A stretch of 64,000 nucleotides of DNA from an uncultured Spirochaetota bacterium. Lineage in GTDB: Bacteria > Spirochaetota > Spirochaetia > SZUA-6 > Fen-1364. The translations under genes were made by a program, and so were the position numbers. Positions 1 to 64,000 of the stretch are shown here, piece by piece (positions within the stretch are counted from its first letter, which is position 1; every line of letters begins with the position of its first letter). Below the pieces are notes generated by a model, which was given only the letters and a program-made list of their open reading frames with translations, ran no database searches and was not told where the DNA came from. The stretch is taken from the NCBI GenBank assembly GCA_963733835.1, contig CAVTER010000015.1:561988-625987 (forward strand), written 5' to 3'.

Positions 1-16
1 CTCATGCCGGTGCGCG

Positions 17-1072
17 CTACCAGGACAGGTTGTCCTCGACGACCTTGACCTCGGCCTTCTGGCGCAGGTCCTTGACGATCCCCTCCAGCGCACGGGTGAG
101 GGCGTCGCTCTGCGCCTGCCCGGTGAGGTTCTGGCGGATCAGCTCCTTCACCGTCACCTGCATGGTCGGCGGTACCTTCTCGTCGAATCCCAGGAGCTTG
201 GCGTCGAAGCGCTCGTCGACCCGCACGACGTGCAAGCCGATGCTCGACTGCAGCACGCCGCTGGTCTCGCCCTTCTTCAGGCGGAACACGGAGTCGATGA
301 AATCCTTGCCCAGCAGCTGCCGGCGCTGCTCGTCCACGCGGGAGATGTAGCCGTAGTCTCCCTGGCGGTACTTCGAGGCCTGGTCGTCGGAGTACTTCAG
401 CACGAGGTCCTCGAAGGCGGTCCCGCCGCGCAGCTCCTTCAGGATGTCGTCGGCCCGTCGCGCCGCCTTGTCCCTGTCGTCCTTGGCGGTCAGCGATCGG
501 GTGTCCACGAAGATGTGGCGGATCCTGAGGTAGTCGTCAATGAAGAAGTCCTTCTTGTTCGCGTCGTAGTAGGAACGCACCTGCTCCTCCGTGGGCGGCT
601 TCACGGCATCCAGCTCCGCCTTCTTCTTTGCGCGGGCGTAGCTGGTCAGCAGGATCTGGTACTTCATGTTCTTGATGTACTCGTCCCACGTCACGCCCGT
701 GCTCGCAACAAGCTGCCGCAGGTCGGCGTCCGACAGGTCCCGGCCCAGGCCGAGGGACTGGGCGGTGCTCTTCTTCATCTGGTCGACGCGCGCGTTCACC
801 TCCGCGTCGGAGACGACGATCTTGTCCCGCTCGGAGGCCTGCTCGATCAGGGCGCGGGCGATCAGGCCGTCCAGGACCATGCGCCTCTCGTCCTTCGACA
901 GGGCCCTGCGGGCCTGCGTCTCCAGGGGGTCGATCTGGCGGCGGAGCTGCAGCACCGTGATGACCTGCGGCCGGGTCAGGCGCACCGTCGCCACCGTCTT
1001 GTCGATGGGGTCTGCACCGGCCGCGGACACCGCCGCGGCCATGATGATGAGGGGGACGATGAGCCTTTTCAT
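17..1072 (-). CDS. SurA-like / PpiC-type peptidyl-prolyl cis-trans isomerase, secreted
   Basis: 351 aa ORF with an N-terminal signal peptide (MKRLIVPLIIMAAAVSAAGA). The SurA N-domain-like region is followed by a parvulin/PpiC-like domain (..GDYGYISRVD..). Confidence 0.6.
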   Translation of the reverse strand: MKRLIVPLIIMAAAVSAAGADPIDKTVATVRLTRPQVITVLQLRRQIDPLETQARRALSKDERRMVLDGLIARALIEQASERDKIVVSDAEVNARVDQMKKSTAQSLGLGRDLSDADLRQLVASTGVTWDEYIKNMKYQILLTSYARAKKKAELDAVKPPTEEQVRSYYDANKKDFFIDDYLRIRHIFVDTRSLTAKDDRDKAARRADDILKELRGGTAFEDLVLKYSDDQASKYRQGDYGYISRVDEQRRQLLGKDFIDSVFRLKKGETSGVLQSSIGLHVVRVDERFDAKLLGFDEKVPPTMQVTVKELIRQNLTGQAQSDALTRALEGIVKDLRQKAEVKVVEDNLSW

Positions 1073-1153
1073 GCGGATGTGCGCTCCTCTGCGCTCCCCG
1101 GGAGAGCGGCGGCGGGCCGCCCGCGCACGGGCGTTGTCAGTAAACTGAAGCGC

Positions 1154-1964
1154 TCAGGGATTGTCAAGGCACACGGCGCAGCCGATCCTTTCGGAGAGCT
1201 TTTTCACCCCCGGCAGCTTCCTGTCCAATTGTAGCCCCTTGCGCAGGTATTCCAAGGCCGCCTCACGGCGGCCCGCGGTCGCGTGAACCTCGGCGAGCTT
1301 CTTGTAGAAGAACGCGTTGTCCTTGCGGGAGAAATCCAGCCCTATCAGCTCCTCGAGGCAGGCGATGGCCGGGCCTGGCTCGAGGGCGGCGAGCATCCGG
1401 GTGCACAGCAGCGCGCGCAGCCTGTCCACGACTTCTTCCACGAAGTGTCGGAAGTAGGGGCGCTCCATCTCCCACCTGTACAGCTTCGTGTACAGCGCGT
1501 AGGCCTGGGCGAGGTCCCCGCGCGCCTCCATCTGCTCGGCGAGCAGGAACGCACAGTCCATGTAGTCTTCCCGGGACAGGTACCTTTCCAGTGGGAGTCC
1601 CCGCGCCCCGGTGAAGTCGCCGGTACAGCTCCAGGGCTTCGTCACGGTGATTCGTGAGCAGGTCGTGGAAGATGAGCGTGGCCTGGCTGGAGGGGTCGTT
1701 CGTCCGGGCGCGGAGAAACTCCCGGTAGTCGAAGCGGGGGCGCGTGTCCGCTCTGCCCATCGACCTGTCGTACTCGGCCCGCTTCTCCTGGTCGCCCAGC
1801 ACGCCGTACGCCGCCAGGAGCAGGCGCATCGCCTCCTGCGTGTGCGCGTCCTGGCTGCCCACGAGGTCCGGGTGCAGCTCCTTGGCCCGCCGCCGGAAGG
1901 TCCTGCGAATCTCCTCGGCCGTCGACCCCTGTCGGACTCCGAGAACCTCATAGTAGTTCGTCAT
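1154..1964 (-). CDS. J-domain (DnaJ-like) protein with a TPR-like C-terminus; apparent frameshift near 1620
   Basis: N-terminal J domain (YYEVLGV...HPD motif) in ORF 1263-1964. The coding-like helical C-terminus (ORF 1154-1951) continues in a second frame. Confidence 0.5.
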
Positions 1965-2035
1965 CGTCGGGTAATCCTGTGATGATAGTATCCCGACCCT
2001 TGCATGTCAAGGCGCAGGGGTGGTACGGTGGCCGC

Positions 2036-2812
2036 ATGCTCGGATTCGTGATCAAGAAGACATTCTTCGACATGTGGGACAACATGTTCCGCATCCTCCT
2101 GATGAACCTCGGTTTCCTTGCCGTGCTCGCCATCCTGTTCGTGCTGGCCCCGCTCGCCGGCCGGATCGTCCCCCTGGCAGCCGCCATCGCCGGGGTGGGC
2201 GTCGCCGCCCTCGCCGTCTACGCCGGTGCCGCCAGCCGCATGTGTGCCGACATGTCCGACTACAAGCAGCCCGGCGTCGCCGACTTCTGGACCTATCTCA
2301 AGGACAGCGCGCCCTCCAGCCTGCTCCTCGTCCTGAGCCTGGCTGTCTACGGGGGAGTCGTGTTCGTTGTCGACTTCCCGTTCTTCGCCAGCGTGAAGAG
2401 CTTCCCGGCCTGGCTCGCCTTCGCGCTCCTGTTCTGGGTCACCGTCGCCGTGGTCCTCGCCCTGCAGTACTTCTTCCCCGTCCGGGCCCGCCTCGACCGG
2501 AAGTTCCGCAAGGTCGTGAAGAAGTCGTTCCTCCTGCTTCTCGACAATCCCGGGCATACCCTTGCGCAGTTCCTGGGCGGCCTGCTCATCGTCGTGATAT
2601 CAGTGTTCACCGCCCTGCTGCTTCCCGGGCCGGCCACGCTGTTTCTCTGGTGGAACACCGCCTTCAAGCTGCGGATGTACAAGTACGACTGGCTGGAGAA
2701 GAACCCGGGCGCCGACCGGCGGAAGATCCCCTGGGATGCCCTGCTCGTGGAGGACCGGGAGCGGGTCGGAAAGCGATCGCTGAAGGGGATGATCTTCCCC
2801 TGGAAGGAATAG
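2036..2812 (+). CDS. Integral membrane protein, hypothetical
   Basis: ORF 1979-2812 with multiple hydrophobic helices. The first ATG (MLGFVIKK) is at 2036; the start is uncertain. Confidence 0.5.
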   Translation: MLGFVIKKTFFDMWDNMFRILLMNLGFLAVLAILFVLAPLAGRIVPLAAAIAGVGVAALAVYAGAASRMCADMSDYKQPGVADFWTYLKDSAPSSLLLVLSLAVYGGVVFVVDFPFFASVKSFPAWLAFALLFWVTVAVVLALQYFFPVRARLDRKFRKVVKKSFLLLLDNPGHTLAQFLGGLLIVVISVFTALLLPGPATLFLWWNTAFKLRMYKYDWLEKNPGADRRKIPWDALLVEDRERVGKRSLKGMIFPWKE

Positions 2813-2819
2813 CTGCCGT

Positions 2820-3233
2820 CTACGAGATGCGCAGCCGCCTGCCGATCTCCTCTGCCTCGGTGGGCGAGCGAAGGATGTCGGAGCTCCTGAGGAACATCCC
2901 CTCCCCCTCCATGCACTTCATCAGGGCTGCCAGGGACTTCGCGGCCCCGAAGGCGGCCTTCGACACGAAGGCGTAGCACTTGCGGCCCGCCACCGCGCCG
3001 GCGGCCGCGAGGAAAGGCCTCACCCCCTCGGGCAGCTTCCCCCCCAGTGGGCCTGACGGCTCCGCACCGATCGCCACGTACTGGTACATGGTGAGCTTCA
3101 CGCTGGTGTCCCTGGTCCCGTCGAACACGTCGACGATCGTGCCCTGCTTCTCGATGCCCTTCCCGAGCGCGCGGGAGAGCGCCATCATCCCGTCACGATT
3201 CCTGCCAGAGAAGAAGACTACCGCCACTCTCAT
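2820..3233 (-). CDS. Flavodoxin-like fold protein (hypothetical)
   Basis: 137 aa. The N-terminus MRVAVVFFSGRNRDGMMALSRALGKG resembles the flavodoxin/NADPH-dependent FMN reductase P-loop-like start. Confidence 0.4.
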   Translation of the reverse strand: MRVAVVFFSGRNRDGMMALSRALGKGIEKQGTIVDVFDGTRDTSVKLTMYQYVAIGAEPSGPLGGKLPEGVRPFLAAAGAVAGRKCYAFVSKAAFGAAKSLAALMKCMEGEGMFLRSSDILRSPTEAEEIGRRLRIS

Positions 3234-3919
3234 CGCGTTTCCTGCCTTCCGACTTGGTCTCCGTGAAAAGGTTCTGCAGAATGATGCGCGTCCGGCTCAC
3301 GCAGAAATACGCGGTGATCTGCGCGGGCATCGCGCCCCCCGCCCGCCCCGCCCCGCCCGCGGCCACCGCGCTCACCTCGGCGCGCTCCAGGCGCACTGTA
3401 GCATACCGGGGCCTTCCCTTTCTACTTTTGGCCACGGTGAGCTCCAGGAAGCGCTCGTCGGCAGGACGGAACAGCGGTATGCTCTCGTGCACGACGCTGT
3501 TCCTGATCCACCGGATCTCGTGCGCAAGGAGCAGGACCCGCCCCGAGTGCAGCGCCCCTTCCGCCTTTGCCAGCTCCAGCATGTCCACCAGCTCCAGGTC
3601 CAGGAGGTCGTGGCGGTCGGACAGCCACGCGCGGCGGCCGTTTCGGACAAACGCGAGGGGGCCGCGCAGACCCTGCAGCGACTCCAGCCTGTGGATCAAC
3701 GCCTGCTCGACCACCGTCCCCGCGAGGATGCACGCGCTTTCTGCGAAGCCGAGGTAGTACGCCTGGTGCATCTGGGCGAGGAGCAGCTTGACCCGGCCGC
3801 TGCCAGAGGCGGCGCCGATCGCGATGCGCTGGCAGTCGAGATGCGCCCTGCGGGAAGCGGCTTCGCGCAGGCGCCGCTCGTCGTAGCGGCGCTTGAGCGT
3901 CGCCAGGTGCTTCTCTGTA
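3193..3919 (-). CDS. Hypothetical protein with a HEPN-like R-x4-H motif (DUF4145/Swt1-like)
   Basis: Coding-like part of ORF 3193-4341, lying downstream of the divergent lipoprotein start at 3959. Motif LAHEIRWIRNSVVHES (IRxxRNxxxH). The start was taken as the GTG (VDGECTEK) and is uncertain. Confidence 0.35.
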
Positions 3920-3958
3920 CACTCCCCGTCCACCTCGGTAGTATAGGGTTCCCGGAAA

Positions 3959-5091
3959 ATGATGGTCAAGACAATCGCACTCCCCGTCGCCTGCGTGCTG
4001 GGTCTCTGCCTTGCCGGCTGCGCCGGCACCCGCAGGGGGCTTCCCGCGCGCGTGCAGTCCGCCGTCCTCGCGCCCGGCCGGCTCGCCGGCCCCGTCTCGC
4101 TGCTGCCCGCCGAGGGCGGCCCGTGGGCCGTTTTCTCCGACCGGGAAACCACGTCCCTTGCCCTCGCTCGGGTGCCGGACGGGCCTTTGCCCGCCTCCTT
4201 CCCGCCCGCGCGGCTCCTGGACAAGACCGACGCGGCCCCTCCCCTGTCGCCCATGTTCGGGGAGCATGCCGCGGCAGCCTCGGGCGCATCGGTCGCAGCC
4301 CTGTACCTGGACCGTGAGCGCGAAGACCACGTCGTGCTCAAGCTCGCCGGCCGGCCCGGGGGAATCCCCTGACTGGCGCCTGGATATCCTTGACCCCACG
4401 GGCCGCCCCGTCGCAGTCATCCCCCTGGCCGACGGGCGGTTCGGCTGCGTCTGGGCAACCTCATCCTCCCTGCTGTACAGGCCTCCCACGGGTCCCGACC
4501 AGGTTCTGCGCGCCGACGTCCAGCTTGAGGGGAGGAGCTGCTCGATCGATGCAGGCCGCGGCTTCACGGTGTTCGACCGGGTCTCGGCGAAGCTGCTGTG
4601 GTTCAGCCTGCACGGCGAGACTTTCGAGTCCGGAGAGATCGACGGCCCGGGGCCCATCCACGCCTCCGTTCTCCTCGCCGGGGGGAGCGGGCGGGACCGG
4701 ACCAGCCTCCGGGGGACGGCTCGCCGTCGCCTCGTACGACCCGGCATCGCGGCGGATGTTCCTGGACGAGCAGCAGGAGTCGGGGAGCTGGCAGCGCACG
4801 ACCGTGACCGTGTGCGACGGGACCACCTGGGTGTTCCTCGCGCCATGGGGAACGGGCTACCTGTTCCTCTATGACGAGGTGCGGCCCATGGGAGGAGGCA
4901 GGACGCTCCGCGAGCTCAGCCTGCTGGCCCCCGACGGTCCCCGCTACCGGCGGAAGGTCGTCTCCAGCGGGGAGGAGCCGCTCGGGGGTGCTGCCGCGAT
5001 CGCGGGGGACGGGGTCCTGACCGTCGCGGTGCTCCGCGGGAGCCTCGCCGTCCTGCGCATCGCGCCGCCCCCGCCCGCGGGCCGCAGGTGA
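3959..5091 (+). CDS. Lipoprotein, hypothetical; two apparent frameshifts (~4370 and ~4710)
   Basis: Signal peptide plus lipobox (LCLAGCAG). Coding-like sequence continues through ORFs 3959-4372, 4011-4874 and 4390-5091 in three frames. Confidence 0.45.
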
Positions 5092-5104
5092 GGCAGGGGC
5101 CTGC

Positions 5105-5587
5105 CTACAGCTTCCTGTAGCGGAAGTCGACGTCCGGGTCCTTGACGACGAGGATCGAGCAGCGGGAGTTCCTGAGTATGTCGCGGTGCTGCCTGCTCAG
5201 CGCATCGCGGAAGCTCTCCTTCTCCTCGAAGCCCCCGAGCAGGATGAGGTCGGCCTCGCAGTCCTGGGCAGCCTGGATGACCTCCGTGGCCACCGCGCCG
5301 CGGCGCAGGACCTTCTCCACGGCCACGCCCTTCTTCTGCGCCAGCTCCTCCACGTAGTTGAGGTAGCGCTGGCCGTTCTCCTCGAGGCTGGCCTCGTACT
5401 CCACGCTCTCGTCCTCGACGAAGATCTTCGAGATCAGAAGCTCGCGCAGCGTGGCGGTGTCGACGACGTAGACGGCCACGAGCCTGCAGCGGTACAGGCG
5501 GGCCATCGTGATCCCGTACTTTGCGGCGCCGATGGAGGCCTCCGACCCGCTCACCGCAACGACGACGGTCTGGAACAACGCTTTCAT
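5105..5587 (-). CDS. uspA: Universal stress protein (UspA family)
   Basis: 160 aa. Usp fold signature (…DLILLGG… and ATP-binding-like G-rich motif). Immediately downstream of V-ATPase D. Confidence 0.65.
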   Translation of the reverse strand: MKALFQTVVVAVSGSEASIGAAKYGITMARLYRCRLVAVYVVDTATLRELLISKIFVEDESVEYEASLEENGQRYLNYVEELAQKKGVAVEKVLRRGAVATEVIQAAQDCEADLILLGGFEEKESFRDALSRQHRDILRNSRCSILVVKDPDVDFRYRKL

Positions 5588-6213
5588 GCTCTTTCCCCCA
5601 GAAGGCGCGCCTTCAGGATCTTCTGCACGAAAAAGACCTCCCGCTCCCTCTCTTCCAGGACCCCCTCGATGAAAGCACGGATGTCCTCGACGTCGGGGAT
5701 CACGATCTTCTCGAGGGCGTTGACCCTGCGCTGGGTCTTGCGCACCTCCTTGGCCAGGCGCCAGACCATGGTGCGGATCTCGGCCATCCGCGCGATGAGC
5801 TTCAGCAGCTCGAAGAACTCGACCATCGTCGCGTCGCAGGTTCCCGATGTCCCCATGAAAGAGTACTTCAGCTCCATGCGGGGCACCTGCATGTCGATTG
5901 TCGGCAGCGGGATGCCCATGAGCCGTCCCTGCTTCTCCCGGACCGTGAACTCGAAGCGGATCCCCTCGCTGATCTCCGCGGCGGACTGCCGGCCCACCTG
6001 CACGATCATCCGCCGCAGCGACCCGTACGCCGTGGCCACCCGCCGGTCGAGGTCCCGTTCCAGCAGCTTCACCTGCTCGACCATGCGCATGAGCTCCATC
6101 ACGAGGATCTCCCGCTTCTGCTCCAGCAGGTCGAATCCCTCGCGCGCGATGGCCAGCTGCTCCTTGACGGCGAAAAGGGCCGACTTTGTCGGGGGAACGT
6201 CAGAGCGGGGCAT
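5584..6213 (-). CDS. atpD: V-type ATP synthase subunit D
   Basis: Coiled-coil D-subunit-like sequence (…LLEQKREILVMELMRM…). The start is set at the internal Met (MPRSDVPPTK) at 6213, 8 nt after the atpB stop. Confidence 0.8.
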   Translation of the reverse strand: MPRSDVPPTKSALFAVKEQLAIAREGFDLLEQKREILVMELMRMVEQVKLLERDLDRRVATAYGSLRRMIVQVGRQSAAEISEGIRFEFTVREKQGRLMGIPLPTIDMQVPRMELKYSFMGTSGTCDATMVEFFELLKLIARMAEIRTMVWRLAKEVRKTQRRVNALEKIVIPDVEDIRAFIEGVLEEREREVFFVQKILKARLLGERA

Positions 6214-6220
6214 GCCGCGC

Positions 6221-7621
6221 CTATGCTCCCCTGGCGCCCGCCGCACCGGCGCGGGGCAGGTACTTCTCTATCATCTCCTCGCGGATGCGGTACAGCTCGG
6301 GGCGGGGCAGCACCGTGAGGATCTTCCACCCCAGGTCGAGGGTCTGTTCGATGGTGCGGTTCTCTCTCTCCCCCTGGGCGAGGAACTCCCTCTCGAACCT
6401 GTCGCCGAACTTGAGGTAGCACTTGTCCAGGTCGGACAGCTCCTCCTCGCCGATCACGGCGGCAAGCGAGCGAATGCTCTTCACGCGCGAATAGCCCGCG
6501 AACAGCTGCGAGGCGAGCTCCTTGTGGTCGTCCCGGGTCATGCCTGGCCCGATCCCGTCCTTCATGAGCCGCGAGAGGGACGGCAGGCCAGCCACGGGCG
6601 GATAGATGCCCTTCTGGAACAGCTCCCGCTCCAAGACGATCTGGCCCTCCGTGATGTACCCCGACAGGTCCGGCACGGGGTGGGAGATGTCGTCGCTGGG
6701 CATCGTGAGGACGGGGATCTGGGTGATGGATCCCTTCGACCCCTCGATCTTGCCCGCCCGCTCGTACAGCGAGGCGAGGTCGGAGTACAGGTACCCGGGG
6801 TAGCCCTTGCGCGACGGGATCTCACCACGGATCGTCGACACCTCGCGCAGCGACTCACAGTAGTTGGTCATGTCCGTCATCACCACCAGGACGTGCATGT
6901 CGCACTGGAAGGCGAGGTACTCGGCCGCGGTGAGCGCGCAGCGCGGGGTGATCAGCCGCTCGATGGACGGGTCGTCGGCCAGCGAGAGGAACATGACGAC
7001 ATTGGCGAGGACGCCGCTCTCCTCGAAGGTGTCGATGAAGAACCGCGCCACGTCGTACTTCACGCCCATGGCCGCGAAGACCATGACGAACGGCTCCTGC
7101 GAGCCCAGGATCCGGGCCTGGCGGATGATCTGGGCAGCGAGCCGGTTGTGCGGAAGGCCGTTGCCCGAGAAGATGGGAAGCTTCTGCCCACGGATCAGCG
7201 TGTTCATCCCGTCGATGCACGACAGCCCCGTCTGGATGAAGTCGCGGGGATAGGTGCGCGCGTCGGGGTTGATGGGGATGCCGTTCACGTCCAGGCGCAG
7301 CGAGCTGAACGCCTCGGGAAACCCGTCGATGGGCTTGCCCAGGCCGTCGAAGATCCTGCCCAGCATGTCGCGCGACACGCGCATCTCCATCGGTGTGCCC
7401 CGGAACTCCACGGCCGAGGCGTCGCTGGACAGCCCCGTGTTCGTGCCGAAGATCTGCACGGCGACCGCCTGCTCGGAGATCTCGATGATCCTGCCGGACC
7501 TCTGCCCGCCGTCCCTGTCGCTCACGACGACGAGCTCTCCGAGGCCCACGTCCTCCGTGCGGGCCAGGACGACGATCGGGCCGTCGACCTTCGTGAGGCC
7601 CCTCCACTCCAGACCCTTCAT
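6221..7621 (-). CDS. atpB: V-type ATP synthase subunit B
   Basis: 466 aa non-catalytic B subunit with conserved blocks (GQKLPIFSG…, …[22 protein letters not shown]). Confidence 0.9.
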
Positions 7622-9390
7622 CGCTTGTAGCTCCTCTCGAGCTCGGCCATTTCCGTGCCCATGAGAGCGTCGATCGCGGCGAGGGACGCGAGGTCGTCAT
7701 TCTTCACTGCCGTCTTCGCGCGCACGATCCGCTCCCTGCAGGAGAGGTCGCGGATCTTCAGAAGCGGGGCCCCCATCTGGATAATGGAGAGGGAGCGCGC
7801 GTAGAAGTCCATTATCAGCTTGAGGATCCGCACCTGCTTGTCCGGCACGCTGAACATGTCCACCTCGTCGTACGCGTTCTGCTGGAGGAACCCGTTCTTT
7901 ATCATCTCCGCCACCAGCAGCACCAGGCGCTGGTTGTCCGGCAGGGCGTCCGGCCCGATCAGCTTCACGATCTGCGAGAGCCTCTGCTCTCTCTTCAGGA
8001 GTTCGATCGCGCTCTCGCGCGCTGCTGCCCAGTCAGGGTTCACCTTCTGCCACCAGCCCCGGATCTCCTCGGCGTACTCGCTGTAGGAGTCGATCCACGA
8101 GATGGCCGGGTAGTGGCGGGCGTTCGCAAGCTCCCTGTCCAGGGCCCAGAAGCAGCGGATGAAGCGCTTCGTGTGCTGCGTCACCGGCTCGGAGAAGTCG
8201 CCCCCGGGAGGAGAGACGGCGCCGATCACGGAGATCGAGCCGCGCCTGCCGCCCAGCGTCGTCACCCGGCCCGCCCGTTCGTAGAACTCCGCCAGCCGCG
8301 TGGGCAGGTAGGCCGGGAAGCCCTCGTCGGCAGGCATCTCCTCCAGCCGCCCCGACAGTTCGCGCAGCGCCTCCGCCCAGCGGGAGGTGGAGTCGGCCAT
8401 GATCGCCACGTCGTAGCCCATGTCCCGGTAGTACTCGGCCAGGGTGATGCCCGTGTAGATGGACACCTCGCGCGCGGCCACCGGCATGTTGGAGGTGTTG
8501 GCGATGAGGATCGTGCGCTCCATGAGCGACTTCCCCGTGCGGGGGTCCTGGATGCGGGGGAACTCGGTGAGCACGTCGGTCATCTCGTTGCCCCGCTCGC
8601 CGCAGCCGATGTAGACGATGATGTCCGCGTTGCACCACTTTGCCAGGGCCTGCTGCATCATCGTCTTTCCGGTCCCGAACCCGCCGGGGATGGCCGCCGT
8701 GCCGCCCCGCGACAGCGGGAAGAAGACATCGATCACCCGCTGGCCGGTGACCAGCGGCTCGTCCATGCTCAGCTTCTGGAGGTAGGGCCGCGGCTTTCGA
8801 ACGGGCCAGTGGTGCGACAGGGTCATGTCGGTGCCCCGGGCCGCGGCGCCCGCCCCGGCGAACCGCACGATCACCTCGGAGACCGTGTAGTCGCCCTCGG
8901 GGGCGACCCACTCGATCGTGGAGGAGGCCATCATGGGGAACGGCATCACCTTGTGCATGATGGTTGCCGATTCCCTCACCTCGCCGAGAATCGCGCCGGG
9001 TGCCGCCGTGTCACCCCGCTTGCACGAGGGGACAAAGTGCCACTTCTTTTCGAGGGGAATGGGCGGGATCTTGATCCCGGGGGCGATGAAGCCGCCGGAC
9101 ATCCTCTTGATCTCCTCCAGGGGCCTCTGGATGCCGTCGTAGATCTCGCCCAGCAGCCCCGGACCCAGGTGGACGGAGAGGGGCCGCTCGAGGGACACCG
9201 CGGTCTCGCCCACCCGCATGCCCGTGTTGTCTTCGTAAATCTGGATCGTCGCCAAATCGCCTTCGAGGCGGATGATCTCGCCGATCAACCGCTTCTCGCC
9301 GATCTCGACAACGTCGTACAGCCCGCTGCCCCCGAGGCCGCTCGCCTTGATGATGGGGCCGTTGATGCGGGTCACCTTGCCTTCGATCAT
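7618..9390 (-). CDS. atpA: V-type ATP synthase catalytic subunit A
   Basis: Walker A GGFGTGKT and the A-subunit insert. The start at [14 protein letters not shown] (9390) makes an ATGA overlap with atpB. Confidence 0.9.
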
Positions 9391-9397
9391 GAGGCTC

Positions 9398-10027
9398 TCA
9401 CTGTCCCTTCCCGCCGCCCAGGAGCGCGGCGACGAGCTCCTCGCGCCGTTCCTCGAGCAGCCGCGCTGCAAGCTCGTCGAGAGTCGCGCGGCAGCGGATA
9501 CGGCCGTCGACTGTCGCCACGACAACGCCGCGCGAGGCTGCCCCCCCGAGGGGTCCAGGGCCCGCGGCATCCTCGTGCACGTCCTCGACAACAGCCCGGG
9601 GAAGTGCCGCCTCGACAATCCCGCGCGCGGCGCCGGCATCGATGCCCCGCCAGCCCACCGACACGCGCGCTTCCCCGAAGGCCTGTGCCGCCCTGGACAG
9701 CAGCGCGCCGAGTACCCGGGCCAGCTCCGCGGGGCTCAGCGCCGCGAACAGCTCGTCGAGCGCTCCGCGCAGTGCTTCCTCGGTCGCCGACAGGCGCGTG
9801 CGCATGAAGTCCAGCGGCAGCGAGGATTCCAGCTCCTGCCGCAGGCCGCGGACCTTCTCCTCCGCCTCTGCCGCGATGCGTCCGCCATCGTCGCGTCGCT
9901 TCGCCTCCCACTGGGCTGCGATCGACCGGGCGTCCTTCTCCGCGGCCTCGAGGATGCGGCTGGCCTTCCTGCGCGCGTCCTCCAGGATCTGCTGTTCCAG
10001 CGTTTCGCTGGTCTTCAGGATCTCCAC
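9398..10027 (-). CDS. atpE: V-type ATP synthase subunit E
   Basis: 209 aa charged coiled-coil N-terminus typical of subunit E. Confidence 0.7.
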
Positions 10028-10039
10028 CTGCCCCCTCCC

Positions 10040-10345
10040 CTAGACGTGGACGCCCACCGCTTCGCGGATCGCGTCGACGAGGCCGCGCCTGTTCTCGAGG
10101 TGGCCCTCGATGCCGGGGATCTCGACGACCAGGGGGTAGGAGCCGCTGAGCTGCCACTCCATCACCAGGTCCGCGATCATCGCGGAAACCTGCTCCGTGA
10201 TGATCAGCACCCGGGCCGCCCCGGACGAGGTCGCCCGTCGGAAGGCCTCCTCGGCCTCGGGCTTCGAATACACGGCAGTGCCCGGCACGCCGACGAAACG
10301 GAAGCCGATGACCAGCTCCTCGTCGCCGATGACGGTGAACTCCAC
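10040..10345 (-). CDS. atpF: V-type ATP synthase subunit F
   Basis: 101 aa (MEFTVIGDEELVIGFRFVG…), typical F subunit. Confidence 0.75.
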   Translation of the reverse strand: MEFTVIGDEELVIGFRFVGVPGTAVYSKPEAEEAFRRATSSGAARVLIITEQVSAMIADLVMEWQLSGSYPLVVEIPGIEGHLENRRGLVDAIREAVGVHV

Positions 10346-10361
10346 GCGGGACTCCGCGGCC

Positions 10362-10667
10362 CTATGCCGCCGAGAGGATCATCAGCGCCACGATGAACCC
10401 CCAGAGGCAGATGCCCTCGGCCATGCCGACGAAGGGCAGCGCCTTCCCCGACAGCTCGGGGTTCTCGCTCATCGCGGCCATGGCCGCCGCGCCGATCTGG
10501 CCCACGGCGATGCCGCCGCCCAGCGTGGCAAGACCCACGGCGATCGCGGCGGCGATGTACTTGATCGTCGGCGCGGTGGCGGCCGCGGGTGCCGCGGCCT
10601 GGGCAAACAGGGCGGGAGCGGCGCATGCCACCAGCAGCGCCGCGGACAGGAACAGTCTCTTCTTCAC
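10362..10667 (-). CDS. atpK: V-type ATP synthase subunit K (proteolipid)
   Basis: About 101 aa, two hydrophobic helices with a Gly/Ala-rich motif (IAVGLATLGGGIAVGQIGAAA). GTG start with a GGGAGG RBS. Confidence 0.8.
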   Translation of the reverse strand: MKKRLFLSAALLVACAAPALFAQAAAPAAATAPTIKYIAAAIAVGLATLGGGIAVGQIGAAAMAAMSENPELSGKALPFVGMAEGICLWGFIVALMILSAA

Positions 10668-12697
10668 CTCGTACCTCCCGAATGCAGCTTGAACGGCTTG
10701 AACTCTTCCCCCGACTCCACGAAGAACTTGGAGAAGAACTCGTAGTACTCCAGCCTGACCACCTGGATGGTCACGATGAGTCCCTCGAGCAGGATGATGA
10801 TCGCGTTGCCCACGAGGATGATGGCGATGCGGCCGGCGATCCCGCCGGGGGCGCTGCCCACCATGCCGGCGAGCAGGAACACGATGCCGCTGAGAACCGT
10901 GTGCGCGAGGGCGAAGGCGGCCACGCGCAGGAAGCTCACCGAGTTGGACACGTAGTAGATCGCCGATTCCATGAGCTCGACGATCCCTTCCATCACGAAC
11001 CCGAAGACCCCGTCCTTCAGGAGCGGCCTCTTGCCGCCGGCCAGCCGGGCGATCGGCTCGCGGAAGAACAGGACCAGCAGGGGGAACGCAACGAGGGCCA
11101 CGTCCACCCCGTGCAGCCGGCCTCCGAAGACCAGCCGCACGGCGATGGACAGCACGTACCAGAAGAAGAACGCCCCCGCGAGGCCCGTCTTCGACAGCAG
11201 CGCGCGTTCCCAGTTGCGCATGCGCACGTTGTTTATCATGTTGATCACGAGGCCCACCGAGTTGATGACGGCGCCGATCGCCAGCGTGACCCCGAAGAAC
11301 AGGGTGATCTTCTGGAAACCGCCGAGCTCGATGATCCTGTCGACGGGGCGCCCGGTGAGGACCCCTGTCACCCAGCGGACCACGGGCACGAGAAGCTCCT
11401 CGTTGGCGAACACGGAGCCGTAGAGGAACCCCGAGACCATGCAGGCAATCCCCACCACCACGAACACCGTCCCGAAGTTCTTGCGCCGGTAGGTCTCGAA
11501 GGATTTCACCCGCCCGCTTCCGATGAGCAGGCCCACGACAAGGCCCACGAATCCCTGGCCCACGTCCCCGAACATGATGGCAAACAGGACCACGAACATG
11601 ACGGCGACGAAGGGGGTCGGGTCGATCGTCCCGTACAACGGCACGCTGTACGAGAAGACCATCCGCTCGAAGGAGCGCACGATGCGCCCGTGCGCGACAG
11701 ACACCGGCACCCGGGTCTTCCCCGAACGCACGTCGGGCAGCTCTTCCGGCTCGTAGGAGCGGATCGCGACACGGCCCTGGGTGATCTGCTCGAGGCCCGC
11801 CACGACTTCCTTGAACCTTCGGCGGGGGACCCAGCCGCTCACGCGCTGCACGCTTCCCGTCGCAGCCAGGCCCTGTTTGACCGCGTCGATGGACACGTCC
11901 AGGTCCAGCTCGTACAGCAGGGCGCGCACCTCCGCCTCGCGCAGGTCGCGGAAGCGCCTCTTCTCTGCGTCGATGCCGGCGAGCAGGTCGTCCACCTCGG
12001 CGAGCCTCCCCTGCACGGACGGGAGCACCTCCGCGGGAATCCCCTTCAGGTCGGCGGGAAAGGCGGCCTCCTGGAAAGCGAACTTCTTCAGCTCCGTGTC
12101 CAGCGCCCAGCGGCCCTTCTTCGGGGCGATGGCCATGAGGAAGCCGGGCCTGCCCAGCGGGACGATGAGCGCGCGCTTCTCCAGCAGGAGGCGCAGCTCC
12201 TCCATCCGTCCCGGTGCGATGGTGCCCAGCCGGAAGCTGAGGTAGGTCAGGTGCTCCAGCTCCGTGAAAGCGACCTTGAGATGCGCGAAGGCGGACAGCT
12301 CGTCGACCGTCTGCTTGAGGCTCAGCCGCTGCTGCAGCAGCTCGCCCTCCGTCCCGACCAGGTCCTTCAGCTCCTCGATCAGCGAGTTGGCCCTGTCGCG
12401 GAGGGCGTCGCGCGAGGGGGCGGGGGCCGCGGGAACGGCCGGGGCTCCCGCCCCGGTCGAGGCAGGCGGGGCCGCCTCCGTGCGCGGCCCCGGGCCGATG
12501 CCGAGGAAGCGGGCCAGGGCGTCGACCTTGCCCTTCAGGTCCGCGATCTCCCGCTCCTCGGCGGTGAGCTCGCGCTGCTCTTTCGTGTCCGCGATGAGCT
12601 GCACGCACCCGGCAAAGCCGAGGTAGCGCAGCACGTCGTCGACGTCCCGCTTCAGCACGAGGAGCTCCAGCTTCTTCATCCGCTCTGTGGAAAACAT
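10664..12697 (-). CDS. atpI: V-type ATP synthase subunit I (116 kDa a-subunit)
   Basis: 677 aa with a hydrophilic N-half and a polytopic C-half. GTGA overlap with atpK. Confidence 0.85.
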   Translation of the reverse strand: MFSTERMKKLELLVLKRDVDDVLRYLGFAGCVQLIADTKEQRELTAEEREIADLKGKVDALARFLGIGPGPRTEAAPPASTGAGAPAVPAAPAPSRDALRDRANSLIEELKDLVGTEGELLQQRLSLKQTVDELSAFAHLKVAFTELEHLTYLSFRLGTIAPGRMEELRLLLEKRALIVPLGRPGFLMAIAPKKGRWALDTELKKFAFQEAAFPADLKGIPAEVLPSVQGRLAEVDDLLAGIDAEKRRFRDLREAEVRALLYELDLDVSIDAVKQGLAATGSVQRVSGWVPRRRFKEVVAGLEQITQGRVAIRSYEPEELPDVRSGKTRVPVSVAHGRIVRSFERMVFSYSVPLYGTIDPTPFVAVMFVVLFAIMFGDVGQGFVGLVVGLLIGSGRVKSFETYRRKNFGTVFVVVGIACMVSGFLYGSVFANEELLVPVVRWVTGVLTGRPVDRIIELGGFQKITLFFGVTLAIGAVINSVGLVINMINNVRMRNWERALLSKTGLAGAFFFWYVLSIAVRLVFGGRLHGVDVALVAFPLLVLFFREPIARLAGGKRPLLKDGVFGFVMEGIVELMESAIYYVSNSVSFLRVAAFALAHTVLSGIVFLLAGMVGSAPGGIAGRIAIILVGNAIIILLEGLIVTIQVVRLEYYEFFSKFFVESGEEFKPFKLHSGGTR

Positions 12698-12698
12698 C

Positions 12699-13739
12699 TC
12701 ACTGCGCTCCCACGAGGGCGAGGACGTCCTGCTCGCTCACGGAGAGCCGCAGCGCCTCGACGGCGGTGTTCAGGAAGGCGACCTCGTATTTCTTGAGCTT
12801 GAAGAACGCCACCAGGGGGGTCAGCGTGAAAGGATCCTGGTGGAACAGGTGGTGGGCCTTCGCGTACAGCCGACGCGTCGCCTTCTGCTCGGCACGGACC
12901 GGGTCCGGCGCCTTGAACGACTCGCTGAGCTGGTCCTCCACCAGCCAGCCGAAGCGCCACTTCCGCCAGCCCTCGATAGAGTCGGCGGGTATGTCGAAAG
13001 CCTGCTCCACGGCGCGACGGTCCGCGTCCAGGAGACCCGGCACGAGCAGCTCGCGCGCCTTCTCGGCGTCAAGGCCGAAGGCAAAACGCAGCCGCAGCGC
13101 CCAGACGGCGTCGGCCAGCGCGATCTCCATCCCCACGAGGCGCGATACACCCGCACGGTCTTTCCGAGGCAGCGCCCGGGTGAGCTCGAGAAGGCGGCGG
13201 TAGTACTGCTGGTCGATCATGTTCTCGACCCTGGCAGCCGGGGTCGTGGCGAGGAGCGGGACAACCCACGCGTAGGGGGTTGCCTCCAGGGCCTCCACGG
13301 ACCCGATAGACGCGAAGTCCACGGTGCCGTAGCGGCCGAGGTCCGGGGCAAGGGCCCCGACCTGCCCGCCGCGGGGACCGGACGAGGCAGCCATCGGCTG
13401 CCCCTCCCCGACCCGCGGAAGGGCCGCGGTCCGCAGGAGCGATTTCACGCCCTGGTACTCGAAGGAGCGCAGGATGTGCACCAGGATCTCCGGCGGGTCG
13501 CCGAGGCTGTCCAGGACGTAGGTCATGGAGGCGATCCCTGCCTGCGCGACGCGCGTCTCCAGGTCGGCCGTGAGCTGGTGCTCGGGCTTCTCCGCCCTCT
13601 CGCCGGGGAACAGCCTGTCGTACAGGTCCTGGACCTTGCGCAGGCGCAGGATGTCGCGGAAATTGGCGCCCACGTAGGTGCGGGCGAGCATCCCGTAGAT
13701 CTTCGCGAGGATGAAGGAATAGCGGAAAGTGCGGATCAT
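12699..13739 (-). CDS. atpC: V-type ATP synthase subunit C (V0 d-like)
   Basis: 346 aa with similarity pattern to the V-ATPase C/AC39 family. Confidence 0.7.
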   Translation of the reverse strand: MIRTFRYSFILAKIYGMLARTYVGANFRDILRLRKVQDLYDRLFPGERAEKPEHQLTADLETRVAQAGIASMTYVLDSLGDPPEILVHILRSFEYQGVKSLLRTAALPRVGEGQPMAASSGPRGGQVGALAPDLGRYGTVDFASIGSVEALEATPYAWVVPLLATTPAARVENMIDQQYYRRLLELTRALPRKDRAGVSRLVGMEIALADAVWALRLRFAFGLDAEKARELLVPGLLDADRRAVEQAFDIPADSIEGWRKWRFGWLVEDQLSESFKAPDPVRAEQKATRRLYAKAHHLFHQDPFTLTPLVAFFKLKKYEVAFLNTAVEALRLSVSEQDVLALVGAQ

Positions 13740-14041
13740 CGAAGGCCCTTGTCGACGAAATCCATCACGACCCGTCGAAGGGCCTCCCTGTCCCGGGGCC
13801 GGGATGACAGGCTCTCCCGGAAAGCGCGGTTCTTCTCGTCCCGCTCGGCCGCGATCCTTTCCCTCTCGGCTGCCACGCGGGCCGCCGCCTCGGTCGCGGC
13901 CGTCTTCAGCGCCTCGCCGTGGCGGACCTGCGCGTCGGCCTGCGCGGCTGCGCGGCGGCGCCCCGCCTCGGTCTCCGCGCTGGCCACCAGCACCGATGCG
14001 TCTTTCTCGACGCCCAGAAGCCTCTCGAGGATGTCGGACAT
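13736..14041 (-). CDS. V-type ATPase small coiled-coil subunit (G/H-like)
   Basis: 101 aa Ala/Arg/Glu-rich coiled coil, first gene of the operon. Confidence 0.5.
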   Translation of the reverse strand: MSDILERLLGVEKDASVLVASAETEAGRRRAAAQADAQVRHGEALKTAATEAAARVAAERERIAAERDEKNRAFRESLSSRPRDREALRRVVMDFVDKGLR

Positions 14042-14051
14042 GGCCCCTCCC

Positions 14052-14534
14052 CTACGCGTCCTGGGAGTCCAGGACCTCCTCGAAGGAGCGGATGACCTTG
14101 CTGACCTTGTCCGGCCCGTCGGCCTTCATGACCTGCCCGTAGAAATCGGGGCTCTCGACCAGCAGGGCGATCTTCTTCAGCACGGCCAGATGCGACCCCG
14201 CATCTTCCTCGGAGCTCACCAGGAGGAACAGCAGGTGCACGGGCTCCCCGTCCAGGCTCTCGTAGTCGATGCCCTGCGGCGAGATGCCGAGCACGCCGAT
14301 CACCCCCTTCGTGAAGGGCGTCTTGGCGTGCGGTATCGCGATGCCCCTCTTGATGCCTGTCGACATCTTCTCTTCCCGGCGGCGGATCGCCTCCAGGATG
14401 GCGTCGCGGCTGTCGAGTCCGTACTGCGACACCAGCAGGTCGACCAGCTCCTCGAAGACCTCCGCCTTGTCCTCCGCCTCCAGGCGGCACTTGATGCGGG
14501 AGGGGGCAAAGAGGTCCTGGAGCCGCAGGGCCAC
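14052..14534 (-). CDS. ptsN: PTS EIIA (fructose/nitrogen type, PtsN-like) regulatory protein
   Basis: 160 aa. EIIA-2 fold with the conserved His region (GIAIPHAKT). Confidence 0.65.
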   Translation of the reverse strand: MALRLQDLFAPSRIKCRLEAEDKAEVFEELVDLLVSQYGLDSRDAILEAIRRREEKMSTGIKRGIAIPHAKTPFTKGVIGVLGISPQGIDYESLDGEPVHLLFLLVSSEEDAGSHLAVLKKIALLVESPDFYGQVMKADGPDKVSKVIRSFEEVLDSQDA

Positions 14535-14909
14535 TTACTGGCCTCCGGCCTGCTGCGCCGGCTCGGGCTGGGGGGCCTGCTCTGCCGCCGGAGCAGGGGT
14601 CTGCACCCACCAGTCCTGGCTCGTCGTCGTCTGCAGCTGCTGTTCACGCGCCTTGCCGATGACGTTGCCGGACTCGGGAGTACGGTTCAGCCATGCGAGC
14701 ACGAACGCGCACACCAGGAACACGGCGGCGAGCCCTGCCGTGAGCCGCGTGAGCACGTTCCCCGCCCGCGAGCCGAACGGCGTCGTGCTGCCGCCGCCGA
14801 AGATGCCCCCGACACCCTCCCCGCTCTCGTCCTGGATCAGCACCAGGAGCACGAGGAGCACCGCGCTCAGCACCAGCGCGACGAGAATCACGATTGCGAT
14901 CGCAGACAT
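14535..14909 (-). CDS. secG: Preprotein translocase subunit SecG
   Basis: 124 aa. Two TM segments and a Gly-rich loop (GGIFGGGSTTPFGS), in the classic pgk-tpiA-secG context. Confidence 0.8.
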   Translation of the reverse strand: MSAIAIVILVALVLSAVLLVLLVLIQDESGEGVGGIFGGGSTTPFGSRAGNVLTRLTAGLAAVFLVCAFVLAWLNRTPESGNVIGKAREQQLQTTTSQDWWVQTPAPAAEQAPQPEPAQQAGGQ

Positions 14910-14924
14910 TGCTGCCGTCCCCCC

Positions 14925-15680
14925 TTAGCGGTCGTACTGCACGATGGGCAGGAAGGTCTCGGCCTTGAGCGAGGCTCCCCCGACCAGCGCACCGTCGATA
15001 TTCTTCATCTTCATAAGGTCACGGATGTTGTCCGGCTTCACCGACCCGCCGTACTGGATTGTCGTCTCCTCGGCCGCGGTGCCGTGGAAGAGCCTGCGCA
15101 GGACGCCGCGGATCTCCGCGTGCACCGCGTCCGCGTCGCCCGGCGTGGCGTTCTTGCCCGTCCCGATCGCCCACACCGGCTCGTAAGCGATGGTGACACG
15201 GGCGAGGTCGGCGGCTGCCACCCCTGCCAGTCCCTGCGTCACCTGGGTCTCCACCACCCGGGCCGTGACACCGGCCTGGCGCTCGTCCAGCGTCTCGCCC
15301 ACGCACAGGATAACCTCGAAGCCCTCCGCCAGCGCGAGGCGCACCTTCCTGTTGACGAGGGCGTCGGTCTCCCCGTAGACGTGGCGGCGCTCGGAGTGCC
15401 CGAGGATGACCACCGTCACCCCGGCGTCGCGCAGCATCCGAAGCGAGATCTCACCCGTGTGGGCGCCCTCCAGCTCCGCGGCCGCGTTCTGCGCGCCCAG
15501 GAGGATCCGCGAGCCCTCCAGCGCCCTGCGCACTGCATGCAGCGCCGTGAAGGGCGGGGCGAGCATGACCTTCCTGTCCGTCTCGCCCACGAGGGCCGCC
15601 GCGAGCCGGCCGGCGAGATCGGCGGCCTCCGCCGCCGTCTTGTACATCTTCCAGTTGCCTGCGATATACGGGCGTCTCAT
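14925..15680 (-). CDS. tpiA: Triosephosphate isomerase
   Basis: IAGNWKMY N-terminus, catalytic motifs (GHSERR, AYEPVWAIGTG). Start verified at 15680. Confidence 0.92.
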   Translation of the reverse strand: MRRPYIAGNWKMYKTAAEAADLAGRLAAALVGETDRKVMLAPPFTALHAVRRALEGSRILLGAQNAAAELEGAHTGEISLRMLRDAGVTVVILGHSERRHVYGETDALVNRKVRLALAEGFEVILCVGETLDERQAGVTARVVETQVTQGLAGVAAADLARVTIAYEPVWAIGTGKNATPGDADAVHAEIRGVLRRLFHGTAAEETTIQYGGSVKPDNIRDLMKMKNIDGALVGGASLKAETFLPIVQYDR

Positions 15681-15687
15681 CTGCGGC

Positions 15688-16869
15688 CTACTTCTCCTGC
15701 AGCGCCGCGACGCCGGGCAGCTGCTTGCCCTCCAGGAGCTCCAGGGAGGCGCCGCCACCGGTGGACACGTGCGTGATCTTCGCGGCAAGGCCGAACTGGT
15801 TCACGGCGGCCACCGAGTCCCCGCCGCCGACCACCGTCGTGCCCCTGCAGTCGGACACGGCCTTCGCCACGTCCTGCGTCCCCTTCGCGAAGCCCGGGAA
15901 CTCGAACACGCCCATGGGCCCGTTCCACACCACGGTCTTCGCCTTCAGGATCCTGTCGCGGAACAGGGACACGGACTTCGGCCCGATGTCCATGGCGACC
16001 TTGCCCTCGGGCACCGCGGCGGAGTCCACTGGCTCGGGGGTCGCGGTCTCGGCGAATTGCGCCGCCACCACGTGGTCGACCGGAAGGAGCACTTCGACCT
16101 TCGCCTCCTTCGCCCTGGAGAGGAACGCCGAGGCCGTTGCACTGAGCTCTTCCTCCACCAGGGACTTGCCCACGGCGATGCCCTGGACCTTGAGGAAGGT
16201 GTACGCCATGCCTCCCCCGATGATCATGGTGGTCACCCGGGGCAGAAGAGACTCGAGCACGGCGATCTTGGTGGAGACCTTCGCACCGCCGATGACGGCG
16301 ACGAACGGCTTTGCCGGGTTCTCGAACACCCCGCCGAGGAACTTGATTTCCTTTTCCATCAGGAAGCCGGCCACGCCGGGCAGGATGCGCGCCACACCCT
16401 CCGTGGACGCGTGGGCCCTGTGGGCCGTGCCGAAAGCGTCGTTGACGTACACGTCTCCCAGGGCGGCAAGTGACTTCGCGAACTGCGGCTCGTTCTTCTC
16501 CTCCTCGGGGTGAAAGCGCACGTTCTCGAGGAGCACCACGTCCCCCGCCTTCATCGCCTTCACGACAGCCTCGGCGGCGGGGCCGACGCAGTCGGGCGCG
16601 AGGGTCACGGTCCTTCCCAGGAGCTGGCCGAGCCTCTCGGCCACGGGGGCGAGGCTGTTCTCCTTGTCCGGCTTCTTCGGCCTTCCGAGGTGGCTCATGA
16701 GGATGAGCGAGGCGCCCTTCTGGTCGAGGATATAGCGCAGAGTGGGAAGCGCCGCGGTGATCCTCGTGTCGTCGGTGATCTTCCCCTCCTTGAGGGGAAC
16801 GTTGAAGTCGACGCGGACGAGCACCTTCTTGTTCTTCAGGTCGATGTCGCGGACAGTCTTTTTCGCCAT
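15688..16869 (-). CDS. pgk: Phosphoglycerate kinase
   Basis: Conserved PGK blocks ([20 protein letters not shown]). Start verified at 16869. Confidence 0.92.
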
Positions 16870-16992
16870 GCCCTTGCTCCTTCTTCGGGGTGTGTGACGA
16901 GGGGTGAGACCGCCCGCCAATGTACGGAAAAGGCCCCCCCGTGTCAACAGTTCGCGGGGACGGCGGCGGCCCGGCAGGGAGGAGGCGCGACC

Positions 16993-18991
16993 TCAGCTTC
17001 GCGGTGGGCGACGGGTCACGGCGCTCCACACGCGTGCGAGAAGTCCTGCCGGGGCGGGGGTTGCCGCCGTCGCGGGGGCTGTCGTCGGCAGGTCGAAGAG
17101 GACCTGGTCGGACACGTTCACCGTGTCGAACCAGCCCTTGCGCGTGAGAGTCCCCTCTGCGACGCCCTCGTCAACCGCGGTGAGCTCGACCTGGCCCAGC
17201 ACGTCGCCCGGCTCCCAGGCAAGTGCAATCCCCGTGTTGGAGAGCTTCACGCCGCCCTTGCGAACGACCAGGAGGGTATCGCCCTTTTTCATGCCCTGGA
17301 AGCTTCCCAGGTCGACAAGGCCCCGGTCCACCTCCCGCGCGATGAGCGTGCCGCGGACGGGAAGGCGGGCCGCGATGTCAGCGCAGACACGGAGGAACGA
17401 ATCCCGCACCCTGTCGTTGCCCGTGCGAAAGACGGCGAAGCGGGCAACGCGGACCCCCGTGCGGGCCAGGTGCAGGTCCGCGACGGCCGAGAAGCTGCGC
17501 TCGCTCTCCTCGAGCCCGAGCACCACGAACCAGTCCGACCCCGATCCCCGTGCGGCGCGGAAGGCCTGGTCGAAGCCGGCCGCGAGCCTGCTCGCGTCGG
17601 GCACGGAGACCGAGTCGACGCGCGAGAGCATCGCCGCGAACAGCCGGGCGAGGTCTTCGTCGGCCGAGGGATGGAGCAGCCGGTTGGCGGCGGGGATCGT
17701 GAACACGGGCACCGCGTAGCGCGCGCGGGGGAGGTTGTACTGGTCGTAGCCCCAGGAGATGGAGAGACGGTCGGCGAGCAGGCTCGAGAGGGCCTCGATC
17801 TCGTCGGACACCCGGGCGTCAGCCGACCCCAGCGAGGCGATCACCTTCAGCTCGCTCAGGTACTTGGCGGGGAAGCCCATCGCGTGGAACACGCCGGCGT
17901 ACGCCTTGCGGGCCTCCGCCCCCGTCGGGTCGAGGATCAGCGCCCTGCGGTATTCCGCCAGGGCCTGCTCGGTGGCATTGCGGCTCTCGAGGAGGCGGCC
18001 CTGCTGCACGTGGAAGGCCGCGGCCCTTCGCCGGGCCGGATCGTCGAGCTTGAGCGATTCCAGGACCGTGTTCTCCTGGCCCAGCCTGCACAGCTCGTCG
18101 CCGGGGCTTGCCGTCACGCCGCTCGCGAACGCCGCGATGGCCCGGGCAGGGTCCCCCGCCGCCCGGTAGGCCTGGCCCAGCGTGTACCAGGCCCTTGCGT
18201 CGTCCCTTTCGACGGCGACCACTTCGCGGAGCACCGCCGCGGCGTCGGCGGGGGCACCCCTGCGAAGAAGTATCCCGCCCAGGGCGACGCGGGCCCGGGT
18301 CATGGTCGGGGCCAGCGACAGCGCCGTGCGCGCGTGCGCCTCGGCCGCCTCCAGCCTCCCCCTGCCCGGCTTCCCACGCTGCGGCGGCCAGCCTCACCTC
18401 CGGGTCGGAGGGGTGGCTGCGCAGGGCGAGCTCGTAGGAGCGTGACGCACCCGCGGCGTCCCCTGTCGACTCGGAGAGCAGTGCCTGGGAGAGAAGCGCC
18501 GTGCGGCTCTCGGGAGCCAGGCGGAGGGTCCGCGCGTACTGCGCGAGGGCGCTTTTCGCCTTGCCCTCCGCGATGTCGCACTCCGCGAGGGCGAGCCTCG
18601 CCTCCAGGTCGTTGGGCAGCTGTTCGAGCACGGGCTGCAGGCGCCTGCGCGCATCCGCGGGCCTGCCCAGTCCGATCAGCGCTCGGGCCTGCAGAACGGC
18701 AAGCGCCGTGCTGGCACGGTCGTACTTCAGTGCTTCGCTCACCCAGCGCAGGGCCTCGTCGTACTCCTCCATCAGGAAGAAGCTCTCGGCCAGGCCCGCC
18801 ATGGGCTCGAGGTACGCCGGGTTGGCCTCGAGGGCGGCGATGTAGCTCTCCACCGCGAGGGGATAGTCCTCCGCGGCCTGGGCGGCGGCGCCCGCCCGGT
18901 AGAGGGTGCGCGCGTCCGCCGCGAAAAGTCCGGTCATGCCCGCCATCAGCACGGCAAATGCCGCGATCGCCCGCCTGCAGTTCGTGCTCAT
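16993..18991 (-). CDS. Secreted TPR-repeat protein; frameshift near 18330
   Basis: Signal peptide MSTNCRRAIAAFAVLMAG at 18991 (stop-start adjacent to ybeY). TPR repeats run across ORFs 17819-19561 and 16993-18303 in two frames. Confidence 0.55.
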
Positions 18992-19437
18992 CCGATGATC
19001 CGCTCCCCTCCCAGCTCCCGCGCGAGCGCGGCCTGGCGCCGCGCCATGGCGCGGCCCTTTCCCTTCCCGTGGTCCATTCCCGCAAGGTGCAGGATTCCGT
19101 GGATCGCGAGCCGCTTCAGCTCCTCGTCCAGGGTCACGCCCCAGGCAGCGGCGTTGCGGGCCAGGGTCTCGAGCGAGATGGCCAGGTCCCCCGCCAGGCG
19201 GCCAGGCTCCTCGCGGGAAAAGGAAAGAACGTCCGTGGGCTTGTCCAGGCCCCTGTAGCGGGCGTTCAGCTCGGTCATGCGCGCATCCCCGCAGAGGAGC
19301 ACCGACAGCTCCCAGGGGCCCTCCGCCGTCTTCTCCAGCACCGCCTGGCAGAACCGGGCGAACCGCGGCGTCCACCTCGGCCTGCGCACGCCCTGGACGA
19401 CGACCTCCACGCTCCCGCGGCGCGGCGCCGGTGTCAC
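18988..19437 (-). CDS. ybeY: rRNA maturation endoribonuclease YbeY
   Basis: HGILHLAGMDH metal-binding motif, 149 aa. Confidence 0.88.
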   Translation of the reverse strand: MTPAPRRGSVEVVVQGVRRPRWTPRFARFCQAVLEKTAEGPWELSVLLCGDARMTELNARYRGLDKPTDVLSFSREEPGRLAGDLAISLETLARNAAAWGVTLDEELKRLAIHGILHLAGMDHGKGKGRAMARRQAALARELGGERIIG

Positions 19438-21659
19438 TGGGGCATCCTCCGCTCCCTGCGCACCCGCGGGTACTCGATGCGGGTGTGGAAGTAGCCCTCC
19501 AGGATGTGCACGAAGCTGCGGCGGATCGCCTCCAGGTCGCGCAGCGTGAGGCTGCTCTCACCCAGCTCGCCGGTTGTGAACTTGTCCATGATGATCTGCT
19601 GCACGTCCCGCTCCAGGCGGGCCTCGGTGGGGCGCTTCAGCGTGCGCGTGGCTGCCTCCACTGCGTCTGCCAGCATCAGGACGGCCGCCTCGCGCGTGCG
19701 TGGGCGCACGCCGGGGTACGAGTAGTCGTCGCGCGAGAGGCGTGGATTCTTCCCCTCCGTCACGGCGCGGTGGTAGAAGTAGGTGATCAGGCCGCGGCCA
19801 TGGTGCTGGGCGATGATGTCGACGATGGCCTGGGGCAGCTTCAGGTCGCGTGCCTTCTCGATGCCGATGCGCACGTGGCTCTTGATCACCGCCGCCGACA
19901 GGCTGGGCTTCATCTCGTCGTGCCTGTTGAAGGCCTTCTGGTTCTCGATGAAGTAGTCGGCCTGGTCGATCTTGCCGATGTCGTGGTAGTACGCGCTCAC
20001 CCGGGCGAGCAGCGCGTTGGCGCCGATGGCCTCGCAGGCCGTCTCGGCGAGGTTCGCCACGCTGATGGAATGCGTGTAGGTGCCCGGCGCCTGCGAGAGC
20101 ATGCGCTTGAAGATCGGCGAGTTCAGGTCCGACAGCTCCATGAGCTTGAACCGGGTCGGCGCGTTCAGAAGCTCCTCGAAGATGGGCAGGAACCCGAGGG
20201 TGAGGATGCCGCAGAGAAAACCGTTGGCCGCGCTCCACGCGGCCGCCTGCAGGACGTGCCCCGGCTCCAGGTTGCCCAGCAGGCCCAGCACGACGAGGAT
20301 GAGCGCATCCAGGACGGCGAGGATCGCCCCCGCGCGCACCAGGTCGATCCTGCGCTCGGCTCCCAGCACCACCGCGGTCCCGGCCACCCCGCTCAGGAAC
20401 GCGAAGAGGAACGCGGTGACGCTCATGCCGCTCAGCAGGAGCATGGCGAGGGACGAGACGAGGCTGAAGGCGATGCCCACCGGCGTGGAGACCAGGATGG
20501 CGACGAGCATGGCCATCGCGCTGGTCGGCACCAGCACCGACACGGGCAGCCACCGCCCCCACGGTGCCAGGCGGGAGGCCAGCGCGCTCAGCGCGACATG
20601 GGCAAGCACCATGCCGAGGATCAGGAGCACCTGCCCGTGACGGGCGCCGATGGGCTGCGGCGCCAGGAGGACCAGGTACAGCCCGACGGCGAAGATGCCC
20701 AGCAGCAGGAGCGCGCTGCCGGCCATGCCGTTCAGGTCGACGGTCATCGAGTACTCGCTGAGGGCGCGGATCTTCTGCGCCGCGGCCTCGGTGACGATGT
20801 CACCCCGGCGCACCAGCACCTGCCCCTTCACCAGCTTCTCGGTGACCGGCTCCACCTCGGCGCGGGCGCGGTTGCGCTGCACACGTGTGTTCGGCGAGTC
20901 GTACCAGGCGTTCTCGACGGCGAATCCGACGGCGAGGCCGGCGAGCAGCCGGGCATCTGCCTCGGAGGCGCCCTCCGCGCGCCCCTGCCCCTGCAGCCGC
21001 TCGAGCAGGTTCTCCAGCGACAGCACGCCCGGGAGTGGGGCCTCCCGCTTCTCGACCTGGCCGTCGCGGGCGCGCCACACCTCGATCGCCCCGGCGGCGC
21101 GGGCCTCTTCACGGTGCCCCGTCAGGTCGACCACTCCCTGGGCGAGCGCCTGCTCCAGCATCACGCGCGCCCTGTCCAGCAGCCGCGCGCGGTCGGCCGC
21201 GCCCAGGAGCCGCCGCAGGTCGGCCTCGGGGACCCTCTCGGGGAAGTCGAGCTGGACACGCAGGATGATCCTGTCCACGGAGGTCCCCTGGGCGGCAAGC
21301 CGCTGCAGGGCCAGGGCGAACCTGTCGAACCTCTCCAGCGCGTCGGCGGCGATTGATTCGTTCAGGGCGAACACGGGGGGAACGAGCCTCTCGCGCGTCT
21401 CGCGCCGGATCTCCGTTGCATGCTCGTCCACCCAGGAGAAGTCCCGCCCGACGACGTAGTCCTTGTCCGCCACGTCCCCGGCAGGAAAGGTCTCGGGATT
21501 CGAGCGCAGTGACAGGCTGGGCAGCTGCGTCGAGGCGATGATGACAGCCAGTCCTGCCGCGAAGGTGACGGCCACGGCGGTGGCGGCCCGCTTCTGCAGG
21601 CGCACAGCCTGCCACGCCCGGGTCGCCGCCGCCCAGGCGCGGAGCTTTCTACTCCTCAT
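19434..21659 (-). CDS. 7TM receptor with intracellular HD hydrolase domain (7TMR-HD, HDIG)
   Basis: Polytopic N-half plus C-terminal HD domain (YYHDIGK…QHHG), in the conserved phoH-7TMHD-ybeY arrangement. Confidence 0.8.
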
Positions 21660-22608
21660 GCGCCGTCTCGTAGGCGTGCACGATCTTGCGCACCAGGGGG
21701 TTCCGCACGACGTCCTGCTCCTCGAAGAAGGTGAAGCTGATCTCGCGGATGGGACGAAGGATGGGTATGACCGACAGCAGGCCCGAATCGGACTTGCGGG
21801 GCAGGTCGATCTGCGTGATGTCTCCCGTGACCACGGTCGTCGAGCTCTCCCCGATGCGGGTCAGGAACATCTTCATCTGCTCGCGCGTCGTGTTCTGCGC
21901 CTCGTCCAGGATGATGAACGCCCCCGACAGCGTCCGTCCCCGCATGTAGGCGAGTGGCGCGATCTCCAGGATGCCGTTCTCCTCCAACCGGCGCACCGTC
22001 TCGCCGGGCACCAGAGACTCGATCGCGTCGTGCAGCGGCCGCAGGTAGGGGTCGATCTTCTGGGCCAGGTCGCCGGGGAGGAATCCCAGGCTTTCCCCCG
22101 CCTCCACCACGGGGCGGGTGATGATCAGCTTGCGCCGCCCCTGGGTGAGCACCTGCCGCAGCGCCTGGGCCACGGCAAGGTAGGTCTTGCCGGTGCCGCG
22201 CCGGCCCCACGCCGAAGCACAGCTCGGACCTCTCGATCGCCTGCAGGTAGACGGCCTGGTTGTAGGTGCGGGGGTAGACGGATCGGTAGCCGTTGGGAAT
22301 TGCGACGACGGTCTGCTTGAGCAGCTCGGCGCGCCCCGCGTCGCCCCCCGAGAGCGAGCCGTGGATCGAGCGGATCAGGTCGGGGCCGGGCAGCTGCCCC
22401 AGGCGGATGTGGTCCTCCATCTGGCGCAGCAGGAGAGTGAAGGTGCGGCCCGTGTCCCCGTCGCCGGAATCGAGCATGATCTCGTTTCCCCGCGAGAACA
22501 CGCGCGCCCCGAGCAGCTCCTCGATGATGCGAAGGTTCCCGTCGTTTGCCCCGCAGATCTCGGGCAGGATGGACTGATCGCTCACCACGACGGTCAGTGG
22601 TTTCTCCA
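21649..22608 (-). CDS. phoH: PhoH-like ATPase; frameshift in the Walker A region (~22185)
   Basis: N-part MEKPLTVVV… in one frame. Walker A reads GVGPA|RHRQ instead of [16 protein letters not shown], then continues in ORF 21649-22173. A single extra base is present. Confidence 0.8.
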
Positions 22609-22653
22609 TGCAGCTCACGTGGCTTTCATGGTAGTGCCTTTGCCCTGCATCCG

Positions 22654-25600
22654 TCAACACGGGGCGGCGCGGCGCCGCCCCCTCAGCCGCGCAGGTTGAG
22701 GCCGGTCGTGTCCTGGTGCACGCGGCTCTTGATCTCGGGGACCGGCGAGCCATTGCACCAGGATCGAGAAAGTAGGGGTCCACTGGTACTGGCGCTGGCC
22801 ACTGGCGAGGGTCACCAGCTGCGGGGTTCCCTGGTACTCGAAGGTGAGGTCCCAGTCGTGCAGGTGGTGCACCGCCTTGACAGCGAGGCTGCGGATCTTG
22901 AATCCCGACTTGTACCTGTCGGAGATGTTCCAGAAGTTGTACGAGGCCAGCAGGTCCGTGAGAGGGTTCACCCAGGTCTCCCCCACGGCCTCGGGCCAGC
23001 CCGGGATGTACCTGTAGGTCTTGCCGTTGCTCGACACGGATGTGAAGCTCAGCTCCAGCAGCCTGCTGACAGTGAGACCGAGCCTCAGCGAGAAGTCGAA
23101 CATGCTGTCCGTGTAGCGCTGCAGGTTCACGTTCCACGCCGTGCTCACCGTCGAGTCGAGGCGGATCCGATCCTTCCACCCCCAGCGCGGCACAGCCGTC
23201 GGCGCCCAGGCCAGCCGCAGCGTGGAGGGCAGCAGGACCTTGTCGGTGCCGGTCGTCTTCCACTGGTAGGCTCCCCCGTCCCACGCCACGGGCAGCAGCC
23301 GCTCGGCGGTGAATGCCGCCGTCGCCCCCCACCCGGAGAGCTGCGTCACCGACCTGTCCAGCCCCGGCGAGGCGGGGTCGGAGAGAAACTGCAGGTCCTC
23401 GCTGACCGTGACCAGCCCGCCCAGGAGCAGCGACGAGGAGAGGCTGAGCGGCTGGGCCTGCAGCACCCCGGCGGTCTCCTTCACACCCCCCTGCGCGCGG
23501 GCCTTCCAGGCACCCACGCCGAATGCAAGCTGGGCGGAGCCGACGGTTGCCAGCGGAGGCAGCTGCAGCGCCAGGGACAGCGTGTCGGTCTGGCCGAAGG
23601 CTGCGAGCTGGATCGTCGACTGCAGCGAATGCTCGGGCACCGTGGCCTGGTCCCACGTGAACACCGTCGGGGTGAACACGGGGGCGGCAACCGTCCCCGT
23701 GAAACCAAGCTGGTACAGCCTCCAGCCGAGCCGATACGACAGCGAGGAGCCCGCCATCGGGGCCACCGATTGCAGGGGGCGCAGCGTCGCGGCAAGGGTG
23801 GTGCGAAGCTCGAACCTGTCCTGCTGGTAGTCGCGCAGGAGCAGACCCTGCCAGTCGGGGGGAGTCACAGCCGACGGGTCGAAGCGGAGGCGGTAGTTTC
23901 CGTCGGCGCTGAGCGCCGCGGAGACCTCGGCCTGCCTGTCCAGCAGGAGGGCGGTGCCCGTCAGGCTCGAGGTGCCCCCCGTCTCAAGGGTCCTGTAGAG
24001 AATGGAGCTGTCCACGTCTTCCTTCGTGGTCCACGCCCTGCTGTCGAAGGTGTGCTCCAGGTTGGCGCGGGGCTGGACCTGGTAGGACAAGGTCAGCGTG
24101 GATTCCCCGGCCGCCGCGCTCACGGCGAGGTCCGCCTTCCGCGCTGGTTCGCGGACCGCGAAATCTCCCTGCGTCTCCACGTCCGGCGGGGACGGCTCCT
24201 GCGGGTACGGGGGACGGAGCTCCGCCGAGTTGGCCCCTGCCGCAGCAGCCCCTGCCGTCACGGCACCGGGCTTCTCTCCCGGCGGCTGTGGGCCGGCCGC
24301 CCCCGCGGGCGGCTGAGCCCCAACGGCGGCCGCGGCCGCCGGCCGTTTCGACAGGTCGAGCTTCAGAATGTCTCCAGAGAACGAGACAGAGGCGGTGGGC
24401 AGGGTCACGCTGGACGGGTAGTAGAACGTCTTGCCGGGGTCCCAGTACTCGGGCTGGGTGTACACGTAGGGCGCATCCCTGCTCTGCCAGGCCACCTTCG
24501 CGTTGAGGGTCGGCATGGTGAGGTTCACGCGCCGGAGGGCAGGCCCAGCAGCCTGCCCAGGTCCACGCTGCCGGCCAGGTCCCACGCCAGGGTCGTCTTC
24601 TTCGCGACCGTGGCCGCGGCGGCCGTCGGCGTGGTGAGGACGTCAGTGAGCGCGAGCCCCTCTGTCCTGTTGAAGTAGTCGCTGGTGAAGGACGGGTCGG
24701 AATAGTACTCGAACCGCCCGCTCAGCGAGTACCCCGTCCCTGCCTGCTTGATGGTGCCTTCCATCCCGAAGCGCATCGGGAGGGAGACCCCGCCGAAGCT
24801 CGAGCTGTTCCAATAGCTCTCTCCCTCCCAGAACTGGGACCAGGTCGTGGAAGTCGAGTTGGACGTGCTGTTGCCGAAGAGGCTGCGGCTCACCCCGATG
24901 CCGGCCTTGAAGCTGGCAAGGGGGGGAAACTCGCCTTCCAGCCCGGCAAGGATACCCAGGCGGGAGTAGGCATCCAGCAGCAGCTTCAACGTGTTCCCTT
25001 TCTGCGGGGCGGTTCCCTGGCCGCTCACTTTGCGCAGGAACAGCCCGTGCAGCTCGAGGGCGTAGTCCGTCGCACCCGCCTCCTCGAGCTTCAGGAAAGA
25101 CAGGGGGTTATCCTGCTCCTTCTCCTTGCGGCCGAGGAGGTACGTCGTGGTCTGCACGTAGGTCCCCTCCCGCTCCCGGTAGCCCAGCGCGGGGTTGAAG
25201 AACATGCTGTCGCCCGGCCAGAAGAAGACGGGCAGGTACAGCAGGGGCACCCGGCCAACGTACAGGACCGCGCTCTGGATGGCCCATTCGCCCGGGGCGA
25301 GGATCCACACCTTGCGGGCGCGGATCTGGTAGTGGGGGTCGGCAGGCTCGTCGCAGCTGGAGAAGCTCCCGTTCTCCATCACGACGGTGTCGTTGGCCAG
25401 GCGCGAGATCGTCTCGCCGGTGAAGAAGTAGGTGACGGCGACCCCGTTGCGGGAGGAGGTCTTCGAGCTGCGGCCGTCGTAGAACACGGCCTCGGAGGTC
25501 TCCATGTCGAAGGACAGGCTCGCTCCCTCGAAGTTCTCCGTCTTCCCCCCCCTGGTGAGCGAGTAGCTCACCCCGCCGTCGGCCGTCACGACGCCCAGGG

Positions 25601-26068
25601 TCTGGTTGTACAGGATGCGCGACGCGCGGATGGAATGCACCGCGCCGGTCTCCCCGTCGCGGACCTCCACCACCACGTCGCCCGTCAGGGTCACGTACTT
25701 CTCGTCGATGTCGGAAATGGTGAAGTACTGCGACTCCCTCGCGGAGCGCACCGTGACCGTCCTTCGGGGAGCAGGCCCGGGCTTCGGCAGCTCGACCTTC
25801 AGGGCCGCCGCAAGCCTCTGCTGCAGCTCCGTGCGGCTCCCTGCCTCGTCGAGGCCCAGCGTGCGGCACCAGGCGACAAGCTCGTAGTAGCTCGCCGATG
25901 CGATGTCCGAGGCCAGCGTGGCGGCGGCGAGCTCCCCGGCGGCCGTCGGGGCCTCCCCGACCGTCGGGGCCTCCTCGACCGTCGGGGCTGCGGCGCCGAC
26001 GGCGGCTCCTCCGCCCAGGCAGCAGGCACCAGGAGCAGCAGCATCGCGGCGAGCAGGGCGGCTGTCAC
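22654..26068 (-). CDS. lptD: LPS-assembly outer-membrane protein LptD-like (large), frameshifts ~26020 and ~24560
   Basis: GTG start overlapping the uvrA stop (GTGA), signal peptide [15 protein letters not shown](E/G)E repeats and a SAP-like helix ([30 protein letters not shown]). An OstA-like domain with the [20 protein letters not shown] motif is followed by a long beta-rich C-half ending …[10 protein letters not shown]. Confidence 0.6.
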
Positions 26069-28916
26069 GCGGGGGGCGCCCCCTTCCCGTTTCGCAGCGC
26101 CTTTCGCAGGTATCGGCCCGTGTACGACCGCTCGGCGCGCGCCACCTGCTCGGGGGTGCCCTCGGCCACGATCCTCCCCGCCCCCGTCGCCGCCCTCGGG
26201 CCCGAGGTCGATCACCCAGTCGGCGCACTTGATCACGTCGAGGTTGTGCTCGATCAGCACCACGGTGTTGCCGTTGTCCACGAGGCAGCTGCAGCACCTC
26301 CATGAGCTTCTTCACGTCGGCGAAGTGCAGCCCCGTGGTGGGCTCGTCCAGGATGTAGAAGGTGCGCCCCGTGCTGCGCCGCGAGAGCTCGAGGGACAGC
26401 TTGACCCGCTGCGCCTCCCCGCCCGAGAGGGTCAGCGCGGACTGGCCGAGCTTGACGTAGCCCAGGCCGACCTCCGACAGGGTCTTCAGCTTCCCCGCGA
26501 TCGGGGGGATCGCACGGAAGAAGGCGAGGCCCTCCTCGACCGTCATTTCGAGGACCTCGTGGATGTTCCTGCCCTTGTACCGCACCTCCAGGGTCTCGCG
26601 GTTGTAGCGCCTGCCCTTGCAGACGTCGCAGGTGATGTACACGTCGGGCAGGAAGTGCATCTCGATGCGGATGGTGCCGGCCCCGTCGCAGTTCTCGCAC
26701 CTGCCGCCCTTCACGTTGAAGGAGAACCGCCCCGACTTGTAGCCCCGCGCGCGATTCGGGCAGCTGGGCGTAGAGCGTCGCGCAGCGGGGCGAACATGCC
26801 GACGTAGGTGGCAGGGTTCGAGCGGGGCGTGCGGCCGATGGCGGCCTGGTCGATGTTGATGACCTTGTCGATCTGCTCTGCGCCCTCCAGGCCCGCGAAG
26901 CTGCCCTCGGGCAGGCGGCTGCGCATGATCCTGTTGGAGAGAGCCGGGAACAGGAGGTCCGAGAGCAGCGTCGACTTGCCCGACCCCGACACGCCCGTGA
27001 TCGCTGTGAGCGTCCCCAGCGGGAAGCGCACGTCGATGCCCTTGAGGTTGTGCTCCGCCGCCCCGCGCAGGGTGAGCCAGCTCCCGCTGCCCGGCCTTCG
27101 CGCGGCGGGCTTGGGGATCGCGAGACTTCCGCAGAGGAACTGACCGGTGAGCGACTTCGGGTTCGCCGCGACCTCCTCGGGCGTGCCCTCCGCCACCACG
27201 TGGCCCCCGTGCACGCCGGCCCCCGGGCCCAGGTCGACGATGTGGTCGGCGGTGCGCAGCGTCTGCTCGTCGTGCTCCACGACGATCAGCGTGTTGCCCG
27301 CGTCGCGCAGGCGCGTGAGGGTCTCGATCAGCATGGCGTTGTCGCGCTGGTGCAGCCCGATGGTCGGCTCGTCGAGGATGTACAGCACGCCGACCAGGGA
27401 CGAGCCGATCTGCGTGGCCAGGCGGATGCGCTGCGCCTCGCCGCCCGAGAGCGTGGACGCCTTCCGCTCCAGGGTGACGTACGACGAGCCCGACGTTGCG
27501 CAGGAACGCCAGGCGGGACTGGATCTCCTCAGGACCTGGCGCGCGATCTTCTGTGCCGTCGGCTCCAGTGCAAGCCCGTCGAGGAAGGCGAGCCCCTCGT
27601 CCACCGACAGCCGGGCCAGGTCGTGGATGTTCTTCCCGCCCACGGTGACGGCGAGCACCTCCGGCTTCAGTCGCTTCCCGCCGCAGGCAGCGCAGACCGT
27701 CTGCGTCATGAACCCTTCCAGCCACTCCTTCACCTGCTCGGAGCTGGACTCCAGGTAGCGGCGCTTCAGCTCGTTCAGCACCCCGCGGAAGCCCGACTCG
27801 TATTCCCACTTTCCCCGCCCGTCCCTGCTCACGTAGCGGAAGTCGATCTTCTCGCTCGTGCCGTTGAGCAGCGCCTCGAGAACTCCCGGGGGAAGGTCGC
27901 CCAGGGGCGTGTCGAGAGTGAAGCCGAAATGACGGGCGAGGGCCTCGAACTGGCTGCGGTACCAGTTGGCCTGCGGGTTGTAGGGCGCTATCCCGCCCTC
28001 GTTGAACGACAGGCCGAGGTCGGGGATGACGAGGTCGGGGTCGAAGTCGAGCGTCATGCCCAGCCCCGTGCACGAGGGGCAGGCCCCGAAGGGGTTGTTG
28101 AACGAGAACAGGCGCGGCTGCAACTCGGGCACGCTGATGCCGCAGACGGGGCAGCTGCTCTTCTGGGAGAACAGCAGCTCACGCTCTCCTTCCCTGTCTT
28201 TCACGAGCGCGACGAGAGTTCCGCCGGACGACGTCCAGGGCAGCCTCGACGGATTCGGAGAGGCGCCTGCGCAGCGTCGGGGGCCACGGTGAGCCGGTCC
28301 ACCACGACCTCGATGGAGTGCGTGCGCTTCTTGTCGAGGCTGATGGGCTCGTCGAGCGTCCGCACCTCGCCGTCCACGCGCACACGCACGTAGCCCAGCC
28401 GGCGCGCGTCGTCGAGGACCTTCTGGTGCTCGCCCTTCTTCCCGACCACGACGGGGGCGAGAAGCGAGAGCTTCGTCCCGGCCGGTAGCACGAGCAGCGC
28501 ATCGACGATCTGGTCGACCGACTGCTCCTGGATCTCCCTGCCGCACTGCGGGCAGTGCGGGATGCCCACCCGGGCGAACAGGAGACGCAGGTAGTCGTAG
28601 ATCTCGGTCACCGTGCCCACGGTGGAGCGCGGGTTCCTGTGCGTCGTCTTCTGCTCGATCGCGATGGCGGGCGACAGCCCCTCGATGGAGTCGACGTCGG
28701 GCTTGTCCAGCCTGCCGAGGAACTGCCGCGCGTAGGCCGAGAGCGACTCCACGTAGCGCCGCTGACCCTCGGCGAAGACGTGTCGAACGCGAGGGACGAC
28801 TTGCCCGATCCGCTGAGCCCCGACACCACGACCAGGGCGTCGCGCGGGATCTCGAGGTCGATGTTCTTGAGATTGTGCTCGCGGGCTCCCCGGATGATGA
28901 TGCTCTTCACGCGCAC
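26065..28916 (-). CDS. uvrA: Excinuclease ABC subunit UvrA; at least 5 frameshifts
   Basis: N-terminus [46 protein letters not shown], zinc-finger blocks, both ABC modules, C-terminus [10 protein letters not shown]… The sequence spreads over 6 ORFs in alternating frames. The reconstructed stop is at 26065. Confidence 0.85.
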
Positions 28917-29034
28917 GCTCCCGTCGAACGGGCGCGCGGCAGCCGCACGGGGAGTGGCACCTGCTGGGGGTCCGCGCTGTTCATCGCGCCATAGTAGCGG
29001 CGGGGACTGGCCGTGTCAGCCCCATCGAACACCG

Positions 29035-31371
<2,337 letters not shown>

Positions 31372-31379
<8 letters not shown>

Positions 31380-32277
31380 GGCGCAGCTCCCTGATGATCC
31401 GCCTGTAGCTTTCCAGCCGGTCGACGTGGATCTCGCCCCGGTCGGCCGCCGCCGCAACGGCGCAGCCGGGCTCCCCATCGTGCAGGCACGAGGGATGGCG
31501 GCACCGCGGCACGTGCCCGGCAAAGTCGCGGAAGTGCCCGGCCACCTCGGCGGGCACGATGTCCGCGAGCTCCAGCTCGCGGATGCCGGGCGTGTCGATG
31601 ATCCGCAGCCCCCGCGCAAGGAGCAGGAGCGCCGGGTAGTTTGTCGTGTGGTTTCCCCGGTCGTGCTTCACGGAGATGTTCCCGACCCTCTGCCCAAGGC
31701 CCGGCTCGAGCGCGTTGAGGAGGGAGGACTTGCCGACGCCCGACTGCCCCACGAAGACCGCCGTCGTGCCCGCGAGCCGGCCGGCCAGCGCGTCGATGCC
31801 GTCGCCCGTCCGCGCAGAGCAGCGCAGAACCTCGTACCCCATGTCCCTGTAGTGGTCGAGCCTCTCCTCGACCTCGGGCCCCGGCCCCAGGTCCTCCTTG
31901 TTCAGGAGGATCACGGGGACCATGCCGCCCGCCTCGGCGGCCACGATCAGCCTGTCGATGAACCGGGGGCGAAACGGGGGCGAGGCAGGCGAGGTCACGC
32001 ACACGGCGACCTGTGCGTTGGCCGCGAGGGCCTGGGGCGCCCTGCCCTTCTTGTTCCACCGTTCGAGCACCGTGCTGCGGGCAAGCAGGCGCACGATCCG
32101 TCCCTCGCGGCAGCTGAGCGCGTCGGGTTCGAACTCGACGGTGTCGCCCGCCGCGATGGGGTTCCACGCGCGGGCGTCGGCGCGCAGGACCTTTCCCTTT
32201 ATGCGGCACTGCACCCGGCGGCCGCCGGCGAGCACCGTGTAGATGGAATGCATGCCGAAGAGCACCTCGCCCGTCAT
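31372..32277 (-). CDS. rsgA: Ribosome small-subunit-dependent GTPase A
   Basis: 301 aa. Circularly permuted GTPase motifs (LLNKEDL, GQSGVGKSSLLNAL, DTPG) and a C-terminal zinc-binding Cys/His cluster. Confidence 0.85.
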
Positions 32278-33086
32278 GGCAGGAGACCGCCGAACTCCAG
32301 CCCGAAGCGCGCCGCCCACATCCTGTAGCGCTCCTCGACGGGTTGCTCCCCCGTCACGTACAGGACGCCCCCTGCCCGTTGCCCAACGTCCGGCTCCGCT
32401 CCCCCAGTCGGGGCAGCCTGCGCCGCGAGCATCCGCACCGCCTGCCGCGCCACCCCTTCGAGGGAGTCGATCACCGCGATGCCCCGTTCCGAGAGCACCT
32501 CGAGGAACTCGCCCTGCAGGTGCAGGAAGTGCGTGCAGCCCAGCACGAGGGTGTCGATCCCCGTGAACCGGGCAGCCTCCTCCTGCACGCGTGCCAGGCG
32601 CCCTGCCCGCGTGGAGCCCGGCAGCTCCCGTTCCACGTAGTCCACAAGGCCGGCCGCGGGCAGGCCCACCACCGTGCAGCCATCGGCAAAGCGGGAGACC
32701 AGCTGGCGCAGGTACTTTCCCTCGACGGTTCGCTGCGTGGCGAGGATCCCGAAGCGGCGTCCTCTCGAGGCCGCCGCAGCGGGCTTGACCGCCGGAACAA
32801 CGCCGACGAAAGGGATCGGGAACGCCGCCCGCAGCCGCTCCAGCGCGACGACCGAGGCGGTGTTGCACGCCACGACGACCAGCGCGGGGTCTTCAGCTTC
32901 GATGAGCCGCCCGGCCGCCGACTGGACGGCAGCGACGATCGTCGCGCGCGGCTTGCCGCCGTATGGGAAGTTCTCCCGGTCGGCGAGGTAGACGCAGCGA
33001 GTGTTCGGGGCGAGCTCACGCGTGCGTGCCAGGTAGGGCAGCCCCCCGATGCCGGAGTCGAGGAAGGCGACGGTCCTACGGCTCAT
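32274..33086 (-). CDS. murI: Glutamate racemase
   Basis: 270 aa. FDSGIGGL-like N-terminus (FLDSGIGGLPY) and catalytic Cys motifs (VVACNTAS, LGCTHF). Confidence 0.88.
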   Translation of the reverse strand: MSRRTVAFLDSGIGGLPYLARTRELAPNTRCVYLADRENFPYGGKPRATIVAAVQSAAGRLIEAEDPALVVVACNTASVVALERLRAAFPIPFVGVVPAVKPAAAASRGRRFGILATQRTVEGKYLRQLVSRFADGCTVVGLPAAGLVDYVERELPGSTRAGRLARVQEEAARFTGIDTLVLGCTHFLHLQGEFLEVLSERGIAVIDSLEGVARQAVRMLAAQAAPTGGAEPDVGQRAGGVLYVTGEQPVEERYRMWAARFGLEFGGLLP

Positions 33087-33381
33087 TCCCGAACAGCGCG
33101 TCCAGCTTCTTCTTCGCGTCGCTCGCGGCTCCCGTCCGGCGGGCCGCCTGTCCGGCGGCGGGCGCGCCGGCCCGGAAGGAGAAGAACGTGCAGAATGTGC
33201 GCCTCTCCTTGTCCGTCACCTGCTCCTCGACACTCTCCGCGCAGTCCCAGTGGGAGCCGGGGCTGTAGAACCTGCAGTTCCTGCAGACCTTCAGGTCCCG
33301 GCGGCACGAGGCGCAGGTGGAGTCGCGGAACACGGCGCGCGGGTCCTCGACCGGCGTGCCGCAGAAGTGACAGGCGAACAT
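33076..33381 (-). CDS. Small zinc-ribbon / Cys-rich protein, hypothetical
   Basis: About 101 aa with CHFCG…CASC…CRNC…C spacing. First gene of the murI-rsgA-mutS2 string. Confidence 0.4.
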   Translation of the reverse strand: MFACHFCGTPVEDPRAVFRDSTCASCRRDLKVCRNCRFYSPGSHWDCAESVEEQVTDKERRTFCTFFSFRAGAPAAGQAARRTGAASDAKKKLDALFGNEP

Positions 33382-33474
33382 GGGGTCAGGATACCCCAAT
33401 TCCGCGCCGGGGAACAGGCCCCGCGCCGGGTCGGCCCGTTGCGCCGGGCACGGCTTCGATTGTAGCGTGCGGCC

Positions 33475-34089
33475 ATGTTCACGGAGCTGCCCTGTCCCGT
33501 CCCGGGCTGCGACGGACGCCTTGTCACAGGCCTCGGCACCTGCGCCGCGCACCTGGCCGACGCCGGCGAACCCGGGCGGGTCCTCCTGGAGGCTGCCGCG
33601 GGGGCTGGACTGCGCGATGCGTTCATGGGGGGAGTCCGGCTCGCAGGGCTGGACCTCGCGGGTCTCGCCGTCTCGGGGTGCGACTTCAGCGGCGCGCGCT
33701 TCGAGCGGGTGATCCTCCGGGGAGCGACACTCGGCCTGTGCTTCTTCGACGGGGCGGAGTTCCTCGACTGCGACTTCAGCGGCTCGACGATCCAGAGCTG
33801 CGTGCTTGCCGGTTGCCTGCTGGAGCGTTGTCGTTTGGAGGACTGCGAGATCGTGCAGTGCAACCTCCTGGGCGCGCGGTGCACCGAGGTGCGCTTCGAC
33901 CATTCCAACCTGTACGATACCCGCTTCACCGGCTCGCTGCTGCGGGTGGTGAGCGCCCGCGACTGCAACCTGACCCGGGCGCGCTTCGACGCGGCGCACC
34001 TCGGGTCGGTGGATTTCAGGGCCTCCAACACCAACCAGGCCGTGTTCGTCGACCCCCGGGACGAGCGGCAGAACGGCGCCCGCGCGTGA
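33475..34089 (+). CDS. Pentapeptide-repeat protein
   Basis: 204 aa with repeated A(D/N)(L/F)xx-type pentapeptides (CDFSGARFERVILRGATLGLCFFDGAEFLDCDFSGS…). Confidence 0.7.
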   Translation: MFTELPCPVPGCDGRLVTGLGTCAAHLADAGEPGRVLLEAAAGAGLRDAFMGGVRLAGLDLAGLAVSGCDFSGARFERVILRGATLGLCFFDGAEFLDCDFSGSTIQSCVLAGCLLERCRLEDCEIVQCNLLGARCTEVRFDHSNLYDTRFTGSLLRVVSARDCNLTRARFDAAHLGSVDFRASNTNQAVFVDPRDERQNGARA

Positions 34090-34655
34090 GGTTCTTCTCG
34101 CTTTTCTCGCCGGTCGGCTTCTCGAACTCGTACCTCATCGGTCCCGACGGGGGTGGAGACGCCCTGCTCGTCGACCCGGGCGCATTCGGCGCGCAGCTTC
34201 TGCAGGCCGTGGAGGGACACGGCCTGTACGTGCGGACAATCTTCCTCACGCACGCCCACGATTCGCACGTCCACGCCGTGCGGAGCCTGCTCAAGGTCTA
34301 CCGGGCGACAGTCTACAGCAACCAGCCCAGTGTCCTGGACTTCCCGGCCCGGCACGTCGGCGACGGGGAAGAGGTGTCTGCCGGGGGCTTCACCGTGCGC
34401 GTCCTCGAGGTCCCCGGCCACTCCATCGACTCCGTCTGCTTCCTCGTGGGGTCGATGCTCTTCACCGGCGACGCGCTGAGCGCCGGTGCCGTGGGAAGCA
34501 CGCGGACGGGGTACGCGCGGGGGGTTCTCCTGTCGTCGATCAGGAAGAAGATCCTGTCGCTGCCCGACTCGACGCTCGTGTTCCCGGGCCACGGGCCGCC
34601 GTCCCGGGTCGGCATCGAGCGCAGGTACAATCCCTACCTCGGCGACAGGCTCTGA
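34086..34655 (+). CDS. MBL-fold metallo-hydrolase (glyoxalase-II-like)
   Basis: THAHDSH metal-binding motif and downstream His/Asp ligands. GTG start in frame within ORF 32343-34655. Confidence 0.65.
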   Translation: MRFFSLFSPVGFSNSYLIGPDGGGDALLVDPGAFGAQLLQAVEGHGLYVRTIFLTHAHDSHVHAVRSLLKVYRATVYSNQPSVLDFPARHVGDGEEVSAGGFTVRVLEVPGHSIDSVCFLVGSMLFTGDALSAGAVGSTRTGYARGVLLSSIRKKILSLPDSTLVFPGHGPPSRVGIERRYNPYLGDRL

Positions 34656-35570
34656 AGCTCTCTCAGGACGCCGCGGAATCGCGGGGGGAGCGGGGCCTCG
34701 AAGACCCGCGCCGCCGCCTCCCCCGGGCAGCACGATCTCGAGCGCCCGGGCGTGGAGCATCAGCCCGACGGCGGGAAAGCGCTCATCCGGGTGTCCGTAC
34801 AGCGGGTCGCCGAGGACCGGCGCCCGCAGGTGGCGCATGTGCACGCGCAGCTGGTGAGTGCGTCCCGTGCGCGGCCGCAGCGAGACCAGCGAGTAGCCGG
34901 GGTACTCCCGCAGCACGCGGTAGAAAGTGACTGCCAGCCGGCCGCCCGTCCGCACACAGGCGAAGCGCTTCCTGTCGCGGGGGTGGCGGCCCAGCAGTGT
35001 CTCGATCCGGCCCGACGGGGACGGCAGCTTCCCTTTCACAATGGCGATGTACCGCTTCTTCGCCGTGCGCGCCCGGAACTGGGCTGCCAGGTGTTCGAGG
35101 GCGCGCGGGTTCTTCGCCACGACGATGACGCCCGAGGTGTCCTTGTCCAGCCTGTGGACGATGCCGGGCCGCGCCTCGCCGGCGCCGAAGGCCTCGGCAA
35201 GCCCCGCGCAGTGCCCCAGCACCGCGTTCACGAGGGTCCCCGACCAGTTGCCGCTGCCGGGGTGCACCACCATGCCCTGGGGCTTGTCGATGACGAGGGC
35301 CTCGGCATCCTCGTACAGGATGGAAAGGGGGATCTCCTCGGCCGCGAGGGAGAGGGGCGGGGCATCGGACCATGTCACCCGCACGGCGTCGCCCGGCTTC
35401 AGCCTCCGGCCGAGTCGGGCTGCCTGGCCGTTCACCTCGGCCGCCACCACCCGTGCCCGGACCTGGCTGCGCGAGAACAACCCCATGCGGTCGGCGATGA
35501 ACACGTCCAGCCGGACCCCGGGGGGATCCTCGTCCCCCACCACGGCCTCAGCGGCGTGCGTGCTGCTCAT
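34634..35570 (-). CDS. rluD: RluA/RluD-family pseudouridine synthase; probable C-terminal frameshift at a G5 run (~34700)
   Basis: S4-like N-terminus followed by the catalytic HRLDKDTSG motif. With one G deleted in cccggggga, the C-terminus reads …FEAPLPPRFRGVLRELQSLSPR* and ends at 34634. Confidence 0.7.
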
Positions 35571-35988
35571 TGATGCGGCCGATCACCCAGTCGACACCGG
35601 CAATCAGGAGCGAGGCGGACAGCGACGAGACCACGAGCCAGGTCTTCTCGTTGGTGCTGTACTGCTGCGTGCTGCCGGGGCGGAACGGCCAGGGGGCGTA
35701 GGAGGGGTCAAGGCCGCTCGCCACGAAGCGGTACGTGTCGTAGGCCTCGAAGGTGAAGAACATGGAAAACGGGACCGATCCGATGAAGATGATCTCGGCC
35801 CTGCGCAGGCTGCGCACCCACGGGGGAAACTCATCCGTCCCGTACGGGGTGGGTGTGCGCTCGTCGGCCAGCAGCGACGCGCGCACGGCGGCTGACCAGT
35901 CCCAGCGCTCGTCGGCGCGGACAGGCCTGGCGGCGCATGCAAGGAGGCAGGCAAGGACCGCGGCCCCCGCCGTTCGCCAGGACCTCAC
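35548..35988 (-). CDS. Secreted hypothetical protein
   Basis: 146 aa, signal peptide (AAVLACLLACAARPVRA), no recognisable domain. Confidence 0.4.
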   Translation of the reverse strand: MRSWRTAGAAVLACLLACAARPVRADERWDWSAAVRASLLADERTPTPYGTDEFPPWVRSLRRAEIIFIGSVPFSMFFTFEAYDTYRFVASGLDPSYAPWPFRPGSTQQYSTNEKTWLVVSSLSASLLIAGVDWVIGRINEQHARR

Positions 35989-36695
35989 GGGCGCGTCCCC
36001 GGCGCAGGCCTGCTGCCGAAGAGAGCCGTGCCCAGCCGCACCAGGGTGGACCCCTCCTCGATCGCGATCTCGTAGTCCCCCGACATGCCCATGGAGAGGG
36101 TGTCGAAGACGGGGGAGCCCAGCCGCGCGGCGCAGGTCTCGAACTGGCTGCGCAGCGCCGCGAAGGCGCGGCGGACCTCCGCCGCGTCCGGGGTCAAAGG
36201 GCCGACGGTCATCAGGCCCCGCACCCGCAGGCTGCCCAGCCCGGCGACGGGCTCCAGGTCGCGCAGCAGCTCCTCGGCGCTCCTGTAGCCCGACTTCGTG
36301 TCCTCCCCGCTCGTGTTGACCTCGAGAAGCACATCGATCACCGTGCCCCTCTCCGCCGCGCAGCGGGCAAGGGCCTGCGCGGTGTCCAGCCTGTCGATGG
36401 ACTGGACGCAGCCGAACAGCGCCGAGGCGGCGCGGGCCTTGTTCCTCTGCAGGTGGCCGATGAGGTGCAGCTCCCAGTCCCCCGCCAGCCCGGTGTACTT
36501 CTGCTCAGCTTCCTGGACCCGGTTTTCTCCAAACAGCCGCAGCCCCGCGGCCAACGCCTCCTCCACCGTGGAGGCGGGACATGTCTTCGTGACGGCCATC
36601 AGGCGCACGCCGTCCGCCGGGCGCCCGGCGCGGGATGCCGCGCCTGCGATCCTCCCTCGCACCTCCGACAGCCTGCCCGGCAGCGACTCTACCAC
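35985..36695 (-). CDS. yggS: YggS-family pyridoxal-phosphate homeostasis protein
   Basis: …RLMAVTKTCP…FGENRVQE… conserved blocks. GTG start preceded by GGTGAGGA. Confidence 0.8.
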   Translation of the reverse strand: MVESLPGRLSEVRGRIAGAASRAGRPADGVRLMAVTKTCPASTVEEALAAGLRLFGENRVQEAEQKYTGLAGDWELHLIGHLQRNKARAASALFGCVQSIDRLDTAQALARCAAERGTVIDVLLEVNTSGEDTKSGYRSAEELLRDLEPVAGLGSLRVRGLMTVGPLTPDAAEVRRAFAALRSQFETCAARLGSPVFDTLSMGMSGDYEIAIEEGSTLVRLGTALFGSRPAPGTRP

Positions 36696-37213
36696 GAGTG
36701 GGTCCTCACCGGCGGGTAGGCGCGCGCCACGGCCAGCGAGAGAGGAAGGCCCAGCACGATTCCCGCCGCGCTCTGCACAAGGTTCCCCGGCGCCTCGGCG
36801 AGCGCCGGGCCCAGCCCGATGAGAAGCGCCCCGCCCGCGAAGTACCCGGCGGCCATCACCGCCATCCCCACGACGCCGGCGAGCACGCCCACCACCACGC
36901 TCCTGGGCCGCACGCGGGCAATGAGCCCGATGACCAAACCCTGCAGGCCGTGCACAAGCAACGAGATGGGGGACCACTGGGCAAATCCACCGATCAGGTC
37001 CGCCAGGGCGGTTCCCACGCCCCCTGCGATCATCGCGGAGATCGGGCCAAAGGTGTAGGCGGCAAAGGCAATGGCAACATCCCCCAGGTTGAAGTACCCG
37101 CGCGCCGGGGAGGGGATGCGCACAAACAGCGTGAACGCGGCGGTGACGCCGGCGAGCACGGCAATCGTCGAAATCCTGAACGCCGGAGAATCCAGAGGGC
37201 TGTGTTCTTTCAT
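36689..37213 (-). CDS. ECF transporter S (substrate-capture) component
   Basis: 174 aa with 5-6 TM helices and Gly/Ala-rich faces. Directly downstream of EcfT and the A-A' ATPase. Confidence 0.6.
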   Translation of the reverse strand: MKEHSPLDSPAFRISTIAVLAGVTAAFTLFVRIPSPARGYFNLGDVAIAFAAYTFGPISAMIAGGVGTALADLIGGFAQWSPISLLVHGLQGLVIGLIARVRPRSVVVGVLAGVVGMAVMAAGYFAGGALLIGLGPALAEAPGNLVQSAAGIVLGLPLSLAVARAYPPVRTHSW

Positions 37214-37264
37214 CGATGGGCTCCCTCGCCAGTATACGCGCGACGGTTCGGTTTGGAAAGAACG

Positions 37265-38044
37265 TCAGGCCCGGACCAGCAGCACCGCGAGCAGGCACAC
37301 CGCCGACAGCCCCGCCGCGACCGCGAGGTCCGCCGCGAGGGCGCCCCCCCTCTTCAGCTCGGCGAAGGAGCTGCGCGGGTTGGGTCGGCCGAACCCCCGG
37401 GACTCGAGCACCATCGCGAGCACGGGAATGCCCTTGACGGCCTGGATGAGTACCGAGGTCAGGATGGGCAGGAAAGTCTTTGCCGCCCCCCGCCATGCGT
37501 GTCGGGCCCCCGAGGCAGGCCCGCAGCGCAGCCTGTGCGCGTCCTGGACATTCCTGTAGGTGGAGGCGAGAGACGGGAGGGAGCGGAACGCGATGATCAC
37601 CACCAGGCACGCCGAGTAGGGCAGGCCGAACCACCGCAGCGCGAGCACGAGGTCGTCGAGCTCGATGCTGCGGAAGGCGGCAAAGAAGGCGAGGCTGATG
37701 CCCCCGAAGCGCAGGATCATGGCCAGGGCAGCACGCAGCCCGCCGCCGGTCACCAGGGCGAAACCCCGCACGGCGAGCAGCACCGTGCCGCTCCTGTGGA
37801 ACAACGGCGTGAGAAGCGCGATCAGGATCAGCACTGGCAGGATCGGCCGCAGCGGCACCGTGAGCTCTGACGGGCCGAACGCCGCCCCGATGACACCCAG
37901 GAGAAACGCGACGAGGCAGGCGCTCACGACGACGGGAGCGGGGATCAGGAGGCTCACTGTCACCGGTGCGAGGAGGAGGAGCTTCGCGCGCGGATCGAAC
38001 CTGTGCAGGAAGCTCGTTCCCGGTTTGAAGAAATCCACCGCCAC
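37265..38044 (-). CDS. ecfT: ECF transporter transmembrane (T) component EcfT
   Basis: C-terminal section of ORF 37265-39517 (…FLHRFDPRAKLLLL… CbiQ-like). GTG start overlapping the ATPase stop. Confidence 0.65.
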   Translation of the reverse strand: MAVDFFKPGTSFLHRFDPRAKLLLLAPVTVSLLIPAPVVVSACLVAFLLGVIGAAFGPSELTVPLRPILPVLILIALLTPLFHRSGTVLLAVRGFALVTGGGLRAALAMILRFGGISLAFFAAFRSIELDDLVLALRWFGLPYSACLVVIIAFRSLPSLASTYRNVQDAHRLRCGPASGARHAWRGAAKTFLPILTSVLIQAVKGIPVLAMVLESRGFGRPNPRSSFAELKRGGALAADLAVAAGLSAVCLLAVLLVRA

Positions 38045-39517
38045 TACGGACCCACCCCGTGCGGGGAAGCAGGGGAGACGGAGTCCCCGACCAGCCGCCC
38101 GCCCTCCATCGACACCACACGGTCGCAGACACCGGCGGCGTACTGCGCGTCGTGCGTGATGAGCAGGACACACGGGATGCGCGCGCACAGCTCGCGCGTC
38201 AGGTCCGCGAGCTCCCGGAATGACAGTCCCGAATCCACCTCGTCGAGAATCAGCATGTCCCGTTCGAGAAGCCAGTACGTCGCGGCCTGCAGCCGTCGGC
38301 GCGCGCCGTAGCTCATGAGCGCCGGGCTGTGCCAGAAGATCGGGAAGCGCAAAAAGCCGTGCTGCCTCCCGGACGAGGTCCTCAGCCTCGCGCCTGCCGA
38401 CCCCCCTCATCGCGAGCCCGAGCCCCAGCTCCTCCTGCACCGTGGGCAGGTAGATCTGGTGATCGGGATTCTGGAACAGGTAGCCGATCCTCCTGTTGAG
38501 CTCCTCGCCCCTGGCCGGGCGGAACCCTCCCCCGTCGTTGAGGGCGACCACGCCCGCTCGTGGGGTGAGCAGTCCGCAGAGCACCTTCCCGAGTGTCGAC
38601 TTCCCCGACCCGTTGGGTCCCACCAGGCCGCACACCGTGCCTTTCTCGACCACGAGGCTTTCCACATCGAGGGTGAAGCCATCGGAGTCGGGGAAGCTGT
38701 ACCGGATTCCCTCCGCCTTCAGGAATGGATCGCCGGCTGGCCTGGGGCCGCGCGCCGCTCTCTGGCCTGCACCGACAGCGATGCCATGCTCGCGCAGCCC
38801 CGAGCGCAGCTGGTCCGTGACCGGGCGACCCGAGACAGAGGAGACGGTGCCGGCAGACAGGATTCCGAAGCTGTCGCCCCTCTCTTCGAGCAGGGCTGCC
38901 CACCGGGAGTCAAGCACGAGGGTGGTCCGGCCCCTGTCGCGCAGGATGTCCATGATCCGGACCTTCCAGTCCGCATCCAGCTCTTCGAGGGACTCGTCCA
39001 GTACCCAGACGGCTGGATCGATCGCGGCAAGGCAGGCGAGGAGCAGCCGCTTCTTCTCCCCGCCCGAGAGAGTCGAGGGGTTTCTCTTCGTGAACGCCGC
39101 CAGGCCGACAAGCCGGAGGCTCTCCTCGATTCTGCGGGCGATCTCACCGCGCGGCACCCCGAGGGATTCCAGGGCGAAGGCGACCTCCGTGTCGCAGCGC
39201 GTCGTGAAGACCTGGCTGTCGGAATCCTGGAACACCAGCCCGATCGCCTCGACGAGATCCCAGGGCTGTGCGGCGCACACGTCGATCGCGCCGCACCGGA
39301 TCGCCCCATCCCGATCCCCGCCTGTGAACCGCGGAACCAGACCCACGAGCATGCGCGACAGGGTGGTCTTCCCGGCGTCGGCCGCCCCGAGGAGCACGCC
39401 GGTCTGCCCTGCATCGATGCGGAAGGTGAGGCCTTCGAACAGGCACCGCGGCGGCTCGTTTCCAAGGGGCGGATATGTGAAGCGCAGCCCGTCGACGCGA
39501 AGATCTGTGCAGATCAT
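38044..39517 (-). CDS. ECF transporter fused tandem ATPase (EcfA-EcfA'); frameshift ~38330
   Basis: Two ABC ATPase modules (Walker A GAADAGKTT and GPNGSGKST, signatures LSGGEKKR and LSYGARRR, Walker B MLILDEV, H-loop ITHD). The last 100 aa are in ORF 38044-38352. Confidence 0.75.
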
Positions 39518-39543
39518 GGGATCTCACCATCGTAGGGAGGGGG

Positions 39544-39557
39544 TTGACCTGCGTCAA
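39544..39557. promoter_or_regulatory. Perfect palindrome TTGAC-N4-GTCAA (CRP/FNR-family box, HcpR/DNR-like) upstream of the DUF438-flavodiiron operon
   Basis: ttgacctgcgtcaa, 84 bp upstream of the DUF438 start, in the divergent intergenic region shared with the ECF operon. Confidence 0.35.
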
Positions 39558-39640
39558 GGCCGGGGGGGCACTATGGTGGCATGTTCCTGGGTGTTGCGGC
39601 GGGTTCACACGACATCTGAGGCGACAAGGCGAATGGAGGC

Positions 39641-40834
39641 ATGACCATGGCGGGGATCGACGCACGCAAGAAGAAGGTGGTGGCGGATATCATCCGGCAG
39701 CTGCACGACGGGCTTGCCGTCGAGCAGGCGAAGGAGCGCATCCTGCGCGAGGTCGGCACGCTGAGCTCGGCGGACATCACCACGATCGAGCAGTCGCTCA
39801 TCGACGAGGGGGTGTCCCCCGACGAGATCAAGAGGTTCTGCAACGTGCACGCGCTCCTTTTCGAGGCGGCCCTCGAGGAGAAGGTGGCGACCCCCGAGTC
39901 CTCGTCGCACCCGGTCAACATGCTGCGAAGGGAAAACCGCGAGATCGAAACGCTCCTTGCCGGATTCAAGGCCGCCGTCCAGGAGCTTGCCGGCCCCGGG
40001 CGCGCGCATGCGCTGGCCGCCGTGAAGAGCCGCCTCGAGAAGCTGGCAGGCGTGGATACGCACTACGCCATCAAGGAGAACGCGATCTTCCCGTACCTCG
40101 AGAAAAACGGCTTCCCGGGGCCCTCCAAGGTCATGTGGGGAAAGCACAACGAGGTGCGCGCAATGATGAAGGACGCCTCTGCCGCGCTGGCCCGCGGCGA
40201 GGCGGACCCCGCGGCGCTCACCGCGCTGGCAACCGAGATCGAGGGGATGATCTTCAAGGAGGAGAACATCCTGTTCCCCGCCGCCCAGGAGCGCATCAGC
40301 GTGAAGGAGTGGGTCGAGATCCTCAAGGCCTGCGACGAGATCGGCTACCCGTACGTGCGCGGATCCGCGCTGCACGAGGCCCTCGTCGAAACGGGGAAGC
40401 TGGAGGAGCAGGCCGCGGCCCTCGGAGCGGGCGAGGTCGTCATGCCCAGCGGCAGGCTGTCGCTGGAGGAGCTGGTGTCCGCGCTCGACACTCTGCCCAT
40501 CGACATCACCTTCGTGGACGCCAACGACCGGGTCAAGTACTTCTCGCAGTCGAAGGAGCGGATCTTCGTCCGGGCAACGTCGGTGATCGGCAGGAACGTC
40601 GAGAACTGCCACCCGCCCCAGAGCGTCCACAAGGTCAAGGCCATCGTGGATGCCTTCCGGGCCGGAACCCGCGAGCACGCCGACTTCTGGATCCGGATGC
40701 ACGGCAGGTTCGTGTACATCCGCTACTTCGCCGTGCGCGGGGCCGAGGGCAGGTACCTGGGCACCCTGGAGGTGACGCAGGACCTCACCGAGATCATGAA
40801 GCTGGAAGGGGAGCGACGGCTCCTGGACGACTGA
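39641..40834 (+). CDS. DUF438 / hemerythrin-like plus PAS-like domain protein
   Basis: 397 aa. Architecture typical of DUF438 proteins commonly encoded next to NO/O2-detoxifying flavodiiron or hcp genes. Confidence 0.55.
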   Translation: MTMAGIDARKKKVVADIIRQLHDGLAVEQAKERILREVGTLSSADITTIEQSLIDEGVSPDEIKRFCNVHALLFEAALEEKVATPESSSHPVNMLRRENREIETLLAGFKAAVQELAGPGRAHALAAVKSRLEKLAGVDTHYAIKENAIFPYLEKNGFPGPSKVMWGKHNEVRAMMKDASAALARGEADPAALTALATEIEGMIFKEENILFPAAQERISVKEWVEILKACDEIGYPYVRGSALHEALVETGKLEEQAAALGAGEVVMPSGRLSLEELVSALDTLPIDITFVDANDRVKYFSQSKERIFVRATSVIGRNVENCHPPQSVHKVKAIVDAFRAGTREHADFWIRMHGRFVYIRYFAVRGAEGRYLGTLEVTQDLTEIMKLEGERRLLDD

Positions 40835-40861
40835 CAACCGCGGGCAGGAGGAGAGACGGTC

Positions 40862-42052
40862 ATGGTGACTGAGCTGGCGAAGGACGTCTTCTGGGTCGGA
40901 GTGGTGGACTGGGGCCTGCGCCACTTCCACGGCTGGGAGCTCTCCACGCATCGGGGCTCTACCTACAACGCCTACCTGGTGAAGGACAGGAAGATCGCCG
41001 TGGTGGACACCGTGTGGGGGCCTTTTGCCGACCGCTACATCGAGAACCTCCGCGAGGTGGTGGACCCCGCGCAGATCGAGTACGTGGTGGTGAACCACGC
41101 CGAGACCGACCACTCGGGCAGCCTGCCCGCGCTCATGCGCCTGTGCCCCGAGGCGACGGTGGTCGTCTCGCCGCGGGGAAAGGACAGCATCCCCGGGCAT
41201 TACCACCAGCAGTGGAAGCTGAAGGTCGTGAAGACCGGCGACTCGATCAGCCTGGGCGAGACCGAGCTGGTGTTCGTGGAGGCGCCGATGCTGCACTGGC
41301 CCGACAGCATGTTCACCTACGTCAAGGGGCGCAGCCTCCTGCTGTCCAACGACGCCTTCGGTCAGCACTACGCCACCTCGATGCGCTTCAACGACCAGGT
41401 GGACCAGGAGGAGCTGTACGAGGAAGCGGTGAAGTACTACGCCAACATCCTCACCCCTTTCAGCGAGCTGGTGCTCAGGAAGATCGACGAGGTGGTGGGC
41501 CTCAAGCTGCCCCTGGACATGATCTGCCCCAGCCACGGCGTGATCTGGCGCAGGGATCCCCTGCAGATCGTCACCGCCTACCAGCGGTGGGCCAGGCAGG
41601 AGCCCGCGCGCTCCGCGGTCATCCTGTACGCAACGATGTGGGAAGGGACCGGACGCATGGCGGGGGCGATCGGCACGGGGCTCGCCCGGGCCGGGGTTCC
41701 CTACAAGATCTTCAACATGGGAACGACGGACAGGAACGACGCGATCAAGGAGCTGTTCAAGGCCAGGGCGGTCCTCGTGGGGTCACCGACAGTGAACAGG
41801 GGGCCCCTGGCGACGCTGATGCCCGTGCTCGAGGACATGCGGGGGCTTCGCTTCAAGAACAAGATCGGCGCGGCCTTCGGCTCCTTCGGGTGGAGCGGCG
41901 AGGCCCTGGGCCTGCTGGAGGAGCACCTGAAGGCGGCGGGCATCCCCCTCGCAGCGCCGGGGGTCAAGGCCCCCTGGCAGCCCTCCACGGCCGACCTGGC
42001 GGCGTGCGAGGCGCTGGGCGCGGCGGTGGCGAAGGAGATCCTGAAAGCCTGA
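40862..42052 (+). CDS. Flavodiiron protein (A-type flavoprotein, FprA/NorV-like without rubredoxin domain)
   Basis: N-terminal MBL-like di-iron domain (HAETDHSG) plus C-terminal flavodoxin domain (AVILYATMWEGTGRMA). Confidence 0.85.
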   Translation: MVTELAKDVFWVGVVDWGLRHFHGWELSTHRGSTYNAYLVKDRKIAVVDTVWGPFADRYIENLREVVDPAQIEYVVVNHAETDHSGSLPALMRLCPEATVVVSPRGKDSIPGHYHQQWKLKVVKTGDSISLGETELVFVEAPMLHWPDSMFTYVKGRSLLLSNDAFGQHYATSMRFNDQVDQEELYEEAVKYYANILTPFSELVLRKIDEVVGLKLPLDMICPSHGVIWRRDPLQIVTAYQRWARQEPARSAVILYATMWEGTGRMAGAIGTGLARAGVPYKIFNMGTTDRNDAIKELFKARAVLVGSPTVNRGPLATLMPVLEDMRGLRFKNKIGAAFGSFGWSGEALGLLEEHLKAAGIPLAAPGVKAPWQPSTADLAACEALGAAVAKEILKA

Positions 42053-42066
42053 GCGGGTCCGGGGCC

Positions 42067-42237
42067 TTCAGCCCTGGCGCACGCCCCTGCCGTCCTCGCC
42101 GGTGGGGGCGTCCTTTTTCCGCGGCCCCTTGTACAGCTTGACGACCCAGTAGGCAAACCACAGGAGCGAGAAAAGCAGCGGGACGCCGACGATCACGATC
42201 TTGAGAAAGGCGGGGCTCACGGACTCACAGTAGCCCA
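42067..42237 (-). CDS. Small membrane protein (56 aa), hypothetical
   Basis: Hand-translated MGYCESVSPAFLKIVIVGVPLLFSLLWFAYWVVKLYKGPRKKDAPTGEDGRGVRQG*, single TM. Below the ORF-track length cut-off. Confidence 0.3.
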
Positions 42238-42305
42238 TCGCGGGCGCGCGTTCAACCCGGCACCGCCCTTTGCCCTCCGGGCTGATCCGGCGCTACATTG
42301 TGTGC

Positions 42306-42566
42306 ATGAGGAAGATGCAGGACGCTGACGGGGCACGGGTCGGGGTGTTCGACGTGAACGGCGCCACATGCCCGTCGTGCGCCTTCACGATCGAGCGGGC
42401 GGGCCTGCGGGTACCCGGCGTCAGCGACATCCGCGTGGACGTCAACTCCCGAGAGATCCGCGTCCGCTACGACGGCAGCCCCGCGGCCCTCGACGGGGTG
42501 AAGGACATCGTCCGGCGGCTTGGCTACCTCGCCACTCTCAAGTCCAGCGGGGCTCCCGGGGCGTGA
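42306..42566 (+). CDS. Heavy-metal-associated (HMA) domain protein, CopZ-like
   Basis: GATCPSCA metal-binding loop in a ferredoxin-like approximately 70 aa fold. The ORF-track start at 42270 is TTG; ATG at 42306 preferred. Confidence 0.55.
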   Translation: MRKMQDADGARVGVFDVNGATCPSCAFTIERAGLRVPGVSDIRVDVNSREIRVRYDGSPAALDGVKDIVRRLGYLATLKSSGAPGA

Positions 42567-42600
42567 AAAAGGCGCCCCGGGAGGTCCGGGGCGCCTTGTC
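42566..42600 (-). terminator. Rho-independent terminator after the small OMP gene (end of the polyprenyl-synthase/ndh2 operon)
   Basis: AAGGCGCCCCGG-GAGGT-CCGGGGCGCCTT 12-bp stem. On the minus strand it is followed by TTTTTCA. Confidence 0.65.
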
Positions 42601-42612
42601 AAAACACCGCGC

Positions 42613-43143
42613 TTACAGCTTGTAGAGAACCCCGATGCCGTAGTTCGAGGCCCAGCCGACGTAGCCGTAATCCAGCAGGAGGAACAGCTTCGGGTTGAGC
42701 TTCCACGCGAGGCCGTTGAACGAGGCGAAACCGAAGTTGACGCCGCTCCAGCCCCAGTAGGTGCCGGTGGTCCCATAGACCCCGAGGCCGAGGGAGACGT
42801 ACACGTCGAACTCCAGCGACTTGCCGAAATTGAACCCCGTGTGAAGGCTGGCAAGCGGAGCAACGCCCCAGTCCACCCACCCACCGCCGATGAAGAGCGG
42901 GAGCTGGACCACGCCCCTGCCCATGATACCCCACTCGAAGGGCATCGGGCCGAGGTTGAACTTCCCGACCACGTACTCGGCTCCCACCCCGAGGCTCAAT
43001 CCCGAGTAGCCGTACAGGCCAACCGAGCCGTACAGGTTCACATTGCCCGGCTTGTGGAAAGCCGCGAACGGGGCATCGGCGAATGCGCCGACAGCGCCGG
43101 CCAGCAGCAGCACTGCAACCAGCACGACAACAATTCTCTTCAC
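42613..43143 (-). CDS. Small outer-membrane beta-barrel protein (OmpW/OmpA-N-like)
   Basis: AAGGAGG RBS plus GTG start. Signal peptide VKRIVVVLVAVLLLAGAVGAFA, then alternating aromatic/Gly beta-strands ending …GIGVLYKL. Confidence 0.6.
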   Translation of the reverse strand: MKRIVVVLVAVLLLAGAVGAFADAPFAAFHKPGNVNLYGSVGLYGYSGLSLGVGAEYVVGKFNLGPMPFEWGIMGRGVVQLPLFIGGGWVDWGVAPLASLHTGFNFGKSLEFDVYVSLGLGVYGTTGTYWGWSGVNFGFASFNGLAWKLNPKLFLLLDYGYVGWASNYGIGVLYKL

Positions 43144-43238
43144 AGTCGTCCTCCTTGCGTGAGTAGTCACTCGGTCAATTGTCCCCCAAACACGCGAAAA
43201 GTCAAGCGCCGGCCGCCGCGCCCGCGGTGCTCTCCCGC

Positions 43239-44206
43239 TCAATAGGTCCTGTGCAGCAGCCGGTCCGCCACCGCGTGCAGCGTCCGCCGCGCCCCGGTGT
43301 CCGGCGAGCCGGGCGATCTCGCGCAGCGACCTCTCGGTGTACGCCCTCGCGAGGCGGCGCGCGCCCTCCAGGCTCCCCCTCTCGGAGATCATCCCGACGA
43401 TGCCCGCCAGGCGCTCCGCCGTGTAGGGAGGATCGGCGAGCGCCGCGGCGAGGCTCCCGTCGTCGGCGCGCAGCCCGAGGACCACGGGGAGGGTGAAGAT
43501 GCCCTGCGCGAGGTCGGACCCCGTCGGCTTGCCCGTCTCCGCCGCCGTGCCCTCGAAGTCGAGGATGTCGTCGATGATCTGGAACCCCATGCCGAGGCTG
43601 TAGCCCAGCCTGACCAGCGTCTCCCGGACACCGGGGTCGCACCCGCTCTCGCGGGCGCCGACGTGGAAGCTCAGGGCGAAGAGCACGGCGGTCTTCCCGG
43701 CGATCGTGCGCAGGTAGCGCCGCAGGCTGGGGTCGACCCGGTAGCGGTCGCCAGCCTGGCGTATCTCGCCCGCGCAGATCTGTGCCACGAGCGCGGCCAT
43801 CGCCCGGGCAGTCCCCATGTCCGCGAACTCGGCGACGAGGGAGAAGGCGGCGGCGAACAGCCAGTCGCCCGTCAGGACAGCGGCCTTGTTGCCCGCGAGC
43901 GCGTGCAGCGTCTGGATGCCCCTGCGCACGGAGGCCTCGTCGATGATGTCGTCGTGCACGAGGGTGGCCAGGTGCAGCATCTCGACGGCCGCCGCGGCAC
44001 GACGCACGCGCCCGGATCCGGCGCGCCGAAGCTCGCGGCGAGCAGCACGAAAGCGGGCCGCAGCATCTTGCCATTCGACTCCACCAGCCGGCGCACGGCG
44101 GCCGCCACGGGGCCGTCGCCGCCTCCCGTCCTCGGGAGACGATCTCCCCGCGCACGCGCTCGAGCAGGTCCGACAGCTCCGGGTGGCCTTCCCAGAAGCT
44201 CCGCAT
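43239..44206 (-). CDS. Polyprenyl (hepta/octaprenyl) diphosphate synthase, DmkB/HepT-like; 3 frameshifts
   Basis: Both aspartate-rich motifs (LVHDDIIDEA, FQIIDDILDF). N-terminus MRSFWEGHPELSDL… and native-looking C-terminus …EIARLPDTGARRTLHAVADRLLHRTY* recovered in shifted frames. Confidence 0.75.
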
Positions 44207-44209
44207 CGG

Positions 44210-46144
44210 CTATTTCTTTTTCTTCTTCAGCGTCGGCTCGTCCACGTAGAGGTAGGTGCGCTGGGCAAGGCGCGTCCCGTTCCACCACTTCTGCAGCCAG
44301 GGCATGACCCAGTGGTCCAGCCCGAAGCCCCTGCCTGCCCCGCCGATCATGACGAGCGAGACGGCGATGTACCACAGGATCTCCTTGCCCGCCATGGCCC
44401 CGAGCAGGAACATGATGCTCAGGCCGATGGAAACGACGGCGGCGACCGCGGTGAAGAGGCCGCCCACGAGCGCGAGACCGATGAGGACCTCGGCGAGGAC
44501 GATCACGACCTGGAAGAAGAAGGGCGCCTTCGAGACCAGCGCGTCCACCAGCCAGGTGTACAGCCCGGCCGGCTGGCTCAGAAGCGCAGCCCCCGCGCCG
44601 CTTGCGGCCGCCGCGGAGGCGGCAGCCGTCGCGTCGGCAGCCTGGGCCACCGCGGCTGTGGCCGCCGCGGTCGCATCGGCGGCCTGCACCGCCGCCCCGG
44701 TGGCCGCGGCTGTCGCTTCCGCCGCCCCCTCGCCCCACCCCGCTGCCGAGGCCGAGGCAGTGCCCTCCGTGGCGATGATGAAGATCTTCCCGGGCGTCAG
44801 CCACCCCTTGGTGATCTTGCCGATGCCCTCGATCAGCCACATGACTCCGAGGAACACGCGCAGGACGGCCATCCAGTACCCGCGGGTGTTTGCAGCCGCG
44901 AGGCTGCCGAGCACGGAACGCCCGTTCTTGATGTCGAGGAACTCGTGCTTCAGGTACTCCCAGACCTGGTTGATCCCCGCAACGCCGAGGAAGTGGATCA
45001 CGTTGATCAGGTGCTTCGAGGCGATGGCAAAGATGCCCGTCAGCGGGATGCCCAGGACGTGCGCGACGCCCCAGCCGGCGCCCAGGGACACCATGTTGCC
45101 GTGGTAGCTCGAGCGGAAGGCCTTCTTCGGGGTGTCCTCGATCTCGGCGACGATGTTGTGCGCGGCGGTGTCGGCCGTCTGGACGGCGGTCTCGACGATC
45201 TGCGGCAGCATCTTCTCGCCCTCGGTGAAGCACACCACGTCCCCGACCACGTACACGTCGGGGTAGTCGGTGGTCTGCATGAACTCGTTGGTGTGCAGTC
45301 TCCCGTGCCTGCGCGCGATGGAGAGGCGCAGGCTCGAGGCGAACTTGCAGGCCTTGATCCCCGCTGTCCAGATGAATGTCTTCGTGGCGATGCTGCCCTT
45401 GCCCCCCAGCAGCACCTTGCCCGGCTCCGCTCCGGTGATCGGCGTGCCGAGGAGGAACTCCACTCCCCTCCTCTCGAGGTAGCGGCGGGCCTTCTTCTGC
45501 AGCTTCTCGGGCATGGTGGGAAGGATCTTGTCGACTGCCTCGATCACGACGATGCGGACCTCGGAGGGGTCGATGCCGTGGTCGCGGCACAGCTGCGCGC
45601 GCCAGTCCTTCAGCTCGCCGGCCAGCTCCATGCCCGTGAATCCCGCTCCCGCGATCGCGAAGGTCAGCAGCTCGGCCCGCTTCGCGGGGTCGGTCTGCTT
45701 GGAGGCCTGGCTGACCATGTCGTGGATGTGGCGGCGGATCGCCACCGCCTCGCCGAGGGACCACAGCGTGAAGGCGTTCTCCTTGATCCCGGGGATGTCG
45801 TAGAACTCCGGCTCGGCGCCCACGCCGATCACGAGGTAGTCGTAGGGGTATTCTCCCACGCTCCCGACCAGCTTACGGGCCTTGAAGTCGATGGTCGTGA
45901 TCCTGTCGGTGACGAGCGTGACCTTCTTGCCGCCGAAGATCTTGCGGAAGCTGATCTCCACGGCCCCCGGCTCCACGCGGCCACCGGCAACCTCGTGCAG
46001 CTCCGTCATGAAGGTGTGGTACGGGTTCTTGTCGACAAGGATGATCTCTATGTCACGGCGCTTCTTCAGCTTCCTGTACAGGCCCTTGACGGCCTCCACG
46101 CCGCCGTAGCCGCCGCCAAGTACAACGATGCGCGTGTGTGTCAT
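44210..46144 (-). CDS. ndh: Type-II NADH dehydrogenase (NDH-2) with about 240 aa C-terminal Ala/Thr-rich linker plus 2-3 TM extension (Ndh2-like)
   Basis: Two Rossmann motifs (VVLGGGYGG, IAGAGFTGMELAGEL). The C-terminus has the low-complexity AAEATAAATGAAVQAADATAAATAAVAQAADATAAAS segment and hydrophobic helices. Stop is 4 nt from the polyprenyl synthase start. Confidence 0.8.
   Translation of the reverse strand: MTHTRIVVLGGGYGGVEAVKGLYRKLKKRRDIEIILVDKNPYHTFMTELHEVAGGRVEPGAVEISFRKIFGGKKVTLVTDRITTIDFKARKLVGSVGEYPYDYLVIGVGAEPEFYDIPGIKENAFTLWSLGEAVAIRRHIHDMVSQASKQTDPAKRAELLTFAIAGAGFTGMELAGELKDWRAQLCRDHGIDPSEVRIVVIEAVDKILPTMPEKLQKKARRYLERRGVEFLLGTPITGAEPGKVLLGGKGSIATKTFIWTAGIKACKFASSLRLSIARRHGRLHTNEFMQTTDYPDVYVVGDVVCFTEGEKMLPQIVETAVQTADTAAHNIVAEIEDTPKKAFRSSYHGNMVSLGAGWGVAHVLGIPLTGIFAIASKHLINVIHFLGVAGINQVWEYLKHEFLDIKNGRSVLGSLAAANTRGYWMAVLRVFLGVMWLIEGIGKITKGWLTPGKIFIIATEGTASASAAGWGEGAAEATAAATGAAVQAADATAAATAAVAQAADATAAASAAAASGAGAALLSQPAGLYTWLVDALVSKAPFFFQVVIVLAEVLIGLALVGGLFTAVAAVVSIGLSIMFLLGAMAGKEILWYIAVSLVMIGGAGRGFGLDHWVMPWLQKWWNGTRLAQRTYLYVDEPTLKKKKK
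44600..44760 (-). repeat. Imperfect in-frame tandem repeats encoding an Ala/Thr-rich linker inside ndh2
   Basis: gccgccgcgg…ggcggc(c/a)tg(g/c)…accgc repeated units translate to AAVQAADATAAAT / AAVAQAADATAAAS. Confidence 0.5.
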
Positions 46145-46225
46145 GGGTGTCCTTCTCCGGGAAAAACTATTCGTGCCCGGCCCGCAACCGACCGGGACCT
46201 TTCATGTTCCATGGCCCGGGCAGGT

Positions 46226-46255
46226 TTGTCAAGGCGCCCCGACGCGTGGTATAAG
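46226..46255 (+). promoter_or_regulatory. Candidate sigma70-type promoter for apbE
   Basis: TTGTCA, 18 nt spacer, then TATAAG, ending 6 nt before the first ATG (46262) and 42 nt before the alternative ATG (46298). Confidence 0.35.
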
Positions 46256-46261
46256 CGCGGC

Positions 46262-47443
46262 ATGCGCCTTTTCCGCGGTTTTTGGCTCTGTCCGGCCATG
46301 TCCCTCGCCGTCTGCCTCCTCGCCGCCCCGGTCCCTGTCGCCGCGCGGGGAACCGCGGAGCAGCCGCGGTCACGGACCGAGGTCGGGCTGCTGGGCACTT
46401 CGTGCACCATCACCATCTACGGCGGGTACTCGGAAGCCGCCCTCGATGCCTCCTTCGCCCGCATCGCGCAGATCGAGCAGCGCATGACGGTGAACAGGGA
46501 GGACAGCGAGGTCGTCAGAGTGAACCGGGAAGCCGGAAAGCGTCCCGTCCAGGTGTCGGCCGACACCTTCGCGGTCATCTCCCGGGGCCTTGAGATCTCG
46601 CGCGCGGGTAACGGCGCCTTCGACATCACCGTCGGGCCGCTCGTGAAGCTCTGGGGCATCGGGACGGCCGCGGCCCGCGTCCCGTCAGCCGCCGAGATCC
46701 GCCGCGCACTCGCGCTCGTGGACTGGCGCGGCGTGACCCTGTCGCAGGCCGACTCCTCGGTGTTCCTCGAGCGGAAGGGAATGGCACTCGACCTGGGAGC
46801 GATCGCCAAGGGCTACGCGGCCGACGACGCCGTCCGCATCCTGCGGGAGCACGGGGTGAACAGCGCGCTTGTCGACCTGGGCGGCAACGTCCTCACCCTC
46901 GGCGCCAAGCCCGACCGGTCCCCCTGGAAGATCGGCGTGCAGAACCCCGAGGAGCCGCGCGGCACGCACATCGGGATCGTCGACGTCGGCGAAACGGCCG
47001 TGGTGACCTCGGGATCCTACGAGCGGTTCTTCGAAGCGGGCGGCCGGCGCTACCATCACCTCCTGGACACAACGACCGGCGCTCCCGTGGACAACGGCCT
47101 GACGGCGGTCATGATCATCTCGGCCAGCTCCACGACCGCGGACGGCTGGTCCACCCTCGCATTCGCTCTCGGCCTCGAGCGCGGTCGGGCAATGGTCGAG
47201 GGGTCGAAGGGAGAGGTGGAGGCGCTTTTCATCACGAAGGCCCGTGACGTTTTCGTGACGCCGGGGCTTCGAAAGCGCTTCCGGCTCGACAGACCCGCGC
47301 TTCACGCTCAGGGAGTGACGGGCCCCCCCGCCTGCCGTGGGGCCTGCCAGCGGCACACCCTGCGCTGCAGCGCGTCGATGAGCAGGAACAGGAGCAGCCC
47401 GGCCAGCCCGAGGGCGAGGATGCCCGCATACATGTCAGGATAG
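46262..47443 (+). CDS. apbE: ApbE-family FAD:protein FMN transferase (FmnB-like), secreted
   Basis: Signal peptide plus ApbE blocks (…LDLGAIAKGYAADDAV…, …TSGSYERFF…HHLLD…). The in-frame stop is at 47443, but the last approximately 45 codons look non-native and overlap the convergent permease. A +1 shift would end at ~47309. Confidence 0.8.
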   Translation: MRLFRGFWLCPAMSLAVCLLAAPVPVAARGTAEQPRSRTEVGLLGTSCTITIYGGYSEAALDASFARIAQIEQRMTVNREDSEVVRVNREAGKRPVQVSADTFAVISRGLEISRAGNGAFDITVGPLVKLWGIGTAAARVPSAAEIRRALALVDWRGVTLSQADSSVFLERKGMALDLGAIAKGYAADDAVRILREHGVNSALVDLGGNVLTLGAKPDRSPWKIGVQNPEEPRGTHIGIVDVGETAVVTSGSYERFFEAGGRRYHHLLDTTTGAPVDNGLTAVMIISASSTTADGWSTLAFALGLERGRAMVEGSKGEVEALFITKARDVFVTPGLRKRFRLDRPALHAQGVTGPPACRGACQRHTLRCSASMSRNRSSPASPRARMPAYMSG

Positions 47444-48093
47444 GCAAGCCGCATCCAGCTTTCGACGACGAAGTATCCCAGCCCCCGACGCGTCCCGAAA
47501 GTCTCCGCGAAGAACAGGACCGCCAGTGCCGTCCCTGTTCCCACGCGCAGGGCGGACAGCACCTGCGGCAGCACGGCCGGCCAGGTCACGAAGCGCGCAG
47601 TCTGCCATCTGTTCGCGCCCAGGGAGCGAAGCGAGACGAAATACTGTCCCGGGATGTCCCTTGCCGCGTCGCGGACCGACACCAGGACCTGGAAGAACAG
47701 CACGAGAAAGACGATCGACACTTTGGACGCGTCAGCAAGTCCGAACAGCAGCATGACGACGGGCAGGAGCGCGATCTTCGGCACGGGGTACAGGAGGTAG
47801 GTAGCGGGCGAGAGCGCCCTCCCGACTGCACGCGAACGGCCCATGACAAGACCGAGCGGTACCGCGGTCAGCAGGGCGAGGGCCAGCCCCGCGGCGATCC
47901 GGGCGAGGCTCGAAAGGGCGTGCAGGCCAAGGAGCCGGGGCGCAAGCTCGACGAAACGGAGAAGAACCGGCCAGGGGCCTGGAACCACAACCCCACCCGT
48001 GGCGACCGACAGGAGCCACCAGGCAGGAAGTAAGGAGAGAGCAACCGCAATTCCAGCCAGATTCCACTTGAATCTGTATCTTTCAGTGCTCAT
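47308..48093 (-). CDS. ABC transporter permease (NitT/TauT / SsuC family)
   Basis: 6 TM helices and EAA-like loop region. Start MSTERYRFKWN at 48093. Confidence 0.75.
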   Translation of the reverse strand: MSTERYRFKWNLAGIAVALSLLPAWWLLSVATGGVVVPGPWPVLLRFVELAPRLLGLHALSSLARIAAGLALALLTAVPLGLVMGRSRAVGRALSPATYLLYPVPKIALLPVVMLLFGLADASKVSIVFLVLFFQVLVSVRDAARDIPGQYFVSLRSLGANRWQTARFVTWPAVLPQVLSALRVGTGTALAVLFFAETFGTRRGLGYFVVESWMRLAYPDMYAGILALGLAGLLLFLLIDALQRRVCRWQAPRQAGGPVTP

Positions 48094-48838
48094 TTGGGAC
48101 AACCCTGTGCTTTTCCAGTGAACTTCGTATCTTTCTCTCAAGCTCGAAGAAATCACTTGAAGTTCTGAACCCACGCGATCCTCTCCCAGGATTTTCGAAA
48201 TGCTCCACGATCCGTGCCGGCCTGCCAGCAAGCAGGGAAATGGAGTCGCCAAGGAACGCCGCCTCCTCAATGCTGTGTGTCACGACCACGCAGCTCACGG
48301 GGCGCTCCCGTAGCAGGCCCACGAGCAGGTCCTGGAGCGTTTCCCGGGTCATCGCGTCCAGTGCCGAGAAAGGCTCGTCCAGGAGCAGCAGGTGAGGCTG
48401 AAGGGAAAGACTCCTTGCGATGGCGAGTCTCTGCTGTTCGCCCCCGCTGAGCTCGGCGGGAAAGCTCCCCGCGCGGCTGGAGAGCCCGACATGGCCGAGC
48501 AGTGCGGCTGCGGCAGCCATCCGCTCGCGCCTCCCCGCGCCCCTGATCCGCAGGCCGAGGGCGGCGTTTTCCGCCGCAGTGAACCAGGGGAAGAGACCGT
48601 ACTGCTGGTGCACCAGGCTGATCCGCGTGTCCCCCGCGGCGACTGCTGACCCATGGAGCAGGGCATCGCCCGCGTCCGGGGCCTTCAGCCCGGCGGCGAC
48701 CACCAGGAGCGTGGTCTTCCCGCATCCAGAGGGCCCGATGATGCACTCGGTACGGCCCGCGGGGACCTGGATCGAGACACCCTCGATGACCCGCCCCCTG
48801 CCGGGATAGGAGGCACAGAGGTCACGGAGTTCGAGCAT
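48083..48838 (-). CDS. ABC transporter ATP-binding protein (NitT/TauT family)
   Basis: Walker A GPSGCGKTT, signature LSGGEQQR, Walker B LLLLDEPFSALD. Confidence 0.85.
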   Translation of the reverse strand: MLELRDLCASYPGRGRVIEGVSIQVPAGRTECIIGPSGCGKTTLLVVAAGLKAPDAGDALLHGSAVAAGDTRISLVHQQYGLFPWFTAAENAALGLRIRGAGRRERMAAAAALLGHVGLSSRAGSFPAELSGGEQQRLAIARSLSLQPHLLLLDEPFSALDAMTRETLQDLLVGLLRERPVSCVVVTHSIEEAAFLGDSISLLAGRPARIVEHFENPGRGSRGFRTSSDFFELERKIRSSLEKHRVVPNEH

Positions 48839-49766
48839 TGCCGCTTACGAAGGAGCCGAGGACGATGTCGTCCCACGCCGGGAGCTTTTCGATGAGCCCC
48901 TTCTGTTTCATCCACGACGCCACGTCCGCCACGTCGGCAGCCGTCGGCACAAAAGCCCGTCGGTACCGGGGGAACCGAAGGCTCTCGCGCACGGAGGCGG
49001 GAAACTCGCATCGCAGGGCGACCGGAGTGCGAAAGGCGTCGGGCCGGGCATGCAGGTCGGCCACAGCACGGTCGTAGGCGCGGTAGAAAGCGGCGATCTC
49101 CGCCGGCTTCTCGGCGAGCGCCCTGCCCGTGAAGAGGATGACTCCCACCGTCCGGTCGAGCCCGGAAGAGTCGGCCAGGAGTCGCGCGCCCCGCTGCACG
49201 GCTGCCGTCGAAAGCGGCTCTGGGAGGCACGCTGCCTCCACCTGGCCTGCCAGCAGCATCTCCATGCGCACGGGCACCTGCACGATGGGCACGAGCTGCA
49301 CGGAGGCGGGATCGGCCCCGGCTGCCTGCAGGAGCCGCTCGGTGACGTAGAACACGATGCTCGCCTCCAGGAGCCCCGTGGGCACTTTCCGCGTCCCGAC
49401 GGCCTTCCAGCCGGCGAGATCGCCCAGCGCCGATCTCGGCGCGGCGAGCAGCCCGAAGTCCCCCTGCGACGCCGAGGTCACCATGGTGCCGGCGCTCCGG
49501 TTCCACCCCTGGATGGCGTTGATGAGGTCGGAAACCGTCCCGTCGATCGCGTTCGACTGCAGCGCGGCCTCCCTGTACATCTGGCTCTGGAACAGGGTGA
49601 GCGTCACCCGGACTCCCTCGGCCTCGAAGTACCCCCTCTCCTCGGCAGCCACGAGGGGCGCTGAGTTGAGCGCGGGCATGAGGCCGACTGCAAGGTCTGC
49701 GCGGGCGGAGGCGGCCGCGACCAGCGCGGCGAGGGAGCAGGCAAGGAGTCTTTTCACCGGGGACAC
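48822..49766 (-). CDS. ABC transporter periplasmic substrate-binding protein (NMT1/THI5-like, NitT/TauT family)
   Basis: GTG start, signal peptide, SsuA/ThiY-like fold indicators. Confidence 0.65.
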   Translation of the reverse strand: MSPVKRLLACSLAALVAAASARADLAVGLMPALNSAPLVAAEERGYFEAEGVRVTLTLFQSQMYREAALQSNAIDGTVSDLINAIQGWNRSAGTMVTSASQGDFGLLAAPRSALGDLAGWKAVGTRKVPTGLLEASIVFYVTERLLQAAGADPASVQLVPIVQVPVRMEMLLAGQVEAACLPEPLSTAAVQRGARLLADSSGLDRTVGVILFTGRALAEKPAEIAAFYRAYDRAVADLHARPDAFRTPVALRCEFPASVRESLRFPRYRRAFVPTAADVADVASWMKQKGLIEKLPAWDDIVLGSFVSGNARTP

Positions 49767-49767
49767 C

Positions 49768-50691
49768 TCATGGGCGGGGCAGGAGCCAGGCGGCGCAGTA
49801 CAGCGCGCCGTACACCAGGTGGTGAAGCATGACCAGGGGAATCAGAGAGCGGGGACGCTGCAGGTGGCGGACGACGACCAGGGTCGCCGGGACGGCCGCG
49901 GGCATCGCGGCCAGCGTGAGCCAGGGGCGCGGGAAAAGACCCGCCGCGGCCAGGACCCAGGGACCGGCATAGGCCAGCAGGAGGAGGGAGACGTACAGAC
50001 CCGCGGCGGCCCGGTAGCCGATGCGCACGCTCAGCGTCCGGATCCCGTGGCGACGGTCGGCACCGAAGTCACGGATCTCGTTCGTCAGCAGGATCAGAGA
50101 CACCAGGATGCTCACCGGGATCGAGATCCACAGGGCGGGGACCGAGAGAACCCCCGCTGTCGCGTAGTAGGAGCCCTCCACCATCAGCACGCCCATGAGG
50201 AAGAAGACAAACGCCACGCCGAGGCCGCGGCGCTTGTAGTTGAACGGCTCCCCGGTGTAGAAGTACCCGCCGACAAAACCGACCGCGCCCAGGGCGACGA
50301 GCCCCCACCCCGTCCGCCACGCGAGGAAAAGGCCGACGGGCGCCACCAGCGCGAAACAGGCCAGCCCCGACAGGAAGATGAACCACTCCAGCGCGTCCCG
50401 CTCGGCACCGAACACGGCGAGGTGCGCGATCTTGTCGTCAAGTCTCCGCTGCTTGAACTCGAAGAAGTCGTTGACCAGGTTCACGCCGGCCTGCAGGGCG
50501 ATGCCGGCCGCGAGCACGAGGACCGAGTGCAGGAGGCTGCCCCGGCCGTCCCGCCAGGCCAGCGCCACCCCCAGGAAGCACGAGAAGGCGGCGATGACCA
50601 GCGAGGCGGGCCGCAGGGCCTTCACCCACGCCCGTAACGTGCGGGCATCGAACGCTGTCCGCGCGAGGGCGGGGATGCTCGGCAGGGTCAT
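49768..50691 (-). CDS. UbiA-family prenyltransferase, MenA paralog (DmkA-like 1,4-dihydroxy-2-naphthoate polyprenyltransferase)
   Basis: 8-9 TM helices. Asp-rich prenyl-diphosphate motif (GVNLVNDFFEFKQRRLDD) and a second D-rich region. ATG verified at 50691. Confidence 0.75.
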   Translation of the reverse strand: MTLPSIPALARTAFDARTLRAWVKALRPASLVIAAFSCFLGVALAWRDGRGSLLHSVLVLAAGIALQAGVNLVNDFFEFKQRRLDDKIAHLAVFGAERDALEWFIFLSGLACFALVAPVGLFLAWRTGWGLVALGAVGFVGGYFYTGEPFNYKRRGLGVAFVFFLMGVLMVEGSYYATAGVLSVPALWISIPVSILVSLILLTNEIRDFGADRRHGIRTLSVRIGYRAAAGLYVSLLLLAYAGPWVLAAAGLFPRPWLTLAAMPAAVPATLVVVRHLQRPRSLIPLVMLHHLVYGALYCAAWLLPRP

Positions 50692-50755
50692 GACGGGAGA
50701 ACAGTAGCAGAATCGAAAGCGCGGCGCAAGAAAACCGCGACGGCCGAGGCGGGAG

Positions 50756-51392
50756 CTACCAGAGGGGGTGCGGCCTGAGCAGGGTGTACACGAGCGCGGC
50801 CCAGGGGACGGCCACGATGGCGAGAAGCGCCAGCGCCCCGGCCCACGTGGTGCGGCTGGCCAGCGCATCGTGCGGCCCCTGGTCCTCGGCCCCCGCCTGC
50901 ACCTCTTCCAGGAGCCGGTCGATGCTGCCGATCAGGTCCCTGCGCTCGACCTTCGCGCGCAACCCCATGATCCGCTGGAAGTAGAAGAGCGATCTGCCTA
51001 TCAGCCCGCCCACGCGGCCCGGGATCTGCAGGTCCTCGCGCAGGCTGAACTGGGATATCGCGATCATCCCGACCAGCGCGGTAGCCTTGGCCACGCCGTT
51101 TCGCAGCGCCGCCTCCGTGATCGGCCTGCCGGCCACGGTCAGGAGGACCCTGCCCGTCGGGACAAGGAGGTTGAAGAGCACGATCCCCACGGTGACGACG
51201 ATCGTCTGCACAGCCCGGACCCTGCGGCCCCCTGCCGCATTCAGGCCGATGAAGAACAGGATCTCCAGCGCGCGGATACCCGCGTCCTGCTGGAAGAGGA
51301 ACGCCGGCAGAAGGAGCGCTCCCGCGGCGAACAGCGCGCGGGCGGACACAGCGCCCCGCAGCAGCCCGCCGCGCGGGGGCCGCGTGCCGCTC
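50756..51392 (-). CDS. EcfT-like polytopic membrane protein (FmnA-type candidate), hypothetical
   Basis: GTG start overlapping the stop of the upstream Gx transporter (GTGA). About 212 aa with 4-5 TM helices and an EcfT-like loop (…GRPITEAALRNGVAKATALVGMIAISQFS…). Confidence 0.45.
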
Positions 51393-51960
51393 ACAGCCGC
51401 TCCCGGAGCGCGGCCAGCCACCGCGACCTGGCGCTGAACCGCTCCGCGAAGACTCCCAGGAGCGCCGCGGTCGCCGTCCCGAGGGCGAGAAACGGCGGCG
51501 CGATGAGCCACGCCCCCTCCCCGAAGATGAGGAGGCGTGCCAGCACGACCTGGGAGGCGTTGCTGAACAGGGCCCCCAGGACGCTCACTCCGAGCAGCGA
51601 GACCCGGGTCTTGAGCAGGCGTCGGGCCGCGAGCATGGCCAGGCCGCTCGCGAAGGACCCCACGGCCGAGAAGAGGAAGACGTACGAGACGAGGGTCCCG
51701 CTCACCAGGCCCTGCCCGACCACCTTCAGGAACACGACGCCCAGGACGGCCGACGCCGGCAGCAGGTCAACGGCCAGGAGGATCGGCAGGTTCGCGATGC
51801 CCACGCGCAGGAAGGGAACCGGCTTGGGAATCAGGAACTCCAGCGTGGAGAGGAACAGGCACAGTGCGCCCAGGAACGCCACGAGGTCCTGCCGGCCGGA
51901 CAGCCTGCCCGGCAGGAGGCCGACTTCTTCCGACCGGACCGCCCTACCAGGAGCTGTCAT
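51391..51960 (-). CDS. Gx transporter family protein (Pfam Hpt_synt_1 / ECF-S-like, EetB-type)
   Basis: 189 aa, 5 TM helices, motif …LEFLIPKPVPFLRVGIANLPILLAV… Overlaps the upstream NusG-II gene by 17 nt. Confidence 0.6.
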   Translation of the reverse strand: MTAPGRAVRSEEVGLLPGRLSGRQDLVAFLGALCLFLSTLEFLIPKPVPFLRVGIANLPILLAVDLLPASAVLGVVFLKVVGQGLVSGTLVSYVFLFSAVGSFASGLAMLAARRLLKTRVSLLGVSVLGALFSNASQVVLARLLIFGEGAWLIAPPFLALGTATAALLGVFAERFSARSRWLAALRERL

Positions 51961-52309
51961 CGAGCTTCTCCCCCGTTGTGCCGCGCACCCGCACGAAGAC
52001 CCTGTTCGGCAGGCAGGCGATCCACTGCCCCGGTTTCGACACGGCAGCCATGGCGACGCAGAGCTTGTCGGGGCACGGCGAGTCCACGACGCGGGCCCCG
52101 CCCGCGTCAATGACAACGATCGTGTCGCCCAGTGGACCTGCAACGGGCAGGCGGCGCTCCGCCGAGAGAGGGTATATCCATTGCTTTCCAGAGGCCTCCA
52201 CCACGACGTCGCCTGCCCGGGAGGGTCCCGCGTACGCGAACCACGCGGAGGTCCCCACCACGACGGCCGAGAGGATGATCGCGAGGTAGTCGAACAGCCG
52301 CAGCTTCAT
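51944..52309 (-). CDS. NusG-domain-II (DUF1312) single-pass membrane protein
   Basis: 121 aa. N-terminal TM helix, then a beta domain with the signature SPCPDKLCVAMAAVSKPGQWIACLPNRVFVRVRG. The longer ORF start (MPRGTLFF…) merely translates the upstream terminator hairpin. Confidence 0.7.
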   Translation of the reverse strand: MKLRLFDYLAIILSAVVVGTSAWFAYAGPSRAGDVVVEASGKQWIYPLSAERRLPVAGPLGDTIVVIDAGGARVVDSPCPDKLCVAMAAVSKPGQWIACLPNRVFVRVRGTTGEKLDDSSW

Positions 52310-52321
52310 CGGCGCATTCCC

Positions 52322-52353
52322 CGGCAAAAAAAAGAGGGTGCCGCGAGGCACCC
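52322..52353 (-). terminator. Rho-independent terminator downstream of tRNA-Val
   Basis: On the minus strand, GGGTGCC-TCGC-GGCACCC hairpin followed by T8. Confidence 0.7.
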
Positions 52354-52358
52354 TGAAA

Positions 52359-52433
52359 TGGGCGGCACAAGAGTTGAACTTGTGACCCCTAGCGTGTCGA
52401 GCTAGTGCTCTAACCAGACTGAGCTAGCCGCCC
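52359..52433 (-). tRNA. tRNA-Val (anticodon GAC)
   Basis: Hand-folded cloverleaf: acceptor GGGCGGC/GCCGCCC, D-arm GCTC-AGTCTGGTTA-GAGC, anticodon arm CTAGC-UCGACAC-GCTAG, 5-nt variable loop, T-arm ACAAG-TTCAACT-CTTGT, discriminator A. Position 33 is C (unusual). Confidence 0.7.
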
Positions 52434-52529
52434 CGGACGGCAGTCCGACCGTGCCGCAAAAATAGCCAAAGACTCTGCCGCTGTCAAGCCGGCGGCACCT
52501 CCTGTGCCCCTGGCAGGCGCGGCGTCGCC

Positions 52530-52919
52530 TCAGCGCGCCGTGAAGTCCCCCGGCTGGATGAACACGATGGTCGAGGAACCGCGCACGTCCATCGAAAGAA
52601 AGGAGATCGCATCGCGGAACCGCTTCACCTTGTACACGTAGGTGATGGGAGGGTCCAGCCTGCGCAGGGCAGCGTTCGTCGGTTTCCAGGACTCGATGAC
52701 GAAAGTCCAGGTGTCGCCCTTCTCTGTGAGCACGCCGGAGAACACGGCAGTTCCATCAGAGGACTCGCGCTGGAGGCGGAACGCCCCTCGCGAGAAGGAA
52801 AGCGTGTCGGTCAGGTCGGTGCTCTGCCAGCTCCATGCGCGCGTGTACACCGTGCCCGCGCAGGACGCCAGGAGCAGCACGGTCGCGGCAACGGCTGTCA
52901 GCAGGACATTCCTCTTCAT
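52530..52919 (-). CDS. Lipoprotein, hypothetical
   Basis: 129 aa, signal peptide with lipobox LLLASC. Confidence 0.5.
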   Translation of the reverse strand: MKRNVLLTAVAATVLLLASCAGTVYTRAWSWQSTDLTDTLSFSRGAFRLQRESSDGTAVFSGVLTEKGDTWTFVIESWKPTNAALRRLDPPITYVYKVKRFRDAISFLSMDVRGSSTIVFIQPGDFTAR

Positions 52920-53827
52920 CTCTGCACACCTCCCTCTTCACGGGCCCAGGCCTTGCGGACGAGCCGGGCCGGGTCGAGAACGATCACCGCTGAGCCATCC
53001 TCCGCGACCCCTCCCCCGGCCGCCCAGGGGCGGCACTCCCCGCCAGTGCGGACGAGCGTGACGGTGCGCACCCCGCCGTGCTCATCCCCGGCGAGGCACG
53101 CGCGCCTGCGGCCCGCGCGCACGATGACACCCGCCAGCTCGGGCTGGCCAGCCCCTTGCCGCGGCGCGGAGGGCGCGAAAAGGCTCTCCAGGAGAAGCAC
53201 GGGAACTGTCTTCCCGTCGCGCGAGACCGCGGTGCTCCGCCTCACGTTCATGCACTCGACGACCGCGGCGCCGGGAATCCCGTACCACCGTCCCCCCGCC
53301 CGCAGGAGCAGGCAGCGCGACGCCCCCGGGAGAACCGGAACCTTCACCTCGGCGGCCGCCCCGCGGCCGACTTTTCCGCCAACCCTGGCCAGGCGTCGAC
53401 CCGCCTCCTCGACGGCGGCGGCAGCCGACCCGGTCCGCTGCGGCCTGCCGCCTGAGAGCGTGAAGGTCACCCAGTCGTCCTGCTGTCGTGCGTCAAGCGA
53501 CAATTTCGCAGAGCCACGCCGCGCGTTGCGGCCCGGCAGGCGGGCTTCCGCCAGGGCGACCAGCGCAGCGCGGACCTCGCTCACGAGGGAGGAGTCGATC
53601 TCCACGTCCAGCCCCGACACCTCCACCGTCGCGCGGGGCGCGAGCGCACGGGACACCGTGCGGAAGACGGGGCCGACCGGAACGAGCCGCGCGCGCGCGG
53701 CCGCGTCGCGGACCTCGCGGGCCGCACCCGCGCAGGCCGAGGCGGCGTCGGTCACCTGCCGCCCGGCGGAGGCGAGGCCGTCCTGCAGCCGGGCCACGAG
53801 CCCCTCGGCTGCGGCGAACCTTTCCAT
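52916..53827 (-). CDS. CheA-like protein C-terminal portion: dimerisation-like region, degenerate kinase core, CheW-like domain
   Basis: …LVPVGPVFRTVSR…VEVSGLDVEIDSSLV… parallels the CheA P3/P4 junction, but the N-box/G1/G2 ATP-binding motifs are missing. The C-terminal 140 aa are CheW-like. Confidence 0.5.
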   Translation of the reverse strand: MERFAAAEGLVARLQDGLASAGRQVTDAASACAGAAREVRDAAARARLVPVGPVFRTVSRALAPRATVEVSGLDVEIDSSLVSEVRAALVALAEARLPGRNARRGSAKLSLDARQQDDWVTFTLSGGRPQRTGSAAAAVEEAGRRLARVGGKVGRGAAAEVKVPVLPGASRCLLLRAGGRWYGIPGAAVVECMNVRRSTAVSRDGKTVPVLLLESLFAPSAPRQGAGQPELAGVIVRAGRRRACLAGDEHGGVRTVTLVRTGGECRPWAAGGGVAEDGSAVIVLDPARLVRKAWAREEGGVQR

Positions 53828-53864
53828 GACCGAGCGCGCCGCCTCGGTTGCGGCAGCCCCCGAA

Positions 53865-54470
53865 CTACACGGAGTCGAGAAGCCCCGGCATCTCCCGTGC
53901 AGCTGTCGCCATCACCTCGTGAAAGCGCAGGGCAGCCTCGCGCGCCTCCCCGAGGAGGGCGCCGGGCGAACGGGCGCCGGCCGTGAGCGCGGCGGCGGAT
54001 CGCTCCGCCTCCAGGGCTGCCCGGGTCACTGCCTCAAGCCGCGACGGCTGCACCCGCAGCAGCCTGCGTCCCGGCGGAAGCAGGGCGGCGGGCGCTGCCC
54101 GTCCCCGCAGCTCGCCGAGGAGCGCGTTCGCGGCCGTGAGGTCGGCCTCCCCACCCTGCGCGGCGCGCGCCGCAGCGCGTGCCGCCTCGGCGAGCATCAC
54201 CGCGGGCCCTTCGCCCGCCCCCCCGTCCCGCATCGCAGCCGCCGCCTCGCGGATGAGTCCCGCAAGCTCGCCCAGGCCGACCAGGCCTGCCGCCTCGGCC
54301 TCGGCGCGGAGCGAGTGGGCAGTGCGGAACACCTCGTCCAGCGCGTCGACGGGAACGGAGGACCCCCGAAGGCCGTCCGCGTGCGCCGCGAGCGCGTCGG
54401 CGAGCCGGCGGGCCTCCGAGAGGCTCCCCTCGAGGAGGCTCGTGTTCTCGGTATCGAGGTAGTCGCTCAT
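53865..54470 (-). CDS. Hpt (histidine phosphotransfer, CheA P1-like) domain protein
   Basis: 201 aa four-helix Hpt with FRTAHSLRAEAEAAG (phospho-His context). Lies 38 nt upstream of the CheA-like C-portion and may be one gene split by an indel. Confidence 0.5.
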   Translation of the reverse strand: MSDYLDTENTSLLEGSLSEARRLADALAAHADGLRGSSVPVDALDEVFRTAHSLRAEAEAAGLVGLGELAGLIREAAAAMRDGGAGEGPAVMLAEAARAAARAAQGGEADLTAANALLGELRGRAAPAALLPPGRRLLRVQPSRLEAVTRAALEAERSAAALTAGARSPGALLGEAREAALRFHEVMATAAREMPGLLDSV

Positions 54471-54590
54471 CCGAGGGGTATTGTACGCGACCTGCCCTCC
54501 AAGTCAAGGCTGGAGGCTGCGGCGGGGGCGCAGGCCGCCTCCTCGTTGACCACGGCCACCGGTCCCGTGTAGTATGGGCGGCCGAGGGAG

Positions 54591-55310
54591 GTGACTGTGA
54601 GCATCCTCGTGGTCGAGAGTTCCCCGTCGACGCGGGAATCTCTCTGCTACACCCTTCTCTCGTTCGGCGTGAAGGGCATCCCGGCCGCCTCGCGGAGGGC
54701 GGCGTTGGACATGGTCCACGCCACCGCCGACCTCGAGGCAGCAATCATCGACATCGACAACCGCGATGTCGAGGGCTCCGCCCTGGTCGAGGAGCTGCGC
54801 GGCAGCGAGAAGACCCGCGGGATCGCCGTCATCGTCCACACTGTGCAGTCGGGCAAGGACTTCGTCATGACAATGATCGAGTCCGGGGTGGCCGGTTACC
54901 TGCTGAAGCCCTACGATCCCGCCCGGGCACGCGACAAGCTCGGCACAATCCTTTCCAAGCTCGCGACTCATGATGGCCAGAGGAAGCATTTCCGGGTCCG
55001 ACCCGACCCCGACGACCTCGCCCGAGCGCACTTCCGTCTCACCCCCGGGGCACCCCTGTACTCCGGCAGGATCGTCGACGTCAGCCTGGGCGGCATGGCA
55101 ATGGAGCTGCTCACGCCCCCGGCCGAGGGCCTGCTGCAGCCGGGCACCCGCATCCCGCGCCTGGAGTTCGCGCTGGGAGGCAGGGAGCTCGCCCCGCAGG
55201 CCGCTGTGGTGCTGCTCAAGGCGCGGGTTCTTGCCCTGCGCTTCGAGCCCATGGCACCGGCAGACACGAAGTCCCTCGAGAGGTATATTTTCAAGAAGAT
55301 ATCGTCCTGA
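54591..55310 (+). CDS. Response regulator receiver (REC) plus PilZ domain protein
   Basis: N-terminal CheY-like receiver (ILVVESSPSTRE…D…LLKP). C-terminal PilZ motifs (RKHFRV…, DVSLGGMAMEL). Confidence 0.65.
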   Translation: MTVSILVVESSPSTRESLCYTLLSFGVKGIPAASRRAALDMVHATADLEAAIIDIDNRDVEGSALVEELRGSEKTRGIAVIVHTVQSGKDFVMTMIESGVAGYLLKPYDPARARDKLGTILSKLATHDGQRKHFRVRPDPDDLARAHFRLTPGAPLYSGRIVDVSLGGMAMELLTPPAEGLLQPGTRIPRLEFALGGRELAPQAAVVLLKARVLALRFEPMAPADTKSLERYIFKKISS

Positions 55311-55327
55311 AAGAGGAGGACCCTGGC

Positions 55328-56455
55328 ATGGCGACACGCGGGCGTTCTGTGGTGCGGGCAACCTGCCTGCTCGTTTTCCTGCTGGCCGCCGGCCTCGCCG
55401 GCGCCGCGAATGTCAACGTCGCTCTGGACCTGCTGACCCACGGGTACTCCAGCTCGGGCTTCAAGCTGCAGAGCGTCGGGCAGATCGACCTGACCGTCGA
55501 CGGCGGGTACAAGTTCGGCGGCCTCATCGGGCTGACCCTCCAGGAGGGCACCAGCCTGGAGTCGCCTACTGCGGCGCTGGATTTTGACAGGGTCAATGTC
55601 GGCATTCGTGACCTTTTCGGACTGCCCCTCGACTTTGCCTTCTTCATCGGGGGAAGCGACGTGCTGGCCCGCGGCGACGCCTTTCCCGCGGTCTTCGGCA
55701 CAGTCCCCATCGGGACAGACTACCGGGGCCTGATGTACTTCCCCGCCATGACCCTCTCGACGGTCTACAACGGGGGCATCCACGCGGTCCGGGGCACGGG
55801 AATCAAGATCGACTTCTACCCGAAGCGCGAGACGACCCGCCTGAGCCTGTACGCGTACGAGGACACGGCCGCCGCCTTCGGCGGGGCTCTTGGGAACTAC
55901 TCGGCTGACCTGCGCTACATGGGGAGCTACGGCGCCCTGGCGGTCGAGGGCTTCGCGGGGTGGACCTTCGCCCCCTCCCTTGCGGCGATGGGCTATTTCC
56001 GCGGCGGCGCCATGGTCCATTTCGAGACCAGGAATATCGAGGTGCTCGCCCAGGCAGGCCTCCCCAAGTACGATCCCGCATCCACGCCGTTCGGGATGGA
56101 GCTCTTCTACCTCCTGTTTGAGCCCAGCCTCCACCTTGGCCAGTTCTCGATCGTCCCGACCTTCTTCTGGCACCCCGCGGCCTACCTGCAGCAGGACAAC
56201 CCGGGCGAGGAAGGGGCCTTCGACGTGAACCTGAACCTCTTCTTCGGCGACCTGGTCAAGACGAGCGTCCGCGCTGGCCTCGAAGGCAACTTCTCCATCC
56301 TGACGTCCACGGGAGTGTTCGAGGTCCACGCCGCCCCCTATGTCGGCTTCACGACGCCGGGGGTCCTCTGGACCGTCCGCCTGAACGCCAGGCTGTGGCC
56401 CTTCGCCTGGGCCGACATGTTCGACGGATTCGTGGGACTGCGCGCCGAACTCTGA
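55328..56455 (+). CDS. Secreted beta-rich protein, probable outer-membrane beta-barrel
   Basis: Signal peptide ending LAGA-ANV, 375 aa with amphipathic beta-strand periodicity and aromatic-rich turns. Confidence 0.4.
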   Translation: MATRGRSVVRATCLLVFLLAAGLAGAANVNVALDLLTHGYSSSGFKLQSVGQIDLTVDGGYKFGGLIGLTLQEGTSLESPTAALDFDRVNVGIRDLFGLPLDFAFFIGGSDVLARGDAFPAVFGTVPIGTDYRGLMYFPAMTLSTVYNGGIHAVRGTGIKIDFYPKRETTRLSLYAYEDTAAAFGGALGNYSADLRYMGSYGALAVEGFAGWTFAPSLAAMGYFRGGAMVHFETRNIEVLAQAGLPKYDPASTPFGMELFYLLFEPSLHLGQFSIVPTFFWHPAAYLQQDNPGEEGAFDVNLNLFFGDLVKTSVRAGLEGNFSILTSTGVFEVHAAPYVGFTTPGVLWTVRLNARLWPFAWADMFDGFVGLRAEL

Positions 56456-56556
56456 GGCTCTCGCGCCCGCGCGGGCACACGCTGGCCCGTGCAGGGCACG
56501 CTGGCCCCTGAGTGCATGGACGGCCCAGGTCCCACCGGGGCAGGCAACAATCGCGC

Positions 56557-56597
56557 AAAAGAGAAGGCTCCCCAGGCGGGGAGCCTTCTTCGTTTCC
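56557..56597. terminator. Bidirectional rho-independent terminator between the convergent 55328-56455 gene and flaA
   Basis: GAAGGCTCCCC-AGGC-GGGGAGCCTTC perfect 11-bp stem, with T-rich tracts on both sides (TTCGTTTCC on the plus side, TCTTTTGCG on the minus side). Confidence 0.7.
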
Positions 56598-56619
56598 GTG
56601 CTGTATCGTGCGAGCGGCT

Positions 56620-57645
56620 TTACTTCTTGGGGGCTGCCTCGACGTGCATCTTCTGCTTCTCGAGGTAGCGGAGGACCTGGATGTTGCCCAGGCGCTTGAG
56701 CTCCGCGAGCCTGCGCGCCTCGTAGCGCTTCTGGAGGATGTTCCAGATCGCCTCGTCGTTGATGTCGCGCTCGGTCTCGATGATCGCCTTGTCGTAGGTG
56801 ATCTTGATGTCCTTGATGTAGGTGACGAAGTCGCCGCCCTCCTGCTGGGAGTCCCTGTAGACGATGATTCCCATCAGCTTCAGGTGCGGCGTGCTCTTCG
56901 GGTACAGGGGGTACTTGCGCAGCTCCCTGTTCCTCACCTCGACGACGTAGTTGGGGTTGTTCCACGTGAGAGTCCGCCAGCCGTCGAACTCGAGGTAGTC
57001 CATGAACATGACCTGCTCGTTCCCGTCCTGGTCGGCGACCACGACGCCCAGCCCGTTGGGGAAGTTGGCGCCGTACACGGTGATCGACAGGCTCTTCACG
57101 ACGCCCACGTTCTTGACGACGCCGTAGCCGTTGAACTTCTCGCCCCTGCCGAGGTCCTTTGCGTCCGTCCTGAGCTGGTCGCCCTGGAGGGTCTGCTTGT
57201 CCGCGTAGGCGGGGATGTCGAAGGGCGGCTTGATGATCGCCCACGAGTTGAACGACTCCACCGGGAAGTGGATCCGCACGCCGAGCACCTTCTTGTTGGC
57301 GATCTCCTCGCCGTTGAGGGGCTTGGCCTTCGCGGAGACGGGTGACTCGCGCGTGGTGGTATCGCTCTGGTTTTTCACCGAGCGGGCAGACGATGCGAGG
57401 GTCACTTCCCAGTTGTTGAGGGCCAGGGAGGTCTTCATCGCGGCCTTCTCCTCGTCTGTGAAGGTCGCACCGGCGACGTTGCTGAAATCAACGAGCGTCG
57501 CCGCGTTCTCGGTCGGGACCTTGCTGTTCCCGAGCGCCTGGTCGGCCGCCAGCTTGGTGAAGTCGATGAGCACCGACTCGTCGGCGAACAAGGCAACCCC
57601 TCCGAGGAGAAGCCCGACGACAACGATGAAATACAGCCGCTTCAT
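56620..57645 (-). CDS. flaA: Flagellar filament outer-layer (sheath) protein FlaA-like
   Basis: 341 aa. Signal peptide then ESVLIDF… N-terminal block and overall resemblance to spirochete FlaA family proteins. ATG verified at 57645. Confidence 0.55.
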   Translation of the reverse strand: MKRLYFIVVVGLLLGGVALFADESVLIDFTKLAADQALGNSKVPTENAATLVDFSNVAGATFTDEEKAAMKTSLALNNWEVTLASSARSVKNQSDTTTRESPVSAKAKPLNGEEIANKKVLGVRIHFPVESFNSWAIIKPPFDIPAYADKQTLQGDQLRTDAKDLGRGEKFNGYGVVKNVGVVKSLSITVYGANFPNGLGVVVADQDGNEQVMFMDYLEFDGWRTLTWNNPNYVVEVRNRELRKYPLYPKSTPHLKLMGIIVYRDSQQEGGDFVTYIKDIKITYDKAIIETERDINDEAIWNILQKRYEARRLAELKRLGNIQVLRYLEKQKMHVEAAPKK

Positions 57646-57718
57646 GCATTGCTCCTTTCGATCAATAATGGGCAATCCGCGTGTTCCGAAGACAAGTATA
57701 GCGATGCACCCGGCGTTG

Positions 57719-58222
57719 TCAAATTTTTTTCTTTTCCCGGGCGCGTGGAACCTGTCCGTCGATAGTGACGGACAGCTCGCGCAGGCGGGGGAAATTGACG
57801 CGCAGCGAGCGCGCAAGCCCTTCCAGCGCGGCGGCCCCTTCCAGCGGGGTCTCCGGGTCAGGCAGCGCCGCCGCGGGGGAAAGGTCCAGGAACAGGGTCC
57901 CCTCGCGCACCACGAGCCCCTGGACGGACACGCCGCGGGGGAAGAGGCGTGCCAGGTCGGGCCGCATCGGCCCCAGCAGCGCCCCGTCGACGACCTCCCG
58001 CACGCCTTCCTCGAACGAGCGATGCCGCGGCACCGCCCTCTGCTCGGCCACCAGGCGCGTGCCAAGGTGGTCCGGGAAGAAGAGGACCCTGCTGACCTTC
58101 CCGTTGCCCAGCAGCAGGAACAGCAGCAGGGAGAGGGCGGCGGCGCCCAGGAACACGGCGCCGGCGATGGCGGCCCTGCCGCGCACGCGGGCCTGGAGAA
58201 TGAAGTCGAGTCTACTGAACAC
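57719..58222 (-). CDS. GerMN-like / hypothetical exported protein
   Basis: 167 aa, N-terminal TM/signal, downstream partner of the amidase (a common amidase-GerMN pairing). Confidence 0.35.
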   Translation of the reverse strand: MFSRLDFILQARVRGRAAIAGAVFLGAAALSLLLFLLLGNGKVSRVLFFPDHLGTRLVAEQRAVPRHRSFEEGVREVVDGALLGPMRPDLARLFPRGVSVQGLVVREGTLFLDLSPAAALPDPETPLEGAAALEGLARSLRVNFPRLRELSVTIDGQVPRAREKKKI

Positions 58223-59276
58223 GGGGACTCCCGCCGCGTTCGAATCGCGAGATGAACGCGCGCACCCCAGAGTATATGCCCTCGGCCAGGTCGTTCAAGT
58301 ACGCCGGCTGCGCCAGGCGCGCGGCCTCCTCGGGGGTGGAGATGAAACCCACTTCGATCAGAACGGCCGGCATCTTGGTGTTGCGTACCACGTACCAGGA
58401 CTCCTCCTTCAGCCCCCGCGACGGGGACACCCCCCCCACCGACCTTTCCAGCCCGGCAAGGATGTCCCGGGCGAGGACGATGCTCTCGACGGTGATCTCC
58501 TCCTCCAGCATGCTGTTCAGGATCGGGATCATCTCCTCGTCCACGCCGTCCTTCCCGCCCTCCAGGAGGTTGCGCTTGTACTCGGGCGGGAGGTACCACA
58601 CCTCGAAGCCCGTCGGCTTCGAGGCCCGGTTCAGCGTCGCGTTGGCGTGCACCGAGATGTACAGCACCGTGTCGGCGGTCTTCGCGAGCAGGGCGTTTGC
58701 CATGTCCGCGCGGTCCTCCAGGGAGATATAGGTGTCGTCGCCGCGGGTGAAAAGGATCTGCTTGTCGGGGTATTCCTCCGCGAGCCGCCTGCCCAGTGTC
58801 TTCGACACCGCCAGCACCACGTCCTTCTCGCGCACATCGACTGGAGGCTTCCTCGAGGCGTCCCTGCCCACGGCACCGGGGTCCTTCCCCCCGTGCCCCG
58901 GGTCGATGAGCACCGATCCGATGCGCAGGCGTTCCATGGCCCGCGCCAGGCGCTGTCTGCCCACCGCGTCGCTCACGGCCGCCACCGCCTCGGCGGTCAG
59001 GAACACCGCCCCGTCCCGCAGCGTCGGCGCGTCGATGTTCACCTTGACCGCATAGTCCACGACGACGAAGGGCACGCCGACCTGGAGGGCGATCCTGTCA
59101 TCACCGGCCTCGATCACCCCGAGCCCGCGAAGCGGGTCCCACTCGAGGCTCCCGCCCAGCTCAGCAACGAGGGCGAGGAGTTCCTGCTCCTGCGCCTCGA
59201 GAAGGGGGGGAACGGCCGTCCCCAGCAGGAACAGCAGCAGCAGACATGGCAGCGCGACAGGACGTCTCAGCCGCAT
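58212..59276 (-). CDS. N-acetylmuramoyl-L-alanine amidase (Amidase_3, AmiC-like)
   Basis: Signal peptide, AMIN-like N-terminal region, catalytic domain (VLIDPGHGGKDPGAVG…ISVHANA…). ATG verified at 59276. Confidence 0.8.
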   Translation of the reverse strand: MRLRRPVALPCLLLLFLLGTAVPPLLEAQEQELLALVAELGGSLEWDPLRGLGVIEAGDDRIALQVGVPFVVVDYAVKVNIDAPTLRDGAVFLTAEAVAAVSDAVGRQRLARAMERLRIGSVLIDPGHGGKDPGAVGRDASRKPPVDVREKDVVLAVSKTLGRRLAEEYPDKQILFTRGDDTYISLEDRADMANALLAKTADTVLYISVHANATLNRASKPTGFEVWYLPPEYKRNLLEGGKDGVDEEMIPILNSMLEEEITVESIVLARDILAGLERSVGGVSPSRGLKEESWYVVRNTKMPAVLIEVGFISTPEEAARLAQPAYLNDLAEGIYSGVRAFISRFERGGSPRVQ

Positions 59277-60868
59277 ACCCGCCCGAGGTACGCGGCCAGT
59301 TGCCCCTTCGCCGCCGCGGCGCGCACGCTGTCGGCGAGGTACAGTGCCCCTTGCCGTGAGCCGCGCAGCAGCGCCCGCCAGAAGAGGCGGCCGAGGGCGA
59401 AACCCGGCCCGACGGGGCCCGCGCGAAGCCGCGCTCCACACTCCGCGAGTGACAGGCGCACCGCCTCGGCGAAACCCGCCCCGTGCCAGTCCAGCTCGGC
59501 GATATCCTCCCAGCCCTGCAGGGAAATCACGGCGATTTCGTCCGCCGGGTGGAAGGCAGAGGGGTCGCCCGTCCATGCGGGCAGCCCGGCAAGACGGGCG
59601 GACGAAGATCCCGCGGCCGCGGGAAAGGCGTCCGTGCCGCCGGCGAACAGGAAGCCGTCGGTGCGGTCGTCCAGGGGCTCCAGCTGGACCGAGATGCACG
59701 AAATCGCGGCACGGGCGGCCGCGATTGCCCCCTGCCTCTCCTCGTGCACGCTGATGACGTTGCCGCACTTCTGCACGTTGTTGCGCGGGAAGACTACCGC
59801 CGACCCCGGCCGCACGCGCAGGAAGACCTCCGCGACACCGTCTCCCGCCCGTGCCCTGTCGACGCCCCTCACCTCCCGCACCGTGCCCGGCAGCGAGATG
59901 AAGGCGCGTTCGGCCGACACCCGCTTCACGCGCGGGGACAGGTCGCCCGGAGGAAGCCCCACGGCGATGTTCAGCGCGGCTCCTGTCACGTCCACGCCCG
60001 AGGACAGGGGGAAGGTCCACCCCGACATGTAGCCCCCCGAGAGCCTGGCCGCGATCTCGCCGATCATTGCTCCCCGCGGGGTGATCTTGATGTCGCCCTT
60101 GGCGGCGCCCGTGTGGATCCCCAGGGCACGGATACCGGCGCGGAAGACTTCGCAGGCCTCCCCGACCGTGCGCGACCCGAGGTCGGTGGGCATCGTGTGC
60201 CCCAGCTCGACGAAGCAGGGAGGGAAGAAGATGTGGCGGTCGGCAACTCCGCAGACGGTGGCCTCCCCCCTGGAGACGACGGCATCGAGGCTGAGCTCTT
60301 CCCCCTCCATGAACTCTTCCACGATGACGCGCGAGGAACGGGACAGCGGCAGCGCCTCGCGGCATGCCGCCTCCAGGTCGGAGATCTCATCGACCCTGCG
60401 CACCCCCCGCGCGCCCATGTTGTCAACCGGCTTCACGACGAGCGGGAAGGAGAACCCCCGCACGCAGACCGACGGCTCGCCGTCTCCCGACCAGCAGGCG
60501 AAGCGCGGGCTGGGCACCCCTGCGGCGGCAAAAGCTTCGCGCATCAGTGCCTTGTCGGTCGCCTTGAGGGCGGTTTCGTAGGGGATGCCCGGCAGGCCCA
60601 GCTTCTCCGCCACCCACGCGACGGATGCCGAAAAGTCCGTTCCCGCGGTGAACACGCCGTCCAGCCCGCCCTGGCGCCCGCAGTCGCGTGCCAGCGACAC
60701 CAGGCCGTCCAGGTCCTTGAGGTCGACGTGGGCAAACCGGTCGCAGAGGCCCTTCCCTTCAGCTTCCGGGTTTCCGTCGGCGACAACGACCCGCCACCCC
60801 CTCCCCTTCGCGATGCGGATGGCAGGGATCTGCATGATGCCCGCGCCCAGGATCAACACGGTTCTCAT
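59267..60868 (-). CDS. ATP-grasp domain enzyme (carboxylate-amine ligase-like)
   Basis: 533 aa. Rossmann-like N-terminus (LILGAGIMQIPAI), ATP-grasp core (PLVVKPVDNMGARGV…EEFMEGEELSLDAV). Confidence 0.6.
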   Translation of the reverse strand: MRTVLILGAGIMQIPAIRIAKGRGWRVVVADGNPEAEGKGLCDRFAHVDLKDLDGLVSLARDCGRQGGLDGVFTAGTDFSASVAWVAEKLGLPGIPYETALKATDKALMREAFAAAGVPSPRFACWSGDGEPSVCVRGFSFPLVVKPVDNMGARGVRRVDEISDLEAACREALPLSRSSRVIVEEFMEGEELSLDAVVSRGEATVCGVADRHIFFPPCFVELGHTMPTDLGSRTVGEACEVFRAGIRALGIHTGAAKGDIKITPRGAMIGEIAARLSGGYMSGWTFPLSSGVDVTGAALNIAVGLPPGDLSPRVKRVSAERAFISLPGTVREVRGVDRARAGDGVAEVFLRVRPGSAVVFPRNNVQKCGNVISVHEERQGAIAAARAAISCISVQLEPLDDRTDGFLFAGGTDAFPAAAGSSSARLAGLPAWTGDPSAFHPADEIAVISLQGWEDIAELDWHGAGFAEAVRLSLAECGARLRAGPVGPGFALGRLFWRALLRGSRQGALYLADSVRAAAAKGQLAAYLGRVCG

Positions 60869-61860
60869 CCGCGCGCCTTTCCGCCCTTTCTCCTGACAGG
60901 GGAGGAAGCACCCCCGCCCTGCCGCCTCGGGGCAGCCCCGGATCCCCAGCGCGTCGCGGTAAGCCCGGCCGCAGCCGCACCGACCCCGAAAGCCAACAGG
61001 CCGAAGCCGACTGCCGTCGAACCGGCGCGGCGTCGGGCGTCCTGCATCGCAAGCTCGAGCGACGAGGTCTCGACGGCCACCCGCACCATGCCATTGCAGA
61101 AATACGAGACCGAGGGGTCGAAGAAGACTATTGGAGAGTAGAAGACATACGAGCCTGCCCGCTGCGCAGGGTCAAAGGCGGGGTAGCTGCGCACCGGCCC
61201 GAGAGCCTCCACCTCGGCGGAGAGCGCCTGGTCGATCTCCCGCCCCAGCGCGAAGAGGGCCTGCCGGGCTTCTGACAGCTGCGGAGGGATCCGCCCCCGT
61301 GGGCCTGCCCGTGCGGCATTCAGCGCCGCCCGCCCCTCCGCGTACCTGTTCACCCTGTCTCCGAGGGCTGCCCGCAGCCGCTCTTCCACCTCCCGCTGGA
61401 AATCTCCGATGACGCCCTTGCGGCCCAGCTCGTCCCCGGCAGACTCCTCCGCGGGGCGGAAGGCGCCGCTCTCGCGCACGCTCTGCCAGGCCTCCTCGTC
61501 GCTCGCCAGCACGTAGTCGCGCACCGAGCAGCGCTCCGAGTTGTAGATCTCGTCCTGGTGGGGACCGGTGATCGTCACCGACGTCGCCTCGGGCATGGAG
61601 CGCCTTGCCGCCGTCAGGTCACGGATCGTCGCGTAGCCCTCGGCGCGGAGCGCGACCTGGCCGGCTGCAACGGAGGCGAGAGACCGGGTCAGCACCTCCG
61701 CGCGACCCCGAAAGGCCTCGGCAGCGGCGCGCTCGCCTCTCCTGGCGGCAAGGATGCCCGGGGGGACTGCCGCGACACCGGCCACGACGAGCCCGATCGC
61801 GCTCACGAGCAGGATCCGTGTCGCACGGGGATGCCTCTGCCGCCGCGCAGCTTCTCTCAT
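60865..61860 (-). CDS. Membrane-anchored hypothetical protein
   Basis: About 331 aa, N-terminal and C-terminal TM helices, no recognised domain. Confidence 0.35.
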   Translation of the reverse strand: MREAARRQRHPRATRILLVSAIGLVVAGVAAVPPGILAARRGERAAAEAFRGRAEVLTRSLASVAAGQVALRAEGYATIRDLTAARRSMPEATSVTITGPHQDEIYNSERCSVRDYVLASDEEAWQSVRESGAFRPAEESAGDELGRKGVIGDFQREVEERLRAALGDRVNRYAEGRAALNAARAGPRGRIPPQLSEARQALFALGREIDQALSAEVEALGPVRSYPAFDPAQRAGSYVFYSPIVFFDPSVSYFCNGMVRVAVETSSLELAMQDARRRAGSTAVGFGLLAFGVGAAAAGLTATRWGSGAAPRRQGGGASSPVRRKGGKARG

Positions 61861-63654
61861 CGACCTACCCTCCTGTTGCCGCGCACCCGCACTGCATACG
61901 CCTCGAAGGTGTCGCCGAGCCGCAGTGCCCGACTGACGGCAAGAACCATCGCTCTGCCCGCCCGTCCCCGTGCGGCGAGCCGACCGAGCAGGCCGGGGAA
62001 CCGCTCGGGGTGATGCCCCGTGATCCGCACGCGCACGAGCCGGAAGCCGCGCCGCCCCAGAAGCGGCCCCAGCGCACCGGGCGAGAAGATCGTCGCGTGG
62101 TCGAAGGGGCTTCGCTCGAGGAACCGGCGCCGATCGGCGAGAGCAGTGATTCCCCTCCCGTTGGGCGTCGAGAAAGCGAGCACGCCCCCGGGAGGCAGCA
62201 GCCCCGCGGCCTTGTCCAGGGCAGCCCCCGCGTCCTGGAAGTGCTCGATGACGTACCACATCGTGACCGCCGCGATCCTCCGGGGCAGCGCCTGCCGCGG
62301 GAGGCTCTCGAAAGCCCCGCGCACCGCAGGCATCCCCAGCCTCTTGCGAACGTGCCTCACCGCGTGGGCCGAGACATCGACCCCGATACCCTCAAGCCCC
62401 GCTTCCCGCAGCGCCGCGAGGAAAGGGCCGTAGGCGCATCCCACGTCGACCACCGCGCCGCGGGGACCAGCCTGCAGGAGCCGCTGCACCTCGCGCACCC
62501 TCGGTGCGCACAGCAGGCGGATGGCGTCGAAATCCTCGAGGTAGGTCCGCCCGTACTGTGACCGGTATTCCGAGAAGAAGTACTCCCTGCCGTACCTGCC
62601 CCCCCGGTGAACGAAGTCCTGCAGGAAGAACACCCGGCAGGCAGAGCAGCGGCGGTACGTCCTGTCCGAGAACCGCGCGAGCACCCTGCCTCCCGGGGTC
62701 CCGCAGACCGGGCAGGTCTCCCGGGCACCCACAACCAGGGCCGACAGCAGCCCCGCGAGGCTCGTGTTTCGGCGGCCCGCGATCTCCGTGTTGAACCTCT
62801 CGACACAGGCGTGCAGCACATCCGGGTCGCGCAGCAGCTGGCGCAGCTTCCCCGCGCGTGGCTTGCGCCGGCCACAGTCAGGGATGCCGGCTGTCCGTCC
62901 CAGCAGCCGGTGATAGCTGCTGGGATGCGCGAGTATGACCGGCGTGCCTGAAGCGAGTGCCTCGAAGGCCGTGACCCCGAAGTGGGTGAACACCAGGTCG
63001 TGCTTCCACAGCTCGCCGCGCAGCTCGCCGCCCGCTTGACGGACACGGACGCCCTTCGGCCATTCGCGCGCGGCAAAGAGCGCCCCCTGCACGACCGTCA
63101 CGCAGGAAGGGTCCCACAGCCCCGACGTGACCAGCGCATCGAGCAGGGCGCCTGTCAGGTTCTCCCGGTCCTCCCCGCCGAAGGTGACAAGGATGCGGCG
63201 CAGCTCTCCCGCGTGGCGGCGTCGGCGGGCAGGCAGCTCGAGCAGCGCGGGGGAGGCGGCGTTCGCGGGCGACCGACCGGGGGGGCCCGGCAGGGTGTCG
63301 ATGAGGAAAGACGCCGATTCACGAGCGCCTCCGCCCTCGTCCACGAACACGCAGGGGCCCAGCCGGGCAAGATGATCTGCCTCCTGCGGCGTGGTGGACC
63401 TCTTGTCCACCACGACCATGTCCCAGCGGCGGCTTCCCTCCCCCGCCCCGACGAGGCCGGGGCCTGCTCGTTCCCTTCCACCGGCTGATCTCGCCGGCCA
63501 GGTACTCACGGGCCGGTTCGTCCATGGCCGTGGTCAGGAACCAGGAGTGGCCGTCCAGGCCCCGCGCGAGACGCAGGCACCTCTTCAGGTGGCCCACGCC
63601 ATCGCCCGCCCCGGCCGCTGGCACGAGCAGGTACCTCCGCGCACCCGTGCTCAT
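61857..63654 (-). CDS. PseG/SpsG-like UDP-sugar hydrolase/glycosyltransferase fused to SAM-dependent methyltransferase with Zn-ribbon; frameshift ~63440
   Basis: N-terminus MSTGARRYLLVPAAGAGDGVGHLKRCLRLARGL (PseG motif) in ORF 63319-63654, continuing in ORF 61857-63509. CxxC…CxxC ribbon plus class-I methyltransferase motifs (VVDVGCAYGPF). Confidence 0.6.
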
Positions 63655-64000
63655 GCCTCCCTCCCCCGGTTTCCCGGGCCGGAGAGCCAGCGGACGACAG
63701 CCTCGACCTCGATGGGCGATCCGGTGTACAGGTCCTCGAAGAGCCTCTTCATCCGCTGGTAATCCTGCGGGGTGTCCACCGTGACCCTGCCGTCCGGCAT
63801 GAAAGCCCAGGCCGGGGGCCGCTCCTCCACGATGCGGAACAGGTCCCTGTGCCGGTAGTGGTACGTCGTGATGTGCTCGCGCTCGGCCTTGTCTACGGCG
63901 TCACGCTCGGCACGGAAGAGCGCCCCGGTCTCCACGGCCTCGACGCCCATCCCCCAGGGCAGGTCCAGGTAGTGGCTGAGGTCGGCGCGGGCCTCGTCGT
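63651..64000 (-). CDS. Acylneuraminate/pseudaminate cytidylyltransferase-family protein (SpsF/PseF-like), C-terminal part; continues beyond the window
   Basis: …VDTPQDYQRMKRLFE… C-terminal block typical of CMP-nonulosonic-acid synthetases. The coding frame runs to the window end. Confidence 0.5.
   Translation of the reverse strand, partial: DEARADLSHYLDLPWGMGVEAVETGALFRAERDAVDKAEREHITTYHYRHRDLFRIVEERPPAWAFMPDGRVTVDTPQDYQRMKRLFEDLYTGSPIEVEAVVRWLSGPGNRGREA

Follow-up and report, generated by a model that had tools for sequence, protein, structure and literature searches.

Spurious frameshift ‘pseudogenes’ in conserved genes vary in number with the platform, the assembler and the coverage, and not with biology (Cooley and Wright, 2024; PMC11017572). 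In long-read metagenome assemblies, small indels in low-depth members of a community break gene prediction, and inserting or deleting one or two bases under the guidance of a protein alignment restores the frames (proovframe; bioRxiv 10.1101/2021.08.23.457338). Indel errors in homopolymers are classical for nanopore R9-type, 454 and Ion Torrent data (background in PMC9262707).

We analyzed a stretch of 64,000 nucleotides (the window) from an uncultured spirochaete with 69% GC. It belongs to a 1.01-Mb contig that is most likely the product of a long-read metagenome assembly. Within the window, 27 frameshifts, each an insertion or deletion of 1 or 2 bases, interrupt 13 genes. Mass pseudogenization is a known course of genome decay, for example in Mycobacterium leprae and in recent host-restricted symbionts. 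The frameshifts in the window, however, are very probably consensus errors of the deposited sequence and not features of the organism.

Results

Sites were mostly placed by protein-guided DP alignment to ortholog references, allowing 1- or 2-base insertions and deletions (given below as + and −, respectively, with approximate positions). There are 19 insertions and 8 deletions among the 27 sites. One 1–2-base edit per site yielded full-length ORFs with native ends for 13/13 genes, and none of these genes contains an in-frame stop once the 27 shifts are corrected. GC3 periodicity persists undiminished beyond the junctions, now in the shifted frame. In a high-GC genome it is normal for neighboring genes to lie in differing frames; the junctions described here exceed chance because one protein model or ortholog aligns unbroken across each of them. 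The close-ortholog check covered 17–36 kb and 42–64 kb; in 0–17 kb and 36–42 kb, hidden compensated pairs are possible.

The preliminary description had named 11 broken genes, and all 11 do need frame changes, with the coding signal, motifs and native termini resuming in the shifted frame, as it had stated, to give full-length corrected ORFs without stops. The damage extends further than it claimed, since apbE and an Hpt/CheW-like gene were absent from its list. Its counts were reproduced for mutS2 (2), the polyprenyl synthase (3), the lipoprotein at 3959 (2) and, with one shift each, phoH, rluD, the ECF ATPase, the PseG-methyltransferase, the TPR protein and the J-domain protein; its ‘at least 5’ for uvrA stands, with nine found, whereas its two for ‘lptD’ fell one short of the three that we located.

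In uvrA (26066..28910, minus strand; 941 aa after correction), the nine frameshifts lie at ~28777 (−1), 28273 (+1), 28230 (+1), 27528 (−1), 27486 (+1), 26778 (+1), 26754 (−2), 26286 (+1) and 26180 (+1), and the identical nine sites were recovered with three independent references. Corrected UvrA matches NCBIfam NF001503 in one stretch (1488 bits; residues 2–939 on profile positions 4–942 of 943). Compared with 119 homologs, it retains 114/114 invariant columns and matches 202/204 columns conserved at ≥98%, a conserved-column score within the normal range for intact homologs. The ortholog in a related genome (L003/L083; GCA_964353885.1, a MEGAHIT-style k141 contig) is a single ORF that aligns with UvrA 1–939 at 85% identity. 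A database protein of 497 aa (P0001), recorded in NCBI and ENA on a 1,010,924-bp contig, is letter for letter the out-of-frame uvrA ORF of the window, wrong-frame piece included.

The mutS2 gene (29035..31379, minus strand; 781 aa after correction) is shifted at ~30014 (−2) and ~29897 (+1). Its corrected product matches TIGR01069 with 742 bits (residues 3–779, profile 2–790 of 790), and the ortholog is a single ORF in L001, L003 and L004. Restored UvrA and MutS2 each span a whole-protein model end to end; they pass curated whole-protein cut-offs, as does corrected RluD, and all three, together with PhoH and the polyprenyl synthase, match their family models in a single stretch. The two DNA-repair genes take 11 of the 27 shifts, a load that a history of mutator decay would also predict.

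For phoH (21649..22609, minus strand; 319 aa after correction), the single +1 at ~22199 (GCG[C]GGC) is not in a homopolymer. As the preliminary description had it, this shift falls inside Walker A, which reads GVGPA|RHRQ where GTGKT is expected. The NCBIfam PhoH model matches residues 109–313 of the corrected protein in one stretch, and residues 1–319 are 87% identical to the single-ORF L003 ortholog. The adjacent gene for an outer-membrane-type protein (22686..26068, minus strand; 1128 aa after correction) has three sites, at ~22747 (+1, CTC[G]CCGG), ~24529 (−1) and ~25998 (−1), and its product aligns over 1–1128 with a single L003 ORF. The name LptD given to it earlier is not supported at the level of sequence: a Pfam search of the corrected 1128-aa protein returned a sub-threshold SAP domain only, with no LptD/OstA domains, and we refer to it as ‘LptD-like’.

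Two +1 shifts read G4 as G5. One, at ~34728 in the rluD-type pseudouridine synthase gene (34634..35570, minus strand; 311 aa after correction), adjoins CCCGGGGG, and TIGR00005 matches residues 18–305 of the corrected protein (profile 5–297 of 298). The other, at ~18362, is in a TPR protein gene (16993..18991, minus strand; 665 aa after correction) whose L003 ortholog is a single ORF and whose L002 counterpart is continuous through the site. In the fused ECF-transporter ATPase gene (38044..39502, minus strand; ~485 aa after correction; +1 at ~38327, CAGCCCGGCG), TIGR04521 matches 282–473 across the junction in one stretch, and the gene is a single ORF of 490 aa in a close relative, on a JGI contig. 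The polyprenyl diphosphate synthase gene (43239..44206, minus strand; 322 aa after correction) is shifted at ~44133 (−1), ~44018 (−1) and ~43306 (+1, CTC[G]CCGG); L086, L087 and the JGI contig each encode the 321-aa ortholog in one ORF, and TIGR02748 matches residues 28–322 (profile 25–319 of 319).

Near the C-terminus of apbE (46262..47315, plus strand), a +1 at ~47288 (CTC[G]ACA) abolishes the native stop, so that the ORF runs on to 47443; DP alignment to L085, L086 and L087 placed it at the same site in all three cases and restores an end in ...RFRLTDPRFTLRE*. The Hpt/CheW-like gene (52916..54470, minus strand) is split into ORFs of 201 and 303 aa by a +1 at ~53868, where, by both DP alignment and a three-frame view, an inserted T (GTG[T]AGT) creates a TAG, the sole stop seen at any site; in L083 and L087 the ortholog is one unbroken ORF, of 483 and 516 aa, respectively. 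For the PseG-like/methyltransferase fusion (61857..63654, minus strand; 598 aa after correction; +1 at ~63460 by DP), the corrected protein aligns over 98% of its length with more than 100 homologs of ~592 aa, and the database call from the window's own contig (P0121) is truncated to 520 aa.

At the other end of the window, a J-domain/TPR-like protein gene (1154..1964, minus strand; 269 aa after correction) has a +1 at ~1604–1619, which DP alignment with P0361 and P0362 places at 1604–1616. More than 100 homologs of 260–270 aa align over 1–262 unbroken across the junction, and the GC3 signal passes from frame 0 to frame +1. The lipoprotein gene (3959..5091, plus strand; 376 aa after correction) has two +1 shifts, at ~4340–4362 (a G5 run) and ~4672–4722, with GC3 of 0.87, 0.85 and 0.92 in frames 0, +1 and +2 of successive segments. 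Since neither a Pfam family nor an ortholog was found for it, these two shifts are placed by coding signal alone.

Apart from the lipoprotein, all of the genes (12/13) have single-ORF orthologs in related spirochaetes from short-read assemblers; L003/L083 also has single ORFs for MutS2, the LptD-like, TPR, RluD and PseG-methyltransferase proteins and the Hpt/CheW-like protein. These genomes are relatives and not the window's species, an independent assembly of which was not found: the best non-self UvrA match, for the fragment queried, was 78%, and the closest NDH-2 match was 92% identical. Among contigs with Flye-style names, L002 (ENA ERZ25039512, contig_37525, 249 kb) has 46 frameshifts in ~15 kb of the same genes. 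Only two of them are in uvrA, whereas 11 are in an HD-7TM gene, seven in rsgA and three in murI, all three of which are intact in the window. L001 (ENA ERZ25039471) has one frameshift. No site in L001 or L002 coincides with a site in the window, and the bias towards insertions is present in all three sets.

The sites are strongly clustered, and not scattered fairly evenly as the preliminary description implied. Fifteen of the 27 lie within 7.8 kb (22199..30014), in phoH, the LptD-like gene, uvrA and mutS2. Fifteen is also the maximum in any 8 kb, which was reached in 0 of 20,000 uniform simulations, and the dispersion index in 4-kb bins is 2.66 (P ~0.001). The hot-spot is positional and not functional, as it covers four unrelated adjacent genes. 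A control stretch (5105..16869, minus strand) holding a USP gene, the V-ATPase operon, secG, tpiA and pgk is without frameshifts. As had been claimed, V-ATPase A/B/I, pgk and tpiA are intact, each matching an NCBIfam whole-protein model near full length in one stretch. Nearly full-length single-stretch NCBIfam matches were likewise obtained for V-ATPase D, YbeY and RsgA, and the MurI match takes in most of the model (219/251 positions).

The proposal that the indels sit at G/C homopolymers is mostly not borne out, since 17/27 sites have no run of ≥4 in their localization interval. Runs of ≥4 occur near 10/27 sites (6.65 expected by chance; P = 0.10) and runs of ≥5 near 6/27 (2.0 expected; P = 0.015), and the homopolymer enrichment is thus real but minor. 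The 16 longest runs (≥7) are all unaffected and in frame. Some resolved insertions differ from both neighbors (CTC[G]TCG, GC[T]GCG, GTG[T]AGT). Miscalled homopolymer length is thus not supported as the main process, with most sites outside runs and the longest runs never struck. Homopolymer under-calling gives deletions; the insertion bias (19/27) and the independence from homopolymers are not those of the textbook nanopore consensus error.

Discussion

The reading of these frameshifts as consensus errors follows from the lack of nonsense mutations, the retention of invariant residues, the single-ORF orthologs and the fact that relatives do not share the sites. We infer that every one of the 27 shifts is an error. 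The earlier interpretation as long-read consensus error, as opposed to pseudogenization, is thus strongly supported, but its homopolymer cause is not. That the assembly is a long-read one is suggested by the 1-Mb contig and by the Flye-style names of related ENA contigs. Where few reads support a consensus, single-base insertions would survive in it, together with a smaller number of deletions of 1 or 2 bases, and the errors would mostly be ordinary random indels and not homopolymer miscounts. Clustering of the errors suggests a poorly supported patch of consensus, and the patch at 22–30 kb would fit effective read support that is locally reduced, presumably through low depth.

An artifact of some other origin than low depth, either polishing with mixed strains or related spirochaetes or context-specific base-calling (e.g. 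of modified bases), appears unlikely. Several related Spirochaetia do come from assemblies whose ENA accession numbers are adjacent, perhaps within one project, but at ~70–76% DNA identity to the window they are, in our judgment, probably too distant for long reads to cross-map. Context-specific calling would agree with a small set of recurrent sequences: 4/19 insertions are CTC[G]; the 10-mer GGCTCGCCGG, where orthologs have CTC CCG, is common to two insertions, so that 2/3 of its copies in the window are frameshift sites; and the inferred true 9-mer GGCTCCCGG has a single occurrence where 3.8 would be expected. These are small numbers, however, with three copies of GGCTCGCCGG reached in 15% of shuffles, and most sites have no motif in common, their contexts being diverse GC-rich sequence.

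It is very improbable that the genes are real, recent pseudogenes, i.e. that uvrA, mutS2 and ~11 others were lost through small indels in a repair-deficient, decaying lineage. The concentration of shifts in the two DNA-repair genes is what such a lineage might show, yet nine independent indels in uvrA would have had to leave every one of the 114 invariant residues in place and introduce no stop. More generally, 27 frameshifts stand against 0 nonsense mutations; if as few as one in four disabling mutations were nonsense, we calculate the probability of none in 27 as ~4e-4. Coding density is normal, the coding signal is undegraded, and no IS elements were noticed in an incidental reading of the window's ORFs. 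The broken genes include housekeeping genes (the polyprenyl synthase, rluD and phoH), the hot-spot tracks position and not function, and L002, with the same contig naming, is struck harder and at other sites, including in rsgA and murI. We would hardly expect a substantial share of the indels to be real, with this high-GC spirochaete either accumulating insertion-biased frameshifts as a mutator lineage that recently inactivated uvrA and mutS2, or tolerating them by widespread +1 recoding. Programmed recoding of the genes, by ribosomal +1/−1 frameshifting or transcriptional slippage, would suit the strong directional bias (+1 correction needed at 19/27) but can be dismissed for practical purposes, as the sites have no common slippery motif and no poly-A/T tract, none is conserved (L003, L083 and L085–L087 read straight through), and recoding is not known to take the form of nine sites in one gene, some spaced by 40 nt.

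With consensus error as the source of the frameshifts, uvrA, mutS2, phoH and the other affected genes are almost certainly intact in the organism itself. The finding is therefore of little biological import and serves as a quality flag for users of the record. Because each indel shifts the frame, the proteins predicted by gene callers come out truncated or split, and about one-fifth of the window's genes are mis-called. Fragments from the window's contig are now in public protein databases, where, for example, the 497-aa piece of UvrA and the 520-aa methyltransferase figure as separate ‘proteins’. Any inference on metabolic or repair pathways drawn from this MAG would be wrong, as would its estimated completeness and its number of pseudogenes. 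The expected error model also needs correcting, as homopolymer-aware polishing alone would miss most sites. Furthermore, since the errors come in patches, a clean neighboring operon is uninformative on the next 8 kb.

In its many interrupted genes, DNA-repair genes among them, the window resembles a decaying genome such as that of M. leprae, but it differs in having neither nonsense mutations nor loss of invariant residues, in its undropped coding density and in the intact orthologs of its relatives. A minority of its sites are like homopolymer errors (the two G4 runs read as G5, in the TPR and rluD genes, a G run at 26180 in uvrA and the G5 run in the lipoprotein gene); most, in contrast, lie outside runs, and insertions outnumber deletions 19 to 8. 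As in the cases of PMC11017572, the load differs among related contigs, three of which carry ~0.1, 0.4 and 3 shifts per kb. Internal stops, the marker of poor assembly in that study, set the window apart, which has frameshifts only and no stops after correction. The closest likeness in method is to proovframe: DP correction of the window's genes works in the same way, here on a contig of probable long-read origin.

Results

Twenty-seven frameshifts in 13 genes

The window, which is 69% GC and densely coding with the minus strand predominant, carries 27 frameshifts spread over 13 genes (19 one-base insertions, six one-base deletions and two two-base deletions). Nine fall in uvrA (at about 28777, 28273, 28230, 27528, 27486, 26778, 26754, 26286 and 26180), three in an LptD-like gene (25998, 24529 and 22747), three in the polyprenyl synthase gene (44133, 44018 and 43306), two in mutS2 (30014 and 29897) and two in a lipoprotein gene (4352 and 4697), where they were read from the coding signal alone, as the high-GC3 frame steps from 0 to +1 to +2. 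Single shifts occur in phoH (22199), rluD (34728), a TPR gene (18362), the ECF ATPase gene (38327), a J-domain gene (1611), a PseG-like/methyltransferase fusion (63460), apbE (47288) and an Hpt/CheW-like gene (53868). These positions are approximate, good to a few bases and looser for the J-domain, lipoprotein, ECF ATPase and LptD-like N-terminal sites. Every gene named as frame-shifted in the preliminary description was confirmed by frameshift-aware alignment or coding signal, including the phoH shift inside the Walker A motif, and the neighbours it had called intact were found intact. The uvrA and LptD-like genes hold more shifts than it stated, and it had overlooked apbE and the Hpt/CheW-like gene.

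The frame in use on both strands was followed as a Viterbi path on GC3 periodicity. DNA-level alignment to relatives (66–82% identity) was too gappy for placing indels, and we therefore wrote a protein-to-DNA aligner that permits 1- and 2-base slips, with orthologues at syntenic loci of related spirochaetes as queries. The related loci came from ENA assemblies whose contigs are named in Flye style (L001 and L002), from one MEGAHIT-style k141 contig of GCA_964353885.1 (L003 and L083), and from Logan and NCBI (L085 to L087). A link to a Danish MAG project based on nanopore reads (Flye, then a single round of Medaka) was guessed from contigs called 'contig_N' and from MFD MAGs that turned up as matches, and was not relied on. 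At 0–17 kb and 36–42 kb the check was by family models, gene lengths and coding signal only.

As a check on specificity, the aligner called zero shifts in the HD-7TM, rsgA, murI, NDH-2, ATP-grasp, amidase, FlaA, UbiA and ABC transporter genes, among others. One call in the Hpre_diP_synt_I gene was rejected, there being none with the closer reference L087, and second shifts seen with three protein-database entries (P0364, P0373 and P0122) were taken as defects or divergence of those references. Two ApbE C-terminal variants, indistinguishable by Pfam, were told apart by orthologues. A stretch at 47.95–48.25 kb suspected of being messy proved to be coding sequence of lower GC3, in which the ABC ATPase and permease genes are intact, and what had looked like a poly-A/T run at 44.2 kb was only AAGAAGAAAAAGAAA.

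Small edits restore full-length genes

A single small edit per site (mostly one base; two at both two-base deletions) restored ORFs that have native starts and stops and the length expected; CTCGCCGG, for example, becomes CTCCCGG at both 22747 and 43306, and GTGTAGT becomes GTGAGT at 53868. After correction, UvrA covers positions 4–942 of the 943 in the NF001503 profile (1488 bits), and MutS2 matches TIGR01069 over positions 2–790 of 790. Corrected RluD, PhoH and polyprenyl synthase each match their family in one stretch that spans the junctions, while the junctions of the PseG-like/methyltransferase fusion and the J-domain protein are each spanned by more than 100 homologues (of about 592 aa and 260–270 aa, respectively). 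In relatives whose contigs come from short-read assemblers the genes are single ORFs that align end to end with the corrected proteins: against L003, UvrA aligned over 1–939 (85% identity), PhoH over 1–319 (87% identity) and the LptD-like protein over 1–1128. Single ORFs in other relatives encode a polyprenyl synthase of 321 aa, an ECF ATPase of 490 aa and an Hpt/CheW-like protein of 483 or 516 aa.

The LptD-like gene (22686–26068, minus strand) encodes a 1128-aa protein with a signal peptide; its GTG start overlaps the uvrA stop (GTGA), and related spirochaetes have the gene, conserved and in synteny, downstream of uvrA. Pfam found no LptD/OstA domain in the protein, the sole signal being a SAP domain, below threshold, close to the N-terminus, and a search against contigs of GTDB species representatives found no relatives. 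Correction joins the Hpt-like and CheW-like ORFs (52916–54470, minus strand) into a single protein of ~515 aa without a kinase domain, which may be a degenerate CheA-like scaffold; a response-regulator–PilZ gene (54597–55310, plus strand) adjoins it.

The window also encodes a V-type ATPase operon and the spirochaete flagellar sheath protein FlaA, and the closest proteins to its UvrA are those of uncultured Spirochaetia. At 44213–46144 (minus strand) an NDH-2-type oxidoreductase (Pyr_redox_2, residues 5–324) is fused through an Ala-rich linker to a C-terminal half that is long (~300 aa) and hydrophobic; this fusion is 82–92% identical across several metagenome contigs. In one close relative (JGI 3300075153; NDH-2 92% identical), rtcB, archease and a 50-aa ORF lie between the HMA and flavodiiron genes; all three are lacking from the window at ~42.05–42.6 kb. 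A gene for a 331-aa membrane protein (60865–61860, minus strand) separates the PseG-like/methyltransferase and ATP-grasp genes, which abut in L083.

The shifts are best read as assembly errors

Beside the 27 frameshifts the window holds no nonsense mutations; the sole stop, in the Hpt/CheW-like gene, is created by the inserted T itself. Among 119 homologues, corrected UvrA retains all 114 invariant columns despite nine indels, and 202 of the 204 that are at least 98% conserved, on par with an ordinary intact homologue. Nine neutral uvrA indels that leave the conserved residues unharmed are not what decay looks like.

On the L002 contig (ENA ERZ25039512 contig_37525, 249 kb, 66.5% GC), about 15 kb of coding sequence holds 46 shifts (~3/kb), with 11 in the HD-7TM gene, nine in mutS2, seven in rsgA and only two in uvrA. 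L001 has one frameshift. No site is common to the window and either contig, and all three sets show an insertion bias. Since the three related assemblies are struck in different conserved genes and at different positions, at unequal rates (about 0.1, 0.4 and 3 per kb), the process is technical. Because nonsense mutations are absent, UvrA is conserved, relatives have single ORFs and L002 carries worse, differently placed shifts, the sequence evidence supports reading the 27 shifts as assembly errors rather than a biological feature, as the preliminary description had proposed over pseudogenisation, although one or two of them could be real.

Clustering and context of the shifts

Fifteen shifts lie within 22.2–30.0 kb, in four adjacent genes of unrelated functions, and stretches of 13.7 kb (V-ATPase, tpiA and pgk) and about 9.6 kb are free of them. 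None of 20,000 uniform simulations reached 15 shifts in 8 kb (dispersion P about 0.001). The reference-based checks of 42–64 kb gave six shifts only, so the clustering is not a detection bias. Shifts in L002 are patchy as well, in other places. A local drop in how well reads effectively support the consensus, at a scale of a few reads, would account for the cluster.

A weaker alternative is context-specific error. One 10-mer, GGCTCGCCGG (context GGCTC[G]CCGG, inserted base in brackets), is shared by two independent one-base insertions; the orthologues have CTC CCG there. The window contains this 10-mer three times (22742–22751 and 43301–43310, minus strand; 4080–4089, plus strand), two of the copies being frameshift sites, and the 9-mer taken to be the true form, GGCTCCCGG, is seen once versus about 3.8 expected. 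The CTC[G] form makes up four of the 19 insertions. These shared-context insertions may thus reflect a context-specific miscall, but the counts are too small to tell.

The G/C-homopolymer mechanism in the preliminary description is largely unsupported. When the aligned indels were set against homopolymer context, a run of at least four bases lay inside the localisation interval at 10 of 27 sites (6.65 expected; P = 0.10) and a run of at least five at six (2.0 expected; P = 0.015), leaving the bulk outside runs. Homopolymer-type sites are those in the TPR gene and rluD, uvrA 26180 and the first lipoprotein shift. None of the 16 homopolymers of 7–8 bases coincides with a frameshift, every one being in frame or intergenic (for example C8 at 25545–25552 and 58430–58437, G7 at 24920–24926, C7 at 29068–29074 and A8 at 52326–52333), even within otherwise broken genes (C8 and G7 in the LptD-like gene, C7 in mutS2). 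This absence, unusual given the number of indels, suggests good homopolymer resolution by the platform. Codon-level comparison with L003 showed inserted bases unlike either neighbour (GC[T]GCG, GT[C]GTCC, CTC[G]TCG, CGC[G]ACG and GCG[C]GGC), and comparison with L085–L087 added GTG[T]AGT and CTC[G]ACA. Given the weak enrichment, the intact long runs and these insertions, homopolymers are a minor component, and most shifts look like unresolved random read error. The A8 run lies ~25 nt from the sole tRNA in the window, tRNA-Val (GAC; 52359–52433, minus strand).

Broken products in public databases

Broken ORFs of the window stand as separate 'proteins' in the protein database, as exact matches. 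The out-of-frame uvrA ORF, with its 15 residues in the wrong frame, is a 497-aa entry (P0001), and a 520-aa entry (P0121) is the PseG-like/methyltransferase protein with a truncated N-terminus; both lie on a single 1,010,924-bp contig (NCBI, ENA). UvrA entries from other large contigs (P0062 and P0006) also terminate in wrong-frame text, and the gene calls of L002 are fragments. Many such broken products from this assembly group therefore sit in the public protein collection. The finding, otherwise of low interest, serves as a warning on the window record and its derived protein entries, and frameshift-type assembly errors that break genes are a described problem (PMC11017572; proovframe preprint).

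Follow-up and report, generated by a model that had tools for sequence, protein, structure and literature searches.

A FLEET-type gene set in a diderm spirochete, with repeats resembling flavinylation motifs in its Ndh2

A gene set of the flavin-based extracellular electron transfer (FLEET) type is encoded in the genome of an uncultured Spirochaetota bacterium, within a stretch of 64,000 nucleotides that we call the window (Table 1). A first-pass annotation had proposed such a set, and all of the genes that it listed were present at or near the positions assigned to them. Pfam profiles, BLASTP against the Listeria monocytogenes locus, and fold searches confirmed seven components: an NDH-2 (Ndh2), ApbE/FmnB, a HepT/DmkB-like synthase, EetB, EetA, a MenA-like UbiA prenyltransferase, and a 212-amino-acid protein with an EcfT fold. 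The Pfam families Pyr_redox_2, ApbE, UbiA, Hpre_diP_synt_I, NusG_II, and polyprenyl_synt were all matched, and tblastn with the Listeria proteins landed on the same genes as BLASTP. We favor, with moderate confidence, a module in which a naphthoquinone and covalently attached flavin would relay electrons from cytoplasmic NADH to the outer side of the inner membrane. That the transfer would be extracellular rather than periplasmic is an assumption. The host is a free-living, diderm Spirochaetaceae bacterium. Its assignment to the spirochetes, already made in the first-pass annotation, agrees with a FlaA match (Pfam, E = 6.6e-75), with closest GTDB relatives named Spirochaetaceae or Spirochaetota, and with the outer-membrane-type beta-barrel of the locus.

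Table 1. Features of the locus and its surroundings, in positions of the window
Feature	Position	Strand	Evidence
Neighboring ECF flavin-import module (RibU, EcfT, EcfA-EcfA')	36698..39517	-	Pfam
RibU-like S component	36698-37159	-	Pfam ECF-ribofla_trS, E = 8.1e-27
EcfT (CbiQ)	37265 to about 38040	-	Pfam CbiQ in 750-aa ORF
Fused EcfA-EcfA'	about 38044 to 39517	-	ABC_tran x2 in 750-aa ORF
Small secreted 8-stranded outer-membrane beta-barrel, 3' of hepT	42613..43143	-	AF2, Foldseek
HepT/DmkB-like long-chain polyprenyl diphosphate synthase, frame-broken	43239..44206	-	Pfam polyprenyl_synt, E = 1.2e-53
EET-type NDH-2 (Ndh2), 644 aa	44210..46144	-	Pfam Pyr_redox_2, E = 4.9e-39
Ala/Thr-rich Ndh2 loop, predicted periplasmic, residues 446-530	44555..44809	-	Topology and motif scan
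Loop heptad DATAAAS	44615-44635	-	Resembles ApbE flavinylation motif
Loop heptad DATAAAT	44657-44677	-	Resembles ApbE flavinylation motif
Loop heptad EATAAAT	44699-44719	-	Resembles ApbE flavinylation motif
Loop heptad EGTASAS	44747-44767	-	Resembles ApbE flavinylation motif
Extracytosolic FAD:protein FMN transferase ApbE/FmnB	46262..47443	+	Pfam ApbE, E = 9.3e-96
NitT/TauT-type ABC importer	47308..49766	-	Pfam NMT1_2/NMT1, ABC_tran, BPD_transp_1
ABC importer permease	47308 to about 48100	-	Pfam BPD_transp_1
ABC importer ATPase	48083-48838	-	Pfam ABC_tran
ABC importer SBP with signal peptide	48822-49766	-	Pfam NMT1_2/NMT1
MenA-like UbiA prenyltransferase, DmkA-type role proposed	49768..50691	-	Pfam UbiA, E = 2e-23
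Short EcfT-fold membrane protein, 212 aa, proposed FmnA-like partner of EetB	50756..51394	-	
EetB homologue, ECF-S-like FAD-binding subunit of flavin exporter	51391..51960	-	Pfam PF07456 Hpre_diP_synt_I, E = 3.2e-33
EetA homologue, single-pass NusG_II protein	51944..52309	-	Pfam NusG_II, E = 1.1e-21

The Ndh2 protein is 40% identical to L. monocytogenes Ndh2 over 631 amino acids (BLASTP, E = 4e-152), an alignment that covers the C-terminal domain, and 41% identical over its full length to that of Enterococcus gilvus (reference loci L085/L086 for Listeria and L087 for E. gilvus). A cytoplasmic Pyr_redox_2 domain is followed by a C-terminal DoxD/DoxX-like domain with four predicted transmembrane (TM) segments. 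This extension, put at about 240 amino acids in the first-pass annotation, is real but measures about 220, and its proposed standing as an EET-type feature agrees with its homology to the C-terminal extension of the Listeria and Enterococcus enzymes. The DoxD profile matched the window Ndh2 at E = 0.021 (Pfam); among 24 Ndh2 homologues, 16 matched DoxD, 15 DoxX, and 8 HTTM. Full-length relatives were found in GTDB at 67 spirochete and 13 Clostridial loci. The immediate, divergent neighbor of ndh2 is apbE, whose product was correctly predicted to be secreted; it is 42% identical to Listeria FmnB (E = 1e-97) and has a hydrophobic N terminus carrying a possible lipobox (LAVC). The final ~45 amino acids of its open reading frame may be read-through, as the coding signal declines near 47290. 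Because an Ndh with TM helices and a secreted ApbE lie no more than five genes apart, the locus fits the published operational definition of EET (Méheust et al. 2021, eLife 10:e66878).

The flavin export genes lie at the head of a seven-gene co-directional operon that begins with eetA. Overlapping start and stop codons run from eetA to the permease gene of an ABC importer, including a GTGA at 51391-51394, which suggests that these genes form one operon. The likely eetA start is the ATG at 52309, because the GTG at 52351 sits in the terminator of the upstream tRNA-Val. Both the NusG-domain-II protein and the EetB-type protein were placed as expected, with 30% identity to Listeria EetA (E = 7e-8) and 32% to Listeria EetB (E = 9e-14), respectively; PF07456 is the family that defines eetB in Rivera-Lugo et al. 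2023 (mBio 14:e03085-22). The third protein had been called an FmnA-type EcfT-like protein, and two independent methods gave it an EcfT fold, but its start is at 51394, not 51392. Neither Pfam nor BLASTP against Listeria linked it to FmnA or CbiQ at the sequence level, a point counted against the FLEET reading. Fusions of its family to EetB recur, in agreement with the EetB-ECF-T fusions reported by Rivera-Lugo et al. About 5 kb past the end of the locus, and about 11 kb from eetB, is a RibU-EcfT-EcfAA' module whose genes are unbroken and keep their synteny in relatives; in the window the second ATPase domain of the EcfA-EcfA' fusion is frame-shifted. In the Listeria model, the EcfA/A' ATPases are shared by import and export (Rivera-Lugo et al. 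2023), and by analogy the neighboring module could supply the ATPases for flavin export. This adjacency, as the shared-ATPase model requires, was counted in favor of the FLEET reading.

The quinone enzymes were assigned at the family level. The best NCBIfam matches of the UbiA protein were 1,4-dihydroxy-2-naphthoate (DHNA) polyprenyltransferases (E = 5e-44, under the curated cut-offs), so the proposal of a DmkA-type MenA paralog holds for the MenA-like family, but the link to Listeria DmkA itself amounts to 23% identity (E = 2e-4; about 24% to E. gilvus MenA, E = 9e-13), which was weighed against the FLEET reading. The polyprenyl synthase likewise belongs to the proposed family (NCBIfam HepT-like, E = 1.5e-58; 37.5% identity to Listeria DmkB, E = 4e-54) but is not an intact open reading frame. 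Its Pfam match begins at profile position 42, and three single-base frame changes, at about 44160, 44011, and 43305, fall within about 1 kb. This break, too, was counted against FLEET, and if the changes are genuine, the locus would be decaying and the system nonfunctional in this host, as might be suspected from the other ten cluster genes being uninterrupted. We regard decay as very unlikely. In tblastn, the intact 321-amino-acid orthologue of locus L005 aligned with the window in three collinear segments (frames -3, -2, and -3; about 70% identity); these segments retain coding-type GC3, and orthologues are unbroken in relatives. Housekeeping genes in the window are likewise interrupted by apparent single-base frameshifts (PhoH at the P-loop, UvrA in at least three pieces, MutS2 split), as is EcfA', and a related long-read metagenome-assembled genome (MAG) contig (L001) shows the same fragmentation. 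Because these genes are broken too, the frame changes in the synthase are probably assembly indels.

The operon also encodes an ABC importer, which matches the NCBIfam SsuA_fam subfamily below the cut-off and whose sole sequence match in the PDB, to the NrtA-like domain of a nitrate transporter, is weak. The importer keeps its position, and the gene order repeats, in L001, L002, L004, L005, L010, L026, and L052, and the order recurs more distantly in L057 and L062, which rules out a chance grouping. Nine or more related assemblies from the Spirochaetota share a ten-gene arrangement that includes this NMT1-type transporter. Relatives with this order have Ndh2 proteins 48 to 80% identical to that of the window, and its retention argues for selection on the ensemble. 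The outer-membrane protein expected at the locus is a beta-barrel of the outer-membrane type, modeled with a signal helix and eight strands (AF2, pLDDT 85.8) and matched by Foldseek to OmpA-TM, OmpX, Ail, PagL, and OmpW. Its homologues number only 12, and no Pfam family matches any of them; it is syntenic in L002, L005, L010, and L026.

The same genes might instead serve ordinary respiration, with Ndh2, the MenA-like enzyme, and HepT forming an NADH:menaquinone module and ApbE, EetA, and EetB serving an unrelated flavoprotein. Example substrates elsewhere in the genome would be Rnf or Nqr subunits or a periplasmic reductase. The UbiA-Ndh2-HepT trio does occur with neither ApbE nor EetAB nearby, in L003, L008, and many other loci, and ApbE lies within 10 kb of a long Ndh2 in only 30 of the 67 spirochete loci; both observations were counted against FLEET. 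Published surveys find eetB most often with Rnf, spirochete ApbE enzymes flavinylate Nqr-type and other periplasmic substrates, and the window lacks an acceptor gene. We nevertheless consider this coincidence unlikely, since the divergent apbE-ndh2 pair and eetA-eetB keep their synteny with ndh2 across Listeria, Enterococcus, and several spirochete families, and since the window Ndh2 has the specialized DoxD-like C-terminal domain of EET enzymes and is not a plain NDH-2.

The FLEET-type reading leaves an acceptor for the ApbE-borne flavin to be placed. The predicted absence of PplA was borne out: BLASTP against the Listeria locus gave no PplA match among the locus proteins, and no PplA/FMN_bind gene was found in the window, which was held against FLEET. 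The absence is not general among spirochete loci, as PplA-like FMN_bind genes adjoin a long Ndh2 in L020, L056, and L061. With no FMN_bind protein in the window, the acceptor would be either encoded elsewhere or the periplasmic loop of Ndh2. Experiments have established that ApbE-type enzymes flavinylate proteins in the spirochete periplasm: Treponema pallidum Ftp acts on both TP0171 and T. denticola NqrC (Deka et al. 2015, mBio 6:e00519-15).

Ndh2 itself may be flavinylated, with ApbE placing FMN on Ser/Thr residues of heptads in the loop, a reading that we hold tentatively and that refines the acceptor step of the FLEET mechanism without excluding that mechanism. The loop is predicted to be periplasmic from its charges (2 K/R versus 5 D/E, compared with 8 K/R in the 34 residues of the C-terminal tail), and apbE is directly divergent from ndh2. 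Between one and six heptads like the ApbE motif D-x-x-[S/T]-G-A-[S/T] occur per loop in spirochetes, Clostridia, Listeria, and Enterococcus. The four in the window are degenerate: Ala or Ser replaces the Gly, and in three of them position 4 is not Ser/Thr; canonical [ST]GA[ST] was found neither in the window Ndh2 nor in any coding segment of the locus, which speaks against this reading and was also counted against FLEET. We compared 152 distinct loops of the Ndh2 family with composition-preserving shuffles. The [ST]GA[ST] motif was present in 40 loops (12.1 ± 3.3 in shuffles, maximum 23) and [DE]xx[ST]GA[ST] in 14 (0.7 ± 0.8, maximum 4); the relaxed heptad [DE]xx[STA][GASN]A[ST], a pattern drawn up after inspecting the sequences, was present in 128 (12.1 ± 3.3). 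All of these are counts of related sequences and hence not independent events. Ser/Thr follows Asp/Glu by six residues at a frequency of 0.43 against a background of 0.18. The first heptad has a fixed position, about 10 to 14 residues past TM1, and there the closest GTDB relative (L005) carries the canonical motif in VEGTSGAS, as do L058, P0028, L056, L060, and L017; L069/L081 have SDVSGAT..ATSGAT at this site, and the same loop has TSGAS in Listeria and TTGAS in E. gilvus. According to a review of ApbE, a seven-residue motif suffices for flavinylation and functions in loops and on unstructured tails, G-to-A leaves about 50% flavinylation, D-to-A has a minor effect, and Ser is accepted. On the other side, Ala/Thr/Ser-rich linkers may be repetitive on structural grounds, the heptads are not enclosed in a flavin-binding fold, and the literature searched contained no report of Ndh2 flavinylation. 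Listeria pplA mutants reportedly lose ferric reduction, so a flavinylated Ndh2 loop would not be sufficient in Listeria.

Several known systems resemble the locus. The Listeria FLEET locus comprises dmkA, dmkB, fmnB, pplA, ndh2, eetA, eetB, and fmnA, and its products drive electrons from NADH outward across the cell membrane by way of a quinone and flavins bound to protein. Shared with it are the two-domain Ndh2, ApbE/FmnB, a DmkB-like synthase, EetA, EetB, a MenA-family prenyltransferase, the divergent apbE/ndh2 pair, and reliance on an ECF-type flavin module. The window differs in having no PplA, a UbiA protein distant from DmkA, an ECF-T-like partner from a short, divergent family recognizable by fold only, an NMT1-type importer inserted in the operon, and a small outer-membrane barrel at the 3' side. 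The first-pass view that no spirochete FLEET variant had been described was overstated, as spirochete EET clusters are already catalogued: in Supplementary file 1 of Méheust et al. 2021, a cluster from Sediminispirochaeta bajacaliforniensis (NZ_KB899413.1, genes 99-104) carries the label "EET," under the same operational definition, and Data Set S1 of Rivera-Lugo et al. 2023 contains Spirochaetota eetB contexts. That cluster, a table row undiscussed in the paper, has the core order of the window (a four-TM protein without a Pfam match, Hpre_diP_synt_I, a small protein, and ApbE, divergent from a 695-amino-acid Ndh followed by polyprenyl_synt) and likewise lacks PplA; in the window clade, by contrast, the operon additionally includes UbiA and the ABC transporter. 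Nor does the NitT/TauT transporter set the locus apart from Firmicute loci, since the Clostridial UBA701 sp002298125 cluster has such genes beside UbiA and EET genes (Méheust et al. 2021). The Clostridial clusters (UBA701; Caldanaerobacter and Fonticella loci L081 and L011) encode Ndh2 proteins 44 to 50% identical over their full length to that of the window, with canonical flavinylation-type motifs in the loop, but they keep a PplA-like FMN_bind gene, are monoderm, and have no short EcfT-like gene within 10 kb. The EetB-FmnA-EcfA/A' exporter (Rivera-Lugo et al. 2023) is paralleled by the EetB homologue adjoining an ECF-T-fold protein, adjacent EetA, EetB/ECF-T fusions in the family, and an EcfAA' shared with a nearby-encoded RibU importer; the T-like subunit of this putative exporter is about 50 residues shorter than FmnA/EcfT and has no CbiQ profile match. 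T. pallidum Ftp is similarly a periplasmic ApbE-type FMN transferase acting on periplasmic or membrane substrates, but T. pallidum was described as quinone-free and linked to an Rnf-like pump (Deka et al. 2015), and has neither an Ndh2/quinone module nor EetAB.

In the FLEET-type mechanism that we prefer, Ndh2 would oxidize cytoplasmic NADH and reduce a dedicated demethylmenaquinone-like quinone, as its full-length identity to the Listeria enzyme suggests. The MenA-like UbiA would build this quinone with a side chain from the HepT/DmkB-like synthase, and synteny alone suggests that the co-operonic NMT1-type transporter might import the head group. EetB and the short EcfT-fold protein, probably assisted by EetA and powered by the EcfA-EcfA' ATPases of the nearby RibU/EcfT module, would export FAD to the periplasm; homology to the Listeria exporter, the EetB fusions, and the fold support this step, and the direction of transport is inferred. 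ApbE would then attach FMN from the exported FAD to its acceptor. In a diderm host, unlike Listeria, the flavin-side chemistry would be periplasmic and the periplasm would be the first destination of the electrons, which, more speculatively, could pass from quinol at the DoxX-like domain of Ndh2 to bound flavin and on to periplasmic acceptors. Exit beyond the periplasm would need a diffusible shuttle, for which the small outer-membrane barrel is a speculative candidate route. If Ndh2 is its own acceptor, a single polypeptide would carry electrons from NADH through FAD and quinone to one or more loop FMNs, and the dispensability of PplA in the window clade would be explained.

The gene set between 42613 and 52351 proved to be real in Pfam, NCBIfam, and BLASTP searches, with some corrections described below. 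Gene content and synteny support the reading that a diderm spirochete carries a FLEET-type module here; this is the part of the extracellular electron transfer (EET) interpretation that stands, while extracellular delivery itself is an assumption. The genes most likely encode an NADH-driven, quinone-mediated export of electrons to a periplasmic, ApbE-installed flavin, and the acceptor carrying that flavin may be Ndh2 itself.

The G+C content of the window is about 69%, and because of this most of its long open reading frames are spurious; the real reading frames were picked by third-position GC. Between 42.6 and 52.3 kb they form two minus-strand gene blocks that are separated by apbE, and the first block contains seven co-directional and closely packed genes. 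The distance from ndh2 to the divergent apbE is 118 bp. A hydrophobic N terminus is the one feature suggesting that ApbE is exported. The start of the EcfT-like gene had been placed at 51392 in the first-pass annotation, which is out of frame by two bases, and it is corrected here to 51394. A PDB sequence search with the NMT1-type substrate-binding protein, undertaken for a clue to its ligand, gave just a weak NrtA-like match.

Genes of the FLEET-type locus and the adjoining tRNA gene, with coordinates in the window
Feature	Coordinates	Strand	Evidence and remarks
tRNA-Val(GAC)	52359-52433	-	Directly upstream of eetA; own promoter and terminator
eetA-like (first block)	51944-52309	-	Pfam NusG_II, E = 1.1e-21
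eetB-like (first block)	51391-51960	-	Pfam PF07456, E = 3.2e-33
212-aa membrane protein, EcfT-like (first block)	50756-51394	-	No Pfam match
UbiA (first block)	49768-50691	-	Pfam/NCBIfam; best NCBIfam models MenA-type, under curated cut-offs
NMT1-type substrate-binding protein (first block)	48822-49766	-	Pfam/NCBIfam family
ABC ATPase (first block)	48083-48838	-	Pfam/NCBIfam family
Permease (first block)	47308 to ~48100	-	Pfam/NCBIfam family
apbE	46262-47443	+	Pfam ApbE, E = 9.3e-96; divergent from ndh2, convergent with permease
ndh2 (second block)	44210-46144	-	Pyr_redox_2 and four-TM DoxD-like domain
Polyprenyl diphosphate synthase, HepT-like (second block)	43239-44206	-	Pfam/NCBIfam family
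Small secreted protein (second block)	42613-43143	-	8-stranded OmpA/OmpX/OmpW-like barrel

The tRNA-Val gene has a sigma-70-like promoter-like site at 52487-52459 (10/12 matches) and an intrinsic terminator at 52354-52335, leaving only about 25 nt between the terminator and the eetA ATG. Given this tRNA and its terminator directly upstream, eetA likely starts at the ATG at 52309 and not at the GTG at 52351, and the eetA operon may need read-through or a non-consensus promoter. A riboswitch leader upstream of eetA, possibly an FMN riboswitch, was ruled out, as Rfam and ARAGORN both give tRNA-Val. Two neighbors, a lipoprotein (52530-52919) and a CheW-like gene (52916-53827), were also discarded as members of the system, since neither has a counterpart beside the cluster in relatives.

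Apparent single-base frameshifts, about one in every 5 kb, interrupt many conserved genes across the window. The polyprenyl synthase is collinear with the intact 321-aa orthologue of the closest GTDB relative (locus L005), at about 70% identity, and single-base indels shift its frame three times, near 44160, 44011, and 43305. Frame breaks were likewise seen in PhoH (about 22186, inside the P-loop), UvrA (24540-28782, in pieces), MutS2 (about 29900), and EcfA' (38044-38400). Unpolished long-read assemblies typically show such breaks, and a related long-read MAG contig shows a like fragmentation. Assembly error is more likely than decay as the cause of the polyprenyl synthase breaks, with the caveat that three fall in one gene, and conclusions drawn from single ORFs in the window should allow for frameshifts.

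The annotated FLEET locus of Listeria monocytogenes (L085 and L086) and, from Enterococcus gilvus, a further locus (L087) were taken from PLSDB for comparison. L085 and L086 are Listeria chromosome pieces filed as plasmids in that database; dmkA is split in two frames in L085 (3818-4878, L. monocytogenes NCTC7974) and intact in L086 (FDAARGOS_57). By BLASTP, the window Ndh2 is 40% identical to Listeria Ndh2 over 631 aa (residues 1-623, E = 4e-152), a match that reaches within 21 residues of the C terminus. The remaining matches were ApbE to FmnB (42% identity, E = 1e-97), the HepT-like protein, with its three frame breaks in the window, to DmkB (37.5%, E = 4e-54), EetB to EetB (32%, E = 9e-14), EetA to EetA (30%, E = 7e-8), and UbiA to DmkA (23%, E = 2e-4). 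Listeria proteins searched against the six-frame translation of the window recovered the same genes. An exact-sequence look-up of the window Ndh2 protein returned no record.

The C-terminal extension of Ndh2, which had been read as a hallmark of EET enzymes, reflects true homology. This domain alone matches Listeria and Enterococcus Ndh2 (E = 1e-13), and it belongs to the DoxD/DoxX/HTTM group, at a borderline E value of 0.021 for the window protein and with DoxD detected in 16 of 24 homologues. In published tables the Ndh2 proteins of Lactiplantibacillus, Paenibacillus, and Sediminispirochaeta are also annotated with this group. Méheust et al. (2021) defined EET loci by a type-II NADH dehydrogenase with TM helices no more than five genes from a secreted ApbE or FMN_bind gene, and the window locus falls within that operational definition. 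The reported lack of PplA held up: Pfam found no FMN_bind domain in the locus proteins, Listeria PplA had no tblastn match in the window, and [ST]GA[ST] is absent from every coding segment of the locus, the coding segments of the whole window giving two irrelevant matches at 4280 and 34689. FMN_bind genes with DAISGAT or DGVTGAT lie within 10 kb of a long Ndh2 in some spirochete loci (L020:13936-14949, L056:5778-7076, and L061:9071-9880). PplA-like acceptors thus exist within the phylum, and the window clade lacks them as a lineage-specific trait.

Profile searches placed EetB in its expected family and gave no family match for the proposed FmnA-like protein. That 212-aa protein was not matched by Pfam, by a PDB profile search, by BLASTP to Listeria FmnA, or by hhalign, and it could be placed only through fold searches and EetB fusions. 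Its family has about 620 cluster representatives, and an Hpre_diP_synt_I (EetB) domain is fused at the N terminus in 9 of the 10 longer members tested. An EetB/ECF-T fusion of like kind served as evidence in Rivera-Lugo et al. (2023). We accept the protein as an EcfT-fold partner of EetB that is not filed in the FmnA/CbiQ sequence family. A canonical RibU-like S component (36698-37159), EcfT, and a fused EcfA-EcfA' are encoded at 36.7-39.5 kb, where Pfam detects two ABC_tran domains and CbiQ at 37265-39517, the second ATPase domain being frame-shifted in the window sequence. In the Listeria model, the importer ATPases also drive FAD export (Rivera-Lugo et al., 2023), and the EcfA/EcfA', RibU, and EcfT genes near the window locus fit that model of an EetB-FmnA-EcfAA' exporter. 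The same study reassigned EetB and found EetA dispensable, both of which were once candidates for electron exit.

Long Ndh2 proteins have more than 2,000 relatives. Scanning GTDB species genomes with Ndh2 yielded 80 loci, 67 from spirochetes and 13 Clostridial, all with full-length matches at 42 to 80% identity, and the spirochete loci span Spirochaetaceae, Sphaerochaeta, Alkalispirochaeta, Sediminispirochaeta, and Treponematales. To count gene presence, the window proteins were compared with every fetched locus by local tblastn. Among the 67 spirochete loci, the polyprenyl synthase follows Ndh2 in 64, ApbE lies within 10 kb of Ndh2 in 30, and EetB and the EcfT-like gene are each found in 15. 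The complete arrangement, including the ABC transporter, occurs in L005, L010, L026, L052, L057, L062, L001, L002, and L004, and the synteny of the small outer membrane barrel gene is kept just in the closest clade. About one-third of the long Ndh2 homologues in the alignment contain an insertion of some 40 aa with five cysteines inside the NDH-2 domain (consensus CxNxxCxxATxxGTCGxKxC). This insertion, possibly a site for a metal or an Fe-S cluster, is missing from the window enzyme. The assignment to a spirochete host follows from FlaA in the window (Pfam, 6.6e-75) and from the names of relatives: the nearest GTDB loci, in which Ndh2 identity reaches 80%, are labelled Spirochaetaceae or Spirochaetota. 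Together with the 8-stranded barrel, these observations agree with the diderm spirochete originally proposed.

In a search for a substitute for PplA, several loci showed canonical flavinylation motifs within their Ndh2 ORFs. In the Ndh2 C-terminal domain, the stretch linking TM1 to TM2 is predicted to lie in the periplasm, the C-terminal tail having 8 K/R in 34 residues and the loop being net acidic. This loop is rich in Ala, Thr, and Ser and highly variable in length, yet it contains a phase-specific heptad with the consensus D-A-T/V-S/A-A/G/S-A-S/T, in 1 to 6 copies. Motif counts in 152 distinct but mutually related Ndh2 loops were compared with composition-preserving shuffles: [ST]GA[ST] occurs in 40 loops against 12.1 ± 3.3 in shuffles, [DE]xx[ST]GA[ST] in 14 against 0.7 ± 0.8, and a relaxed heptad, whose pattern was set after the data were seen, in 128 against 12.1 ± 3.3. 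Ser or Thr exactly six residues after Asp or Glu is likewise enriched in the loops (0.43 versus 0.18). Exact motifs are found in the loops of L005 (VEGTSGAS), of Caldanaerobacter and Thermoanaerobacter (SDVSGAT..ATSGAT), and of Caloramator and Fonticella, and the same loop has TSGAS in Listeria and TTGAS in E. gilvus.

The heptads of the window Ndh2 (EGTASAS, EATAAAT, DATAAAT, and DATAAAS) are non-canonical, with Ala or Ser and not Gly at position 5. That EGTASAS is a sequencing-error form of the EGTSGAS in L005 was ruled out, as three homologues (P0001, P0002, and P0004) share TASAS; the variants of the window protein recur in its close relatives and so are not sequencing errors. According to a review of ApbE, a stretch of seven residues is enough for flavinylation, which can take place in loops and on unstructured tails; about half of the modification survives a G-to-A change, D-to-A has little effect, and Ser can be used. 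Huang et al. (2024) also describe flavinylation of a C-terminal extension that is unstructured. Our literature search found no paper linking Ndh2 to flavinylation. We tentatively propose, while thinking it more probable that we are wrong, that EET-type Ndh2 proteins are ApbE substrates whose extracytosolic loop would bear one to six FMN sites in D-A-T/V-S/A-G/A-A-S/T heptads. Such sites would be the missing electron path from demethylmenaquinol to extracytosolic flavoproteins, and in spirochete clusters without PplA, the window cluster among them, the flavinylated loop would be the terminal periplasmic redox center.

The first-pass annotation held that a spirochete FLEET variant had not been described, which was overstated. 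Supplementary file 1 of Méheust et al. (2021) labels a cluster of Sediminispirochaeta bajacaliforniensis, with the same core and no PplA, as 'EET', and spirochete eetB contexts are listed in Rivera-Lugo et al. (2023). In the supplementary file of Méheust et al. (2021), an EET cluster from Clostridia also has NitT/TauT genes next to UbiA, so that this transporter does not set the window locus apart from Firmicute loci as had been suggested. The main texts consulted discuss none of these cases. The spirochete form is thus catalogued but uncharacterized, and it is not new as a category.

The stretch 39641-42052 (plus strand), which separates the ECF flavin importer from the EET-type locus, encodes a DUF438-hemerythrin-PAS protein and a flavodiiron protein with ODP/metallo-beta-lactamase and flavodoxin domains. 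Both genes are syntenic in relatives, and they hint that the neighborhood handles oxygen/NO stress or redox sensing. Relatives encode RtcB and archease in the interval from the HMA gene to the flavodiiron gene; in the window this interval (42052-42270) is just a gap of about 200 bp. Translations of 5600-14050 (minus strand) point to a putative V/A-type ATPase operon, its subunits resembling D, B, A, F, K, I, C, and E, as would fit a fermentative spirochete possibly exploiting an ion gradient.

Discussions of FLEET usually treat it as a Gram-positive trait. The loci described here show it conserved and enlarged in spirochetes of sediments and soils, which are diderm and mostly fermentative; there it could regenerate NAD+ by serving as an electron sink into the periplasm. 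Its comparative value lies in the lack of PplA, in a short EcfT-like partner of its own for EetB, and in an ABC importer, encoded in the same operon, that may provide the quinone head group. We know of no settled account of how electrons leave demethylmenaquinol in FLEET, and a flavinylation-type repeat in the Ndh2 loop beside apbE offers a testable answer. Since spirochete, Clostridial, Listeria, and Enterococcus loops share the motif, Ndh2 flavinylation would, if true, extend to the archetypal Listeria system.

Follow-up and report, generated by a model that had tools for sequence, protein, structure and literature searches.

The window, the whole 64-kb stretch of spirochaete DNA analysed here, encodes on its reverse strand a protein of 644 aa (ATG start, C-terminal end ...YLYVDEPTLKKKKK*) in which a type II NADH:quinone oxidoreductase (NDH-2) is continued by a four-helix membrane domain (Table 1). 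An ApbE/FmnB-type flavin transferase gene, whose product begins with a hydrophobic signal or lipoprotein-like sequence, lies divergently upstream, and the locus further comprises genes for a polyprenyl diphosphate synthase, a UbiA-family prenyltransferase, an EetB homologue and a NusG_II-domain membrane protein, together with an inserted NMT1-type ABC transporter. The preliminary description of this DNA had overlooked both the divergent ApbE gene, 118 bp away, and the D-A-T-x-A-A-[S/T] heptads described below.

Among 82 related loci, the polyprenyl synthase gene lies downstream in 72, and an ApbE gene is found within 10 kb in 38, mostly divergent and at about -1.1 kb, being missing from the 10-kb flanks in about half. 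The NusG_II-domain protein we take to be EetA, an assignment supported by the position of its gene next to eetB, and the two genes likewise adjoin each other in 31 of the 82 loci. EetB (PF07456) has been identified as a FAD exporter feeding ApbE (PMC9973259). No PplA-like FMN-binding protein was found in the locus, with zero FMN_bind matches among the neighbouring genes. Judged by its predicted products, the locus matches the gene set of FLEET (flavin-based EET), minus the PplA-like flavoprotein.

Table 1. Position of the features of the NDH-2 gene and its neighbours in the window
Feature	Residues	Coordinates	Strand	Basis
Whole coding sequence, NDH-2 plus DoxX-like four-helix membrane domain (candidate FLEET-type Ndh2)	1-644	44210..46144	-	ORF, GC3, full-length homologues
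Complete canonical type II NADH:quinone oxidoreductase	1-394	44963..46144	-	Pfam, PDB alignment, Foldseek, AF2
TM1, YWMAVLRVFLGVMWLIEGIGKIT	423-445	44810..44878	-	AF2 helix, invariant columns
TM1-TM2 loop, predicted periplasmic	446-540	44525..44809	-	net charge, pLDDT
Ala/Thr/Gly-rich low-complexity segment	~459-520	44585..44770	-	composition
Motif-like site 1, E460-G-T-A-S-A-S466	460-466	44747..44767	-	just after TM1; relatives VDGxTAAS or VEGTSGAS
Three in-register tandem 42-nt units	~471-513	44608..44733	-	repeat search, 67-74% identical
Motif-like site 2, E476-A-T-A-A-A-T482	476-482	44699..44719	-	sequence
Motif-like site 3, D490-A-T-A-A-A-T496	490-496	44657..44677	-	sequence
Motif-like site 4, D504-A-T-A-A-A-S510	504-510	44615..44635	-	kept in 7/8 closest relatives; eighth EATAAAS
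TM2, TM3, TM4	541-600	44345..44524	-	hydropathy; AF2 helices 541-561, 565-581, 588-600
GGAGRGFGLD, after TM4	601-610	44315..44344	-	invariant G601, G602, G604, G608, L609, D610
Basic cytoplasmic tail, two short helices and KKKKK	611-644	44213..44314	-	9 K+R in window protein
Polyprenyl diphosphate synthase (DmkB-like), immediately downstream		43240..44206	-	tblastn
ApbE/FmnB-type flavin transferase, divergent, 118 bp upstream		46262..47443	+	PF02424, E 9.3e-96
UbiA-family prenyltransferase (DmkA-like)		49768..50868	-	PF01040, E 2e-23
EetB homologue, ECF-S-like FAD exporter of FLEET		51391..51900	-	PF07456, E 3.2e-33
NusG_II-domain membrane protein (EetA-like)		51944..52351	-	PF07009, E 1.1e-21

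An NDH-2 and a four-helix domain in one frame

The first 394 residues make up a complete cytoplasmic NDH-2, for which oxidoreductase activity is predicted. They match Pyr_redox_2 (E 4.9e-39) and Pyr_redox (E 1e-10), and residues 3-394 align to residues 3-393 of the Caldalkalibacillus thermarum enzyme (4nwz; E 1.4e-63). The AF2 model, with a pLDDT of about 90 over this part, superimposes on solved NDH-2 structures with TM-scores on the target of 0.95-0.96 and an rmsd of 1.5 A (Foldseek), and residues 1-394 match the canonical enzymes of C. thermarum, S. aureus (5na1) and B. subtilis (YjlD) end to end at 30-32% identity. Both dinucleotide-binding motifs, GGGYGG (residues 10-15) and GAGFTG (166-171), show no variation among 48 homologues. 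Canonical NDH-2 shares these motifs and also the amphipathic C-terminal membrane-association helices (371-389 and 391-403). Canonical NDH-2 is monotopic and ends at about 392-408 aa, whereas the window protein adds 250 aa comprising four TM helices and a 95-aa loop.

The long reading frame might conceivably be an artefact of assembly or annotation in which a missed stop or an indel has joined two separate genes, one for an NDH-2 and one for a membrane protein, and frame errors do occur nearby: the downstream polyprenyl synthase gene is broken by at least three frameshifts, its pieces lying in three frames (tblastn with the intact orthologue of locus L001 as query). Across the NDH-2 gene itself, however, GC3 is 0.86-1.00 in each 50-codon block, the junction included, and this uniformly high value indicates a single continuous coding frame. 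All 82 loci, which come from independent genomes and metagenomes, encode the same fusion in one frame. One relative, 92% identical, is also exactly 644 aa long, and all 120 best homologues (575-793 aa) cover the C-terminal part. Since every orthologue carries the extension, an assembly fusion is refuted, and together with the GC3 profile this leaves the artefact with a negligible probability.

Residues 396-644 form a conserved domain of four helices, apparently of the DoxX/DoxD/HTTM kind. It holds 30 invariant positions, with invariant residues in all four helices; those of TM1 are W424, L428, R429, G433, W436 and E439, and this helix resembles what we take to be the DoxX TM1 signature. The nearly invariant GGAGRGFGLD resembles the C-terminal GxGxxSLD signature of DoxX. 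With the DoxX/DoxD-like clan (the TQO small subunit DoxD, DoxX, MauE and HTTM) the domain seems to share four helices, the TM1 pattern LRxxLGxxWxxEGxxK and a post-TM4 GxGxxxGLD; it differs in being fused to NDH-2, in its sub-threshold Pfam score (a DoxD match at residues 532-624 with 15.2 bits, under the cut-off of 22.7) and in a TM1-TM2 loop enlarged, across the family, to 33-186 aa of low-complexity sequence. Weak matches to the clan recur among the 48 homologues (DoxD in 31, DoxX in 24, MauE in 19 and HTTM in 13; best E 3.3e-5), and no solved structure matching the C-terminal domain was found. The clan's members are linked to redox reactions at the membrane that involve quinones or thiols.

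The preliminary description had read this part of the protein as a repeat-encoded Ala/Thr linker followed by two to three hydrophobic helices serving as a membrane anchor. The NDH-2 with its membrane extension, here of about 250 aa, is borne out, as is the shorter length of canonical enzymes, whose PDB chains of 392-408 aa align to residues 3-394 only. Three helices do follow the Ala/Thr stretch, but the helix at 423-445 ahead of it had been missed, and the 30 invariant positions make the domain more than an anchor. Since this conserved helix, with its invariant R429 and E439, precedes the Ala/Thr segment, the segment is the TM1-TM2 loop within the DoxX/DoxD-like domain: the repeats and the composition hold, whereas the anatomy of an enzyme, a linker and an anchor is ruled out.

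More than 100 homologues, 614-793 aa long, have the NDH-2 plus four-helix architecture. A scan of GTDB genomes with a profile of the C-terminal domain found the domain in at least 388 species, all of them Spirochaetota and Clostridia, GGAGRGFGLD being one of the two conserved peptides that served as genome search patterns for relatives. Profile searches reached Fonticella, Thermoanaerobacter and Lachnospiraceae among the Clostridia, and a second, word-indexed profile search returned Lachnospiraceae-type fragments. No named Listeria, Lactobacillus or Enterococcus protein appeared among the profile matches of the GTDB scan, the representatives, the clusters or the word-indexed search, the clusters bearing only Clostridiales and Firmicutes MAG names.

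A repeat-encoded loop with a recurrent heptad

Across the homologues, the loop has a net charge of -5.8, as against +2.2 for the stretch ahead of TM1 and +4.5 for the tail. Given the positive-inside rule and an NDH-2 domain that must be cytoplasmic, the loop probably faces the periplasm. Alanine accounts for 33 of the 64 residues at 467-530, and pLDDT falls below 50 at residues 459-518. Tandem Repeats Finder reports a period of 42 nt at 44607-44716 (2.6 copies, 75% matches, score 122); translated, the units give blocks of 14 aa (..AAEATAAATGAAVQ / AADATAAATAAVAQ / AADATAAASAAAAS), each with one [D/E]ATAAA[T/S] heptad. The loop is the sole hypervariable part of the protein, its low-complexity segment spanning 33-186 aa in homologues, and some family members (P0214 and P0253) have almost no loop. 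As the preliminary description had anticipated, the repeat-encoded stretch varies in length, the loop measuring 46-83 aa among relatives that are 81-92% identical overall.

Only one element of the loop is conserved, a heptad D-A-x-[S/T/A]-[G/A/S]-A-[S/T] present in one to six copies where it occurs, which resembles the ApbE flavinylation motif. The published motif is D-x-x-[S/T]-G-A-[S/T]; seven residues are enough for modification, the motif is functional in termini and surface loops, and about 50% of flavinylation remains when its Gly is changed to Ala (PMC12052999). The window protein has four degenerate copies (DATAAAT, DATAAAS, EATAAAT and EGTASAS), none of which fits the strict published motif. 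All keep Ala at -1 and the terminal Ser/Thr, and the leading residue is Asp in two and Glu in two; three have Ala both at -3, normally Ser/Thr, and at -2, normally Gly, while EGTASAS combines Ala at -3 with Ser at -2. The position of the first copy, just after TM1, is conserved in relatives, whose heptads include DATSAAS, ATSGAS, DAVSGAT and DATTGAS; representatives of clusters at 50% identity carry DATTGAS, DGTSGAS, DAITAAT and DAVTSAS. Across the family, Ala or Ser mostly takes the place of Gly at position -2.

Low complexity, disorder, tandem-repeat encoding and hypervariable length all favour reading the loop as an unmodified, flexible and compositionally biased periplasmic spacer, with the membrane domain only anchoring Ndh2 and perhaps binding or segregating a dedicated quinone, and with the heptad arising as a by-product of Ala-rich repeat slippage. 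The misfit of the window copies to the strict motif, the relatives without motif or loop, and the loci with no ApbE gene within 10 kb point the same way. The frequency of the heptad argues against this reading. D..[ST][GA]A[ST] occurs at 106 sites in 69 of 121 loops versus 1.8 in shuffles (maximum 7), and the relaxed D..[STA][GA]A[ST] at 171 sites in 90 of 121 versus 6.1, an excess of about 30- to 60-fold over composition-matched shuffles, a control that takes no account of shared ancestry or internal duplication. An independent set of Clostridia (Lachnospiraceae-type) has the motif in 47 of 51 proteins, some with canonical DxxSGAT, versus 1.4 in shuffles. The heptad persists in Clostridial loops that are not Ala-rich and differ widely in composition (e.g. 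ESTDAVTNATQVTQYYPEP), and a scan of the homologue sequences found zero sites outside the loop. It also agrees with a known modification motif at that motif's three best-conserved positions (D, A and S/T), with transferase and FAD exporter genes nearby. On this evidence we consider the spacer a possible, if rather doubtful, explanation.

The heptads might instead be functional without being flavin sites, serving another Ser/Thr modification (O-glycosylation or phosphorylation) or as docking peptides for ApbE, a PplA-like protein or a periplasmic reductase. Conservation of a Ser/Thr-ending motif in an exposed, disordered and predictedly extracytoplasmic loop would suit such a role, as would the systematic departure from Gly at -2. 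The locus has no conserved glycosyltransferase or kinase, however; its conserved neighbours are a flavin transferase and a FAD exporter, and canonical SGAT or SGAS forms occur in many relatives, so that we judge a role of this kind improbable.

Of the 27 loci in which an ApbE gene lies within 10 kb, 26 have the motif in the loop, versus 17 of the 29 in which none does (Fisher p = 0.001, uncorrected for phylogeny). Motif count did not correlate with loop length (rho 0.11, p = 0.24), and the notion that longer loops carry more motifs is unsupported. Within the 64-kb window, no other D..[ST][GAS]A[ST] was found in any coding-like frame, so that the motif scan yields no second ApbE substrate there; among the 82 related loci, only 12 have another ORF with the strict motif. 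Several observations weigh against flavinylation of the loop: the window heptads are degenerate, pLDDT is below 50 and no folded flavin-binding pocket surrounds the sites, 23 of 121 close homologues have no [DE]-anchored heptad, and about half of the loci have no ApbE gene nearby.

A possible electron route

We are about equally inclined to accept and to doubt that the window gene is the Ndh2 of a FLEET-like extracellular or periplasmic electron-transfer locus, combining NDH-2 and a DoxX-like domain with an outward loop flavinylated by ApbE. Motif and genomic context suggest that Ndh2 itself may be an unreported ApbE substrate. ApbE would link FMN by a phosphoester bond to the Ser/Thr that ends each heptad, with S466, T482, T496 and S510 as candidate sites. 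NADH would reduce the FAD, which in turn would reduce a (demethyl)menaquinone made by enzymes of the locus. The DoxX-like domain would oxidise the quinol at the outer face and pass electrons to the tethered flavin or flavins, which could swing like an arm to deliver them to acceptors in the periplasm or to free flavin shuttles. Through slippage or recombination in the 42-nt repeats, strains would come to differ in loop length and in how many flavin sites they carry. Against the proposed route, the step from menaquinol to FMN is thermodynamically uphill.

More broadly, and with rather less than even confidence, we suggest that FLEET-type Ndh2 serves ApbE as a substrate and is the transmembrane link so far missing from flavin-based EET, in which electrons would pass from NADH (FAD) to a dedicated naphthoquinone at the DoxX-like domain and on to one or several FMNs on a disordered outward loop. 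Such proteins would form a new substrate class and a natural "flavin tag" across Clostridia and Spirochaetota, with flavin number tuned by repeat expansion, and could replace PplA where it is missing. The current FLEET model has a gap in the electron route from the membrane quinone pool to extracytoplasmic flavoproteins, and a flavinylated Ndh2 loop would, if true, fill it; it would also be a natural case of a coding tandem repeat setting cofactor copy number. Should the loop be unmodified, the domain architecture of an EET-type Ndh2 and its spread beyond Firmicutes would still be of modest interest.

Comparison with FLEET loci and ApbE substrates

The FLEET locus Ndh2 was reportedly described by Light et al. 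in 2018. It is documented in Gram-positive bacteria (PMC9888254; PMC8238504), and the proteins of Listeria monocytogenes, Lactiplantibacillus plantarum and Enterococcus share with the window protein an NDH-2 and an extra C-terminal transmembrane region, a likeness of architecture and gene set. Both kinds of locus hold eetA/eetB, an ApbE-type fmnB, a UbiA-type dmkA and a polyprenyl synthase dmkB, and the EET-specific Ndh2, which the preliminary description had named as the only well-known NDH-2 with a dedicated C-terminal TM domain, gains support as the closest analogue known from the EetB (PF07456), NusG_II, UbiA, ApbE and polyprenyl synthase genes found here. Under the operational EET definition of Meheust et al., a flavinylation gene cluster has to include a NADH dehydrogenase (K03885) that bears a TM helix; the window locus, with an NDH-2 bearing TM helices in such a cluster, fits it. 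EetB has been reassigned to FAD export, and deletion of eetA gave no EET phenotype in Listeria (PMC9973259). Unlike the known FLEET loci, the window locus has no PplA-like FMN-binding lipoprotein and contains the NMT1-type ABC transporter, and its host is a diderm spirochaete whereas the known hosts are Gram-positive; if our reading is true, diderm spirochaetes hold a compact, PplA-less version of the Gram-positive pathway.

Known ApbE substrates are FMN_bind proteins (NqrC, RnfG, PplA), NqrB/RnfD, DUF2271, DUF3570, flavinylated Flavodoxin_4 and FMN_red, and multi-flavinylated proteins (PMC8238504, PMC11334425). In a 2024 structural survey every catalogued class has its site in or beside a folded domain (PMC11334425), and for unstructured sites the only precedents are artificial 7-residue flavin tags (PMC12052999) and the tail of the L. 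lactis FMN reductase (FMN_red; PMC11334425). The searchable literature yielded no report of flavinylation-like heptads in Ndh2, or of Ndh2 with flavinylation or DoxX, and the class of the window protein is absent from the published ones; if modified, it would be the seventh, and the first with sites in a disordered loop. Its candidate sites differ from those of known substrates in their setting, a polytopic membrane domain whose loop is disordered and low in complexity, and in having mostly Ala or Ser at -2. With these substrates it shares Ser/Thr-ending heptads that are predicted to be extracytoplasmic, an adjoining apbE gene and several candidate sites per protein, as in the multi-flavinylated proteins.

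A single reading frame from NDH-2 to membrane domain

The 644-aa product of the ORF at 44210-46144 ends ...YLYVDEPTLKKKKK, and third-position GC lies between 0.86 and 1.00 across all 50-codon blocks, so the ORF is a single real coding frame with no hidden junction. Residues 1-394 are a complete, canonical NDH-2: Pyr_redox_2 from Pfam matches the protein with E 4.9e-39, the 405-aa Caldalkalibacillus thermarum enzyme can be aligned over its residues 3-393 with residues 3-394 here (E 1.4e-63), and the AlphaFold model of this part (pLDDT about 90) superimposes on the C. thermarum, S. aureus and B. subtilis YjlD enzymes with TM-scores of 0.95-0.96 on the target and an rmsd of 1.5 Å. The alignment stops at residue 394, leaving residues 396-644 as the C-terminal extension relative to canonical NDH-2 proposed in the preliminary description.

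Within the NDH-2 domain, 111 of 121 homologues (P0010, P0014, P0022, P0035 and P0049 are examples) carry an insertion of about 30 aa, at a site corresponding to residues 268-292 here. It holds three or four Cys in 86 of the 111, as in CSNRLCKFATTQGTCGLKEC, a sequence that resembles a zinc knuckle. Neither the window protein nor any of its nine closest relatives has the insertion.

The preliminary description saw an Ala/Thr-rich linker between the enzyme and an anchor of hydrophobic helices. In the AlphaFold model, the C-terminal helices span residues 423-445, 541-561, 565-581 and 588-600. Three helices do follow the stretch; helix 423-445, conserved, hydrophobic and previously overlooked, precedes it, so that the supposed linker is an expanded TM1-TM2 loop inside the C-terminal domain (residues 459-518 have pLDDT below 50). 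The motif GGAGRGFGLD comes after the fourth helix, and the chain ends in a basic tail. Thirty positions of the C-terminal part are invariant among 24 diverse homologues, including R429 and E439 in the first helix and G601, G602, G604, G608, L609 and D610 past the fourth. We read this part as a DoxX/DoxD-like domain because of a weak DoxD match in the window protein (E 0.021, 15.2 bits against a cut-off of 22.7), matches to DoxD (31), DoxX (24), MauE (19) and HTTM (13) among 48 homologues scanned singly (best E 3.3e-5), and the grouping of all four families in what we take to be a single Pfam clan, whose members are small membrane redox proteins with four helices. An N-in, loop-out, C-in topology is suggested, since the NDH-2 domain uses cytoplasmic NADH and the net charge across homologues (+2.2 before TM1, -5.8 in the loop, +4.5 in the tail) fits it.

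The possibility that orthologues lack the extension, and that a missed stop codon created it, is excluded. The best 120 protein-database matches (575-793 aa) cover the C-terminal domain, the closest having 92% identity and exactly 644 aa, and both parts share one ORF in all loci uncut by a contig end except that of T. thermocopriae (L059), where the NDH-2 ORF stops after 367 aa, possibly through a frameshift. Frame errors do exist in the assembly: the polyprenyl synthase gene directly downstream is split over three frames, with at least three frameshifts relative to its intact orthologue in the related locus L001, and therefore runs in-frame into the next gene; either the synthase gene is a pseudogene or assembly indel errors have broken it. 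That an assembly artefact accounts for the window protein itself is nonetheless extremely improbable. A profile scan of one genome per GTDB species found the C-domain in at least 388 species, the nearest genome being an uncultured Spirochaetaceae MAG (80% identity). The best 80 loci come from Spirochaetota (Sphaerochaeta including S. halotolerans, Alkalispirochaeta, Oceanispirochaeta, Sediminispirochaeta and many Spirochaetaceae MAGs) and Clostridia (Fonticella tunisiensis, Thermoanaerobacter thermocopriae, Clostridium and Clostridiaceae MAGs).

A hypervariable loop with a recurring heptad

Hypervariability is confined to the loop, whose length is 33-186 aa across the first 120 homologues. The suspected length variation of its repeat-encoded segment is supported by a range of 46-83 aa among proteins 81-92% identical overall. 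In the window protein the low-complexity stretch covers residues ~459-520, with Ala at 33 of 64 positions in residues 467-530, and imperfect tandem repeats do encode it: Tandem Repeats Finder scores a 42-nt period at 122 (2.6 copies, 75% matches), and an ungapped search finds three in-register units 67-74% identical, each encoding 14 aa with one [D/E]-A-T-A-A-A-[T/S]. Such a structure could point to a loop that is simply a spacer, left unmodified, with the heptad as a by-product of Ala-rich repeats; we consider this, the main rival explanation, less likely than not.

Unbiased k-mer counting across loops returned ATSAAS, DATSAAS and DATAAAS as the recurring element. Compared with composition-preserving shuffles of 121 loops, D..[ST][GA]A[ST] has 106 sites in 69 loops (shuffled mean 1.8, maximum 7) and D..[STA][GA]A[ST] 171 sites in 90 (shuffled mean 6.1), counts that are not probabilities because the shuffles ignore shared ancestry and internal duplication; neither pattern occurs outside the loop in the homologues. 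The heptad is kept in loops that are not rich in Ala: Clostridiaceae have a single ...ESTDAVTNATQVTQYYPEP..., Fonticella QATTGAS and EATTGAS, Sphaerochaeta DAVSAAS and ETVASAS, and Alkalispirochaeta DAGSAAT. More distant cluster representatives (50% identity) have DATTGAS, DGTSGAS, DAITAAT, DAAAGAS and DAVTSAS. In an independent Lachnospiraceae-type set it lies between TM1 and TM2 in 47 of 51 proteins against 1.4 expected, many instances being canonical (DAVSGAT, DATSGAT, DSVSGAT). That the heptad is retained in two phyla, in loops that otherwise cannot be aligned, nevertheless speaks for selection on it.

ApbE, whose activity is extracytoplasmic, uses FAD as the donor of FMN and attaches it to the final Ser/Thr of D-x-x-[S/T]-G-A-[S/T]; these seven residues suffice, and they function at termini as well as in surface loops, though there with lower efficiency. 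Modification is lost when Thr is changed to Ala and only slightly affected by Asp to Ala; about 50% remains with Gly to Ala or Ala to Val (PMC12052999). The loop heptads share the Asp, the Ala at -1 and the terminal Ser/Thr, usually with S/T at -3 and with G, A or S at -2. Those of the window protein (E460GTASAS466, E476ATAAAT482, D490ATAAAT496 and D504ATAAAS510) lie at the degenerate end of the range; of its eight closest relatives, seven keep DATAAAS and one has EATAAAS. The motif is present in 26 of 27 loci with ApbE within 10 kb versus 17 of 29 without (Fisher p = 0.001, not phylogeny-corrected). We regard flavinylation of the loop as tentative, its chances at or slightly below even; that the heptads serve other modifications or partner docking is improbable.

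Related heptads occur in two lipoproteins that adjoin distant Ndh2 homologues, neither with a family recorded in the precomputed Pfam table: one (L083) has SGTDAVTSAS straight after the lipobox in an unstructured N-terminus, the other (L085) TDAISGCTIS in an FMN_bind-like C-terminus, with Cys for the usual Ala.

Gene neighbourhood

Features of the locus and its surroundings (positions in the window unless a related locus, L, is named)
Feature	Position	Strand	Remark
NusG_II-domain gene	51944-52351	-	first in window order
PF07456 gene (EetB homologue)	51391-~51900	-	after NusG_II gene
Membrane protein, ~200 aa, conserved	50756-51380	-	directly after EetB homologue; no Pfam match; 25/82 loci (L001 2835-3434, L002 3797-4408); candidate FmnA-like ECF-T partner of EetB
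UbiA prenyltransferase	49768-50868	-	before ABC transporter genes
NMT1/THI5-like binding protein, ABC ATPase, permease	47308-49766	-	between UbiA and ApbE
ApbE	46262-47443	+	divergent; E 9.3e-96; then NDH-2 fusion, then polyprenyl synthase
ApbE, last ~45 residues	47300-47443	+	overlap convergent ABC permease gene
NDH-2 fusion	44210-46144	-
Site of NDH-2 insertion in homologues	~45270-45340
42-nt period	44607-44716		Tandem Repeats Finder
Three 42-nt units	44608-44733		ungapped search
Polyprenyl synthase	43240-44206	-	broken
Gly/Tyr/Trp-rich protein, ~180 aa	42613-43150	-	after polyprenyl synthase; L001 ~11071, L002 11179-11733
DUF438-hemerythrin-PAS, flavodiiron and small HMA-domain proteins	39641-42566	+	adjoining locus
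Lipoprotein	L083 7258-7812
Lipoprotein	L085 6434-6961

Gene order is as in the window in the relatives L001 to L004, which share the NMT1-type transporter genes missing from most other loci. Across 82 related loci, a polyprenyl synthase lies downstream of Ndh2 in 72, ApbE within 10 kb in 38 (usually divergent at about -1.1 kb), a NusG_II gene in 31 and PF07456 in 29; distant Firmicutes-type clusters read Ndh2-polyprenyl synthase-UbiA-NusG_II-PF07456-x-ApbE or ApbE|Ndh2-NusG_II-PF07456-polyprenyl synthase. PF07456 is EetB, an ECF-S-like FAD exporter supplying the ApbE-type FmnB in Listeria (PMC9973259), and FLEET loci combine EetB/ApbE-type genes with quinone genes (PMC9888254). Because the locus matches this set, and an NADH dehydrogenase bearing a TM helix inside a flavinylation cluster is what Meheust et al. 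take to define the EET system, the earlier pointer to an EET-specific Ndh2 is well supported; this assignment, with the DoxX-like part, is very probably correct.

PplA is missing: no FMN_bind protein is annotated among the neighbours, and D..[ST][GAS]A[ST] is absent from coding-like frames of the whole 64-kb window; another ORF with the strict motif accompanies Ndh2 in only 12 of 82 related loci.

The ApbE ORF has 393 aa here and 348 aa in L001, and its Arg/Ser/Pro-rich C-terminus may be read-through from a frame error, not real sequence. The Gly/Tyr/Trp-rich protein (GVNFGFASFNGLAWKL...YGIGVLYKL), which has a signal peptide, occupies the same place in L001-L004; it is probably an outer-membrane beta-barrel and may be part of the locus in diderm hosts. 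The adjoining DUF438-hemerythrin-PAS, flavodiiron (Lactamase_B/ODP plus flavodoxin, assigned via counterparts in two related contigs) and HMA genes also occur in the closest relatives (the P0001 contig, L001, L003 and L004) and give a hint of some connection with the handling of oxygen or NO.

A possible electron route and known systems

In the scheme we propose, EetB would export FAD to periplasmic ApbE, which would flavinylate the outward loop. Electrons would pass from NADH to FAD in the NDH-2 domain and on to a naphthoquinone whose synthesis would depend on the UbiA and polyprenyl synthase genes; the DoxX-like bundle would offer an outer-face quinol site, and the flexible Ala-rich loop would act as a swinging arm with one to several tethered FMNs, reaching towards periplasmic acceptors or free flavins. 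At PplA-less loci the loop would be the only locus-encoded flavinylation target. We hold the whole chain, from FAD export to tethered loop FMNs, to be evenly balanced; loop flavinylation, if real, would directly concern the FLEET step from membrane to flavoprotein.

In the literature searched, with the primary FLEET papers outside its scope, we found no paper linking Ndh2 with flavinylation or DoxX. As far as searched, an extracytoplasmic loop of a DoxX-like domain in place of the linker, flavinylation-type loop heptads across Clostridia and Spirochaetota, and PplA-less versions in diderm spirochaetes are undescribed. Published ApbE substrate classes are FMN_bind, NqrB/RnfD, DUF2271, DUF3570, Flavodoxin_4 and FMN_red (PMC8238504, PMC11334425), and in the Lactococcus FMN reductase the validated site lies on an unstructured tail (PMC11334425). 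The C-terminal domain resembles DoxX and DoxD, yet stays below the Pfam threshold. Although the window locus differs from FLEET in having no annotated PplA, gene context groups the window protein with the FLEET Ndh2, and it would work like it.

Follow-up and report, generated by a model that had tools for sequence, protein, structure and literature searches.

The window analyzed here is a 64,000-nt stretch of DNA from an uncultured Spirochaetota bacterium (assembly GCA_963733835.1, contig CAVTER010000015.1, positions 561,988–625,987 of the forward strand; GTDB lineage Bacteria; Spirochaetota; Spirochaetia; SZUA-6; Fen-1364). The host is a high-GC member of the Spirochaetia. The minus strand carries, in this order, a tRNA-Val gene, a terminator-like hairpin, and three genes: eetA, eetB, and a gene for an EcfT-like membrane protein that we refer to as X. 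The tRNA-Val gene (anticodon GAC, 52359–52433) was identified by ARAGORN and, in a local run, by Rfam model RF00005 (62.4 bits); an Rfam search of the whole window at gathering thresholds gave 0 matches, the tRNA included, and is not counted as a negative result for riboswitches. Upstream of the tRNA gene is a sigma-70-like promoter, TTGACA-17-TATTTT (52459–52487, minus strand; 10/12 matches, versus 0.0 expected in shuffled sequences), and no other promoter-like site was found in positions 50500–52700. The hairpin, AGGGTGCC-TCGC-GGCACCCT followed by T8 (52325–52354, minus strand), resembles an intrinsic terminator; its stem (52354–52335) is formed by eight pairs, six of them G-C, and the end of the T8 run lies 15 nt from the ATG of eetA. 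The placement of the three genes after tRNA-Val and its terminator, described in an initial annotation of this DNA, was thus reproduced by ARAGORN, Rfam, and the hairpin. A tRNA-Val gene is also located just upstream of eetA in the related loci L003 and L005. In L003, it is likewise preceded by TTGACA...TATTTT, and the counterpart hairpin with its T-run ends 5 nt before the ATG of eetA.

The eetA gene (51944–52309, minus strand, ATG at 52309) encodes a 121-aa protein that is composed of an N-terminal membrane anchor (hydrophobic segment at residues 1–28) and a NusG domain II (PF07009; 77.4 bits with a cut-off of 29.6, E = 1e-21). Its relatives in the PDB include 4esn_A (E = 8e-9), Lin0431 (2kpp/3ld7), and the NusG domain II of Aquifex. 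The eetB gene (51391–51960, minus strand, ATG at 51960) encodes a 189-aa polytopic membrane protein of the PF07456 family (Hpre_diP_synt_I, 'Gx transporter'; 115.3 bits with a cut-off of 30, E = 3e-33). These matches agree with the NusG_II and Gx identities that were assigned initially. The stop of eetA and the start of eetB overlap by exactly 17 nt, and X (50756–51394, minus strand) starts with GTG at 51394, within a GTGA overlap with the TGA of eetB. All coordinates and overlaps of the initial annotation therefore hold, and its description of the three genes as translationally coupled is correct. In every related locus with a contig that reaches that far, eetA is located 5′ of eetB.

In the work of Rivera-Lugo et al. 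(2023; PMC9973259), PF07009 is labelled EetA (Data Set S1), and PF07456 corresponds to EetB, a family of ECF-S-like FAD-binding subunits. As judged by family membership, the NusG_II and Gx proteins correspond to EetA and EetB as published for Listeria flavin-based extracellular electron transfer (EET). This pairing had been considered functionally unresolved, which no longer applies to EetB, as its role has been published: the Listeria protein binds FAD and is required for FAD export (PMC9973259). By analogy, FAD binding and a role in export can be proposed for EetB of the window. The description still fits EetA; deletion of eetA in Listeria gave no phenotype (PMC9973259). Among the 4,214 eetB genomes of the same survey, eetB was colocalized with eetA in 3,328 and with apbE in 2,169, and a recognizable ECF-T gene was found beside eetB in only 291.

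Genes surrounding the triplet

X is followed on the minus strand by a gene for a DmkA-like (MenA-type) UbiA prenyltransferase (49768–50691; PF01040, E = 2e-23), for which the best NCBIfam matches are models of 1,4-dihydroxy-2-naphthoate polyprenyltransferase, all under their equivalog cut-offs. Next, Pfam identified an ABC importer (47308–49766, minus strand) that consists of an NMT1-like binding protein (49766–48822), an ATPase (48838–48083), and a permease (about 48270–47308). The importer is kept between dmkA and apbE in L001, L003–L005, L016–L022, and other loci. The apbE gene is on the plus strand (46262–47443, exact ends uncertain) and encodes an FmnB-like FAD:protein FMN transferase (PF02424, E = 1e-95) with a signal-peptide-like N-terminus, MRLFRGFWLCPAMSLAVCLLAAPVPVAARG; the gene is placed and oriented in the same way in related loci. 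Two further genes are found on the minus strand. One of them codes for a 644-aa Ndh2-like type II NADH dehydrogenase (44210–46144; Pyr_redox_2, E = 5e-39) with a C-terminal membrane domain (hydrophobic segments covering residues 531–595). The other, for a DmkB-like polyprenyl diphosphate synthase (43240–44206, approximate ends; PF00348, E = 3e-54), is frameshifted in the assembly, and a tblastn alignment with the L001 homolog is divided between frames −3 and −2.

The Listeria-type EET locus comprises Ndh2, DmkA, DmkB, EetA, EetB, FmnA, FmnB, and PplA, and was reportedly described by Light et al. in 2018. Seven of these eight component types are represented in the window by family, namely Ndh2-like, DmkA-like, DmkB-like, EetA, EetB, X (as the FmnA analog), and ApbE. 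The similarity includes the PF07009/PF07456 pair with an ECF-T-like third membrane subunit encoded alongside, ApbE/FmnB, the DmkA-like and DmkB-like proteins, and the C-terminal membrane domain of Ndh2. On the basis of these neighbors, the locus is probably an EET/flavinylation cluster in the Spirochaetia, and the link to EetB/FmnA-type flavin export that was drawn initially is apt, with ApbE, DmkA-like, DmkB-like, and Ndh2-like proteins encoded around the triplet. Unlike in Listeria, the cluster contains the NMT1-type ABC importer and the window has no PplA-like gene: no PplA-like or FMN_bind protein was found in the 64 kb, and a regular-expression search for flavinylation motifs revealed no candidate ApbE substrate. 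The host is also a diderm spirochaete, unlike Listeria, so the target compartment would be the periplasm.

Similarity of X to EcfT and CbiQ proteins

X is predicted to be a 212-aa membrane protein. The GC content by codon position (0.72/0.49/0.92) indicates that the ORF is coding in this frame, and by the same measure its in-frame upstream extension to 51511 is not coding. Searches of Pfam and NCBIfam, and of PDB sequences with two profiles (A1 and A2), gave no match except chance ones to short helices. X itself matched nothing in Pfam even at E ≤ 10, and the gathering score of PF02361, the criterion for an ECF T component, was thus not reached. The relatives of X comprise 56 close homologs and 784 clusters at 50% identity (E ≤ 1e-3). 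When 115 relatives were compared with Pfam, CbiQ was weakly matched by 16 of them (best E = 2e-4), and it was the sole family matched by more than two. Alignment of the X profile with a spirochaete EcfT profile in hhalign gave an E-value of 0.002 over 155 collinear columns, with a probability of only 14%, and no significant match resulted when the window's own EcfT was used as a single sequence. The register of the EcfT HMM is consistent over many X proteins (EcfT 20–125 versus X 15–115).

Two AF2 models of X, both of moderate confidence (pLDDT of 64 and 71), predict a helical bundle at the N-terminus, then a β-hairpin with a long helix, a pair of amphipathic helices in the cytoplasm, and one transmembrane helix at the C-terminus. 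A Foldseek comparison, proposed in the initial annotation, placed only EcfT/CbiQ chains among the top 9 PDB matches of model 1 and the top 11 of model 2 (probability of 1.0–0.69, TMq of 0.43–0.59), with modest E-values (5e-3); beyond these chains, the probability was ≤0.13. The cytoplasmic helices (residues 121–178), which would touch the ATPases, were modeled with low confidence (pLDDT of 44–54). In its predicted fold and topology and in its weak collinear sequence similarity, X resembles canonical group II EcfT/CbiQ proteins (PF02361; 4HUQ_T, 5D3M_D, 8BMS_C), and it is likewise partnered with an S-like subunit, in some cases within a single fusion protein.

The coupling helices of EcfT proteins carry at their ends two conserved Arg motifs, which dock into EcfA/A′. 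These motifs, AHRLR and ESRG, are invariant in an alignment of 39 spirochaete EcfT sequences (A3) and are present in the canonical EcfT of the window. Unlike canonical EcfT, X has no invariant Arg equivalent to either of them, only a basic patch (residues 141–152) and an invariant D159. In the global hhalign alignment, which is of low confidence, both motifs are faced by gaps or by a linker of X. X is also ∼50 residues shorter than EcfT, in the half that contains the coupling helices, and it differs further in that ATPase genes are not adjacent to it. The sequence comparisons and the models together indicate that X is a remote, shortened relative of EcfT, because CbiQ matches recur among its relatives, EcfT/CbiQ chains lead the Foldseek matches, and EetB-X fusions exist. 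It is EcfT-like but not a certified EcfT, because it falls below the Pfam threshold and both Arg motifs are absent. The initial description of the third product as EcfT-like stands in this restricted sense, and no search assigned the product of 50756–51392 to an unrelated family. X also differs from Listeria FmnA as described in PMC9973259, with high sequence homology to characterized T subunits: X is invisible to Pfam and NCBIfam, comprises 212 aa as compared with about 260, and is devoid of the two Arg motifs.

Genomic association of EetB with X, and the ECF-RibU module

The window and 45 related loci were scanned with HMMs that were built in this analysis. The metagenome search for related loci used the close alignment A1, so the co-occurrence counts mainly describe the close Spirochaetia branch; a profile search of genome contigs gave at least three loci. 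As regards the co-occurrence proposed in the initial annotation, upstream sequence was available for 42 X genes, and 40 of them are directly preceded by eetB (one as a fusion); 32 of the 39 unfused junctions contain an [A/G]TGA start/stop overlap. This gene arrangement is far beyond chance. The two proteins also occur as one polypeptide: PF07456-X fusions were found in 9/10 long relatives tested, and 29 of the best 150 representatives have lengths of 271–442 aa. The C-terminal half of the fusions is not recognized by Pfam, and standard annotation therefore calls them long EetB proteins, an example being the 370-aa, 9-TM 'EetB' of Sphaerochaeta sp004294855 (Data Set S1 of PMC9973259). Fusions of EetB with ECF-T or ECF-A domains, e.g. 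WP_021725833.1, have been reported (PMC9973259). The same Rosetta-stone logic applies to our fusions, with an S-like EetB and a T-like domain in one chain, the difference being that the T-like half of the latter is unseen by Pfam. In the window and most related loci, apbE shares the cluster with eetB, and the eetA-eetB-X triplet is tied to ApbE in nearly all loci.

Approximately 11 kb downstream of the triplet, the minus strand of the window encodes a fused EcfA-EcfA′ ATPase (38044–39517; two ABC_tran domains), a canonical 259-aa EcfT (37265–38044; CbiQ, E = 1.5e-18; PDB 4hzu_T, E = 6e-11), and a 174-aa RibU-like ECF S component (36689–37213; PF07155, ECF-ribofla_trS, E = 8e-28). The initial annotation had regarded the ATPase gene as solitary, which was incorrect, since the EcfT and RibU-like genes follow it and make the module complete. 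The ecfA-A′ span of 1474 nt is no multiple of three because of a frameshift near 38324–38346, with the LSGG-like and Walker B regions in a second frame; the L039 homolog aligns in frames −1 and −2. This is probably an indel error of the assembly and not decay, because dmkB and uvrA are also divided between frames in this assembly and the ecfA-A′ gene of a close relative is intact (490 aa); decay of the pathway was considered and is disfavored on the same grounds. No ATPase gene was found inside the X operon in the 45 loci examined. ECF A-A′(-T) genes are located 0.5–11 kb downstream in the window, L004, L039, probably L036, and the contig of the close relative. At least four of these loci are independent, with ECF A-A′ outside the X operon but at this distance from it. 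A separate RibU-EcfT-EcfAA′ importer whose ATPases could be shared is a feature in common with Listeria.

Proposed flavin export and alternative explanations

ApbE-type flavinylation in extracytosolic compartments depends on the export of FAD, and to our knowledge the only characterized FAD exporter is Listeria EetB-FmnA-EcfAA′. We consider it probable that the three genes are responsible for flavin export within an EET/extracytosolic flavinylation cluster of the Listeria type. EetB would be the ECF-S-like subunit that binds FAD, and X would be a divergent, short EcfT-like membrane scaffold that forms a physical complex with EetB and takes the role of FmnA in Listeria. The 4-nt start/stop overlap may ensure that EetB and X are made in fixed proportion. 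EetA would be a membrane-anchored accessory protein, with its NusG_II domain probably facing the periplasm. FAD would be carried by EetB-X out of the cytosol into the periplasm and there serve exported ApbE, encoded in the same cluster, as the substrate for covalent attachment of FMN to redox proteins of that compartment. Electrons would reach these proteins from the Ndh2-like dehydrogenase and a quinone made with the DmkA/DmkB-like enzymes. In Listeria, FAD export and PplA flavinylation need EetB, FmnA (an ECF-T paralog), and EcfA/A′ (PMC9973259). If the analogy extends to the source of energy, it would most likely be the EcfA-A′ ATPase that belongs to the downstream ECF-RibU module, at a distance of 11 kb, and that importer and exporter would share. 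We propose this sharing of EcfA-A′ tentatively, as a nearly even call.

The features by which X departs from EcfT would be accounted for differently if EetB-X were a two-component, ATPase-independent flavin translocator. X would then be an EcfT relic in which the platform for toppling of the S-like subunit is kept and the coupling to EcfA-A′ is lost, and the driving force for transport would be the FAD gradient or the trapping of FAD by ApbE or EetA in the periplasm. The loss of both Arg motifs and of ∼50 residues exactly in the coupling-helix half is in line with such a mechanism, as are the X operons devoid of ATPase genes, the many loci without an ECF ATPase within the available sequence, and a subgroup of solitary X genes that follow rplQ and have no ATPase in their vicinity. 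X nevertheless keeps the two cytoplasmic amphipathic helices and a conserved basic patch, the ECF A-A′ module recurs a few kb downstream, export in Listeria needs EcfA/A′ (PMC9973259), and a shared ATPase encoded at a greater distance would escape notice on most contigs, given how short they are. We therefore regard ATPase-independent transport as unlikely. Its more far-reaching form, in which the whole X family of at least 784 clusters is a 'mini-EcfT' that has lost the Arg motifs and, together with EetB, makes up a self-contained S-T flavin exporter that is independent of an ATPase, appears slightly more doubtful still.

The direction of transport is not revealed by sequence, and all structurally characterized ECF transporters that we know of are importers. 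EetB-X could accordingly be imagined as a second S/T pair of the shared ECF module, serving import or salvage of flavins or another cofactor, and PF07456 proteins do have the architecture of S components (PMC9973259). This is improbable in view of the RibU-like S component that is already there with its own canonical EcfT, the association of the triplet with exported ApbE, which needs extracytosolic FAD, and the genetics of Listeria, which show export (PMC9973259). A function of X outside transport, as a quinone/isoprenoid membrane protein that works with the DmkA-like prenyltransferase, is suggested by the JGI label 'heptaprenyl diphosphate synthase' on several X homologs and by the UbiA-family gene that lies 3′ of X in most close relatives. 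The label most likely goes back to what PF07456 was formerly called and to its KEGG entry K00805, and was spread via the EetB-X fusions, the triplet adjoins ApbE without UbiA or polyprenyl synthase genes in L002, L029–L031, and L043, and the fold and profile data indicate EcfT. We rejected a prenyl/quinone enzyme on these grounds, and the quinone-protein explanation as a whole seems highly improbable.

Returning to EetB-X as a probable flavin exporter, Listeria-type EET is a known kind of system, and X most likely represents a subunit family that was formerly unrecognized. In the Spirochaetia, the gene that follows eetB encodes a cryptic EcfT-like protein, often fused to EetB, that is missed by Pfam, NCBIfam, and the survey in PMC9973259. 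For some of the eetB genomes without a recognizable ECF-T, X could be the T subunit that seemed to be 'missing', and Listeria-type EET with its flavin-export module would be extended to a diderm phylum. X also offers a natural test case of whether an EcfT scaffold without Arg docking motifs is still ATPase-dependent. Lone X-like genes after rplQ occur in Treponema-like genomes. If the mini-EcfT proposal were true, X together with these rplQ-linked genes could be the missing FAD route to the periplasm in spirochaetes, among them pathogenic species that rely on ApbE/Ftp in this compartment. With a profile of the X family, several hundred clusters that are now 'hypothetical' or wrongly named 'heptaprenyl diphosphate synthase' could be annotated better.

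Arrangement of the triplet and its gene cluster

The triplet is encoded on the minus strand of the window, which has a G+C content of 68.8%. It comprises a NusG_II gene (121 aa, ATG 52309..51944; PF07009, 77 bits), a PF07456 'Gx' gene (189 aa, ATG 51960..51391; 115 bits) and a gene for a 212-aa membrane protein, X (GTG 51394..50756). The second gene overlaps the stop of the first by 17 nt, and the GTG start of X and the TGA stop of the second gene share the sequence GTGA. All three are coding, with a third-position GC of 0.92; by the same measure a longer in-frame extension of the X ORF is non-coding. Upstream are a sigma-70-like promoter (TTGACA-17-TATTTT, 52487..52459), tRNA-Val (GAC; 52433..52359) and a G+C-rich hairpin followed by T8 (52354..52325), all on the minus strand. 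The coordinates, overlaps and tRNA-Val/terminator position described in the initial annotation were reproduced exactly.

The first two genes are identified by family as eetA and eetB, components of extracellular electron transfer (EET) loci. Rivera-Lugo et al. 2023 (PMC9973259) defined eetB homologues as PF07456, and PF07009 proteins are labelled EetA in Data Set S1 of that study. In Listeria, FAD export and PplA flavinylation require EetB, which binds FAD and is predicted to have an ECF-S-like structure, as well as FmnA (an ECF-T paralogue) and EcfA/A'; deletion of eetA produced no EET phenotype (PMC9973259). In view of these family definitions and Listeria genetics, the pairing, initially described as functionally unresolved, is not unexplained except for the role of EetA. 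Among 4,214 genomes, eetB had eetA as a neighbor in 3,328, apbE in 2,169 and a recognisable ECF-T in only 291 (PMC9973259).

Downstream of the triplet, the first gene encodes a MenA-type UbiA prenyltransferase (50691..49768, minus), followed by an NMT1-type binding protein, ABC ATPase and permease (49766..47308, minus), an exported ApbE on the opposite (plus) strand (~46262..47443; E 1e-95), a 644-aa type II NADH dehydrogenase that carries a membrane domain at its C-terminus (46144..44210) and, last, a polyprenyl diphosphate synthase (dmkB, about 43306-44156). By family, the prenyltransferase, ApbE, NADH dehydrogenase and polyprenyl synthase are counterparts of Listeria DmkA, FmnB, Ndh2 and DmkB, which identifies the neighborhood as an EET/flavinylation cluster. 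No PplA-like or other flavinylation-motif protein was found within the 64-kb window.

The order promoter, tRNA-Val, terminator and eetA is the same in the related locus L003 (8955-9125; 52325-52487 in the window). With just 15 nt in the window, and 5 nt in L003, between the terminator T-run and the eetA ATG, there is no space for a separate eetA promoter, and the operon may rely on transcripts that start at the tRNA promoter and read through the terminator. An Rfam search of the whole window at gathering thresholds returned zero matches and missed even tRNA-Val; this negative result is untrustworthy, since a scan of a 500-nt local stretch recovered the tRNA with 62 bits. Upstream of tRNA-Val, a 129-aa lipoprotein-like ORF (MKRNVLLTAVAATVLLLASCAG..., 52530-52919, minus), with no Pfam match, is retained at the same site in L003 (67% identity) and in a second related locus, L005.

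Family and predicted fold of X

X itself had zero matches to Pfam, NCBIfam or PDB sequences. It has 56 close homologues of ~212 aa each, and an exhaustive profile search gathered 784 clusters at 50% identity (E<=1e-3), which marks X as a member of a real, conserved sequence family. Four independent lines of evidence indicate that X is EcfT-like, by predicted fold and a weak profile signal. When 115 relatives were scanned singly against Pfam, CbiQ (PF02361) was matched in 16 (best E 2e-4) and was the only family matched by more than two. Comparison of the X profile with that of 39 spirochaete EcfT proteins gave an E of 0.002 over 155 collinear columns, at a probability of only 14%, and many X proteins aligned to the EcfT HMM in one consistent register. 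Two AlphaFold2 models (pLDDT 64 and 71) share one topology, in which the chain begins with three helices, goes on through a beta-hairpin and a long helix to two amphipathic helices on the cytoplasmic side, and ends in a transmembrane helix; in Foldseek searches of the PDB, their ranks 1-9 and 1-11 were all EcfT/CbiQ chains, beyond which the probability collapsed. Finally, 29 of the top 150 family representatives are 271-442 aa long, and nine of the ten long representatives tested consist of an N-terminal PF07456 domain and a C-terminal X domain; these EetB-X proteins are natural S-T fusions. No unrelated family emerged for X, and the EcfT-like assignment of the initial annotation held.

X is nevertheless not a certified EcfT, as its sequence lacks the hallmarks of that family. 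It is ~50 residues shorter, and the AHRLR and ESRG Arg motifs, which are invariant in the EcfT alignment and dock the coupling helices into EcfA/A', have no counterparts in X. Only a basic patch (residues 141-152) and an invariant D159 are retained in this region, a low-confidence stretch of the structure model.

The arrangement was compared in loci obtained from exact-protein look-ups, at least three Spirochaetia/Spirochaetaceae MAG contigs and 36 metagenome contigs, scanned with HMMs built here. Where upstream sequence was available, eetB directly preceded X in 40 of 42 cases (one as a fusion), with eetA upstream of eetB in every contig reaching that far and ApbE or the UbiA gene downstream, and an [A/G]TGA overlap joined eetB and X at 32 of 39 unfused junctions. 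The exceptions, L008 (10001-10642) and L009 (10001-10639), carry an X-like gene (28-30% identical) alone directly after rpoA-rplQ, a slot that in Firmicutes is occupied by ecfA-ecfA'-ecfT. Both are from Treponema-like genomes, and the lone gene adjoins a TP_0593_N-domain gene. In T. pallidum, the uncharacterised TP0214 follows rplQ, and the NusG domain II protein TP1032 is highly expressed (PMC8525777). Data Set S1 of PMC9973259 contains an unannotated 212-aa Marispirochaeta aestuarii protein (NZ_MWQY01000004.1_194; 5 TM, 4-nt eetB overlap) and a 370-aa Sphaerochaeta sp004294855 'EetB' with 9 TM (SHOI01000026.1_2); judging by length, position and TM count, the first is probably an X and the second an EetB-X fusion, both unrecognised in that survey.

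The ECF module and proposed function of EetB-X

The ECF A-A' ATPase, initially described as solitary, belongs to a complete ECF module ~11 kb downstream of the triplet, in which fused ecfA-ecfA' (39517..38044), a canonical ecfT (38044..37265; PDB 4hzu_T, E 6e-11) and a RibU-like S component (37213..36689) lie side by side on the minus strand. Apart from this, the prior naming of the EetA/EetB pair and the departure of X from EcfT in sequence, the initial observation was real and its interpretation largely right. The best-supported reading is an ECF-type FAD exporter whose membrane part would consist of EetB (S-like, FAD-binding) and X (a T-like scaffold), produced in fixed proportion through translational coupling. 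This exporter would supply the periplasmic ApbE encoded in the cluster; electrons would pass through Ndh2 and a demethylmenaquinone-type quinone. The system is of a known kind, now in a new phylum, and the new element is a previously unrecognised family of shortened T-like subunits.

Energisation by the linked EcfA-A' module, by analogy with Listeria, is plausible because the linkage recurs: the window, L004, L039, a close relative's contig and probably L036 each have an ECF A-A'(-T) module a few kb downstream of the triplet. The missing Arg motifs of X count against it, and the main rival is an EetB-X pair that works without an ATPase. Import rather than export is less likely, the Listeria precedent being one of export. 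A quinone-related role for X is also less likely: in L002, L029-L031 and L043 the quinone genes are missing, yet the triplet remains with ApbE.

In the window, ecfA-ecfA' is frameshifted at ~38324-38346, inside the second ABC domain, so a signature-like MSYGARRRL and the Walker B LILDE are out of frame with the N-terminal 400 residues, and alignment to the L039 homologue is split between frames -1 and -2. Since a close relative has an intact gene of 490 aa, and dmkB (43306-44156) and uvrA (about 26711-28980) are each also split between reading frames, we read these frameshifts as assembly indels and not gene decay. The assembly seems prone to indels, so a biological origin of the frameshifts need not be assumed.

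The ABC set between dmkA and apbE (47308-49766, minus), whose NMT1/THI5-like binding protein has a signal peptide, is retained in many relatives (L001, L003-L005, L016-L022); one speculation is that it takes up a quinone precursor such as DHNA. A conserved gene after dmkB (42613-43140, minus; 18411-18968 in L001) encodes a product of ~177-185 aa with no Pfam match, which looks like a small outer-membrane beta-barrel from its signal peptide, Gly and aromatic richness and C-terminal YKL or FKL; in the window no stop codon separates it from the dmkB ORF, whose frame it shares. The EET cluster and ECF module are separated by three plus-strand genes (39620-42566), for a DUF438-hemerythrin-PAS protein, a flavodiiron-type protein (ODP metallo-beta-lactamase and flavodoxin) and a small HMA-domain protein; relatives (L001 and the JGI 3300075153 contig) carry the same three genes in this position.
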